DNA from: a virus
Lineage: Duplodnaviria > Heunggongvirae > Uroviricota > Caudoviricetes
Length of the DNA stretch: 46,161 nt
Reading direction: 5' to 3' (one strand)
IMG/VR virus record: IMGVR_UViG_3300028048_001412
Location: 237,858 to 284,018 of that record
Below are positions 1-46,161 of the stretch, one piece after another (the stretch's first letter is position 1; every line of letters starts with the position of its first letter). Both the position numbers and the translations under genes were made by a program. The notes beneath the pieces were generated by a model. The model was not told the origin of the DNA. It did no database searches and worked only from the letters and a program-made list of their open reading frames with translations.

Positions 1-2
1 TA

Positions 3-464
3 GGATTCAAAGTCAATCCTGTTAAATTTAATGATGGATATCCTTTAGACAGTGTTATATATTCGGGTCCTATTGATCATGGATATGGAAAACATTATAT
101 ATTCATAAATCATTTAAAGAAAAATCCTACTTTTCAAAGATATCAAATGGCATTATGTCTTTCTCAATATATAATGGCTTCTGATAAAAATCATTTACTT
201 AAAACTAATTTAGGATTAGGTAATGATTTAGAAAGAAGCATGACATTATCAATATTGATACCAGAAGATATATTGTTAGCAAATGAAATAGTATATGAAG
301 CTATTACTGAAACAGATGAAGAAAAATGGAAACGATTATTATTAGGGATGAATATAGGTTGGAGAGACTTAATTGACCGTAAAAAAGAATTAGGTCATAA
401 AGATATACCAGAAAATATCAATTTGGAGGAATATAACCCATGGAATTCAAAAACATTACAATAA
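3..464 (+). CDS. 5'-truncated protein, weak ImmA/IrrE (M78)-like with no HExxH motif
   Basis: The frame of ORF 147..464 is open from base 3. It reads ...HYIFINHLKKNPTFQRYQMALCLSQY...ERSMTLSILIPED, echoing the IFIN..RQRFTxAHELGH..E..A..LLMP layout of ImmA/IrrE. Confidence 0.35.
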   Translation, partial: GFKVNPVKFNDGYPLDSVIYSGPIDHGYGKHYIFINHLKKNPTFQRYQMALCLSQYIMASDKNHLLKTNLGLGNDLERSMTLSILIPEDILLANEIVYEAITETDEEKWKRLLLGMNIGWRDLIDRKKELGHKDIPENINLEEYNPWNSKTLQ

Positions 465-1789
465 CAAATCAAGAAAAGAAAGAGAATATTAATTCTTTTG
501 CTTTAATTTACAAAGAATATTTAAATCAATATAAAACTGAATATGAATGGGCAGGATTTGCAATTCATGGAGCGAAAAATAGAGGATATAGTAATTTCAA
601 AGAAAATAAAGATAATAATAAATTTTATATAGATAATAAGAATTCTTGTATGTTATTTAGATTAAATAAAGATAATAATGGTAATTATAAGCCATTTAAT
701 ATTATAGTTTCTCATATAGATAGTCCTAGAATTGATTTGAAATCTAATCCTTTATATGAAGATAAAAATTTAGCATTATTTAAAACTCATTATTATGGTG
801 GCATTAAAACTTATCAATGGTCTTGTATTCCTTTAGAAATGAGAGGTCTTATTTATCTTTCTGATGGAAGAGAATTAGATTGTAAAGATTTATTCAAAGA
901 TAAAACATTTATGATTTCTGATATTCTTCCTCATTTATCACATGAACAAGATAAAAGAGAGACTGATAAAGCAATTAAAGGCGAAGAATTAAATATATTA
1001 GTGGGTTCTGAACAAATAGATAATAAAGATGTTAAAGATAAAATATGTCAAACCATATTAAATATTCTTAAATCAGAAGAAATTGATGAGGAAGATTTTG
1101 CAACTGCAGATATAAGATTTGTTCCTAAACTTCAATCTAGTTTTATAGGATTTGATGATAGTTTAATAGGTGGATATGGACAAGATGATAGAGTTTGTGC
1201 TTATACAGCATTAGAAGCATTTTATAATAGTGAAAATATAAATGAAAATTCAGTAATGTTAATATTGGCTGATAAAGAAGAAGTAGGAAGTGATGGAACT
1301 TCTGGAATGAGAGGTAATTGGTGGTATAATTATTTAAAAGACATTGCAGATTATATGAATGTTCCAATTACTAAATTATGTAGAGATTCTTTCTGTATTT
1401 CAGCCGATGTTGATGGGGCAATTGATCCTACTTTCTCTGATCCATTTGAACCTAATAATGCTTGTTATATAAATAGAGGAATTACTATTGAAAAAGATGG
1501 AGCTTCAAGTGGTGGAAAATATGATGCAAGTGAATGTCCAGGCCATTTAGCAAATAAATTAAGAATATTATTTAAAAATAATAACATAAATTATCAAATA
1601 TGTGAGATGGGAAATATGGATATGGGAGCAGGAGGAACAGTAGCTCAATTTATAGCAAATAAAGGAATAAATGTTATAGATTGTGGAGTTCCTGTTTTAT
1701 CGATGCATTCACCATTTGAAATTACTAGTAAATATGATGTATATGAAACTTATTTAGCATATAAAGTATTTTATGAAAAATGGAGTTAA
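440..1789 (+). CDS. M18 family (aspartyl-type) aminopeptidase
   Basis: Motifs SHIDSPRIDLK, THYYGGIKTYQW, GQDDR, DKEEVGS, SADV and GVPVLSMHSPFE; GGAGGA RBS at 425-430. Confidence 0.93.
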   Translation: MEFKNITITNQEKKENINSFALIYKEYLNQYKTEYEWAGFAIHGAKNRGYSNFKENKDNNKFYIDNKNSCMLFRLNKDNNGNYKPFNIIVSHIDSPRIDLKSNPLYEDKNLALFKTHYYGGIKTYQWSCIPLEMRGLIYLSDGRELDCKDLFKDKTFMISDILPHLSHEQDKRETDKAIKGEELNILVGSEQIDNKDVKDKICQTILNILKSEEIDEEDFATADIRFVPKLQSSFIGFDDSLIGGYGQDDRVCAYTALEAFYNSENINENSVMLILADKEEVGSDGTSGMRGNWWYNYLKDIADYMNVPITKLCRDSFCISADVDGAIDPTFSDPFEPNNACYINRGITIEKDGASSGGKYDASECPGHLANKLRILFKNNNINYQICEMGNMDMGAGGTVAQFIANKGINVIDCGVPVLSMHSPFEITSKYDVYETYLAYKVFYEKWS

Positions 1790-1795
1790 TGAGAT

Positions 1796-2434
1796 TTGGA
1801 AATTATAAGTAAGATTCAATCGAATCCTATATTGTTATCATTAGTTTCTACTATTTCTATACCTTTACTTATTATTTTTATAAGTTGGTTATTAAGAACT
1901 ATTCAATCAATATGTTTAACAATATTAGGATATTTTATTGGAAGAAAATCGGCTTTTGCATTTGCTAATTTTCTTACTTTTCCTGGTGTAATGATTCACG
2001 AATTATCTCACGCATTATTTGCAGTTTTAACAGGTGGAAAAGTAACAAAAATCAATTTATTTAATCCTAATGGTTATTCATTGGGTTCCGTAGAATTTCA
2101 ACCTAGAGGTTCTAAAACTTTACAAGGAATTCAATTAACTTTAATTGGAATTGCTCCTACTATAATAGGTTCCATATTATTTTATAAAATATTTCAATTT
2201 CTAATAACACATAATAATTTAAGTATTGGAATCTATATTTTACTTATATATTTGTTATTTTGTATATTTTTTCATATATCAATGAGTCCGGAAGATGTTA
2301 AAGGAAGTATTACTGGATTATATGTATTATTACCAGTTTTATTTCTAATAATATTTTTTACTAAATTTGATATATTCACATTTCTAATGGATTCTTTTTC
2401 CATTATACAAACACATTTGAAAGGATTAAAATGA
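1796..2434 (+). CDS. Membrane zinc metalloprotease (M50-like, HExxH)
   Basis: PGVMIHELSHALFAVLTGGKV lies within several hydrophobic segments; downstream GIAP and SPED motifs. Confidence 0.75.
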   Translation: MEIISKIQSNPILLSLVSTISIPLLIIFISWLLRTIQSICLTILGYFIGRKSAFAFANFLTFPGVMIHELSHALFAVLTGGKVTKINLFNPNGYSLGSVEFQPRGSKTLQGIQLTLIGIAPTIIGSILFYKIFQFLITHNNLSIGIYILLIYLLFCIFFHISMSPEDVKGSITGLYVLLPVLFLIIFFTKFDIFTFLMDSFSIIQTHLKGLK

Positions 2435-3288
2435 AAAAATTTCTTATTTTTATATCTTTTTTATTGTCTATAACATCTATTTCTTTTGCTAAAACATTAG
2501 AAACAACTCATTGTACTATAGATTTAGATAAATATAACGTTGCTATATTAGGAAATAGTCACGCATCTTTTATGAGTGATTTTATAAATGTAGATAATGA
2601 TATAAATAGTTTAAGTGTTAGCAATCATGGCATAGCAGGTGATGATTTAGGTTCATATGGATGCCCAACTAGAACCACTACTGATTGGAAACATGGTAGT
2701 TATACTATTGCAGAAAAAGGTGATTGTAAAGGATGGTTGGCTTCTTTTATTGACGATATAGAAACTACTGATTATGCAATATGTTGGTTTGGTTCTAATT
2801 CAATAAATCATAATATAGAATCTTTTAAAAAACAATATAAAGATTGGTTAACCAAAATGAGAAATAAGGATGAACATTGTAAATTAATTTTAATGGATAT
2901 TCCTTATACTAATTGGGAAAATAAACTCCCATATCAAACCGATGAACATATAGATGAATTTAATAAAGCAATTAAAGAATTAGCCGAAGAATTCAAAGAT
3001 AAAAATGTATATTATGAACAATTGCCAAAAGATGTTACTTTTTGTGATAGAGTACATTTAGATAAAGCATCTTATACTAAAATATGGAATAATTTAGTTA
3101 AAAAATATAATATTGAATTAAAGAAAATAGAAGATGTAGATAATACTATAAAATGGAAAATTGATGGTTGGGTAAAAATGAATGATAAATGGTATTTTTA
3201 TCTAAATGGTCAAATTCTAATAAATAATTTTACTCCTGATGGTTATTATGTAGGAGAAGATGGTTCTTGGATAGAGAACTATAATTAA
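2431..3288 (+). CDS. Secreted SGNH/GDSL hydrolase with C-terminal cell-wall-binding repeat
   Basis: Signal peptide MKKFLIFISFLLSITSISFA; block I ILGNS, block III FGSN, block V DRVH; tail GWVKMNDKWYFY...TPDGYYVGEDGSWI is typical of clostridial cell-wall-binding repeats. Confidence 0.75.
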   Translation: MKKFLIFISFLLSITSISFAKTLETTHCTIDLDKYNVAILGNSHASFMSDFINVDNDINSLSVSNHGIAGDDLGSYGCPTRTTTDWKHGSYTIAEKGDCKGWLASFIDDIETTDYAICWFGSNSINHNIESFKKQYKDWLTKMRNKDEHCKLILMDIPYTNWENKLPYQTDEHIDEFNKAIKELAEEFKDKNVYYEQLPKDVTFCDRVHLDKASYTKIWNNLVKKYNIELKKIEDVDNTIKWKIDGWVKMNDKWYFYLNGQILINNFTPDGYYVGEDGSWIENYN

Positions 3289-3307
3289 AAGAAAAGGATA
3301 ATGTTTA

Positions 3308-3901
3308 ATGTTAAATCTAATTTGTGTATTGCTAACTTTGTATTTTTCATATGATATTTGTAAATTTTTTGTAGGAGTATTTAAAAACGTAGTAAAATTC
3401 ATAAAAGATGAAAATATAAAAGTTACTAAAGCAGAAATAGATAGATTTGGTCTATTTGTTCCTATAGGAAGAGAAATATTTAGATTATTCAATGTAAATA
3501 ATTTTACCAGTAGAAAAGCACATGAAATAGATGCTTTATTACATGTATTTTATGTATTAGTATTACATAATTGTAATATAACATTCTTCGGATTATTTAC
3601 AGTTTTATTTATAAGAATAGTAATATATGCTAGATTATTTATATTAGCAACTCATCAAGTAAACTTATTATTCTTTGATAGATATACTCAAGATAATACA
3701 GAAGTATGTAATATAAGTAGTTTTTCAAGAATAGTAATAATTTCTATAGTTAATATGTTAGAAATTTGGTATTCAATGTGGTATTTAGGTGGATTAAATT
3801 CTAGAGTTCTTTTATGTTTTATGATTTGTGGAACTCAATTATTAGCATCTATTGTTCAATTATTTAATTTTAAAGAGCCTTGTCCACCAGATGATAAATA
3901 A
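3308..3901 (+). CDS. Hypothetical integral membrane protein
   Basis: 197 aa with several hydrophobic stretches; AAGGA upstream. Confidence 0.6.
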   Translation: MLNLICVLLTLYFSYDICKFFVGVFKNVVKFIKDENIKVTKAEIDRFGLFVPIGREIFRLFNVNNFTSRKAHEIDALLHVFYVLVLHNCNITFFGLFTVLFIRIVIYARLFILATHQVNLLFFDRYTQDNTEVCNISSFSRIVIISIVNMLEIWYSMWYLGGLNSRVLLCFMICGTQLLASIVQLFNFKEPCPPDDK

Positions 3902-4472
3902 AACAATAATTGCCAATATAATTCAATTAATATGTACTCTTGCTTCATTATATGCTATAAATATTATAAATAGAAGAAAATCTTATAGGTTATTTCTACC
4001 TATTCATTCCTTACACAGTATAGTATATTTAATATTGGGTTCATTAAGATCATTTTATTCTTGTTTATGGGCTGCAATTAAAGTAATAATAGTTCTTACT
4101 TTACATAAAGAAGAAAAAATCATATATAAACCTTGGGAAGCGATATTATTTGCATCACCTTATCTAATATTAGGAACTATTACTTTATATAAAACAGGCA
4201 ATTGGTTTCTATTTTTAGTTAGTATTACTGAATTTATGAGTGGAACAAAGTTCTATATTAAAAAAGATATAAATAAAGAATCATTGGAATCATTTAATTG
4301 TTTTATATGGGCTATAAATGACATTATGTATTTTAATATAGTAGGATTTGCGGAATATATAATTTCTACTATTATTCATATAAAAAATACAATATTGATA
4401 TATAAAAATGGCGAGGAAATGTACTATGCGAAAAATTCTAATAATGACAAAACAAATGTGGAGACAAATTAA
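3891..4472 (+). CDS. Integral membrane protein, YgjV-like
   Basis: Probable ATG start at 3891, overlapping the previous gene's end. Multi-TM pattern (HSIVYLILGS..., FNCFIWAINDI) resembles YgjV-family proteins. Confidence 0.45.
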   Translation: MINKTIIANIIQLICTLASLYAINIINRRKSYRLFLPIHSLHSIVYLILGSLRSFYSCLWAAIKVIIVLTLHKEEKIIYKPWEAILFASPYLILGTITLYKTGNWFLFLVSITEFMSGTKFYIKKDINKESLESFNCFIWAINDIMYFNIVGFAEYIISTIIHIKNTILIYKNGEEMYYAKNSNNDKTNVETN

Positions 4473-5137
4473 TGAAAAGTTTAGTAATTAGTGATTTACA
4501 TGGAATAGATTTTAGACCCATTTATGAATTGCAAAAAGCTTTACATAAATTTGATAAAATAATTCTTTTAGGAGATTATTTTGATGATAATGATAGATGG
4601 GAAAATAATCAAACTAAAATTCACTTGAAAAGATTTGAAGATTTATTTAAAATTAAATCTAAAGATCCGAGAGTAGAAATAATACTTGGCAATCATGAAG
4701 CAATGTATATAAATAGACAAGGAAGAGATAATTTAGATTATACTTCTAAAAATAAATATCAAGACGAAGTAGAACATTTAATAGAAACTCATATAAAAGA
4801 TATTGATTTTGCTTATCAAGGGCCTAAATATTTATATTCTCATCAAGGCATAACTAAAACATTTATGGATACTATAAATTGTAAAACCATAGATGAATTA
4901 AATGAAAAATTACATAATAAAGATTATAGTATATTAGATTGTAAAGATGGAATTAGAGATTGGTGGAATAATAAAATGTTTGATTCTAATACAAATCAAT
5001 TTGAACATTTATGTAAAGATAAATGGTGTGATAATCAAATAGTAGGTCATTATTCTAGATATGGAATGAGTTTAAATGATGGAGTATTAGCGATAGAAGA
5101 TTTAAGACATGCAAATGTAATAACTATTTACGAATAA
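4472..5137 (+). CDS. Calcineurin-like metallophosphoesterase
   Basis: ISDLHG, LGDYFD, LGNHE, SHQG and VGHY motifs. Confidence 0.9.
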   Translation: MKSLVISDLHGIDFRPIYELQKALHKFDKIILLGDYFDDNDRWENNQTKIHLKRFEDLFKIKSKDPRVEIILGNHEAMYINRQGRDNLDYTSKNKYQDEVEHLIETHIKDIDFAYQGPKYLYSHQGITKTFMDTINCKTIDELNEKLHNKDYSILDCKDGIRDWWNNKMFDSNTNQFEHLCKDKWCDNQIVGHYSRYGMSLNDGVLAIEDLRHANVITIYE

Positions 5138-5151
5138 GGAAAGGCAACTAT

Positions 5152-5859
5152 ATGAAAAAAATATTATGTTTAGTTCTGTTATTTAATTTAATTTTATCTA
5201 ATTTAACATTTGGAAAAGAATTTAGAGATTCATTTCTAATTTCCCATAGAGGTTCTTGGATTTGCAGACAAGAAAATGGTAAAAATGAATTTCTTCCTCA
5301 TAATTCAATGGAATCTTTTAAAGAAACAGCAAAAGTAGGATTTTATGCTTGCGAAGGTGATTTACAATATGATAAACAAATGGATTGGTTATATATGTCT
5401 CATGATCCATTAACTGATAAATTAGAGATATTAGATTGTCCTTCTTTAGCAGAATATTTAATAGTATTAAAGAAAGATAATGTAAGACCTTTAATAGATA
5501 TGAAATGGTCTACTAATACTAAAAAAATGATAGAATGTATAAATAATTTAAAAATGAATGATATGGTAATAGCTCAATGTCAAGATCCTAATAAATTAGA
5601 TTTATTAAAAGATTCCGGAATAGATATATGTTTATTAATAGGAGAATCTTTATTACAAGATGATTTATGGTTAGATAGAGCATTAAAATATAATGTTAAA
5701 ATGATAAATATTGCTCATAATTTAATCACTTTAGATATTATAAATAAATGTGAACAAAATAATATAGATATCTGTGTATATTCAGTAAATGATTGGAAAC
5801 ATAGAGATGAATTAAGGGCTTTAGGTGCAGATTTTATAATGACTGATAATAATTGGTAA
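5152..5859 (+). CDS. Glycerophosphodiester phosphodiesterase (GDPD) family, with signal peptide
   Basis: Hydrophobic N-terminal leader; ISHRG, NSMESF, EGDL, SHD and C-terminal GADFIMTD. Confidence 0.85.
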   Translation: MKKILCLVLLFNLILSNLTFGKEFRDSFLISHRGSWICRQENGKNEFLPHNSMESFKETAKVGFYACEGDLQYDKQMDWLYMSHDPLTDKLEILDCPSLAEYLIVLKKDNVRPLIDMKWSTNTKKMIECINNLKMNDMVIAQCQDPNKLDLLKDSGIDICLLIGESLLQDDLWLDRALKYNVKMINIAHNLITLDIINKCEQNNIDICVYSVNDWKHRDELRALGADFIMTDNNW

Positions 5860-5868
5860 AAATAAGTA

Positions 5869-5897
5869 TTGATTTTTATTCTAAAATATCATATAAT
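5869..5897 (+). promoter_or_regulatory. Sigma-A/70-type promoter
   Basis: TTGATT (5869-5874), 17-nt spacer, TATAAT (5892-5897), in the intergenic gap upstream of the ATG at 5931. Confidence 0.6.
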
Positions 5898-5930
5898 ATT
5901 AGTATAATATTATATCATAGGAAAAAATAT

Positions 5931-6131
5931 ATGAAATTATACGGTAGAACTAAAAAAGAATGTATAGAAAAAGGATGTAAATGTGTAAATTGTTTACTCA
6001 ATCATTCTAATGAAAAATATAAATGCTGGAATTGCAGTACTTGTAATAGTTCTAATTGCGGTTCTATCAAATATAATCATTTTAAAAAAGATTGTGGTTC
6101 ATATATTAAAAGAGGAATCAAAAAGAAATAA
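5931..6131 (+). CDS. Small Cys-rich hypothetical protein
   Basis: Likely start MKLYGRTKKEC at 5931; CxxC clusters (CVNC, CWNCSTC). Confidence 0.6.
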   Translation: MKLYGRTKKECIEKGCKCVNCLLNHSNEKYKCWNCSTCNSSNCGSIKYNHFKKDCGSYIKRGIKKK

Positions 6132-6766
6132 TGTTAAAACAATTATATGAAAAATTTCAAAATTGGTCAGATGGAGGATCTTTATATATCTATAGTGATC
6201 CGCATTTCGTAGGTAATGGAAATGTAGATTCTGATGAAGTACAGATGAGAAAGGTATTTCATTATGGATCTGACGAATTACAGATTTCTAATATAAATAA
6301 TAAAGTATCTAAAAATGATACTTTAATTATTCTTGGTGATGTTGGAGATCCTATTGTACTTGAGCAGTTAAAATGTAAAAATTTAATTTTAATTAAAGGA
6401 AATCACGATAGAGGAAATGAGTACTATAAGGATAGATTCCGAGAAATATATGAAGGGCCATTATTTATAAATGAGAAAATATTATTATCTCACGAACCAA
6501 TTTATAGTGAAAATTGGTTAAATATACATGGTCATATACATAATCAAAGCCAATTAGATAAAGCAAAAGAAGAAAAGAACTTTATTTGTGTAAGTGCTAA
6601 TCTTCACAATTATGAACCTATGAATTTAGGTCATTTATTTAAACATGAAGGTGAATTTAAAGATTTTAAAAGTTTTAAAGATATTCCTTCTATTCATAGA
6701 GCAACTATTGATTTGGCAATTGAAAGAAAGAGAAAAAGAAAATTAGGAGAATTTACAACTTTTTAA
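6131..6766 (+). CDS. Calcineurin-like phosphoesterase (phage type)
   Basis: YSDPHF, ILGDVG, KGNHD, LSHEP and IHGHIH motifs. Confidence 0.9.
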   Translation: MLKQLYEKFQNWSDGGSLYIYSDPHFVGNGNVDSDEVQMRKVFHYGSDELQISNINNKVSKNDTLIILGDVGDPIVLEQLKCKNLILIKGNHDRGNEYYKDRFREIYEGPLFINEKILLSHEPIYSENWLNIHGHIHNQSQLDKAKEEKNFICVSANLHNYEPMNLGHLFKHEGEFKDFKSFKDIPSIHRATIDLAIERKRKRKLGEFTTF

Positions 6767-6769
6767 ATT

Positions 6770-7264
6770 ATGAAAGATATTAAAAATATAGAGTTAATAT
6801 TTGAAAATTGTGATTCTATTGCTTTTAATCCGGAACATCTTGAAAATATAATAATGGATGATTTCAAAACTAGAGTTCATAGATGTGCATGTAATGCCAT
6901 ATATAAATTTGATTGTGCAAATATAATATTCATTTATATTTTTAAAAGAGCAAATCAAACATATCAAGAATTTAGAATGGATGGATTTAATAGATTAATG
7001 TTTGATAGAATAACTTCTGCTAATGATATAACGGGAATCAAATTAACTTATGGTTTAGAAGATGAAGAAGAAATAAGTGTTGATTGGGAAGATGGAAGTA
7101 ATGAATATGAAAATAAAAATCAAATATCAAGAATTACAAATAGAGGTGATTTAAAAATTCTTATATGTTCTCCTGATAATCCAAGATATAAAGAATTTAA
7201 AGAATTATTTGATAATGATGAAGATCCTGAAGAAATAAAATCAGAGGAGGAAATGTTTAGATAA
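6770..7264 (+). CDS. Hypothetical acidic protein
   Basis: 164-aa ORF tightly packed in the operon. Confidence 0.65.
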   Translation: MKDIKNIELIFENCDSIAFNPEHLENIIMDDFKTRVHRCACNAIYKFDCANIIFIYIFKRANQTYQEFRMDGFNRLMFDRITSANDITGIKLTYGLEDEEEISVDWEDGSNEYENKNQISRITNRGDLKILICSPDNPRYKEFKELFDNDEDPEEIKSEEEMFR

Positions 7265-7441
7265 ATGAAAGAATTTTTTAAAAAATTATATAATACTGTA
7301 AAAATTCCCGTTTTAATAATAACAATGGGATTATTATGTCATTATTTAATAGTTTCTTCTAATAATTCTGATTTATTTAATAAATCCATTATAATTACTT
7401 ATGACGAATTAAAGCAAATGATTGAAAATAGAGATATTTAA
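7265..7441 (+). CDS. ftsH: N-terminal part of FtsH (TM1 and start of extracellular domain), out of frame with the rest
   Basis: 58-aa ORF missing from the track: MKEFFKKLYNTVKIPVLIITMGLLCHYLIVSS...ITYDELKQMIENRDI*. It matches the TM1 + I(S/T)YxEF/L pattern of FtsH N-termini. Confidence 0.7.
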   Translation: MKEFFKKLYNTVKIPVLIITMGLLCHYLIVSSNNSDLFNKSIIITYDELKQMIENRDI

Positions 7442-9314
7442 ATTAAAAGTAATTAAAAACGATGTATTTGCTTATAAAAGAGAATTAAAAATTAGAGAAT
7501 CTTCTAATGCTTCTACTCCATCTGTTATTACTCCTATTTATAATGGTGAGGATACTCATTTATCTGGAAATCAAAGATTCCAAAATAATTCTCAATTAAA
7601 AATAAATAGAAAGACTACTATATCTGAAAATATTCATTCTTTCATAAATGATAGAAAAACAGGATTTATAATAACCAAAGTCAATACTTATAGAGTAATT
7701 GATTTAGAAGATACTAAAGAATTAACTGAATTATTATATTTAGATAATGGTAGTATTGATATTGATTATTCTGATGATGAATTTGTTTATTATTTTTGGT
7801 TCGCTTATATTTTAATTTTATTATTCTTTGCATGGGCTTATAGTAAAAGTAAAAGTTACAAGTCAAAAATAAAAAGTTATTCAGATGGTAATAATTCAAA
7901 AGATGATGAAGATAGAATTACTTTTAAAGATGTAGCAGGAGAAGATGAAGCAAAAGAAAGTTTACAAGAAATAGTAGATTTTCTTCATAATTCTAAAAAA
8001 TATACAAAAATAGGTGCTAAATGCCCTAAAGGTGCTTTAATGGTTGGACCTCCAGGAACGGGAAAGAGTTTATTAGCTAAGGCTATTGCAGGAGAAGCTA
8101 AAGTTCCATTTTTATTTAGATCAGCTTCTGAATTTGTAGAAATGTATGTTGGTGTAGGTGCAAAAAGAGTTAGAGAATTATTCGATGCTGCTAAAAGATG
8201 TGCTCCTTGTGTAGTATTTATAGATGAAATAGATTGTGTGGGAGGACAAAGAGGAGTTTATACTGGTGGAACAGGTGGAGGAGATAGTGAAAGAGATCAA
8301 ACTATAAATCAATTATTAAATGAAATGGATGGTTTTGGAACTAATAAAGGAATTGTAGTTATAGCAGCCACTAATAGACCAGAAATGTTAGATCAAGCCT
8401 TAACAAGACCTGGAAGATTTGATAGACAAATAGTAGTAGATAGGCCTGATTTAGTAGGAAGAGAAGAAATATTAAAAGTTCATGCTAAAAAAGTTCAATT
8501 AGATAAAGATGTAGATTTACATGAAATTGCTTTAATGACTACTGGTTGTGTGGGTGCTGATCTCGCTAATTTTATAAACGAAAGTGCGATCTTGGCAGTT
8601 AAAAAAGGTAGAGATAAAGTTAAGCAAGAAGATTTAAAGCAAGCTATAGATGAAGTTTTAATTGGTAAAGATAAAAAGAATAGAGTTCTTACTGATAGTG
8701 AAAAGAAAACTGTTAGCTGGCATGAAGCAGGACACGCTTTATGCGGAAGAGAATTATATGGTGAGGCTCAAATAGAAAAGATAAGTATCGTCCCAGTAGA
8801 TAGAGGTGGTGCATTAGGTTACGTGAAACCTAAACAAACAGAAGAAAAACATTTAAAATCAAAAGAAGAATATGATAAAGAAATTATAATGTTATTGGCA
8901 GGTAGAGCTTCTGAAGAATTAACTTTTGGAAAAGATAAAGTAACAGGTGGTTGTTCTAATGATACAGAAAAAGCAAGTAATATTATAAAAGCAATGATTT
9001 CAATGTATGGAATGTCTGATGAAATTGGATTATATAATGTAATGAGACAAAATGGACAATATCTTAATACGGGATTTAAATTAGAATGCAGTCCAGAATT
9101 ACAAGCCCAAATAGATGAATTAGTTAAAACTAAATTAAAAGAATATTACAATAAATCCTTGAAAATTCTTAAATCTAATAAAAAGATATTAGATGAAATA
9201 GCGAAATATCTTTATGAACATGAAAAATTAACTGATGAAGAATTTGAAATTCTTTATAATAAATTAAAAAAGAGGAATGATAATGGAAAAGAAAAATCAA
9301 AAAAGAATAAATAA
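7422..9314 (+). CDS. ftsH: ATP-dependent zinc metalloprotease FtsH (main body)
   Basis: TFKDVAG, Walker A GPPGTGKS, Walker B VFIDEID, SRH ATNRPEMLDQALTRPGRFDR, HEAGH, LAGRASEE; only one TM is in this frame. Confidence 0.95.
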   Translation: MKIEIFKLKVIKNDVFAYKRELKIRESSNASTPSVITPIYNGEDTHLSGNQRFQNNSQLKINRKTTISENIHSFINDRKTGFIITKVNTYRVIDLEDTKELTELLYLDNGSIDIDYSDDEFVYYFWFAYILILLFFAWAYSKSKSYKSKIKSYSDGNNSKDDEDRITFKDVAGEDEAKESLQEIVDFLHNSKKYTKIGAKCPKGALMVGPPGTGKSLLAKAIAGEAKVPFLFRSASEFVEMYVGVGAKRVRELFDAAKRCAPCVVFIDEIDCVGGQRGVYTGGTGGGDSERDQTINQLLNEMDGFGTNKGIVVIAATNRPEMLDQALTRPGRFDRQIVVDRPDLVGREEILKVHAKKVQLDKDVDLHEIALMTTGCVGADLANFINESAILAVKKGRDKVKQEDLKQAIDEVLIGKDKKNRVLTDSEKKTVSWHEAGHALCGRELYGEAQIEKISIVPVDRGGALGYVKPKQTEEKHLKSKEEYDKEIIMLLAGRASEELTFGKDKVTGGCSNDTEKASNIIKAMISMYGMSDEIGLYNVMRQNGQYLNTGFKLECSPELQAQIDELVKTKLKEYYNKSLKILKSNKKILDEIAKYLYEHEKLTDEEFEILYNKLKKRNDNGKEKSKKNK

Positions 9315-9504
9315 TGCTAATTGTAAAAAATGTTCTTTTAATTTAGATGGTAGATGTATTCAAAGAAACATTCCTATAGAAGAAGCAATGAAAGAACCTT
9401 GTGTATTTTACGATAAGAAAAAATTTAGTTGGAAATCTTTTCTTTTAGGTGGATTTTCAGCAATAATTCTTATAAAAGCATTCAAAAAGAAGGAGGTAAA
9501 ATAG
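9277..9504 (+). CDS. Small Cys-containing protein with C-terminal membrane anchor
   Basis: CKKC..C..C followed by FLLGGFSAIILIKAFKKK. Confidence 0.55.
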   Translation: MIMEKKNQKRINNANCKKCSFNLDGRCIQRNIPIEEAMKEPCVFYDKKKFSWKSFLLGGFSAIILIKAFKKKEVK

Positions 9505-9506
9505 AG

Positions 9507-9947
9507 ATGAGTAAAAATAAAGGATGTTGTGGGTGTTTTGGAATAGGATGTGGAGGAATATTAGTAATTATACTATTAATTGGATTATTTTCTTTTAAAT
9601 TAATTTCTCCTATTTATAATAATGTTAAACCTTTCGTTCAAGATGAAGTATGTGTGAAAATAGTAAAAACAATTACTTCTGAAGGAGAACTTAATTCATC
9701 TAAAATGATGATTTTAAATAATTGGTTAGAGCAAAGAGGATATAATGTAGAAAATATAGATTTTGAAAACCAAATTCTTACTATAAGTGGTCCGAATGGA
9801 TATGTTTTAGCTGTAGATGGTTGGCAATATAATTTACAAGTAAATAACAATAATGTTATTGAGAATGGAAGATTTAATATATCATTAACTAAAAATGGTA
9901 AAACTTATTCTATATCTTCTAAAGATATTTCTAAATATTTTAGATAA
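9507..9947 (+). CDS. Membrane-anchored hypothetical protein
   Basis: AGGAGGT RBS at 9491-9497 before MSKNKGCCGCFGIGCGG, followed by a TM segment. Confidence 0.65.
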   Translation: MSKNKGCCGCFGIGCGGILVIILLIGLFSFKLISPIYNNVKPFVQDEVCVKIVKTITSEGELNSSKMMILNNWLEQRGYNVENIDFENQILTISGPNGYVLAVDGWQYNLQVNNNNVIENGRFNISLTKNGKTYSISSKDISKYFR

Positions 9948-9962
9948 GAAAGAGGTGATTTT

Positions 9963-10277
9963 ATGAAGATTAGACCTAAATTTGAATTATCTGCTATTCG
10001 ATTGCCAGATAATAAGGATAATAGTCAAATATTAGAATTTATGAAAAAACATGAATATGAAATTCTTAAAGTAGTAACTCATAATACTTCTGATAAAGAT
10101 GAATTTGGAGATTATTATTCTGATTGGGAAATGATTATTTATTATTTGGATGAATATAAACAACCTAAAGATACTATTTTAAGAGAGCATTGGTGGTTAT
10201 ATATTGATGATATGCATGAATTGAATAGTTGTGCGGATGAATATATAAAAGAGAATTTTGATATTATAAAAGAATAG
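9963..10277 (+). CDS. Hypothetical protein
   Basis: GAGGTGA RBS; 104 aa. Confidence 0.65.
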   Translation: MKIRPKFELSAIRLPDNKDNSQILEFMKKHEYEILKVVTHNTSDKDEFGDYYSDWEMIIYYLDEYKQPKDTILREHWWLYIDDMHELNSCADEYIKENFDIIKE

Positions 10278-10291
10278 AGGTGAGACATTTC

Positions 10292-10405
10292 ATGAAGCAA
10301 AAAATATATGAAAATGGAAAAATAGTATTTTACATAATTATATTTGGAATTATAGCATATAATTGTGTTATGTTATTATTAAAAATATTAGGATTTGTGT
10401 CTTAA
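10292..10405 (+). CDS. Small membrane peptide (37 aa)
   Basis: GAGGTGA RBS; MKQKIYENGKIVFYIIIFGIIAYNCVMLLLKILGFVS*; TAATG overlap with the next gene. Confidence 0.5.
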   Translation: MKQKIYENGKIVFYIIIFGIIAYNCVMLLLKILGFVS

Positions 10406-10617
10406 TGTATTTCATTTATATTACAATTGATAATGAATCATCCATTCAATATTGTAATGCCAAAGAAGAATTAGATGAAATTTACGAAGATATGGTATTT
10501 AATGTCAAAATATCTTCAAATAAAGCAAATACTATAATCATAACTAAATGTAAAGGAACTAAAGATAAATATAGAGTTTTAAAGGTTTTTACGAAGATAA
10601 AGGAGAAACAAATATGA
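10405..10617 (+). CDS. Hypothetical protein
   Basis: Probable start at the TAATG overlap (MYFIYITIDNESS...). Confidence 0.55.
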   Translation: MYFIYITIDNESSIQYCNAKEELDEIYEDMVFNVKISSNKANTIIITKCKGTKDKYRVLKVFTKIKEKQI

Positions 10618-10913
10618 CTAGAGAATTAATGGAAGTATTTATAAATGAAATGGCTAAAGAACGCAAAAAGAAAGCACTTAATCATTGGAAGCCAGGAATG
10701 GATTTAAAGCCTTATATTAAAAAGAATAAATATGATATGATAGATGTAATTACTGAATTATATAATTATGAAGAAATGTTAGAATCTATGTATAATTGGT
10801 ATAAAGAAAGGCCTAAATATAAAAAACATAAAGAAATTAAGAAAGTAATGAATAAATTAAATGGAATGATAGATGAATTGGCTGAAACTGTTGCTTCTGG
10901 AGTAATTGATTGA
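10614..10913 (+). CDS. Hypothetical protein
   Basis: AAGGAG RBS; ATGA overlap. Confidence 0.65.
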   Translation: MTRELMEVFINEMAKERKKKALNHWKPGMDLKPYIKKNKYDMIDVITELYNYEEMLESMYNWYKERPKYKKHKEIKKVMNKLNGMIDELAETVASGVID

Positions 10914-11226
10914 AATGAATAGAAATTCAACGTCTGTTAAAAACTTAAAATTCTGGAATGGAATGAAATTATTTGATATAATAAGTCAAAATAATTCTAG
11001 AAATTATTATATTCATATAGAAGGTGATGAAAAAACTTATTATTTTAATATGACTAAACCTTTTATTTATTATTTTAATGAAGAATGTATTTTATTATCT
11101 TCGGAAGAAAATAAAAAGATGTTTGAATTAGAAGTTCTTAATTTTGAAGAACATAAGGAAGAACAAGATATCGGATTTGGAGATAAATCTTGCATTAAAT
11201 ATATAAGTGTTTATCTTAAAAAGTAA
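10906..11226 (+). CDS. Hypothetical protein
   Basis: 106-aa ORF overlapping the upstream gene. Confidence 0.55.
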   Translation: MIEMNRNSTSVKNLKFWNGMKLFDIISQNNSRNYYIHIEGDEKTYYFNMTKPFIYYFNEECILLSSEENKKMFELEVLNFEEHKEEQDIGFGDKSCIKYISVYLKK

Positions 11227-11229
11227 AAA

Positions 11230-12090
11230 ATGATAAATGTGAATTTTGGAAAAATAAAAAATGAAAATGAAAACGCTATAATTGATCTTTCTAAATATAG
11301 CGGATTAATATTAGGTCAATCCGGAGATGGAAAGACTTTTCTTTTATATGAAATAATTGCTCAAATATTAGAATCTGAAAATAAAAATGTAGAAATTATT
11401 TACTATGATAATTATTATGATACTGGTATAATAAGGATGGCTGGTCATGAAGAAATATATGAGAAGTTTGCAAAACTAGGAGTAAAATTATTTAGCGCCA
11501 ATCATGAATTTTTTAATAGCACAGGAAAAATCAACCCTACTCATAATGGAATATATAATGTTGAAAAATTAATTGAATTTTATTATAAATTAATAGAATT
11601 ATGTGCGGAAATAGAGAAAAGAAAACAAAATAAAACATTTGATAAACATATATTTTTATTTATAGATTCTTATTTAGATTTATTTACTCTCATTCAAGAT
11701 TCTAAAATATTAAAAGATGATGAATTAAATGAATTAGCATCTATGATTTCATTACTTCTCGATAAATCTACTGATGAATTAGGAATACATTGTTATTTAA
11801 TTAGCTTAACATTCTCTAATGGGGAAAATGATTTAGATCATATTGAAATAAATAGTAAATCCATAATTGAAAGAGGCAATATTCAAATAAATATAAAAAG
11901 AGATCATCTTGATATTAGTAATAAAACAATATATTTAAGTAATTTACCTTCTGGAAAATATTATGAAAAAAGAAAATCAATAATTCAATATGATGATAAA
12001 AAATTAAATGTAGAAATTCTAGGAATTGATTATGATAAATTATTAGATAGATTAGATATTTTAATAGAATTAAAAAGAAGATTTGGTTAA
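11230..12090 (+). CDS. P-loop NTPase, FtsK/HerA-like domain
   Basis: IIDLSKYSGLILGQSGDGKT (Walker A) and HIFLFIDSY (degenerate Walker B). Confidence 0.65.
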   Translation: MINVNFGKIKNENENAIIDLSKYSGLILGQSGDGKTFLLYEIIAQILESENKNVEIIYYDNYYDTGIIRMAGHEEIYEKFAKLGVKLFSANHEFFNSTGKINPTHNGIYNVEKLIEFYYKLIELCAEIEKRKQNKTFDKHIFLFIDSYLDLFTLIQDSKILKDDELNELASMISLLLDKSTDELGIHCYLISLTFSNGENDLDHIEINSKSIIERGNIQINIKRDHLDISNKTIYLSNLPSGKYYEKRKSIIQYDDKKLNVEILGIDYDKLLDRLDILIELKRRFG

Positions 12091-12108
12091 ATGAAAGGAG
12101 AAATATAA

Positions 12109-12321
12109 ATGGCAACTCATAAAAAGAAATCAACTAAACCTTGGGTAATAGCATTAGTAGAAGAATCAAATCATTTCATAAAAGCAGATAGATTCTTTGA
12201 TAATCGAGAAGATGCTGAAAGAGATTGGGAAGAAAATAGGTCTTATCATGAATCTCATTATCATCAAATTATGACTTCTGAAGAATTCTATAAGATAAAA
12301 GATTCATTTAAGAATAAATAA
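12109..12321 (+). CDS. Hypothetical protein
   Basis: AAGGAG RBS; last gene of the + strand block. Confidence 0.65.
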   Translation: MATHKKKSTKPWVIALVEESNHFIKADRFFDNREDAERDWEENRSYHESHYHQIMTSEEFYKIKDSFKNK

Positions 12322-12368
12322 CAAAATAAACAAAAACATAATTCATAAAACAAATTTCTATAGATGAT

Positions 12369-12403
12369 AAAAGAGATAGTTGAAATATACTATCTCTTTT
12401 TTT
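12369..12403 (+). terminator. Intrinsic terminator (possibly bidirectional)
   Basis: AAAAGAGATAGT-tgaaatat-ACTATCTCTTTT followed by TTT. Confidence 0.85.
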
Positions 12404-12410
12404 ATGAAAA

Positions 12411-12550
12411 AACACTGATTTTTATAGATTCCTTCATAAATTCGTTGATTCTGTGAAAATGTCGCTTTATATCGCAAAATTCAGATTTTCACCTGCAAAA
12501 AACCTTGAATTTTCAACGCTTTTTTACCTGTAATTTTGAACCTTTTTCTC
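12411..12550 (+). repeat. ~140-bp non-coding repeat, copy 1
   Basis: Aligns without gaps to the reverse complement of 45571-45710 (about 111/140 identical by hand); 27-bp perfect core AAAATGTCGCTTTATATCGCAAAATTC at 12456-12482. Confidence 0.9.
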
Positions 12551-12566
12551 AAATCATATTTTGAGC

Positions 12567-12597
12567 ATAAAAATAGGTCTTATTTTTCATAAGACCT
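12567..12597 (-). terminator. Intrinsic terminator closing the minus-strand array
   Basis: Minus strand AGGTCTTAT-gaaaa-ATAAGACCT then ATTTTTAT, just after the stop codon at 12603. Confidence 0.7.
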
Positions 12598-12602
12598 TAA
12601 TA

Positions 12603-13811
12603 TTACTCTAATATTATAATTGTGAGATCTTTTCCACCATGTTCTACTTCAAATCTATCTGCATATTTTTTAGGAATGTAAATATTTTTAACAAAACCTT
12701 TTATTTTAATAGGTTCATCTGATTTAAATTCTACTTCTTTTATATGAATACTATGCTCATAAATTGGATTTTCATTATAATTATCTACTTGAATAGTTTT
12801 TCCACTAAACTTATCTATATATAAATCAAATAAGAAATTACTTATTCTTAAAAGATCATCTGTATATACTTTAGGAATAATTGCTTTATTATCTTTACTA
12901 GGCCAAAAAGTAGGAAGTTTCATTTCAATGTCCAATTCCCATCCTCTATTGTCTATTTCTATATTATTTAATCCAGGACCAATTGTATAAGAAGAATGTA
13001 AACCTGATAATTTTATAGGCTCTTTTAAATCTCCAGTATAATTTCCAATCCAATATAAATTTTCTTTAGTATATATACTTTTTAAATTGAATTTTTCTCC
13101 ATCTCCAAAATTATAAGAAGGACCTATTTGAGCATTTTTATTACAAAATATATTTGGATTTTCTAAATGAACATAACTTTTATCTAATGTTTGGCTATAC
13201 CAATTAGTTCCTTTATCTGAAATTATTTCAAATTTTTTAAATTTATCTGGTTGATTAAATAAATATAATTCAGTAGCATCATGACCTGTCTTTAAATTAA
13301 ACATTTTTAATTTATTTAGATTGATATTGCCTTTAACATTATGAAATATAATATCTTCTAAATTTCTAGTATCTAATAAATGAGATGGAAAATCATATTT
13401 TTTAACTAATGGGGTCTCTGGGAAATATAAGTTTATTTCTTTATTTTTATCTTTTCTTTCCACTGAAGAATGAATAGATCTGAGAGAATATTCCAATTTC
13501 ATTATATTAAATCTTTGTAAAGAAGTAGTATAAATAGGAGTTGCTGATTTATCTCTAGTTTTATTAGTAATTACATTATCCCATAAATTATTCACACTTG
13601 CTCCATATCTTGCTTTTCTTCTAGGAGCGAAACTATCTCCATTTTTAACAGGAATAATATAATGTTTATCATCTATTATTTGAGAATGAATTTCTCCATT
13701 ATGTTTTTTATCTCTAATGTATAATTCTTTAATATCGTAAAATGCAACATGTCCAGTTTTTGGACCTGCATCACCGAATTTAAACGGAAATAATAATTTT
13801 CCCATGTTCAT
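12603..13811 (-). CDS. ~400-aa paralog family member 1, function unknown
   Basis: HYIIPVK, VKGNINLNKL, NIYIPKK motifs. Confidence 0.7.
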   Translation of the reverse strand: MNMGKLLFPFKFGDAGPKTGHVAFYDIKELYIRDKKHNGEIHSQIIDDKHYIIPVKNGDSFAPRRKARYGASVNNLWDNVITNKTRDKSATPIYTTSLQRFNIMKLEYSLRSIHSSVERKDKNKEINLYFPETPLVKKYDFPSHLLDTRNLEDIIFHNVKGNINLNKLKMFNLKTGHDATELYLFNQPDKFKKFEIISDKGTNWYSQTLDKSYVHLENPNIFCNKNAQIGPSYNFGDGEKFNLKSIYTKENLYWIGNYTGDLKEPIKLSGLHSSYTIGPGLNNIEIDNRGWELDIEMKLPTFWPSKDNKAIIPKVYTDDLLRISNFLFDLYIDKFSGKTIQVDNYNENPIYEHSIHIKEVEFKSDEPIKIKGFVKNIYIPKKYADRFEVEHGGKDLTIIILE

Positions 13812-15096
13812 CTAACTCCAATTTATTACAAGGTTCTAAAATATTCTTTTTAATATATTCAACACAATCAGCATTATTTATATTTATTAAATCTTTTTGA
13901 TTTTTATTGAAATATATCTTAATTCCATCTCTAGCTCTAATTATATTAAATTGTCTATTAATATTTAATAAATATAATACTGCTATTCCATTTAAATCTA
14001 ATTTTGAAGTTTCTAATTCTTTTATTACTATTTGATCATCTTTTCTTCCATTATTGTTCATCAATTGTATATGTGGACAATTTATTTTATCTATTATACA
14101 AGTATATCCTTTTGATTTCACAAGATTTTGAGCATTAACATCTGTCGCATCATTTGCAAAATTCATAGTTCCATTAAACCATAAAGTAGATTTTTTATCG
14201 CTATTTATTTCTAATTTATTAGGTCCATTACATATATATGCAGAAAACATTTTTGAATTTACTTCTAAAGGCTTTTTTCTTCCATTAGTATTTACATAAT
14301 ATAAATGCATATTAGGACAACTAATCTTATTAATTTCTTTTAATCCTTCATTATTTTCATCACTAATTCTTATATTATTTAAAGTTAAATTCTCTTTGGC
14401 TACTAATTCGGAAATTTTAGTAAATTTAATAGATGGATAATTTCTAACTTCAACTTTTTCATTATAAGGAACATCATTATAACTATTATAATGGCGAAGA
14501 CTCTGATAAAATAAATTATTAGTTATATTTAAATATATTAAATCTTTAGATAAATTATCAAATTTCAAATCATGACTGGAATAAGTATTATCTATTAATA
14601 GCTTTAATCTTTTAGTATTATTAAGATTTATATTACCAGATATTATTTGTTCTAAAATTATAGTTCTTTCATTATTTATGATTTTAGAAGGAATAGTAAA
14701 TTCAATATCCCTATTATTTTTAAATTTGAATATTGCATTTTTTCTTTCTATTTTTCCTTCCATTTTATCTTTTAATAAAGAAGTTATTTCTATATTTTCT
14801 TTTATTAATTTTAAGAATAATTTAGTATATAATGGATTTACATTTATATCATTATGAGTCACTTTAAAATAAGAATTGTCTCCTGTCATATCAAAGTTAT
14901 CAAAAGAAGATTTAAAAGGATAAAAAGTATAACATTTGCCATTTATTTTTCTAGTAATAGGAACCCAGAACTTTTTAAGAAATTTAGGGACATCATCAGG
15001 ATAAATTAAATGTTCAGAATTAAATGTTTCTTCTCTGATATAATCAAATCTAAATAAATTTTCTTTTCTAACAAGAGGAAATGTAATCTTATTCAT
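13780..15096 (-). CDS. Paralog family member 2
   Basis: TFYPFKS, LYTKL, ISGNINLNN, IVIKEL. Confidence 0.7.
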   Translation of the reverse strand: MNKITFPLVRKENLFRFDYIREETFNSEHLIYPDDVPKFLKKFWVPITRKINGKCYTFYPFKSSFDNFDMTGDNSYFKVTHNDINVNPLYTKLFLKLIKENIEITSLLKDKMEGKIERKNAIFKFKNNRDIEFTIPSKIINNERTIILEQIISGNINLNNTKRLKLLIDNTYSSHDLKFDNLSKDLIYLNITNNLFYQSLRHYNSYNDVPYNEKVEVRNYPSIKFTKISELVAKENLTLNNIRISDENNEGLKEINKISCPNMHLYYVNTNGRKKPLEVNSKMFSAYICNGPNKLEINSDKKSTLWFNGTMNFANDATDVNAQNLVKSKGYTCIIDKINCPHIQLMNNNGRKDDQIVIKELETSKLDLNGIAVLYLLNINRQFNIIRARDGIKIYFNKNQKDLININNADCVEYIKKNILEPCNKLELDEHGKIIISV

Positions 15097-15255
15097 TTAA
15101 AATGTTAACCTTTCTTTTAATTCCAATCTTGATTTAATCGCAGATTCTAATTTATTTATAAATTCCATATCATCTTTACATAATATTTGAGTTAAATCAT
15201 ATTGATGAACTTCTAATATATGGATTAATCTTTTTGCTTCAATTCTATCTATCAT
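15097..15255 (-). CDS. Small hypothetical protein (52 aa)
   Basis: MIDRIEAKRLIHILEVHQYDL... exactly fills the gap, with an ATGA overlap upstream and an abutting start downstream. Confidence 0.55.
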   Translation of the reverse strand: MIDRIEAKRLIHILEVHQYDLTQILCKDDMEFINKLESAIKSRLELKERLTF

Positions 15256-16568
15256 ATCCAAATTACCTCTAATAATGATTGATCTTTCATTCTATTCTTT
15301 ATTTTTATATTAGACATTTGAGATTTTGGCAATTTCAATAATTTATTTGTTTCTACTCCAGATACACTAATATAAATTTTATAATTTTTAGGGTTATCTA
15401 TTTTGGCAATAACCATATTATTCAAATTATCTTCTATGTTTATATTTATATTATTAGTTTTATTCTTTAATAATGTTAATTTGCCAATTTTAACATAAGC
15501 ATTTCTTTTTGAATCGAGTGTTATTTGACTTGTTATTGCAAGTTTAGTAGTAGAAAATTGTAATTTGTCAGTTAATTCCATCTCTTCGAAATTAACTGCT
15601 CCATTATTATTCATAAATACAAATAAAGTCCCAGCAGTTATTTTAGAAAGAAATCTAGTAGGTTTAAATTGATTAGTTTCAAAGAATCTACTTTCTATTT
15701 TTATATTTTTTAAACATTTTATAGTAAAATCTGGATTTTCAAAGAAACAATCTCTTAATTCTATATTATTTGAAGCCTCTATTCCTTTTAAATTACAATT
15801 TTCTTTTTCAAAAGATACATTATCAAAAGTAAGAACTCCGTTACCTATTAAATAATCATGGTTTATTTTTAAATTTAATACTGAATTTAAATCTTTATTT
15901 TTTATAGTAAGACTATTAAATATATTAGATTTTGAAAATATATTAGCTTCAATATCATCTGTTGTACTTACATCTGGTGTATTTCTATTTAATTCTATAT
16001 TTGCATTTTTTAATTCATCTAAAATTAAAGTTCCTCCAGGCCAAGATTTAAGTTCAATATCTCCTAGATTTAATGGAACCATAAATGGAATTAATTCTAT
16101 ATTTACTATTTTTTTACATTCTCTAAACCAAATATCTAATTTATTTTTCATATTAGTTGGAGCAGCCCAATCAGTCTTAATATTTGACAAAGGAGGTGAT
16201 ACTCTATAAACATCAAATATAGTATTTTCAGGAAGAGATAATTTTAATAAATTTATATATATGATTTTTACTTTATTCTTATATAATGAAGGATCATCAT
16301 CTTTGAATATACCATCTTTATAAGAATATGCTTTTTCTCCAGCTAATGCATTATTATAATCATTATTATTTTCTAAAGTTTCTATTGCGTGTTTTTTAAA
16401 TGGCCAAACAATATTTCCTTTAGTTCCTCCTGTAAAACGATCTCTAGCTATAGCAATGTTTTTATCATGTATATTTTCATAATAATTTTTTATAGATATC
16501 CATTTTCTATGAATTCTATCATTTGCATGAGCATAATTTACATATATATTTTCAGATAATTTATTCAT
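15252..16568 (-). CDS. Paralog family member 3
   Basis: MNKLSE start, IVWPFKK, LKLPKS, ends EVIWI. Confidence 0.7.
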   Translation of the reverse strand: MNKLSENIYVNYAHANDRIHRKWISIKNYYENIHDKNIAIARDRFTGGTKGNIVWPFKKHAIETLENNNDYNNALAGEKAYSYKDGIFKDDDPSLYKNKVKIIYINLLKLSLPENTIFDVYRVSPPLSNIKTDWAAPTNMKNKLDIWFRECKKIVNIELIPFMVPLNLGDIELKSWPGGTLILDELKNANIELNRNTPDVSTTDDIEANIFSKSNIFNSLTIKNKDLNSVLNLKINHDYLIGNGVLTFDNVSFEKENCNLKGIEASNNIELRDCFFENPDFTIKCLKNIKIESRFFETNQFKPTRFLSKITAGTLFVFMNNNGAVNFEEMELTDKLQFSTTKLAITSQITLDSKRNAYVKIGKLTLLKNKTNNININIEDNLNNMVIAKIDNPKNYKIYISVSGVETNKLLKLPKSQMSNIKIKNRMKDQSLLEVIWI

Positions 16569-17792
16569 TTATGCGATTTTCACTCCATTTACCCAAATAT
16601 TTATAGGAGAAACATATTCAAAATTCAAATGCTCTATAATTTCTCTATAATCTTTATTTTTAAAATTAAATATATAATTTCCCGAAGTTTTAATGTAAAT
16701 ATTTAATTTTTCTTTATTTTTAAAATTAATATTATCTATATTAAATTCATTTGAAGACATAGAATAAATTTGAATCATTTGGCAAGATAATTTATTTATA
16801 TTTAATTCTTTTCCTCCATTTATTGATAAATATAAATATTTAGTATCTATTTCCTTAAATCTATATCCTTCCGAATTTTGAAAATTAAGTTTAATACTAG
16901 GCGATTTTAATATTATATTAGTTTTATTTAAATATTTATTGTCTTCTATTGAATAAAGTCCTACTTCCATTGCATTATGAGCTTCTAAAATGACTTCATC
17001 TTTTGTTTCTATTATTCCTTCTGAAATATTTATATTTTCTTCTGCAAATACTTGCCTTAAATTAGTATCATAATCTGAAATTATAAATCTTCTCGCATCA
17101 AAATATCCAGTCGCTATCTTATTAGTATTATTAAATATTAATTTTTTTATATGAGATCTTAAATTATTATCATATTTAAAAGATTTTAATTTCCAATCTT
17201 TATGAAATAATTCTTTACTATATTCGTGTGTCGATCCTCCATCGAACACATCTATTTCTTTAATTTCATTAAGATATAATTTACCAGAACAATCTAATAA
17301 AAGGACTTTTTCAAATATTTGAGAATATATTTTTGATAGGAATATATTTTTATCAACGGATTCTTTTATTATCAAAGATTTATTTCTATGATAATCAGAT
17401 ATTGTTCTTGAATCCGCAGATACATATAAATTATCATCTAATTTACTATCTAATTGTAATTTCTTAAATAGAGATTTGATTAAATGAATTAAATAAAAAT
17501 CATTAATATTATCCATATTATACTCTTGTAATCCAAAATTACAATCTAACCATTGATAATGAGATATATATTCATATTTTTTAATGCTCTTCTTAGCGCC
17601 TTCAGCCTCTGGATATAATTCAAGGTGAAGATTATATCTTATATTATATAAATTAGATGATTTTACAGGAGCCAAATATTTAAATCTATTATTTTTAATG
17701 AATTGATCATTTCCTAAATGATCTTTTTCACTTAATGAAAGTCTTTGACCACCGAAAGTATAAAATTGTAATTTATCTGCTAATTTATACAT
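16569..17792 (-). CDS. Paralog family member 4
   Basis: MYKLAD start, YLAPVKS, CSGKLYLNEI, LNINKL. Confidence 0.7.
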   Translation of the reverse strand: MYKLADKLQFYTFGGQRLSLSEKDHLGNDQFIKNNRFKYLAPVKSSNLYNIRYNLHLELYPEAEGAKKSIKKYEYISHYQWLDCNFGLQEYNMDNINDFYLIHLIKSLFKKLQLDSKLDDNLYVSADSRTISDYHRNKSLIIKESVDKNIFLSKIYSQIFEKVLLLDCSGKLYLNEIKEIDVFDGGSTHEYSKELFHKDWKLKSFKYDNNLRSHIKKLIFNNTNKIATGYFDARRFIISDYDTNLRQVFAEENINISEGIIETKDEVILEAHNAMEVGLYSIEDNKYLNKTNIILKSPSIKLNFQNSEGYRFKEIDTKYLYLSINGGKELNINKLSCQMIQIYSMSSNEFNIDNINFKNKEKLNIYIKTSGNYIFNFKNKDYREIIEHLNFEYVSPINIWVNGVKIA

Positions 17793-17810
17793 ATGTTATA
17801 TAATTTCCAT

Positions 17811-19058
17811 TTAAATATAATGAATTTGACCGTGATATTTTCCAGTTACTTTGCCTTTAAATCTTTCAGGAATATAAACCCAAGTATTTTGTTTATTATG
17901 ATTAAATTCAATAGGACGTTGTTCTACAATATTTATTTCTATTGTATCTTTTCCTTCTGGTAAAATAATATCTTTAATTTTAATGGCCGTTTCATCAAAA
18001 GGGGTAGTTGCAATATTGCTCTTATAATTTTCTACATAAATATCAATATGATCTCCAGTAAATTTATCAATATTTAATCTTTTAAATGCAGATAATCTTA
18101 AATCTAATCCTCTTTTAACTTTTATATCATTTATTTCTGTTAAATCTTCATTATCAGTAGCTGTTATATAAGTAATATCAGAATCTACTATATAATTAAG
18201 ACGTTTTTGATTCTCCATATATAATCTTACAATTGGAGATTTTAATATTATAGGTTCTTTTTGTTCTAATATATAAGATTTAAAAAATAAATTTTTACCT
18301 GCTTCTAATTTTTTAATATTAGAAAAACCTTCTTTTATAGTTATTCCTTCAATATGAATGTGATTATGACAATTTAAACACCCGCCTTCCATAATATGTA
18401 ATATCCAATTAACTTTTTTATCGGAATCTGGTTTTATAATAGTAAAACTTGCCAAATTATAATTATTATGTTTTAAAGAAAAAACATTGAATAAATTAGA
18501 TGGAGGTGATGATGTATTTTTTCCAACTACTAGATCTACATTTTCACAATCTTTCAAATCTACTACTGCATTAGATGAATTAGTAATATTTAAAACATTA
18601 TAGAATCTATATAAATCATTATTCAATTCAAATGGGCCTGATAATTTATCTATTAATAAATTTGGCTTAAAATATTCTTTGATATCTTTATTTATTACTT
18701 CGAAATAATTATCTTTGTTATTATATTTTATTATTTCTCTTATTTTTTTATAAAGAGTCTCTTTATAAAAATAATTAGTAGAATCTAAAATATTTGATTT
18801 ATAATAACTATTCAAATATTCATCTGCATTTATTCCCTTAAACTTAAATCTTTTGAATGGTAATATATAATGAATATCTATATTGTCGCTTTTCTTAATT
18901 ACATCATAAATATCGCTGCTCCTTATTAGTTTAATTTCTCTTCTTTTGATAAAATCGTGTCTTTCTAAATAATCTTTAAGAGAAATTGACCATTTATAAT
19001 CATCTATTTTTATAGGACTTACATGACTAATATATAATTCTGATGATAATTTATTCAT
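17811..19058 (-). CDS. Paralog family member 5
   Basis: MNKLSS start, HYILPFKR, LYKKI, LNIDKF, VYIPER. Confidence 0.7.
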   Translation of the reverse strand: MNKLSSELYISHVSPIKIDDYKWSISLKDYLERHDFIKRREIKLIRSSDIYDVIKKSDNIDIHYILPFKRFKFKGINADEYLNSYYKSNILDSTNYFYKETLYKKIREIIKYNNKDNYFEVINKDIKEYFKPNLLIDKLSGPFELNNDLYRFYNVLNITNSSNAVVDLKDCENVDLVVGKNTSSPPSNLFNVFSLKHNNYNLASFTIIKPDSDKKVNWILHIMEGGCLNCHNHIHIEGITIKEGFSNIKKLEAGKNLFFKSYILEQKEPIILKSPIVRLYMENQKRLNYIVDSDITYITATDNEDLTEINDIKVKRGLDLRLSAFKRLNIDKFTGDHIDIYVENYKSNIATTPFDETAIKIKDIILPEGKDTIEINIVEQRPIEFNHNKQNTWVYIPERFKGKVTGKYHGQIHYI

Positions 19059-19061
19059 TTT

Positions 19062-20222
19062 TTAAATCCATTTTACCTTTTGTTTAATCAATTCTAAAGT
19101 CAAATCTTTTGAACAATTTACTTTCCATTCTATTTTTGATTCAATTTCTTTTGGTAATATTATTTTAGGCATAAAAATACGACCAATATGATTAATAACT
19201 GGAAAATAGAGTTTTAATTTATCATTTAATAATTTAATATTCTTTATGTATAATTCACTTCTTTCTAAACTAGATAATTGTGAATTACTATAATCTGTTA
19301 CTCCTTCTGCAAAATCAATATCTATATGATCTGCTGTTAATTCATCTATCTCTATTTTTAAAATATCGTCACTTTTATAATGATTTTTAATTCTCCCGTA
19401 TAATTTATTGCAATTAACTTTCCCTAATATACAAACATTATAATCATATTTTTCATTTTTAATTATAATATTATTTGAATTTATAATATTATCTCTGTAA
19501 TTGCACATTCTATTATATATAAATAATTCATGAGATGAATTAATTTCAACAGGACCATCAAATTCAACATCTTCTAATGATATATTAAAAGCTTTAATAT
19601 TTTCAATATTATTATAATTTATAACTCCTGATTTTATATATATTAAATCTTTTCCTACTAATTTCTTATCTTTATTATTCAAAGTATTTAATTTAAATCT
19701 ACTAGTAGAAGTTAATCTTAATTTATCAAATATATAATCTTTATTTTGAATATTTATTTCTCTAATTGGTTTATCAAATGAACTTAAAAGACTAATATTA
19801 ATATTTTTACAAATTCCGCAATTAAGAGTAGAATCATCATTTAAATGTAAATTTATTTCATAATTTTTAAACCAGTTGGGTAATTCAATGTAAGCATTTG
19901 TTTTTTCATTATGAATTTCAATTACATTATCATTATAATCAGGAATATTTAAAGTTTTGCCGTTTAATTCTGGCAAATCTAAAGAGAGACTTGCTAACTT
20001 AAATAATATTATTAAATATTCTTTATAATCTTCTTCTATTAAACATTTATTTGATTGGTTTTCATCCAATTTTCCAGTATAATTTGAAAATTTTATAGGA
20101 AAACAATAACCTAAATTTTTAACATTAGTTTTTTTATCTAAATGAAGATAATTTCTAACTTCAAATGGATTAAGATGATATTTATTTTTCTTTTTAAATA
20201 AATTTCTGATATTTATACCCAT
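19062..20222 (-). CDS. Paralog family member 6
   Basis: YCFPIKF, IEIDEL, IILPKE, ends KVKWI. Confidence 0.7.
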   Translation of the reverse strand: MGINIRNLFKKKNKYHLNPFEVRNYLHLDKKTNVKNLGYCFPIKFSNYTGKLDENQSNKCLIEEDYKEYLIILFKLASLSLDLPELNGKTLNIPDYNDNVIEIHNEKTNAYIELPNWFKNYEINLHLNDDSTLNCGICKNINISLLSSFDKPIREINIQNKDYIFDKLRLTSTSRFKLNTLNNKDKKLVGKDLIYIKSGVINYNNIENIKAFNISLEDVEFDGPVEINSSHELFIYNRMCNYRDNIINSNNIIIKNEKYDYNVCILGKVNCNKLYGRIKNHYKSDDILKIEIDELTADHIDIDFAEGVTDYSNSQLSSLERSELYIKNIKLLNDKLKLYFPVINHIGRIFMPKIILPKEIESKIEWKVNCSKDLTLELIKQKVKWI

Positions 20223-21343
20223 TTTATATCTACTCTTGATTTATAATCTATTTCGAATTTATATTTATCTTTTATTTTTCTTGGTAAATAAAATACAGTT
20301 ACTAAATTACCATATGATGTTCCGCTATCTTTTTTAATTTTTATAGGTAATTCTGGATTTAAAGGCTCTAAATTATAAATTGTAATCTCTGATAAATCAC
20401 CTGAAGAATTTATTTTATATTCTATCTCATTACATTTTAAATGCATTATCATATATTTTTTAAATGCAGGGCCCGATTCTAATTGTAATCTATTTGTTTT
20501 TATATCACCGTAAATATCGTAATAATTATGAGTTCCGTGATTATCAACTCTATAACATAAATCTTCGCATTCTATATTTACTCCAGAAGAACTATGATTA
20601 TCCTGTTGATGTATATATACATATTTTCCTTTTAATATTAATGGTTTTTCATGCCCAATATAGTCTATAATTCCTGTTAATACTAAATTTTTGGACTCTA
20701 TATATAATTCTTCATACTCATTGAAATAGATATCAGTTAAATCAATATTATTATTTCCTATTATTTTTTTAGCATTAAGAATTATTTTCTTATTATGAGT
20801 CTCTGAATTATCAATTGAAAAATCATCAAAAATCCAAGTATTATGATTTATTATCAAATCTTTTTTAGAATGTTTATTTTTAATTAGTACATATTTTAAG
20901 TTTTTTAAATTTAATGTTCCTTCAAAATCATTGAATATAACTTTATCCCAAGCATAAAAATCAGATAAAACATTTATTTCTGAATTTGAGTTTTGATTTT
21001 GACAAATATGTAATTCTTCTTCATATCCTATCTCATTTTTCACAAGAGATATATCATTACTCATTTGTAATTTATATTCTACTTTTTTTCTATTAATTTG
21101 TCTATAACTACATTTATATAAATTTAAGAATTCTTTTTGGCATACTTCTGCAACTAAACCATCTTGACTAAATTCATAGTGTAAATATCTATTGCTTAAA
21201 CCATCTCTTTGAAAATTCCATTTCTTTAATGGATAATTAGATTCAATTACATTTTTTAAAGAAGGATTATTCTTTAAATAAGGTATTAAATTACTAATTG
21301 ATACTGTTCCTTGTGGAGTTCTTAATTTTATACTTTCTTTCAT
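20213..21343 (-). CDS. Paralog family member 7
   Basis: NYPLKK, FEGTLNLKNL, FYLPRK, ends DIKWV. Confidence 0.7.
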   Translation of the reverse strand: MKESIKLRTPQGTVSISNLIPYLKNNPSLKNVIESNYPLKKWNFQRDGLSNRYLHYEFSQDGLVAEVCQKEFLNLYKCSYRQINRKKVEYKLQMSNDISLVKNEIGYEEELHICQNQNSNSEINVLSDFYAWDKVIFNDFEGTLNLKNLKYVLIKNKHSKKDLIINHNTWIFDDFSIDNSETHNKKIILNAKKIIGNNNIDLTDIYFNEYEELYIESKNLVLTGIIDYIGHEKPLILKGKYVYIHQQDNHSSSGVNIECEDLCYRVDNHGTHNYYDIYGDIKTNRLQLESGPAFKKYMIMHLKCNEIEYKINSSGDLSEITIYNLEPLNPELPIKIKKDSGTSYGNLVTVFYLPRKIKDKYKFEIDYKSRVDIKWV

Positions 21344-21361
21344 ATTAAATAATACTTTTCT

Positions 21362-22519
21362 TTAAAATAGATTGATGTCAATATCTTTTAATTTACGACA
21401 TTTTACTAAATCATTTGCATTTATTTTATCATGGTCTGAAAATACATTTATCATATTGTGATTATTTTTATCATGTGCAACAATAATATCTATTTTTTCA
21501 TTTGTTTCACAAGACTTCAAATTCTTAAATATTATATTTACTTCTCCATCATAAAGTCCTATATCCACACTTATTTTTTCAACTTCCACGTCTTCAAATA
21601 TTATAGTATGTCCATATTTTTCATATCCACCACTTACATTTATATCTAATTTTTCAGTCTTTATTTTGTAAATATATGTTTCTCCAGTAGTTCTTTTATC
21701 ATTAACAACCACTCTTTTTGCATTTACATCTATATCTAATATATTACTAGATCTTCCTAATATAACGTCACCTGCATCATTTTCTATATATAAAGGACTA
21801 TTTTTAGATCTTCCATATGAACAAATATAAGCATCTGATAAATCCATTATTCCATTACCCATTAGCATTTTAATATTATCCGAAACAAAAAGTCCTAATT
21901 TAAATTTAGTAACGGTAAAATTATTAAATGAATTTACATATATATTATCTGTATGTAAATATGAATTATATTTAGTAGAATTCATTTCAACTATAAATTT
22001 ATGAAAATGCCAATTATCATGTTTTATATTAACTGGAAGTCTCTTTTCTGAAGAATTAAAATTCATTTCTTTATTTTCAATGATTATATTATCAAAGTTT
22101 CTTAAATTAATATCACCCCAACATTCTTTAAGAATAATATCTTTAATCCACAAATCATTAATATAAACTGGAAAAATAACATCTTGTTGATTATTTATAG
22201 TTAATACATTATCTTCTTCATTATAATCATATATTTTAGTTAGATATTTAAATAGTTGTTCATGATAAGGAGTTTCAGGATCTATATCCTCATTTATATA
22301 AAATTGATGTATAATATCTCTATTAGTACAAATTATATTATATATAAAGTCAATATGGTCAATAAATTTTTTCTTTTTATTAGGTTTAGTAGGAAATAAA
22401 AATCTTGATATTCCTTCTCTATAATATTCATAACCTTCTGCTTCTATAAGATCATCATCTTCTCTAATATGATAATATTCTATTTTAGGTTTTTTATCTT
22501 CATAAGAAATATAATTCAT
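21362..22519 (-). CDS. Paralog family member 8
   Basis: FLFPTK, LFKYL, CWGDINLRNF, ends DIDINLF. Confidence 0.7.
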   Translation of the reverse strand: MNYISYEDKKPKIEYYHIREDDDLIEAEGYEYYREGISRFLFPTKPNKKKKFIDHIDFIYNIICTNRDIIHQFYINEDIDPETPYHEQLFKYLTKIYDYNEEDNVLTINNQQDVIFPVYINDLWIKDIILKECWGDINLRNFDNIIIENKEMNFNSSEKRLPVNIKHDNWHFHKFIVEMNSTKYNSYLHTDNIYVNSFNNFTVTKFKLGLFVSDNIKMLMGNGIMDLSDAYICSYGRSKNSPLYIENDAGDVILGRSSNILDIDVNAKRVVVNDKRTTGETYIYKIKTEKLDINVSGGYEKYGHTIIFEDVEVEKISVDIGLYDGEVNIIFKNLKSCETNEKIDIIVAHDKNNHNMINVFSDHDKINANDLVKCRKLKDIDINLF

Positions 22520-22729
22520 TAATCTTGACTACTTTTCAATTCTTTTAATAATTCTCTTTCATATATCTTATCATAATAATATTCATTTACTAATCTTTTA
22601 GTTCTTACATCTGAAATATTATGTTCTATAAATAAATTCTCTGAAGTATTTATTGCTTCTTTCTTAATCTTTTTCAATTGCAATCCAGTCATTTCCTATC
22701 AAGCTCCTTTTCTATATTAATTTTAAGAA

Positions 22730-22966
22730 TTACTTATTTTGACTTCTATATTGATTGATAAGTAAATCAGCAACATATTCCATTAATTCAATAGTATCTA
22801 TTCTATTACTTATTTTTCTAATAGAATCTGGTAAATATATAGGTTCTCCTGTCAATAAATATTCACCTAATTGAATTTTCGGATCTTCAGGTCTTTTAAG
22901 TAATTCTGAAATAATATAATTTAGAGCTTCTTTAGCATCTAATTTTACATTATTTACGTTCTCCAT
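22730..22966 (-). CDS. IreB/ReoM (DUF965)-like small protein
   Basis: ALNYIISELLKRPEDPKIQLGEYLLTGEPIYL...NRIDTIELMEY parallels the IreB/ReoM pattern (L..VY.AL.EKGY.PINQIVGYLLSGDPAYI...R.ERDEL.EE); GGAGG RBS. Confidence 0.65.
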   Translation of the reverse strand: MENVNNVKLDAKEALNYIISELLKRPEDPKIQLGEYLLTGEPIYLPDSIRKISNRIDTIELMEYVADLLINQYRSQNK

Positions 22967-23003
22967 GTAAAATTTCCTCCGAAATTAAATTTCTCAATAA
23001 TTA

Positions 23004-23032
23004 ATTATAAGATATTTGTAAACTTATAACAA
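23004..23032 (-). promoter_or_regulatory. Sigma-A/70-type promoter
   Basis: Minus strand TTGTTA, 17-nt spacer, TATAAT, upstream of the IreB-like gene and paralogs 8 to 1. Confidence 0.6.
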
Positions 23033-23041
23033 TAAATTATC

Positions 23042-23191
23042 TTATGAATTTTTCTGTCTCTTTTCAATATTATTAAAGAATTCATCCCATAATTCATCTT
23101 CTTTTTTCAAATCATCTTGACAATTATTACAAAAATTAATATTGGGATCAGGATTTTCCATTTCTTTTCCACATCTTTGACATTTCTTCAT
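23042..23191 (-). CDS. Small zinc-ribbon protein (49 aa)
   Basis: MKKCQRCGKEMENPDPNINFCNNC...; GAGGT RBS. Confidence 0.55.
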   Translation of the reverse strand: MKKCQRCGKEMENPDPNINFCNNCQDDLKKEDELWDEFFNNIEKRQKNS

Positions 23192-23443
23192 AAAATTACC
23201 TCTTTTTAGTAGTATTTTTAGTAAATCTCCCCTTTAAATTATGTAAAGACCATCCAAAATGAAAGAAAGGTTTAGTTAATATAATAGGATATTCTTTAGC
23301 AATTTCTTCATAAGGATTTTGATTTTTCTTCTTTAACATTTTTATCACCTCTATATTTAAATTAATTTTGAGTCTTTATATCTAAAGTAAATTTATATGA
23401 ATTTGCTTGAGAAAACCATTAATTCTTTAGACTAATAGATGAA

Positions 23444-24721
23444 TCAAGCTATTTTCTTTTCTAAAATTATACTTTTTCTGCTTTGTATTCTTTTTAAATT
23501 TTCTAATTTTACTGTTTTCTTTCCTTTCGGCATATTGCTAAAATCTATTTTGTTTCCTTCTATATCCATTAAGATTGCATATCCTGAACTCATTCTGCCT
23601 TTAATGAAATATTCTTTACCTAAATATTTTACCTTATCAAACTTTCTTAATCCTTGTATTTTTTCTATGGGTATTTTAATTTCACCTCTTACACCTTTTG
23701 TTAATTGATAATCTCCTTTAGATACACTTTTCTTTTGATATAGATAACTTTTGATTTGTATTTGTTTTCCATTTGAAGCTATTACACAAGCATCTAAATT
23801 ATGATCTTTTGAAATATTTAAAGCTAATCTATTTGCTTTTGTTATATAACCGCTTGTTTCTATACGATTGGGATAATGTTTTCTTAATTGAGAACTTATT
23901 ACATTCATTTGTGTTGCATGGCTTAATGTTCTTTTTACTAGTCCTTTTAATCCATAAGTTGGACATATTCCTGTTTTTCTTTCTTCTTTGTGTATTTTAT
24001 CGTGACAAGTTTTGCATAAAGTAATTAAATTATTTTGTGTATCTGCTCCATGATTATGTCTTGGAATTATATGATGAACTTCTAATTTTGAATCCTTATG
24101 CTTTCCTTTGCATAATTGGCAAGTATGATTATCTCTATATAAAACATATTCGTGAGTGTTTTGATAACCGTAATTAATTCCTTTTTGATAACCCCAAGAA
24201 GTAATATTTGGATTTTGCATTTTAGCCATATCAAATTTTGTAGTTTCTAAAATCAGATTGGTAATCGGAAGAATAGATTTAATATATTCAATTTCTTTAA
24301 TATGACTTTGTATTTTTGATTTAACTGTAGGATTTAATCTATCTTTTTTAATACTATTATGTCTATTTAAAAATCTTGCTTGTCTATATCTTAATTTATT
24401 TCTTCTAAATCTTCTATGTCCTTTTCTTTCTTCCATTTTCTTATGTATATCATTTCTTACTTCTACTTTTGATATATAAAAGATGTTTCCATTATTATCA
24501 CTTACTGCTGTTCCTATTGTTCCAGAACCTAAATCTACTCCTAAACTTAATTCTTGAGTATATTTTGTAGATTCATATAAAAGTTTTATTGTAAATGGTT
24601 CTTTTCTTTTTACTTTTGCTTTACCTGCTTTTAATAATAACCTAGCAATTACTGGTTCGCAAGGCATTAATGGTGTTCCATCTTGAGCAATTACGTAAAC
24701 TTTTTTAGTATTTGTTTGCAT
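23444..24721 (-). CDS. iscB: RNA-guided endonuclease IscB
   Basis: Start MQTNTKKVYV after AAGGAG; PLMP motif, RuvC-I LGVDLGS, bridge helix RRFRRNKLRYRQARF, RuvC-II ILETTKFD, HNH CQLC..EVHHII..NNLITLCKTCH, RuvC-III HNLDACVIA. Confidence 0.95.
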   Translation of the reverse strand: MQTNTKKVYVIAQDGTPLMPCEPVIARLLLKAGKAKVKRKEPFTIKLLYESTKYTQELSLGVDLGSGTIGTAVSDNNGNIFYISKVEVRNDIHKKMEERKGHRRFRRNKLRYRQARFLNRHNSIKKDRLNPTVKSKIQSHIKEIEYIKSILPITNLILETTKFDMAKMQNPNITSWGYQKGINYGYQNTHEYVLYRDNHTCQLCKGKHKDSKLEVHHIIPRHNHGADTQNNLITLCKTCHDKIHKEERKTGICPTYGLKGLVKRTLSHATQMNVISSQLRKHYPNRIETSGYITKANRLALNISKDHNLDACVIASNGKQIQIKSYLYQKKSVSKGDYQLTKGVRGEIKIPIEKIQGLRKFDKVKYLGKEYFIKGRMSSGYAILMDIEGNKIDFSNMPKGKKTVKLENLKRIQSRKSIILEKKIA

Positions 24722-24739
24722 TTTTAAACTCCTTTTAAA

Positions 24740-25056
24740 GTTATAAACTAGAAAATTAAATTTCAATTTTCCGTGATGCCTATCAATATTCTATTACCAA
24801 ATATTGAATTAGACTTCCTTTCGACAATGATAAATAAGCTTTTTAAGATTAATACACAAGGCTTAATTTTGACCTTCCAACACCTAACTTAATATTAATC
24901 GATAGTTTTAATGTTAAATGATTAGTAATTAGCAATAATCTAAGGTGACAATTATTGGTATCTTGACTTATCTATCGTAGGAAAAATTTCTTAATCCTTA
25001 GTCTTGTGAACTATTTACTTGGAAGCCTTTGAATCTTTAGTCCAAAGGTGGTTCAC
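24740..25056 (-). ncRNA. omegaRNA (HEARO-like) scaffold
   Basis: ~300 nt 5' of iscB with a GTGAAC/GTTCAC stem, AGACTAAG, CTACG and CATTGTCGAAAGG segments typical of HEARO/omegaRNA; the 3' end is approximate. Confidence 0.8.
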
Positions 25057-26235
25057 TTTGATATTATTTATTAAATCATCATTTCTTTTTCCTATTTTTA
25101 CAACTCCTACTTTATTGATAGGAACATTTATTCCGAAAATCGCTTCACTCTCACAAACATTAATCAAAACACTTTTATCAGGAACATATAAATTATCTAT
25201 TATTAAATTTGTATTTTTATTTATTCCTATTATAAATTGATCTTCATTTATACACCAACATTCTTTTATATGGATTGTTGAATTTTCTTCACAATATATG
25301 CTTAATCCTTCTTGAGAAGAAACTTTATCTATATTTATATTGTTATGTCTTGAATTATATATTTCATTATATCCGTGATGGCAATGAAATTCACAATTTT
25401 TAAACTTATTTTTTTCATTTATTCTTAATAATAATTGTTTATAACAACTAAATTTAGAATTTTCTCCGAATATTATATTGTCCAAAATTAAAGATTCTTT
25501 TTCTATTTTAGAATTTCTTACTTCGGAATCTATAATTGACATGTGAGATTTTCTATAATTAAATAAAAGCTCAGAATCGTATAATTGACAGTTATTTATC
25601 TCTAAATTATTTACTATTATTTTTGCATTTATTTTTAAAGGCATTAACCAATTATTTCGAAAACAAGATATTCTTAAATTCTTAAAAGTATTATTTTCAT
25701 ATAAAATTAAACCTGATTTATCTTCCGCCATGATTTCTATAGATTTATCGGCCCATATTTTAGAAGGATCAAATTCAATTCTAGATTCTCCGCTCCCAAT
25801 CATTATATTAATGTTTTCTTTAATTAAATCAAAGAAATAATGTAAATCTTTAGTATCAACTATATTTAATTTATCTTTATTTTTATTATTTGCAATATTA
25901 TTATATTGACAATAACTTGCTGAAAACCAATTTTCATCTTCTGGAATTAAAGCCCAAGGATTCATAGAATTATCAAATAAATTATAAACAGGAATATCTT
26001 TTTTATCCAATAATGTATTTATTTTAATTCTTAATAACTTATAAAAAACGTCAAAATAAGAACTTAAAGGATAATTATTTTCACATGAATCTGTAATATT
26101 AGCTCTCGTTATTCCTTTAGATTTTCCTTTTATAGCTCTAAATCTAAATGGATATACTAATTTTTCATCTTCCCAGTATATTTTTCCAGGAAAAAGTTTA
26201 CTAAATTTTACATTTTTTACATCTAATATTGCCAT
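25015..26235 (-). CDS. Paralog family member 9 (last 13 aa derive from the IscB element end)
   Basis: LVYPFRF, FYKLL, INIDKV, IIDNL; codons from 25056 (VNHLWTKDSKASK*) are omegaRNA sequence. Confidence 0.7.
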   Translation of the reverse strand: MAILDVKNVKFSKLFPGKIYWEDEKLVYPFRFRAIKGKSKGITRANITDSCENNYPLSSYFDVFYKLLRIKINTLLDKKDIPVYNLFDNSMNPWALIPEDENWFSASYCQYNNIANNKNKDKLNIVDTKDLHYFFDLIKENINIMIGSGESRIEFDPSKIWADKSIEIMAEDKSGLILYENNTFKNLRISCFRNNWLMPLKINAKIIVNNLEINNCQLYDSELLFNYRKSHMSIIDSEVRNSKIEKESLILDNIIFGENSKFSCYKQLLLRINEKNKFKNCEFHCHHGYNEIYNSRHNNINIDKVSSQEGLSIYCEENSTIHIKECWCINEDQFIIGINKNTNLIIDNLYVPDKSVLINVCESEAIFGINVPINKVGVVKIGKRNDDLINNIKVNHLWTKDSKASK

Positions 26236-26250
26236 TTATAATTTTTTACC

Positions 26251-26439
26251 TTATTTTGGTAATTCTATATCAGTTCTGTAATATTTCCAACCATCTGATT
26301 CACAATAATCAATAAATCTTTCAACTTCTCTATCAATCATATGTGAACCAAATGCATTTAAATAATCTTTAAATTGAGATTCTCTCACATGTTTTCTTTC
26401 ACAAACGTCTTTAATTGTTTTATCTAAATCAAAACTCAT
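26251..26439 (-). CDS. Hypothetical protein
   Basis: AGGAG RBS; 62 aa. Confidence 0.6.
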   Translation of the reverse strand: MSFDLDKTIKDVCERKHVRESQFKDYLNAFGSHMIDREVERFIDYCESDGWKYYRTDIELPK

Positions 26440-26457
26440 ATCAAATTCTCCTGAAAT

Positions 26458-26628
26458 TTATTTTGCAAAAACATCATCGAAATTCCTACATTTATCAAGT
26501 TCTACTTTTTTACCAGCATCATATTCAGTAACTAATCCGCATTCAAATCTATTAGAACAAATATCACAATTTTCTCTATAATATTGTTCTTTAGTTTTTA
26601 CTTGATCTTTTGTACTCTTAATTTCCAT
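26458..26628 (-). CDS. Small Cys-containing protein (56 aa)
   Basis: MEIKSTKDQ...CDICSNRFEC; fills the gap, with AAGGAG upstream. Confidence 0.5.
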   Translation of the reverse strand: MEIKSTKDQVKTKEQYYRENCDICSNRFECGLVTEYDAGKKVELDKCRNFDDVFAK

Positions 26629-26629
26629 A

Positions 26630-26884
26630 TTAATTATATATCTCCTTGTAATTTTTTATACATTGTTTTGGCAATGATAATCTGTAATATACTAAATTTA
26701 TAAAATTTTTAGGTTTATTATGAAATTCTTTACTTTCTAAAAAACCATCTATTTCTACATTTAATGATTTAGCATATTCTTTTAATTCATCATAGCCTCT
26801 TTCTTTAGTTAATTCTGAATATATTTTATATCCAGTAATTCCAGATATAATACCTATTCCTAAATAAATTAATTTGTTTACCAT
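26630..26884 (-). CDS. Small protein with N-terminal membrane anchor
   Basis: LIYLGIGIISGITGYKIY. Confidence 0.55.
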   Translation of the reverse strand: MVNKLIYLGIGIISGITGYKIYSELTKERGYDELKEYAKSLNVEIDGFLESKEFHNKPKNFINLVYYRLSLPKQCIKNYKEIYN

Positions 26885-28131
26885 TCTGAAACTATCCCCT
26901 CTCTATTTTTCATAAAGAACCAAGGAGTATCTTCTACTATTTTGATTCTTTTATTTACATCTTCACTACTAGTTATTCTATAATCTTCATATAATTTATT
27001 TTTATTATCTTCTTTGCATATAACTACGTTATCTATTATTGGCCCTTTATAGTTTTCTATATATAACTCTACACCTTTATTTCCTAAATTTTCATAAAAT
27101 CCTATACTTGATCTAGAATCCTTAATAATTAAATTCTTTATATAAACTCTTAATTTATATAATGGATTTTTATTTGCAAAATATAAACTAGTATTCTGAC
27201 CTTCTAATTTAATATTTCCTAATTTCATATTAACATATCTGTAATTTACACCATCATCTTTTTTAGGTCTATCACAATCACTAATGAATTCCAATTTAAA
27301 AACTAAATTTTTACCCTCTATTTTACTAGAAGCCATTTTAATTGAACTAGACATACAACACTCTAAAGTATTTGTAATTAAATGGGTTCTAATCATACTA
27401 GTTATCCATAAATGAGAATCATCTCCCTTCAAAGTACTATTTTCTATTGCTCCCATATTAGTATTTAATATTGAAAATTCATTTATATTACTATTTTTTA
27501 TTAAAACATAAGATGCATTTACACTTTTAATTTTATTATTGAAATTATTTATCATGATGTCGTTATCTCTTGGATATTTATCATTTCCAATTAATGCTAA
27601 ATTATAATTACCTATACTTTCATCATTTATATTAACTTTATATCCTCCTGGAGTTCCTGTATGAATTTTAAAATCTATATTATTCATATCATAATTTTTA
27701 GGCAAATTTATTTTAGTATGTGCATAAACATGAAATTCAAATTCATCTAATATAGGCCATATACTTCCATAATCTAAAATATCAATATCTTTTTTTCTCG
27801 AATGATCTTCTATTATTGAAGACTGATATACTTTAAATCCTTTATCTCCTCTTGATATCATGCCTTCTCCCCATAATTTTCTTTTATCTGTTATTGAATT
27901 AAAAGGTTCTTTTAATTGAGGATAATCTTGAAGAAATCTAGTACTTATAACTTCTTTTAATTTTTTATAATAAGAACTTCTTCTGTTAGTTAAATTTTCA
28001 TCTGAAAATACAAGTTCTCTTATATTTAAATCAGAACTATTATCTAATTTAAAGTCTCCGTCTTTTGCAGGAAATCTATATATTTTATTTTCAATTGTAG
28101 TTGAACTTACACTATAAAAATTATCTTTCAT
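26878..28131 (-). CDS. Paralog family member 10
   Basis: YRFPAK, YYKKL, VYIKNL, YIENYKGP. Confidence 0.65.
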   Translation of the reverse strand: MKDNFYSVSSTTIENKIYRFPAKDGDFKLDNSSDLNIRELVFSDENLTNRRSSYYKKLKEVISTRFLQDYPQLKEPFNSITDKRKLWGEGMISRGDKGFKVYQSSIIEDHSRKKDIDILDYGSIWPILDEFEFHVYAHTKINLPKNYDMNNIDFKIHTGTPGGYKVNINDESIGNYNLALIGNDKYPRDNDIMINNFNNKIKSVNASYVLIKNSNINEFSILNTNMGAIENSTLKGDDSHLWITSMIRTHLITNTLECCMSSSIKMASSKIEGKNLVFKLEFISDCDRPKKDDGVNYRYVNMKLGNIKLEGQNTSLYFANKNPLYKLRVYIKNLIIKDSRSSIGFYENLGNKGVELYIENYKGPIIDNVVICKEDNKNKLYEDYRITSSEDVNKRIKIVEDTPWFFMKNREGIVSEW

Positions 28132-28139
28132 TTTTAATC

Positions 28140-29306
28140 CTAATTATTACCATTAATGTTAATTATTTTTATTTTCTTTCCTCTAGTGCGGGCTTCTATA
28201 TTAAATCTATATGAACTAGGGTATCTAATAGTCCATGTGTTCTTAAAGCGTGAATCTTGTTTTAATTCGTTTATAATAATATGAATCTCAGAATCAAAAA
28301 GAGCTGATTTTTTAAATTCAAACACGCCAAAATCATCGGAATAATCGAGAGTATCTATAGTTATGAATATTTTTTTATTTCTAAAATATTTTTTATCAGC
28401 TCTTACTTCAAAATATTTACATTTTAATTCATCAATATGAAATCTAAAATTTTCTATATTTTTAGAATATTTTGAATCATATTTTATTGAATAAAAAAAG
28501 TTTCTACATTTTACTTTTCCTAACGTATGAATAAAAGTATATTGAGTATAATCTAAATTAGTGCATTCAAAATTATTATTATCTCCACATAATTCTACAA
28601 TTTCTACATCTTTTCCTGTTATATTTCCATTTTTTATTTTAGAATAATGTATTTGTAAATCTTTATTACAGTTTAATTTTAAATTATCTATATCAACTAG
28701 GGTCATTATGGTCCTATCACAATTAATAATAATAAAATCAGGCTCAAATATTACTTTTCTATAATTATATAATCCTTCTCTTCTATTTATATTTAAATAT
28801 TTTAATTCTACTTCTTTTTTATCTTTGGGAAATTCAATAGTTAAAGGATGAATTTCTTCATTGGGATTAGAAATTTTATCAGATATAAATATAGTTTTTT
28901 GATTTTTTGCTATAATATGATTTGCATTTTCTATTCCTACTGATATTAAATCTGCTTTATTTTCATCTTTAGGAACAATTTGAGAAATATTTGAAAATTC
29001 TACAATATCAAAATCTTTTATAAGATCATTTTCTATTCTATATTCTGTGAAAAACTTATTATTTTCAAATTTATTAAGAGTTTCTATATATTTATCAATA
29101 TTGTCGAAATATTCTTTATAAAAAAGCATAAATTCATGAGAATTATATTTCAACTTCAATTTGGATGTTAAAATATAATCTTTTTTATTATTTTTAAATA
29201 AAGATGTTTCTGGAAATTTAAAATCATAATCCCATGTATCATTTAAAGCGGAATTTTCATCTTCTTTAACTATTTTTTTAAGTTTTGAATCATATCTGAA
29301 AAACAT
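28140..29306 (-). CDS. Paralog family member 11
   Basis: MFFRYD start, FKFPET, FHIDEL, IIINEL. Confidence 0.65.
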   Translation of the reverse strand: MFFRYDSKLKKIVKEDENSALNDTWDYDFKFPETSLFKNNKKDYILTSKLKLKYNSHEFMLFYKEYFDNIDKYIETLNKFENNKFFTEYRIENDLIKDFDIVEFSNISQIVPKDENKADLISVGIENANHIIAKNQKTIFISDKISNPNEEIHPLTIEFPKDKKEVELKYLNINRREGLYNYRKVIFEPDFIIINCDRTIMTLVDIDNLKLNCNKDLQIHYSKIKNGNITGKDVEIVELCGDNNNFECTNLDYTQYTFIHTLGKVKCRNFFYSIKYDSKYSKNIENFRFHIDELKCKYFEVRADKKYFRNKKIFITIDTLDYSDDFGVFEFKKSALFDSEIHIIINELKQDSRFKNTWTIRYPSSYRFNIEARTRGKKIKIININGNN

Positions 29307-30497
29307 TTATTCTTCAAATTCCTCTTCTATTATTTCCTCAATTCTTAAATGAGATGGATGAAATGATGTTTTAATATTATCATTAAAAGATTTAAAAATT
29401 TTGAAATTTACTAATTTTTTTGAATCATGAGAAGTAGAAACATTAAAATATATCTTTTTATTTTTATCTAAAGGTTCTAAATAACTAATTCTTACTTCTA
29501 ATGGATAACTATATTTCCATTCGATTTTCAAATTATTAGTTTTTACATTATTTAATATTAAATATGCTCCTGGTTTCTCTAATTCTTTATTATATCTAAT
29601 ATGAGGCGTAATTCCAACATAATCAGAAGTAATATTAAGATTCTTTATTTCTGAGTCTTCATCAATAGTTATATCAAGTGCATTGCTGTTACTAGAATTA
29701 TTACATATAAGACTTAAATTATTCACTATTGCTGATTTAAATTCTATCCAAGGTTCTCCTGTTGGTTGTTCTGGTTCTATTTTTTTAGCTTCTTTTTCAT
29801 CTAACCATATAATTTTATTATTATCAAATCTTTCACCTGTTATTTCAACTGATCCACTAACCATTAAAGTACTATTTTTCATATTCCCAAGAACAGCGGA
29901 AAAAGAATATAAATTACCTTCTATTTCAAACCATTCGTTATCATAATTATTATACCACACTAAACTATTTAATGTAGTTATTCCATTTTTGGATGCTTTT
30001 ATTTTACTTCCAACTTTATTTGAACGATTGAGATTTAAATCAAATTTGCTATCTATATATTTTAAATCTATAGAATCTAATTTACAATTATCGTTATCAT
30101 ATAATGAAAAAGCAGGATATTCATTACAAAATAGTTTTGGGATAATTACATTGCCTAAATCTAAATCTTTACCATGAGATGCCTTATTAGTCATATATAT
30201 TTTATTTATTTTATTCCATTCGGGGCTATTATTTAAATCTTGAACTTTTATAAATCTTTCCTTATATAATAAACAATCATCTAATCTATATTCAAAAATT
30301 TGATTATATTCTGATCTATAATTAATGCAAGTATCTTTTAAATATTCTCCGTCTAATTTACTAGCAAATACATACCATTCATTTTTAGCATTTTGTTTTC
30401 TTAAATGATAATTAAGAGCCCATGAATAATTCTTAAAATGTAAACAAGAATTATGTTTAAAAAATTGTTCTATATAAATTTTATTATATTTGAACAT
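29307..30497 (-). CDS. Paralog family member 12
   Basis: MFKYNK start, YVFASK, LLYKE; VRISYLEPLD compares with ITIYNLEPLN in member 7. Confidence 0.6.
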   Translation of the reverse strand: MFKYNKIYIEQFFKHNSCLHFKNYSWALNYHLRKQNAKNEWYVFASKLDGEYLKDTCINYRSEYNQIFEYRLDDCLLYKERFIKVQDLNNSPEWNKINKIYMTNKASHGKDLDLGNVIIPKLFCNEYPAFSLYDNDNCKLDSIDLKYIDSKFDLNLNRSNKVGSKIKASKNGITTLNSLVWYNNYDNEWFEIEGNLYSFSAVLGNMKNSTLMVSGSVEITGERFDNNKIIWLDEKEAKKIEPEQPTGEPWIEFKSAIVNNLSLICNNSSNSNALDITIDEDSEIKNLNITSDYVGITPHIRYNKELEKPGAYLILNNVKTNNLKIEWKYSYPLEVRISYLEPLDKNKKIYFNVSTSHDSKKLVNFKIFKSFNDNIKTSFHPSHLRIEEIIEEEFEE

Positions 30498-31779
30498 TAA
30501 TATGAACCTCTATTATTCCGTCTATAGTAGTATGAATGGATTTATTTGTATAAAGAGTATATGATTTAGAATTACGTCCATATTTATTAATTAATTCTAT
30601 ATTAGGACCCTTATAATCATTAATGCTTATAAGAAAATGACTACTTTTAGAAGATTTAGTAGATTGAAGTAATTTTATTTTAAATGCATCATTATTATTT
30701 CTAACTTTATCTGCTGAAAATGCATATACTCCATTATTTATAAGTGTTCTTGCTTCTATTTCTAATTCATCTTTTATATCTAATTCTATATTTGAAGTAA
30801 AATTAATTGCTTTTTTAGGTTTTATCAATCTTAAAGATGCTTTATTTGAGATTATTTTAGTATTTTTAATATTGCCACTATATTCATCTATCACTTTATC
30901 AAAATCTATATTTAATGTATTTGCTTTTATATTACAATTTTCAATAATATTAAAATGTCTCATTGTTAATTCATTACAATTTATATTAGTATTCTTTAAA
31001 ATCACTCCTCTATCTGTTAATATTTTAAAGCCTTTTAAATTCGAATCTATTATATTACATCCCATGGAAATCAATATTTCTTGTAATACTGTTAAATCTT
31101 CTATTTTTAAATATTTGCAACTCAAAAGATCTTGAAAATTTTTTAATACATGTTTTCCTTTAATTTCTACTGGTTCCTCAATGATGGAATTTATATCTTC
31201 ATGATTTGAAATTCCTAAACATCTTACTCTTTCTAATTTTTTATCTAATATTATTTCTTTAAGTTTAGTAGGATGAACTTTAATATTAACATAATATGCT
31301 GAATTTAATATAAGAGATGGATAAACTGAAGGATTTATAATTCCAGGTTCATCGGAGTCATATATGAGCAATGTTTCATTATTATATTCAGCATTGAAAG
31401 CATTTTTACTATTTTTATTTTTAAATACGTATTTTTTACCATAAGGAGTAGATTTTTCAATATTCTTAAATGTAGAACTTAATTTATATCTGTCTAATTC
31501 CATCAATCTATTTTCATAAATATCATTATATTCGTCAATCTCATTATTAAACATATTATTATAAATAGTTCTTATATCATCTATTCTATCATTATTTATC
31601 ATTACATTATTAAAGTCAAATTTCTTAAAAGTAGGAATTATAGTTCTATTTATATTATTTATATTTATTTTAAATAATGAATTATTATCTTGTAAAGGTT
31701 TTATTTTAACCATAGAGGCAGGAGAACCATGATCTTTAGTAACTATAATTTCATTTTTATATCTATATAGATTTACCAT
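30484..31779 (-). CDS. Paralog family member 13
   Basis: LYRYKN start, IIPTFKK; INDYKGP compares with member 10. Confidence 0.6.
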   Translation of the reverse strand: MVNLYRYKNEIIVTKDHGSPASMVKIKPLQDNNSLFKININNINRTIIPTFKKFDFNNVMINNDRIDDIRTIYNNMFNNEIDEYNDIYENRLMELDRYKLSSTFKNIEKSTPYGKKYVFKNKNSKNAFNAEYNNETLLIYDSDEPGIINPSVYPSLILNSAYYVNIKVHPTKLKEIILDKKLERVRCLGISNHEDINSIIEEPVEIKGKHVLKNFQDLLSCKYLKIEDLTVLQEILISMGCNIIDSNLKGFKILTDRGVILKNTNINCNELTMRHFNIIENCNIKANTLNIDFDKVIDEYSGNIKNTKIISNKASLRLIKPKKAINFTSNIELDIKDELEIEARTLINNGVYAFSADKVRNNNDAFKIKLLQSTKSSKSSHFLISINDYKGPNIELINKYGRNSKSYTLYTNKSIHTTIDGIIEVHINVQI

Positions 31780-32970
31780 CTATTTTAACCTTTCTTCTCC
31801 TATTTTTAAATAATTGACAGATTTATTTTCTTTAAATTGTTTAATAATATATTCTTTATTTAGTCCATTTATTTTCATTTTATTTATAATTACTTTTAAT
31901 CTATTATATCCTATTCCTTTAGATTCTATTTTAACATCTTCTATATTTGATAATTCATCTATAATTAATGTTGAACTTTCTCTAATTTCAATATATAAAT
32001 TTTTAGTAATCAATTTATTAAAATGAATATTCATTCCGGAACTACATTCAATATCAAGAGATTTAGAATGAATAGATATATTATCCATATTTATATCTTT
32101 ATTATAAGGATTTCCTTTAACAACATCATCATTTTGAATTTTTAATAATAAGTTATATTTATTTCCATTTATAGTTATATTATTTAATTTAGAAACTATT
32201 CCTTCGTCATTTTTTAAATGAATATCTATTACAAATCTTTTATAAATATTTCCTCTAAAAGAATCATTTAACTTTTTAAAGTATAGTTCTCCACCTGCAA
32301 TTATAAAAGAAGCATTATTCATATAATTAGCCATTATATTTAATTCATCATGAACAACACCCTTAATATTTTCAAAATTACCATCTTCTAATATTAATTG
32401 ATTACTATCTAAATGATATTTTTCATTGGATATTTTTGCATTACTAGAAGAGCCTTGAATATTATATTTATCAATTGTGATTTTTGCTGGAATTATAGTT
32501 CCATTTAGATCAGCATTTATAGATATATTCGGATTAATTAAATCAGAAAGATCTAATTTATTATTAGCATTCATTATATCAAGTGATGTTCTACATAAAT
32601 CAATGTATTTCGGAAGTTTAAATTCATTATAATTACAATCTAATATTATACTATCTCCAGGATCATCTTTTACGTACTCTTTTAATCCTTCTATTTTATC
32701 TTTATAAAGTCTAAATTCTGGAGAATTACAATATCTAAATTGTGATATTTTATATAATTTCAAATAATAAGGTAATTCTACATTAGATAATTCATTATTC
32801 AAATCTTCATTTAGATTGAAATCCGAATCAAAATCATTTATGAATTCTTTTATCTCTCTGAATTTTAGTTTCATAGGAACAACATAATTATAATAATTAT
32901 CACCTACTGAAATATTCATTTCCCGATCGCCATATACTAGCCATTGATTCTTATGTTTATAACACCACAT
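31780..32970 (-). CDS. Paralog family member 14
   Basis: WCYKHKN start, YVVPMKL, YYLKL, LIIDEL. Confidence 0.65.
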   Translation of the reverse strand: MWCYKHKNQWLVYGDREMNISVGDNYYNYVVPMKLKFREIKEFINDFDSDFNLNEDLNNELSNVELPYYLKLYKISQFRYCNSPEFRLYKDKIEGLKEYVKDDPGDSIILDCNYNEFKLPKYIDLCRTSLDIMNANNKLDLSDLINPNISINADLNGTIIPAKITIDKYNIQGSSSNAKISNEKYHLDSNQLILEDGNFENIKGVVHDELNIMANYMNNASFIIAGGELYFKKLNDSFRGNIYKRFVIDIHLKNDEGIVSKLNNITINGNKYNLLLKIQNDDVVKGNPYNKDINMDNISIHSKSLDIECSSGMNIHFNKLITKNLYIEIRESSTLIIDELSNIEDVKIESKGIGYNRLKVIINKMKINGLNKEYIIKQFKENKSVNYLKIGEERLK

Positions 32971-33000
32971 TGTTCATACTTTTCCTTTTTCACTCCTTTA

Positions 33001-33029
33001 ATTATACTGGATTTTTCGTGAATTTTCAA
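33001..33029 (-). promoter_or_regulatory. Sigma-A/70-type promoter for paralogs 14 to 9
   Basis: Minus strand TTGAAA, 17-nt spacer, TATAAT, followed by AAAGGAG. Confidence 0.7.
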
Positions 33030-33053
33030 TAAAAAATATTATAAAAAATAAAT

Positions 33054-33084
33054 AAAAGACAGATGTAATATCTGTCTTTTTTTT
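33054..33084. terminator. Intrinsic terminator (bidirectional) after the nrd operon
   Basis: AAAAGACAGAT-gtaat-ATCTGTCTTTT with A/T tracts on both sides. Confidence 0.85.
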
Positions 33085-33094
33085 GCAATTGTTT

Positions 33095-33325
33095 TCAATT
33101 GAATTCACTATTTGCAATTAAAATACATTGAATTTTTTCTTGGTATTCATCCGATCCATAATCGTCCCACCCTATTTCAGAAGGAATTTGTTGATGAGTC
33201 TCTATGAAACAAGAATGTTTATACCATCTGAAACTATCCGGTAAGTTTTTATAGGCAAAATACCATACAATTCCTTTATATGGAACGGTATTAGTAATTC
33301 TATACTTAATGTCTTTTACATGCAT
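33095..33325 (-). CDS. Hypothetical protein
   Basis: 76-aa ORF directly after nrdG. Confidence 0.55.
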   Translation of the reverse strand: MHVKDIKYRITNTVPYKGIVWYFAYKNLPDSFRWYKHSCFIETHQQIPSEIGWDDYGSDEYQEKIQCILIANSEFN

Positions 33326-33327
33326 TT

Positions 33328-33786
33328 TTAATTATCTTTTAATTTTATGATATTTTGATTTCTACTTCCTCTAAATTCTAAAGTTAAATCTTTTTGTTCT
33401 TCTATGAACGGTCCATCGACTAAAACATCTATATAATTCATAATTTCCAAATCTTTTACTTCTTCGTATAAATATCCCGTATATAACCAAATAGTTTTAT
33501 TAGGAAGAACTGTTTTAATTGTTTTGCATATTCTTAAAACTTCTTCTCTATTATCTGGAAATAAAGGATCACCTCCGGATAAAGTTAAACCATCTATATA
33601 ATCATGATTAAGATAAGTGATTAAATCATTTAAAGTTTTATCTGTAAATTCTTTACCATAATTTTTATCCCAAGTTTTTAGATTTTGACAATTTTTACAA
33701 TTATGATTACAACCAGAAGTGAAAAGAACTACTCTCCATCCTTCTCCATCAGTTAAACTTGATTTGTAAATCCCACAATAATTCAA
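33328..33786 (-). CDS. nrdG: Anaerobic ribonucleotide reductase activase (copy 2)
   Basis: DGEGWRVVLFTSGCNHNCKNCQN, GLTLSGGDP, WLYTGY, LVDGPF, FRGSRNQ. Confidence 0.95.
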   Translation of the reverse strand: MNYCGIYKSSLTDGEGWRVVLFTSGCNHNCKNCQNLKTWDKNYGKEFTDKTLNDLITYLNHDYIDGLTLSGGDPLFPDNREEVLRICKTIKTVLPNKTIWLYTGYLYEEVKDLEIMNYIDVLVDGPFIEEQKDLTLEFRGSRNQNIIKLKDN

Positions 33787-33800
33787 TTTAATTCACCTAC

Positions 33801-34484
33801 CTAACAATGTACTTCTACTTTACAAAGCCACATCTTTTTTGCTTTCTTGAAATTCTTCTCATTTAATTGTTTTTCAAGTTCTTTATATTTTTTATTTAAA
33901 TCACTAATCTTATTTGCATATTCATCTAATTTTTCTTGTATATATTCAGATCTTAAATCTCCTTTACATACAGGACATTTTTGATTATAATGAATAAATG
34001 TGAATTCAGACTTATTATCCCAATCTTTATAATCAAGATTTGCTGCTTTTCCACCTTGATTTATTCTTCTATTAAATTCTTCTGAAATATATTGTCTATT
34101 TATTTTACTTCCGCAATGTTTACATCCTATATATTGAACTTTTTGTTTTTGTACACTATGTTCTAATGCATATTTAAATCCTTGCTCTTTTAATTTTTCA
34201 GCTTGTTCTTTTAATTTTTTCATTGCTGATTTAGGTTCAATTTTAGGATATTCATAATAAATTACACCTCTATCAACATAAGAACCTAAACCATCAAGAT
34301 ATCTTTCCGCTTCATCTCTAGTTTTAAACTCTCTATTTTCTTCAAATTTAAAATTACCGTGATATCTACCAGATGGATTTTCTTGTCTGTCACAATTATA
34401 AGATGCCCATTCTTGAATTTCGGCTAATATTTTATTTTTGTTGGTTCCATAAGGAAAATCTAACATTTCAATGCAATGACCCAT
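33801..34484 (-). CDS. Hypothetical zinc-finger/coiled-coil protein
   Basis: CKHC and CPVC motifs flanked by coiled-coil-like segments. Confidence 0.65.
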   Translation of the reverse strand: MGHCIEMLDFPYGTNKNKILAEIQEWASYNCDRQENPSGRYHGNFKFEENREFKTRDEAERYLDGLGSYVDRGVIYYEYPKIEPKSAMKKLKEQAEKLKEQGFKYALEHSVQKQKVQYIGCKHCGSKINRQYISEEFNRRINQGGKAANLDYKDWDNKSEFTFIHYNQKCPVCKGDLRSEYIQEKLDEYANKISDLNKKYKELEKQLNEKNFKKAKKMWLCKVEVHC

Positions 34485-34490
34485 AATTCA

Positions 34491-35570
34491 TTATCCTTTT
34501 ACATACCAGCTACATAATACTATAGGAGAATTATTACCAGCATCTACAAATTCATTTAAATAATAATCATTTTTACCTTCATATAATTTTTTACATATTT
34601 CAAACATTATATCTGAAAGTATTTCTGGATTTTTATCTGTTTCTACTGTTAAATTCACTAATGTTGTTTCTTCATCTTCTTTAGTAATTCTTATTTGTTT
34701 AGCTTTTACATCATAAGGTTTTAGTTCTTTCTTTAATTTTTTAAGTAATTCTTTTCCTGTATTTGTATCAGCCTCTTCACCATCAAAATCTATATTTTTC
34801 AATAAAGATTCTTGTTTTTCAATTGCATTTATAAAAGTAGATAATGAAGATATTTGAACTCTTATGGCATCTCTCATCTTTCCGTTTATATCATCTTTAA
34901 ATTCTTTAGATTTTGAAAATGAAGTTAATGAATCCAAGTAATTCTTTGCCTCATCTTTTAATTGTTCATTTATTTTAAAAGATATTGAATCATTAGTTAT
35001 TTTCTTTGGTTTTTCAGTAGATTTAGATTGTTTTTTAGGTTTTTCTTCAGGTTCTCCAAAATCTTTAATTAATTGATCTACTGTTTTAGTTCCTTCTTTT
35101 GGAATTTCATATAAATGATTTTTTCTACCTTTTAATCCATCATATACTCTATAAACATCTGAAATAGTAATATCAGGACAACCATGTCCTCCAAATCCTG
35201 AAGCTTCCGCTTTATTCATTCTATCCCAAGCATATTTAGGACCATCTTCTTTTTCAAAATATTTAACTACTTGTTTTGCGTGATCTGCAATATAATTAAA
35301 TATTTTCTTTTCATCTGCATTAAACCAACTATTATATTTGGAACCATATGAATAAGAAGAACTATCATAAATTTTTAATATAATATTCTTTCCGTCATCT
35401 TCTACATCAGTACAAGACCACATATCAGTAATAGATTTGTTGTTTGAATTTTCCCACATTCCATCACTTAATTGACCCATTACTGAATCAATTACTTCCA
35501 TTGCTACTTTATCTCCAGTAGGAAATGGAGTAATTACTATTCTTTCATTTCTTTGAGCGTTAGATGCCAT
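34491..35570 (-). CDS. Hypothetical multi-domain protein
   Basis: GQLSDGMWEN N-terminal domain, Lys/Pro/Glu linker (EPEEKPKKQSKSTEKPKK), C-terminal domain. Confidence 0.65.
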   Translation of the reverse strand: MASNAQRNERIVITPFPTGDKVAMEVIDSVMGQLSDGMWENSNNKSITDMWSCTDVEDDGKNIILKIYDSSSYSYGSKYNSWFNADEKKIFNYIADHAKQVVKYFEKEDGPKYAWDRMNKAEASGFGGHGCPDITISDVYRVYDGLKGRKNHLYEIPKEGTKTVDQLIKDFGEPEEKPKKQSKSTEKPKKITNDSISFKINEQLKDEAKNYLDSLTSFSKSKEFKDDINGKMRDAIRVQISSLSTFINAIEKQESLLKNIDFDGEEADTNTGKELLKKLKKELKPYDVKAKQIRITKEDEETTLVNLTVETDKNPEILSDIMFEICKKLYEGKNDYYLNEFVDAGNNSPIVLCSWYVKG

Positions 35571-35575
35571 TTTTA

Positions 35576-36043
35576 TTAATCCTTTTCTTTCAATGGAATT
35601 ATTTTTTGATTAGATGACCCTCTAAATTCTAAAGATAAGTCTTTTTTACTTTCAATAAATGGACCATCCACTAAAAAATCCACTTGTTTTAATATTTTAT
35701 CAGTAAATTCAGTATTAGGAATATTTTCTTTATTATATCCAGTATATAACCATACATTTTTCTTTAAATCTTTTATTTTATTTAATATATTTAATACTCC
35801 CTCTTGATTCAAAGGATCTAAAGGTTCTCCACCTAAAATGGTTATTCCATCATATTGAGATTTAGATAATTCATTATAAATATGATTTAATAATTTATCA
35901 TTTAATTTTTGACCGTAATTAAAATCCCAAGCTATTTTATTAAAACATCCTTCACAATGAATATTACAACCGGAAACAAATATAGATAATCTTATTCCTT
36001 TACCATTTGCTATGTCATTTGTTATTATTTGAGCGATATTCAT
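35576..36043 (-). CDS. nrdG: Anaerobic ribonucleotide reductase activase (copy 1)
   Basis: DIANGKGIRLSIFVSGCNIHCEGCFN, GITILGGEP, WLYTGY, LVDGPF, FRGSSNQ. Confidence 0.95.
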   Translation of the reverse strand: MNIAQIITNDIANGKGIRLSIFVSGCNIHCEGCFNKIAWDFNYGQKLNDKLLNHIYNELSKSQYDGITILGGEPLDPLNQEGVLNILNKIKDLKKNVWLYTGYNKENIPNTEFTDKILKQVDFLVDGPFIESKKDLSLEFRGSSNQKIIPLKEKD

Positions 36044-38253
36044 TATTTTTCTTCCTCAACTTCCATTTCTTTAATGCTTACATGCTCAACTCTTTCATCT
36101 ATTTCTTGAGTTCTACCTTGGTTCCAATATTGTGAACCCAAATATCCACAAGTTCTTCTTGAAACATACATTTTTCCTTGATCTCTATTATGACAATTAG
36201 GGCATTCCCAAACTAATTTTCCAGTTTCATCTTTAATTATATTTATTTGACCTTCATATCCACAATTTCTACAAATATCTTGTTTTAAATTGATTTCTGC
36301 ATACATAATTGAATTATAAATATGTTGAAGAATTTTAATTATTGCATCTAAATTATTTTGCATATTTGGCAATTCAACATAAGAAACAGCACCACCTGGG
36401 CTTAATGCTTGATATTCACCTTCTAAAGTTAATTTATCAAATGCTGAAATATTTTCTCTAACATTAACGTGATATGAATTAGTAATATAATTATGATCAG
36501 TAACTTCTTTAATTATGCCAAATCTCTTTTGTAAACATTTAGCAAATTTATAAGTAGTAGATTCAATAGGAGTTCCATATATTGAATAATCTATATCTTC
36601 TTCTTTTTTCCATTTAGCGCATTTATCATTAAGGAATTTCATTATTTTCATACCTAATTTTTTACCTTTTTCAGAGGTATGAGATTCATTTACCATTGCA
36701 TATACACATTCATATAATCCAGCATATCCTAATGATATAGTAGAATAACCATGATATAATAAATTATCTATTGTTTCCCCTGGTTTTAATCTTGCCAACG
36801 CTCCATCTTGCCACATTAAAGGAGATACATCTGATAATGTTCCTTTTAATCTTTCATGTCTTATTTGTAATACTCTATGACACATTTCACATCTTTCATC
36901 TAATAATTGCCAGAATTTATCTTCATCACCTTTAGAACTTAATGCCACATCTGGAAGATTGATTGTGCACACTCCTTGATTAAATCTTCCCCAATATTTA
37001 TGTTTTCCTTTTTTAGAATTTAATGCGTGAGCTGGATCTTCCATTTCATCAGAAAATCTATCTGGAGTAAGAAAACTTCTACATCCCATACAACTATACA
37101 CGTCACCTTTTAATTCTTTCATTACTTTAGCACTTATATAATCAGGAACCATTCTTTTTGCACTACATTCAGCGGCTAATTTTGTTAACCAGAAATATTC
37201 AGTTCCTTCTTTTATATTATCTTTATCTAAAACATATATTAATTTTGGAAAACTAGGATTAACCCAAGTTCCAGAAGAATCTTTAACTCCTTTAATTCTT
37301 TGTTCTAACATTGTTTTTATAAGTAAAGCCAAATCTTCTTTTGTTTGAGGATCTTTTACTTCATTTAAATACATAAATACAGTAATAAAAGGAGCTTGCC
37401 CATTAGTTGTTTGAAGAGTTGTATATTCATATTGAAGAGATTGAATTCCTTGTTTTACTTCGTGCTCTAATTCTTCTTTTATTATTTTATTTTTTAATTT
37501 AGTATCTAATCCTTCAATTTTATCTAAACGTTCTTTAATTGATTTCCTACTTATATCTACAAAAGGAGCCAAATGAGATAAAGTAATAGTTTGACCTCCA
37601 TATTGATTTGAAGCAACTACTGCTGAAATTTGAGAAGCTAAAGTGCAAGCCACTCTAAATGAATGAGGTTTATCTATATGATAACCCGAAATATTAGTTC
37701 CATTTTGTAACATATCTTCAAGATTTACTAAACAACAATTATGTTCTCTATGAATCATATAATCTTCATCGTGAATATGAATTATTCCTTCTTCATGTGC
37801 TTTTGCCAAATCTTTAGGAACAATATATTTATTAGTATAATATCTTGAATATTCTCCTGCGACATAATCTCTTTGAACAGAAAGGATAGTTGGATTCTTA
37901 TTTGAATTTTCTTGTTTTACTTCTTCATTAGTATTATCTAATACTTCATTTATCCTAGCATCAATTTCACTTTTATTTCTAATTTCTCTTTTCTCATATC
38001 TATATTCAATATAACTTTTAGCAACATTAAAATCGACTTTTGCTAATATTTGTTCTAATATATCTGATATTTCATCAGTATTGACATCTCTATTTATTTT
38101 TTGAAGTTTAGATACTGTTTTATTTATTATATAAACAATATCATCTTCTTGTAAAACATTATTACAACTAGCATTAGTCTTTTCTATTGCTTGTCTTAAT
38201 TTGTTAATATTAAATTCTACTCTTTTTCCATTGTTTTTAATTACTTGATTCAT
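36043..38253 (-). CDS. nrdD: Class III anaerobic ribonucleoside-triphosphate reductase
   Basis: N-terminal ATP cone, HIHD, NCCL, QYGGQT, FPKL, MGCRS, GRFNQGV, YITNSYH, two CxxC motifs, glycyl-radical RRTCGYL. Confidence 0.97.
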   Translation of the reverse strand: MNQVIKNNGKRVEFNINKLRQAIEKTNASCNNVLQEDDIVYIINKTVSKLQKINRDVNTDEISDILEQILAKVDFNVAKSYIEYRYEKREIRNKSEIDARINEVLDNTNEEVKQENSNKNPTILSVQRDYVAGEYSRYYTNKYIVPKDLAKAHEEGIIHIHDEDYMIHREHNCCLVNLEDMLQNGTNISGYHIDKPHSFRVACTLASQISAVVASNQYGGQTITLSHLAPFVDISRKSIKERLDKIEGLDTKLKNKIIKEELEHEVKQGIQSLQYEYTTLQTTNGQAPFITVFMYLNEVKDPQTKEDLALLIKTMLEQRIKGVKDSSGTWVNPSFPKLIYVLDKDNIKEGTEYFWLTKLAAECSAKRMVPDYISAKVMKELKGDVYSCMGCRSFLTPDRFSDEMEDPAHALNSKKGKHKYWGRFNQGVCTINLPDVALSSKGDEDKFWQLLDERCEMCHRVLQIRHERLKGTLSDVSPLMWQDGALARLKPGETIDNLLYHGYSTISLGYAGLYECVYAMVNESHTSEKGKKLGMKIMKFLNDKCAKWKKEEDIDYSIYGTPIESTTYKFAKCLQKRFGIIKEVTDHNYITNSYHVNVRENISAFDKLTLEGEYQALSPGGAVSYVELPNMQNNLDAIIKILQHIYNSIMYAEINLKQDICRNCGYEGQINIIKDETGKLVWECPNCHNRDQGKMYVSRRTCGYLGSQYWNQGRTQEIDERVEHVSIKEMEVEEEK

Positions 38254-38310
38254 AATTTAGACTTCCTTTCTGAAAAGCTTTAAAAATATTATTCTATATA
38301 TTATACGTTA

Positions 38311-38351
38311 AAAATAAGAGAATTTCTATAAAATTTATTATGAAATTCTCT
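38311..38351 (-). terminator. Probable intrinsic terminator after paralog 15
   Basis: AGAGAATTTC (38317-38326) / GAAATTCTCT (38342-38351) inverted repeat, followed on the minus strand by TATTTTT. Confidence 0.55.
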
Positions 38352-38399
38352 CAAATTATTCAATATATTCAACTATTTTTGACTAATATTTAAACAATA

Positions 38400-39584
38400 T
38401 TATGCATTAAATTCATACATTCTTCCGCACCAACCGTTTTGTTTAAAATTAATAGGTTTTATATTTTTCTTACCGTTATATTCTCCTAAATTTATAGTTA
38501 AATTAGTTCCTTTAAGAAATCTTATTTGACAATATCTATTCCCAACTATATTATCTATTTGTATTTTTCCTTCTAAATTAGGTGCTTCTAAATTAAAAAC
38601 GACCATTTCTTTATCTCTTAAATCTAATGTTCCTATATGGAGATTTAATTTATTTACAGGATTTTTATTATATTTTCTATCATATTGTTCTGCATCAATA
38701 TTAAAATCATTTAATCTCAATTGTTTTATAAATATTTCTTTTTTAGAATGTAATTTAGTAGACATTTGACCGCAATCTAATTTATCTATTTGTATTTTAG
38801 TATCCCATCTTTTATCAGTATCTCTTATATGAAATATATCTGTTTTACATTCTTCAATTATACATTCTGAACTATAAATTGTTAAGTCAAAACAATTTAA
38901 TTTCTTTGTTTCTATTTTACTTCCTGAATTTAAAGATATATTTTTAAATCTAAAATTATCTCCTATTAAATAAGTCCCATATAAGTTTAAATTCACTTTA
39001 TCATTTATATATTTAAAGAAATTAGGATTAAGAATGACTCCTTTAGAATGAATAAATAAATGACTTAAATGAGGACATTTTATTATCTTATCATTATCTG
39101 TAAGGTCTAAATTCAACGTTTTTCCATAATAAGGTAAATCTAATTCTTTAAATCTTACAGGCTTAATTTCACTTTCAAAGAATGGAAAATCTATTTTTAT
39201 TTTGTAATCTTTTTCTTTTTGACCTGTAATTTTTCCTATTCCTTTTTGTTTAACTATTAATGATTTATCTTTATTATATTTTATTTCTCCTATTTTACCT
39301 AAAGTATAAGCATATAAATCATCTTCATCATCAAAGAAAGGTCCATTGTCTAAATTTGGACCTTCATGAGAACCATCAGCATATTTTCCTCTCGTTAAAT
39401 CTAAAGTTTCAGGCAAAGAATTCATTAAATCAGTAATATTTTTATAATTCATTGCATGATAAGTGATGGGTTTTATAGATTCTAATTTGCAAGGATAAAA
39501 TAAACAAGGATAATTTATTTTATCGTCATTATCAGTATAACCATATATATGAGGATATTTAATTTTATCATATATTTTAGACAT
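38400..39584 (-). CDS. Paralog family member 15
   Basis: LFYPCKL, YGKTLNLDL, IQIDKL, LHIGTL. Confidence 0.65.
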   Translation of the reverse strand: MSKIYDKIKYPHIYGYTDNDDKINYPCLFYPCKLESIKPITYHAMNYKNITDLMNSLPETLDLTRGKYADGSHEGPNLDNGPFFDDEDDLYAYTLGKIGEIKYNKDKSLIVKQKGIGKITGQKEKDYKIKIDFPFFESEIKPVRFKELDLPYYGKTLNLDLTDNDKIIKCPHLSHLFIHSKGVILNPNFFKYINDKVNLNLYGTYLIGDNFRFKNISLNSGSKIETKKLNCFDLTIYSSECIIEECKTDIFHIRDTDKRWDTKIQIDKLDCGQMSTKLHSKKEIFIKQLRLNDFNIDAEQYDRKYNKNPVNKLNLHIGTLDLRDKEMVVFNLEAPNLEGKIQIDNIVGNRYCQIRFLKGTNLTINLGEYNGKKNIKPINFKQNGWCGRMYEFNA

Positions 39585-39588
39585 TTTT

Positions 39589-40146
39589 TTAACCTATGTA
39601 ATTTTGTTCGCAATAAGCTTCTTGACCTTCTAATGAATAATCTTTATCAAAATCATCTTTTGATATTTCACTTATTTCATTTGACTCTAAATATTCTCCT
39701 GATTTCCAATCTTTTATGAATTTATTAAGAGTATAACCTTTAGATTTTATTTCATATTCATAACATGCTTCATTTTCAATTAAATATATCTTTTTTCCTT
39801 TTAATACACAGGCTGCATTATAATCTAATTTATTCCATTTCAATTTAGGAGTAGATTCATCAGTATAATCTTTGACTTTAAATTGGCCTAATTTTTCAAA
39901 TGATTTCTTGAAATTAGAAAAATTAGAACAAAGACTTCTGATTAAATCTCTATCTTTTCCGTTTAATTTATTCCATAATTGTTTGTCTACTTTTTGAATA
40001 TTTAATATCCATTCCAAACTATCTTCTAAATCATTTAAATGTCTTAAAGAACCATAATTACTATCGTCTACTCCATCAATTACTTCTTCCAATTGAGCTA
40101 ATTGTTCTTCAGTAATTTGAATTTTCTTTTTAACAGATTTACTCAT
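39589..40146 (-). CDS. Hypothetical protein
   Basis: 185-aa ORF. Confidence 0.6.
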   Translation of the reverse strand: MSKSVKKKIQITEEQLAQLEEVIDGVDDSNYGSLRHLNDLEDSLEWILNIQKVDKQLWNKLNGKDRDLIRSLCSNFSNFKKSFEKLGQFKVKDYTDESTPKLKWNKLDYNAACVLKGKKIYLIENEACYEYEIKSKGYTLNKFIKDWKSGEYLESNEISEISKDDFDKDYSLEGQEAYCEQNYIG

Positions 40147-40167
40147 ATTATCATTTCATCCTAATAA

Positions 40168-40821
40168 TTATTCTAGACCGTTTTCACTTAATTCTCTAGT
40201 ATCATAAACATCATCTTTGGTTATATCATATATTACATTATCTTTATATTTTTTAGGATCGGCATAAGATTCAGTATAATTTATATTAAATTTATAAGCT
40301 GCATTACTATTTAAATATCCTACTATCCATCTTTTTTCATCTAATTGTAATCTAATAGGAAATACTTTATATTGTTTATTTACATTCATAATTTCAGTTT
40401 TAGTATCAAATAATTTTTTATTGTCTTTGAAAAAACTTGATATTCTTACTTCTTCTCCGTTAAATCCTTGTTGATTTTTCATGGACCAAGACATTCCTTT
40501 AAAGTTTTTTCTTCCTATTATGAATCCCATCTTATTATCCCAATATTTGAACCCTATAATTTCTCCCTTGTCTTTATTAACACAATAATCTAAAATATTT
40601 TTTTTATTTATAATAGGCTTGTTGAATACTGTATTTTTAGTTTCTGATAAATTAAATAATGTTGAAATGTATTTATCTAACATAGAATCTAAACCTGAAG
40701 CATAAGCAGGATAATATAATTCTTCTGCATCATAAATATAATAAAAATTTAATTTTTTAGACCTTTTCTTTAAATGTATGTCTTTTAATCCAAAAAACTC
40801 AGATTTAATCCATTCACCCAT
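40168..40821 (-). CDS. Hypothetical protein
   Basis: 217-aa ORF coupled to thyX by a TAATG overlap. Confidence 0.6.
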   Translation of the reverse strand: MGEWIKSEFFGLKDIHLKKRSKKLNFYYIYDAEELYYPAYASGLDSMLDKYISTLFNLSETKNTVFNKPIINKKNILDYCVNKDKGEIIGFKYWDNKMGFIIGRKNFKGMSWSMKNQQGFNGEEVRISSFFKDNKKLFDTKTEIMNVNKQYKVFPIRLQLDEKRWIVGYLNSNAAYKFNINYTESYADPKKYKDNVIYDITKDDVYDTRELSENGLE

Positions 40822-41495
40822 TATTGTTCCACCTTTGGATATTTACCACAACCAAATTTTTCATCACAAGTTTTAGTTTTTTCACATTTAGCATATAATA
40901 ACATATCACATAATTCTTTCCATTCTGGACTATAATTACTTAAGGCTTCTTTTAAATCATTCATTAATTTCCTAAATTCCCAATAAGCTCTATTACACAT
41001 TCTAACTCTTGACATATCCATTAAATTACGCATATTTTTCATTACACTTAATTTAGTAGTAGCGCCTAATGGAATTAACATTTGAGCATCTTCTTTTGGA
41101 ATGCCGAATTCATTCATTAAAGAATTTATAACTATTCTTATTTTTTCAATTTCTGATAAATATAATCTTTTTGCTTCTGGATTATTTTCTATTTTAGGAG
41201 GAATTACTGCATTTAATTCTTTACTAAAATCCACATATCTTGTTGATTCCTGCACAATTGATAATCCATCCGACACATGTCTCATGAACTCTCTTATTAC
41301 TCTATTAGAATAACCTTCTAATGTAAAATAAACTTCCGCAAATTCCAATACTCTTCCATGGCCATCTTTAATACATTGCAATCCTCTTTTATAATTCTTT
41401 TCTTCATTTGTAATATCAGATCCATAAGCAACTCCGGCCATTTTACCAGCTAAACTAATAGGATTTTTAATTGTTTCATTTAAAATTTTAATCAT
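40821..41495 (-). CDS. thyX: FAD-dependent thymidylate synthase
   Basis: GHGRVLEFA, MRHVSDGLSIVQESTRYV (ThyX motif), EDAQMLIP, RMCNRAYWEFR. Confidence 0.92.
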   Translation of the reverse strand: MIKILNETIKNPISLAGKMAGVAYGSDITNEEKNYKRGLQCIKDGHGRVLEFAEVYFTLEGYSNRVIREFMRHVSDGLSIVQESTRYVDFSKELNAVIPPKIENNPEAKRLYLSEIEKIRIVINSLMNEFGIPKEDAQMLIPLGATTKLSVMKNMRNLMDMSRVRMCNRAYWEFRKLMNDLKEALSNYSPEWKELCDMLLYAKCEKTKTCDEKFGCGKYPKVEQ

Positions 41496-41518
41496 TTATA
41501 TTCACCTCAAATAATAAT

Positions 41519-42751
41519 TTATATTAATAATTTATGATTTTTTCCATTTTTATCGGTTATATTCAATCTCAATTCTCTATTTCCTTTTATTTGTTGAGGA
41601 ATTATTTTTTCAAATTCTTTTTTCTTTTTATTTATTTCTTTGAAAAATAAATCTTCAATATTACTTTTATCTATAATTATTTGGATATTTGAATAATTTC
41701 CATCATATAACATTTCTAGAAATGAAGGCTGATTATTTAAGTTTTCCCAATTCAATTTATGTATATGTAATATTATTTTATTTGAATTTTTTATTCCTGA
41801 AGAAGGATCGTACAAATATAATCTATCTTTTAAATTTAATTCTCTAATATATATTTCATTTAATTGTCTTTTTAAATTTGTTACTGGAAAGGAATCACCA
41901 TCTTCTAATTTTAAAGCTTCAGTATCTATTAAACTATCTATATAATGTACTGATCCTTCATCATAAGTTTCTATATTAACACACTTAAAATATAAGTTGC
42001 AATTCACTATTCTAGTATTTTCTTGTAATTTACTTTCACTTTTAATAAAAAAAGCATCTAAATAAGTTTTATCTCCAATTTCAGGTATATTTTCTAAATC
42101 TGAGTTTTTTATATATAAATTAGGAGCTTTTATTGAATTAACATTTTTGAATTTAATTTTTTCCAATACTTGATCGACATCAAATACTCGTAAATCAATA
42201 GGTTTTTCAAATTTTAAAGTAATAATATTTTTCTTTTCATTTTTTATATTACCAACTATTAATTCTGAAAGATTAACACTTATGTTTATTTTTGATTCAT
42301 TGTTTTCTTCTTTATCATTTTCAAATATAGGTTTATACCAGCGAAATTCTATTTTAGATTCAGTAAGATTATTAAGATTTATATTTTCAAATCCTGATAA
42401 TGTTAATTTTCCTCTTCTAAAATTATTACATCTATATTTCCAATGAAAATTATTGTTTAAATTAGGGGCATTAAATGTAAGTGAATGTGAATTTTTCGGA
42501 CTAATTTCTAAATCTTCAAATAACATTTCATTAAGTTCATATTCTAATCCTAATTTTTCAGTTAATAATCTTTCCACATTATATATGTAATTTTCTATAA
42601 ATTCATCGTGAGTGTTAATATTGATAGATAATAATCTGTTCATATTTAACAATGCTTTACTTAATGTTTTTATATAAGGAACATCTTTATAATCAGGATA
42701 TGATTTTTTCATAGGAACATAATAATCTTTATCAGCCTTTAAATTAGACAT
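41519..42751 (-). CDS. Paralog family member 16
   Basis: YYVPMKK, FENINLNNL, IYIRELNL, IIIDKSNIE. Confidence 0.65.
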   Translation of the reverse strand: MSNLKADKDYYVPMKKSYPDYKDVPYIKTLSKALLNMNRLLSININTHDEFIENYIYNVERLLTEKLGLEYELNEMLFEDLEISPKNSHSLTFNAPNLNNNFHWKYRCNNFRRGKLTLSGFENINLNNLTESKIEFRWYKPIFENDKEENNESKINISVNLSELIVGNIKNEKKNIITLKFEKPIDLRVFDVDQVLEKIKFKNVNSIKAPNLYIKNSDLENIPEIGDKTYLDAFFIKSESKLQENTRIVNCNLYFKCVNIETYDEGSVHYIDSLIDTEALKLEDGDSFPVTNLKRQLNEIYIRELNLKDRLYLYDPSSGIKNSNKIILHIHKLNWENLNNQPSFLEMLYDGNYSNIQIIIDKSNIEDLFFKEINKKKKEFEKIIPQQIKGNRELRLNITDKNGKNHKLLI

Positions 42752-42785
42752 TTTATAAACATTATATTTTCCAATTTTTTATTTC

Positions 42786-43997
42786 TCATATATTTATATT
42801 GGTTTGTAATTTTCCCTCTTTTAAAATATAATTGATTCCATTTGAGGCATTAATATTTATAGTATAAAGATTAGCCTCGTCTCCATAATTTTTTCTGAAT
42901 TTATTAAATATAAATTTTATTTCTTTATATTCCAAATTTGATTTTAATATATCTACTTGAATTTCTTTTTTAAAATCATTAACTAATTGTTTAAATTCAA
43001 ATGATTCATAATTTTTTATTTCTAACTCTTTTATATTCAAACAAATAAAATTATTTTTCCGATTTCTAAATGAAATATTTCCATTGTCACTACTATTATC
43101 TATAATTAATTTATTTATGTTAATTCGTGTCATTCCTTTTCTATCGGCAGTATCAATAATTATTACTTTACTTTTTATTTCAGGTTCAATTGTAGAAGTG
43201 TCATAGATACTTATATTTTTACATTGTATTTTCCCATCACCAAATATATTAGAGCTTTTTAAATAAAGTATTCTTGAATTGTTATAAAATTTATTATCTA
43301 TAAATTCACACCCTTTATTTAATAGGCATTTCTCTATAGCGGCATTATATTTGAGATAATTCATTTTAAGAGGAACATTAAATATACATTTTGATAATTC
43401 AACTCCTATGCCTTCTTTAGTGATATTAGATGATAACATAATAGAATCACAATCACTATTTATTTCTATTGAATCAATATTATCATTTTTAGGCAATACT
43501 TTAAATAATTTATTAATGTTTTTTAAATTTACTTGAATTTGTTTTTCATTATGAAGATAATTTAAAAATAATGCTTTACAAGTCATTTTTCCAAAATCTA
43601 TATCATAAAAATCATCTAATTGTAATGTTTTAGAATAATACCAATCATAAGAAGAATTATTATTAAATATATGATTAAATTTCTCACCTTTTATAACGTA
43701 TTTATTCTCATTATCATTCCACAATCCTAATGAAACATCTTCTCCTTTATAATTCATTTCTAAATTTCTAGAACCTATTTTATTTAATTCACCCTTATAT
43801 AATAATAAATTCGGCTCTAAATACACCATTCCAGAACTAATAGTATCATATTTTTTTCTAGTATCTAAATATATTTTATTATTTACAGATAATTTGCTAA
43901 ATTTTGAACATACTCCATCATCTAGGTATTTTGTTCCATTTCCTCCATACCAGACTCCTTTATGTTCTTTAATTGTCGTAAATTTACTTTCATTCAT
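42786..43997 (-). CDS. Paralog family member 17
   Basis: LLLYKG, ININKL, LNIKELEI, VDILKSNLE (close to member 16); the N-terminal Pro motif is not clear. Confidence 0.55.
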   Translation of the reverse strand: MNESKFTTIKEHKGVWYGGNGTKYLDDGVCSKFSKLSVNNKIYLDTRKKYDTISSGMVYLEPNLLLYKGELNKIGSRNLEMNYKGEDVSLGLWNDNENKYVIKGEKFNHIFNNNSSYDWYYSKTLQLDDFYDIDFGKMTCKALFLNYLHNEKQIQVNLKNINKLFKVLPKNDNIDSIEINSDCDSIMLSSNITKEGIGVELSKCIFNVPLKMNYLKYNAAIEKCLLNKGCEFIDNKFYNNSRILYLKSSNIFGDGKIQCKNISIYDTSTIEPEIKSKVIIIDTADRKGMTRININKLIIDNSSDNGNISFRNRKNNFICLNIKELEIKNYESFEFKQLVNDFKKEIQVDILKSNLEYKEIKFIFNKFRKNYGDEANLYTININASNGINYILKEGKLQTNINI

Positions 43998-44001
43998 TAT
44001 T

Positions 44002-45525
44002 TTACACCAGAAATTCTATACTATAACTATCTATATTCCAATCTTCTAAATTTTCTGCTATTCCATCTTCTATTTCAGTTGAATTTAATATTCCTGAAAT
44101 TTCTCCTGAAATAATTACTTTATGAGTAGTAGATGAATTATCTTCTACTATTATATTTCTATATTCTCCTTCACCGTTATATAATTCTTCAAAATGATGT
44201 TCTAATCTTTTCCATTCATCTTTATGAGAAGTATTTATAATAATAGTAAATGGAATATATCCTTCCCAATTATGATAAAAATGATATATAAAATCTTCCC
44301 AGGCTTGAGAACTATAATCTTGAATAAAATAAATTATATCATCTTCACCTAGTCCTTTAAATAAATCTAACCATTTATCATTATTTGGATCTGATGCTTT
44401 ATCATAATCTATCCCGTTTTCAGCACAAAATGAATGAAACATAGAATCATGATTTGCAATCCAATCTAACATATTATCTTTTGTTAATTTGATATTATTA
44501 TTTTTTACTTTTGATTCTTTATTTGAAACATTAGATTTATTTGTCTTATTAACTTTAGGTTTATAAAGATTTATTGTTTTACCTATATTTATCCACGCAG
44601 GTTTATTTTTAATATCAAACATAGTAATATCATTAAATGAAATATTTTTATCTTCAGGAACTTTATTAGTAGCAATATATCCTAGAAAATATAAGATATT
44701 ATCTTTAATAAAAGTTAAGAATAAAAATTCACTTTTTTGTCTATTTAAATTACCAAATAAAATATAAGGAGTATAAACAATATTTAAATCAGAATATCTA
44801 GTTAAATCTTTATTTTTAACATCTACTTTTCTATTATTTATAATAACATCCCAACCATTATCTCCTTTATTACCTTCAATATAAGGAGTCTCTTGATTAT
44901 TTAAAGAGGCAATAGCAACTTCAGCAATCATTCCTTTTAATACATTTTCTTTAAATGCTCTATTAGTATCAGGATATTTATTTTTAATCATTTGTTCACC
45001 TAATAATCTTCCTCTTTCAATAACATCATTAGAAAGAATCATATAAGGCAAATGTTTTAATAATATTATTCCAGGATAAAAATTAGTAATATTAGATTCT
45101 ACTATAAGATTTTGTTTTTTATAAAAATTGAATGTATCTAATTTATATGAATTTACAGTAAATAATTCATTATTTACTTTTATAACTATTCTCATTCCTT
45201 TAGTTACAGTAAATTTATCATAAATAGGAGTTTTCTTATTATACATTTGCTCAATTTCAGAAAGTGAATATCCTGTAGCAAAACATACTAAATAACAATC
45301 TTTAGAAGAAAAGTTATATATTAATTTCTCATCAAAATCTATATAATTATTAAACCATTTTACTTCTTTTGCTTTACCAGACCATTCTTTTCTTAATTTA
45401 GATTTAGTAGTTTCTATTTTATTACGTATAGATTGAGAAAACATTTCTTGAGTTAGTCTTGTGAATATATATTTACTCTTTTCCCATTTTAATCCATACA
45501 TTAAGATTGTTGATTCTTGAGCCAT
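44002..45525 (-). CDS. Multi-domain protein with a central PD-(D/E)XK-like nuclease domain
   Basis: GMIAEVAIA...GDNGWDVIINNRKVDVKNK; Lys/Asn linker; acidic C-terminus; AAGGAG RBS. Confidence 0.55.
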   Translation of the reverse strand: MAQESTILMYGLKWEKSKYIFTRLTQEMFSQSIRNKIETTKSKLRKEWSGKAKEVKWFNNYIDFDEKLIYNFSSKDCYLVCFATGYSLSEIEQMYNKKTPIYDKFTVTKGMRIVIKVNNELFTVNSYKLDTFNFYKKQNLIVESNITNFYPGIILLKHLPYMILSNDVIERGRLLGEQMIKNKYPDTNRAFKENVLKGMIAEVAIASLNNQETPYIEGNKGDNGWDVIINNRKVDVKNKDLTRYSDLNIVYTPYILFGNLNRQKSEFLFLTFIKDNILYFLGYIATNKVPEDKNISFNDITMFDIKNKPAWINIGKTINLYKPKVNKTNKSNVSNKESKVKNNNIKLTKDNMLDWIANHDSMFHSFCAENGIDYDKASDPNNDKWLDLFKGLGEDDIIYFIQDYSSQAWEDFIYHFYHNWEGYIPFTIIINTSHKDEWKRLEHHFEELYNGEGEYRNIIVEDNSSTTHKVIISGEISGILNSTEIEDGIAENLEDWNIDSYSIEFLV

Positions 45526-45570
45526 TTTCTACTCCTTTTTACTACCTATTTTTACTTTAATTTTTATTTT

Positions 45571-45710
45571 AAGAAAAAGGTTTAAAATCACCGATAAAAA
45601 ACCGTTGAAAATTCAATGTTTTTTACATGTGAAAATGCGAATTTTGCGATATAAAGCGACATTTTTCAGAAATCAATATAAAATAGAAGATATCTATAAA
45701 AATCACCGTA
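45571..45710 (-). repeat. ~140-bp non-coding repeat, copy 2 (inverted)
   Basis: Reverse complement of 12411-12550; the perfect core is at 45639-45665. Confidence 0.9.
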
Positions 45711-45712
45711 TT

Positions 45713-46159
45713 TTACATAGATAATCTTTTAAATGTATTATTTCCATCTATTATAGGAATTCCTTTAGTTAATGCTGCTTTTACTTTACTTGATATTTTA
45801 CCACCAGAATCTTCAGTTATTAAATAATTCGTATCTTTAGTAATTGATGTTTGGAAATTTCCGTGATGCTGTTCTATATATCTTTTTGCTTCATCTCTTG
45901 AACACCAATCTAAAGTTCCTGTTACACAAACATTTTTCATAGCAAAGTAATTTTCAAGTTCAGTATTATTTCCATTTATTTCAATTAAGTTTCTACCTCT
46001 AAATCCACTATTTTGTTTTAATTTGGAAATATCTCCAATTACTTCTTCTATAATTATCTTATTTGATACAAAATTATAAGATGCACCATTTAAAAGTCCA
46101 ATATATACATCTTTAGTCGCTTTAGATATATCAAGCCTTTTAATATATAAAGTATTTAC
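45713..46159 (-). CDS. 5'-truncated protein with a C-terminal BRCT domain
   Basis: The frame is open to the window end. VCVTGTL..SRDEAK..IEQHHG..QTSITKDTNYLI..SSKVKAA..GIPII is a LigA/RFC-type BRCT domain; there is no RBS before the ATG at 45940. Confidence 0.75.
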   Translation of the reverse strand, partial: VNTLYIKRLDISKATKDVYIGLLNGASYNFVSNKIIIEEVIGDISKLKQNSGFRGRNLIEINGNNTELENYFAMKNVCVTGTLDWCSRDEAKRYIEQHHGNFQTSITKDTNYLITEDSGGKISSKVKAALTKGIPIIDGNNTFKRLSM

Positions 46160-46161
46160 TC

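Follow-up and report, generated by a model that had tools for sequence, protein, structure and literature searches.

A short N-terminal tag joined to a diverged, multi-copy solenoid is the logic of the giant-virus adaptor-plus-repeat expansions, which include F-box/FNIP and ankyrin ones. The gene array described here follows the same logic and differs from those expansions in having no sequence match to them, a non-significant best BFVD match (E 5.5e-3) and a bacterial plasmid setting. Like the Hodor megaplasmids (PMC12934698) and the Inocles (PMC12340149), the element that carries it is a giant extrachromosomal element found in host-associated metagenomes and tied to Bacillota. Hodors exceed 300 kb, have 45-47% GC, Rep_3 and sortases, encode VirB4/VirD4, and turned up in viral collections (PMC12934698). 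For the pXO16-type megaplasmid of Bacillus thuringiensis israelensis, an excerpt of PMC9673590 reports that aggregation relies on surface proteins. The word "paralog" is absent from the main texts of the Hodor and Inocles papers, and our literature search found no relevant paper on arrays of this kind; paper supplements could hold related gene tables.

The element studied here (G000) is a 284-kb circular record from ruminant gut, filed as a virus (IMG/VR record IMGVR_UViG_3300028048_001412), and the window is the whole analyzed stretch of 46,161 nucleotides at positions 237,858 to 284,018 of that record. Unlike the Hodors (PMC12934698), the element is only 284 kb, is AT-rich (window GC 0.21-0.29), and has no Rep_3 or sortase match. 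It shares three genes in the same order, an FtsK-like ATPase included, with a 349.6-kb Bacillus plasmid taken as pXO16 from its size and PMC9673590, and its VirB4-like ATPase is 28.6% identical over 82% of its length to that of the plasmid. It differs from pXO16 in its ruminant-gut origin, its AT-richness, and its own DNA polymerase, primase, helicase, and gyrase. Closer relatives exist, with VirB4-like identity of 50-56%. The element also encodes a VirB4-like/FtsK transfer module, a TadA/VirB11-like ATPase, and many genes with signal peptides, transmembrane (TM) segments, or wall-binding features. Its PARG, RNA ligases, Thg1, CCA enzyme, and QueC/QueE/FolE-like genes are typical counter-defense and DNA-modification gear. 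Families of capsid, portal, or tail-structure proteins did not turn up in the 191 ORF sequences scanned against Pfam or the 96 scanned against PHROGs, sets that took in a minority of the ORFs under 170 aa. Matches to "terminase" were partial and resemble intein or P-loop segments, and the sole "tail" match is an RNA ligase family. Judged by its gene content, the element is likely a conjugative megaplasmid rather than a phage, so the initial annotation's description of the array products as phage early or middle proteins no longer fits.

As that annotation had described, the array consists of 17 co-oriented, minus-strand ORFs of 376-438 aa, many abutting or overlapping. They lie at 12603-43997 of the window, within 250-284 kb of the record, and their lengths are narrowly spread (405 +/- 18 aa). 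Together they sum to 20,715 bp, or ~7% of the element genome, and 11 of the 16 gaps between array neighbors fall within -32 to +34 bp. The features of the window are as follows.

12403..12578, plus strand: left arm of an inverted repeat (~180 bp, 81% identity) that brackets members 1-17
12575..12597, minus strand: terminator-like hairpin at the array end
12603..13811, minus strand: member 1, 402 aa, core; IIPVK, GNINL; leave-one-out rank 1, E 2.4e-6
13780..15096, minus strand: member 2, 438 aa; FYPFK, GNINL
15252..16568, minus strand: member 3, 438 aa; VWPFK
16569..17792, minus strand: member 4, 407 aa, core; predicted C-terminal right-handed beta-helix
17811..19058, minus strand: member 5, 415 aa, core; strain X4 likely carries a replacement of residues ~74-386
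19062..20222, minus strand: member 6, 386 aa; CFPIK
20213..21343, minus strand: member 7, 376 aa, core; predicted beta-helix, residues ~105-376
21362..22519, minus strand: member 8, 385 aa, core; LFPTK, GDINL
23444..24766, minus strand: IscB, an interrupting mobile gene, missing from strain X3
25015..26235, minus strand: member 9, 406 aa; VYPFR
26878..28131, minus strand: member 10, 417 aa; RFPAK; weak profile link
28140..29306, minus strand: member 11, 388 aa; strains X3 and X5 differ strongly in a C-terminal patch, 28183-28343
29307..30497, minus strand: member 12, 396 aa; no P-x-K motif
30484..31779, minus strand: member 13, 431 aa; no P-x-K motif
31780..32970, minus strand: member 14, 396 aa; VVPMK; likely opens an operon of 5 genes
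33001..33029, minus strand: near-consensus (11/12) sigma-A-type promoter, 31 nt before member 14
33054-33080: terminator-like hairpin just ahead of the member 14 promoter
33328..41495, minus strand: block of two nrdG genes, nrdD, and thyX, interleaved and outside the family; the span includes member 15
38400..39584, minus strand: member 15, 394 aa; FYPCK
41519..42751, minus strand: member 16, 410 aa; YVPMK, ENINL
42786..43997, minus strand: member 17, 403 aa; beta-helix families among its language-model neighbors (a lead only)
45544..45719, minus strand: right arm of the inverted repeat, bracketing members 1-17
45713..46161, minus strand: C-terminal part of candidate member 18; the whole, ~402 aa, spans the circular junction and starts at G000:892

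Candidate member 18, which lies across the contig junction and was overlooked in the first reading, ends in a C-terminal BRCT domain (E 3.4e-10); it is kept as a candidate because its mean Smith-Waterman z to the members is just 0.79. A recent inversion between the inverted-repeat arms is unlikely, since GC skew and gene direction run on beyond the right arm. The array had been said to follow sigma-A promoters, and one near-consensus site does lie before member 14, but promoter-like sites do not exceed shuffles (199 versus 198.8; 111 versus 126.4). An Rfam scan of 12000-46161 gave no match. Among the matches listed for RNA run X2 are 16 short contigs identical to the window, some over array genes, for which DNA carry-over is possible.

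All 13 P-x-K/R motifs quoted in the initial annotation were located, and 13 of the 17 members carry one; the motif is missing in members 11, 12, 13, and 17 (w28140, w29307, w30484, and w42786). A regular expression tuned on the members themselves found it in 12 of 18 candidates and 1 of 145 other ORFs (shuffle mean 0.3, maximum 3), and the 13th motif, NYPLK, was caught by the looser pattern P.[KR]. GNINL (twice), GTLNL, GDINL, and ENINL were likewise found in members. The members contain no hydrophobic stretch by 19-residue hydropathy, the measure used to judge export signals and membrane anchors (maximum KD mean 0.48-1.26), as had been claimed, and Ala, Gly, and Thr are scarce. The reported lack of DNA-level identity also stood, with the repeat finder returning just short AT-rich matches among array genes. 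In the member alignments, which are poor, the invariant columns are the start Met and one N-terminal Tyr. No invariant polar residue was found in the body, and no conserved set of the catalytic or metal-binding groove residues of pectin-lyase-like enzymes was seen, a weak test on such alignments.

AlphaFold models of 2 of the 17 members, both core (4 and 7), predict a right-handed beta-helix body, with Z scores up to 14.9. In the model of member 7, block pLDDT is 64-92 across residues 131-376, and 230-270 residues within ~105-376 align to known beta-helices at Z 12-15, which predicts a right-handed parallel beta-helix with coils stacked over more than 200 residues. The matches of member 7 include EtpA (Z 14.9, rmsd 6.6, 272 aligned), polygalacturonase (Z 14.5, rmsd 4.5, 249 aligned), Vag8 (Z 13.9), and tailspikes and glycosidases (Z 12-14), while the putative adhesin solenoids 3lyc and 3ljy (DUF4097/DUF2807), at Z 10-11, are no better than other beta-helices. 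The model of member 4 is confident across ~130 residues only, and its C terminus matches the CAP beta-helix (Z 11.2, rmsd 3.0, 128 aligned). Both N termini have pLDDT below 50. Because the top structural matches are tied, no single beta-helix family is singled out. Of the structural check proposed in the initial annotation, AlphaFold returned a beta-helix for both modeled members, but Foldseek returned nothing at E<=0.001 against PDB or BFVD, its top match being a non-significant one to a Caldicellulosiruptor adhesin. In the ESM Atlas, member 7 had no usable match and all leads for member 17 were under 0.9. According to an excerpt of PMC11795689, AlphaFold2 can over-predict beta-solenoids for repeat sequences. 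The predicted C-terminal ~270 residues resemble the right-handed parallel beta-helix proteins (EtpA, pertactin/Vag8, polygalacturonases, AlgE4, phage tailspikes, the CAP C-terminal domain, and Caldicellulosiruptor adhesins) at Z 11-15, but the members are only 4-14% identical to these, have no secretion signal or conserved catalytic residues, and stand as a 17-18-gene tandem array.

Structurally, the models come closest to adhesins that work outside the cell, to enzymes acting on glycans, and to tailspikes, and intracellular inhibitors are not among the best matches. The array products could be adhesins on the cell surface or factors that recognize recipients when mating pairs form, exported independently of Sec through the transfer channel or a Tad-like pilus, each for a different recipient surface glycan. 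Secreted adhesins of the tapirin, EtpA, and pertactin types bear an export signal or a membrane anchor, whereas the members lack signal peptides, TM segments, and wall-binding repeats that many other element genes have. The matches to EtpA, Vag8, and the Caldicellulosiruptor adhesin (Z 9.3 for member 4), the TadA/VirB11-like ATPase and transfer module, and the surface proteins that serve pXO16 aggregation in the excerpt of PMC9673590 are all in keeping with the adhesin explanation. Against it, more than 35 kb separate the array from the pilus and transfer genes, and the BRCT domain on candidate member 18 is of an intracellular type; overall, we consider adhesins unlikely.

The paralogy asserted in the initial annotation drew support from the motif, leave-one-out profiles, and periodicity but not from direct searches: blastp gave zero member-member matches at E<=0.01, the best phmmer E between members was 0.04, and an hhalign comparison of the 8 core members with the remaining 9 gave Prob 0.06. 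The hhalign alignments were shallow and no positive control passed, so that test is insensitive at this alignment depth. The shuffle z exceeded 5 in 8 of 136 member pairs, and mean Smith-Waterman z to other members was 1.0-3.6, compared to 0.18 +/- 0.41 in 59 size-matched control ORFs, the best of which reached 1.46. In composition-corrected leave-one-out HMM tests, 5 of 18 proteins ranked first (E 6e-10 to 4e-3), 7 of 18 ranked below 100, and members 2, 3, 9, 10, 13, and 16 failed. With composition correction off, C-terminal halves ranked first for 13 of 17 and outscored their own reversal in 16 of 17, while N-terminal halves ranked first for 5 of 18. Allele differences per residue are evenly spread (0.058 versus 0.063), so the proposed conserved N-terminal module with a variable body is not borne out, and the "docking module" reduces to a 5-residue motif in a low-confidence region. 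A beta/alpha periodicity of at least 1.15 was found in 17 of 17 members and 2 of 59 controls (p 6e-10).

The motif, leave-one-out profiles, and beta-periodicity support a single very old family, firmly for about five core members only, and common ancestry of all 17 is likely. The proposal of an old expansion with a beta-solenoid body was supported by collective similarity, the profiles, and the two models. It is distinctly unlikely that the ORFs are instead two or more beta-helix groups made alike by AT-rich composition and beta-periodicity. Such groups would fit the silence of blastp, the hhalign value, the six members that fail the corrected test, and the tuning of the motif expression on the members; the tight lengths, the motif in 13 of 17 members versus 1 of 145 controls, and the forward-over-reversed scores speak against them, and the hhalign test is insensitive here.

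We found no outside homologue of the family. Pfam, PHROGs, NCBIfam, and PADLOC gave no meaningful match for any member, the best Pfam match (TagH_SH3-like, E 3e-4) being under the cut-off, and a PDB sequence search gave summed polyubiquitin matches only, with 0 significant stretches. A homologue search with member 4 returned itself only, and a 9-member profile against 1.84 billion representatives returned 9 proteins: 8 were genes used to train it, and the last was a 95-aa piece of an allele of the remaining training gene. Scans of viral contigs that used member 5, a neighbor gene, and the single VirB4-like protein as queries gave no match, and an NrdD scan yielded 79 loci (50-67% identity), at none of which did the family profile match convincingly. 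The core of the inverted repeat had no match among viral sequences and 2 among metagenomes, both attributable to chance. LRR_5 (PF13306) had 3 matches on the element and 0 in the array, and PF13349 (DUF4097/DUF2807 adhesins) had none on the element, with controls matching in 7 of 14. A BspA-cap likeness, spotted by eye, gained no support in follow-up tests.

Ruminant-gut strains retain the array at ~95% identity, and Logan contigs of 16 studies contain the region. In related genomes, which the initial annotation had suggested searching, no comparable array was found in four of five backbone relatives (G001, G002, G004, and G005) or in the pXO16-sized plasmid; the family profile gave no match in the 349.6-kb records taken, from their size and PMC9673590, as pXO16. 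The fifth relative, the 265-kb element G003, has its own 25-member solenoid/LRR family, with 23 of 25 ORFs within ~41 kb. The G003 array is also co-oriented and tandem, with a variable N-terminal region followed by solenoid-type repeats, but its members are 260-790 aa, are linked by blastp, and match LRR_5 in 6 of 19 scanned; no homology between the two families was detected. The backbone also bears on the idea, which we regard as improbable, that the array products are clients or subunits of a MoxR-like AAA+/vWA-metallopeptidase pair, assembling into a scaffold or filament. The element does encode an ATPase (96821-98173) beside a DUF2201_N/DUF2201 vWA protein (98177-100060), and the G003 and G004 equivalents of the ATPase match AAA_5. 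However, the pair (96.8-100 kb) is not adjacent to the array but ~100 kb from it, is also present in G001, G002, G004, and G005, where no array was found, and its ATPase matches AAA only weakly (E 0.025). It is very improbable that the members serve an unrecognized jumbo phage as tailspike-like receptor-binding proteins or as depolymerases of polysaccharides, since the viral filing, the tailspike and glycosidase fold matches, and the phage-like replication and nucleotide genes are set against the lack of virion families in the ORFs scanned, of conserved catalytic residues, and of any BFVD match at E<=0.001.

Strain comparisons, which sample few sites, indicate purifying selection on the members: of the 31 substitutions scored, 20 are synonymous, versus an expected fraction of 0.20-0.27 (p 1e-5). 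The resulting omega of ~0.14-0.2 comes from 31 of 49 rows listed in member genes, in 3 genes only, and is biased low because the scoring set aside a 15-row patch along with 3 adjacent changes. Contigs of strain X4 depart from member 5 at 18838 and 17901 and continue with unlike letters, likely an allele swap, and in strains X3 and X5 the changes in member 11 cluster densely in one patch. In two strains, contigs depart from the window sequence at ~35.6 kb, right before nrdG/nrdD, so the interleaving with nrdD/thyX, previously offered as evidence, says little. No contig bridges the cover gap at 38.5-45.5 kb in X3 and X5, and we do not take the gap as a loss of genes.

These data are most likely explained by binders that are neither secreted nor catalytic and whose repertoire turns over by birth and death, and the initial annotation's preference for such binders over tail fibers is supported. 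More specifically, we tentatively propose, at somewhat less than an even chance, that the 17 genes are a very old, tandemly expanded, non-secreted beta-helix family that serves a likely conjugative element as a panel of non-catalytic intracellular binders. The non-catalytic part of this proposal is suggested by the lack of an invariant polar residue in the body, and the intracellular part from the lack of a hydrophobic segment, the low Ala, Gly, and Thr, and the fusion of candidate member 18 to BRCT. Each protein would have ~100-130 variable, partly helical N-terminal residues bearing the short aromatic-P-x-K motif, and then ~270 residues of stacked beta-coils whose long face would be available for binding. 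The repertoire would have arisen as genes duplicated, diverged to ~20% identity, were all retained, and now and then had an allele or a patch replaced. The paralogs may each grip their own host protein or nucleic-acid structure, and defense and replication factors that need neutralizing in entered hosts are the likeliest targets; the cytoplasmic site, binder role, and targets are what we infer as likely. Counting against binders, no member has a PADLOC match, variation is not concentrated in the body, and both models come from core members.

If the binder reading is true, the plasmid devotes ~7% of its genome to 17-18 separately kept versions of one scaffold, a strategy known mainly from giant viruses and intracellular parasites. 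A broader proposal, which we hold to be unlikely, is that pXO16-related giant elements of gut Bacillota each grow an antibody-like library of solenoid binders, refreshed by allele swapping and delivered via an atypical transfer channel or made on entry, that disarms many host defenses at once. The libraries meant are the 18 beta-helix proteins of G000 and the ~25 LRR-type proteins of G003. Giant elements related to pXO16 that are stored in viral databases make up a class about which little has been written; at least two of them have large solenoid arrays, and if these elements do grow such libraries, this would be an undescribed repertoire-based counter-defense system of plasmids. If the members are binders, every paralog may be a new, easily screened inhibitor of a bacterial defense or replication protein.

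The array consists of 17 open reading frames (ORFs) within window positions 12603 to 43997, every one on the minus strand and at coordinates matching those in the initial annotation. They encode proteins of 376 to 438 amino acids (mean, 405; SD, 18; n = 17) and sum to 20,715 bp, and 11 of the 16 gaps between neighbors range from -32 to +34 bp. As first described, nrdD and thyX sit among the members; the other interrupting genes are IscB, small ORFs, and two copies of nrdG. The ends of the whole 284-kb record (G000) share a 132-bp overlap with 2 mismatches, so it is circular. A junction-crossing frame of ~402 aa has a beta-periodic N-terminal part and a C-terminal BRCT domain; since its mean shuffle z score against the 17 members was only 0.79, it stays a candidate 18th member. 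Gene direction flips near 102 kb and 250 kb of G000 and skew flips at window position ~12 kb; thus, the array probably ends at the replication terminus. Features in and around the array are as follows:

12403 to 12578 (plus) and 45544 to 45719 (minus): inverted repeat of ~180 bp, 81% identity, flanking members 1 to 17
G000, 188472 to 188541: partial third copy of this repeat
33328 to 33786 and 35576 to 36043: two nrdG copies, with two unknown genes between them and strain-specific insertions close by
23444 to 25015: IscB and a 250-bp upstream noncoding region
G000, 226380 to 227666: second IscB-like gene

The inverted repeat may act as a terminus, as an operator, or in recombination; its 15-bp core occurs three times, always intergenic and once upstream of an HTH gene. 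The region upstream of IscB is likely an omega-RNA, and Rfam gave no match there.

We then asked whether the array genes form one family. Pairwise tests were weak: blastp found no matches among the 17 members, the best phmmer E value between members was 0.04, and 8 of 136 pairs exceeded a shuffle z of 5. Collective tests were stronger. Mean z to the other members was 1.0 to 3.6, compared to 0.18 ± 0.41 in a control set of 59 ORFs of similar size from this genome, and an aromatic-P-x-K expression, tuned on the members, matched 12 of 18 proteins versus 1 of 145 controls (shuffle maximum, 3). Leave-one-out HMMs ranked five of 18 first (members 1, 4, 5, 7, and 8) and five more in the top 20, with seven below rank 100. 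The profile-profile comparison, made with hhalign, found no link between 8 core and 9 other members, at a depth where no positive control passed. On this balance, a core of about 5 to 8 genes is taken as homologous and the rest probably belong to the same family; the proposed paralogy is thereby confirmed only in part. The conserved N-terminal module with a variable body that had been proposed was not confirmed, as the signal was more consistent in the body than in the N terminus: with composition correction off, C-terminal halves ranked first in 13 of 17 cases and beat their own reversals in 16 of 17, N-terminal halves ranked first in 5 of 18, and three allele pairs differed equally in both parts.

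A beta-solenoid body, also proposed initially, is supported by predicted models of two of the 17 proteins (members 4 and 7) and by high hydrophobic beta-periodicity in all 17, compared to 2 of 59 controls. The single-sequence model of member 4 was confident only at residues ~270 to 407 and matched beta-helices, among which the C-terminal domain of CAP scored highest (Z, 11.2; RMSD, 3.0; 128 aligned). The member 7 model, from a 12-member alignment (pLDDT, 66; pTM, 0.63), has a low-confidence helical N terminus and an unbroken beta-solenoid from about residue 110, and it aligned over 230 to 270 residues with EtpA, polygalacturonases, AlgE4, Vag8, and tailspikes, practically tied at Z of 12 to 15. 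AlphaFold2 is reported to be biased toward beta-solenoids on perfect repeats (PMC11795689); such repeats are absent from the array proteins. As no more than a lead, beta-helix families are among the language-model neighbors of noncore member 17.

The segment from 12600 to 22550 is present in at least 21 runs from 16 studies, labeled mostly as bovine, sheep, or goat gut. Among five runs compared (X2 to X6), the array is collinear in X3, X4, and X5 at about 94 to 98% identity. One X3 contig bridges the IscB site and lacks the gene, which marks IscB as a recent insertion. In X4, contigs agree with the window as far as 17901 and again from 18838, and past these points they continue with 510 and 119 unlike letters; the stretch between is covered in X3. 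This suggests, with no contig bridging the stretch, that X4 has swapped the body of member 5 behind a retained N terminus. In member 11, X3 and X5 share a densely altered patch at the C-terminal end. The nrdG/nrdD block is likely variable, since X3 and X4 contigs depart from the window at about 35.6 kb, directly before it. The 40 best-supported differences of 1526 and the 40 best-supported of 1035, a small and biased sample, together included 49 inside member genes. After exclusion of 3 adjacent changes and a 15-row patch, we scored 31 substitutions from three genes; 20 were synonymous and 11 were not (expected synonymous fraction, 0.20 to 0.27), giving in this small, biased sample an omega of about 0.14 to 0.2. 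The comparison shows that member genes are maintained coding genes.

G000, filed as a virus, resembles a conjugative megaplasmid related to pXO16 and carries its own replisome and queuosine-pathway genes. We scanned 191 ORF sequences (main-strand ORFs of at least 170 aa outside the window and most larger window ORFs) with Pfam and 96 with PHROGs, and none matched a family of capsid, portal, or tail-structure proteins. The scans identified VirB4/TraC-like, FtsK-like, and TadA/VirB11-like ATPases, a CHAP domain, and choline-binding repeats; the element also encodes DNA polymerase, primase, helicase, gyrase, RecA, QueC/FolE, RNA-repair enzymes, PARG, and SmpB. Among plasmids, the VirB4-like protein matched best to 349.6-kb Bacillus thuringiensis plasmids, with three genes in common order; PMC9673590 indicates that these records are pXO16, which has an atypical T4SS with no relaxase identified. 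Relatives occur in 24 viral-collection loci and one Lachnospiraceae genome bin at about 34%, and the host is probably a member of the Bacillota with low GC content. Hodors (PMC12934698) and Inocles (PMC12340149) are distinct elements. Other G000 features are as follows:

96821 to 100060: MoxR-like ATPase and DUF2201 metallopeptidase-vWA pair, conserved in five relatives
892, 25367, and 29510: shared-N-terminus set 1
23267 and 234125: shared-N-terminus set 2
152580 and window 44002 to 45525: shared-N-terminus set 3
2220, 108859, 116455, 127398, 135195, and 184306: ORFs that begin alike and resemble one another patchily at the DNA level, DUF7487 match in 3 of 6
188576, 198312, 206070, and 243726: ~65-bp promoter-like intergenic motif ahead of plus-strand genes

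The three sets join common N-terminal modules to different C-terminal domains (z, 9 to 18), and the six similar-start ORFs are likely a mobile endonuclease-like family.

The array proteins have neither export signals nor conserved catalytic residues, as the initial annotation had noted. Together with the BRCT fusion of one candidate and the retention of diverged copies, this pattern fits a putative repertoire of intracellular binders, one target per copy, which we favor tentatively. Long beta-helices are binding rods, and each copy has been retained while drifting to about 20% identity and now and then block-replaced; every paralog would have its own intracellular target, serving an element already equipped with counter-defense-type enzymes. 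That the proteins are instead exported mating adhesins is unlikely. Several unrelated protein groups are quite improbable, and more doubtful still are clients of the MoxR-like/vWA pair, which lies about 100 kb from the array. Phage tailspikes are very improbable, given an element whose scanned ORFs hold no virion-structure family.

The beta-helix fold is already known, and tag-plus-solenoid expansions are known from other settings; neither this family nor such arrays on pXO16-like elements were described in the open-access literature searched. Homolog searches, one of them covering 1.84 billion representatives, found none outside the element. Five relatives examined in full (G001 to G005) share its backbone, with 13 to 30 genes in common, and four show no comparable cluster. 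The fifth, G003, has 25 ORFs in one blastp-linked family, 23 of them within about 41 kb across the contig ends, with a variable N terminus, a conserved cap (R-x-x-LTG-x-DCS...NGVC), and then solenoid-type repeats; LRR_5 was found in 6 of 19 scanned ORFs. One member has many relatives in other assemblies at 65 to 90% identity, and the unannotated tandem paralogs have very diverse alleles. Since homology to the 17-gene family was not detected, the G003 array is a parallel case, and this solenoid/LRR array merits separate study.
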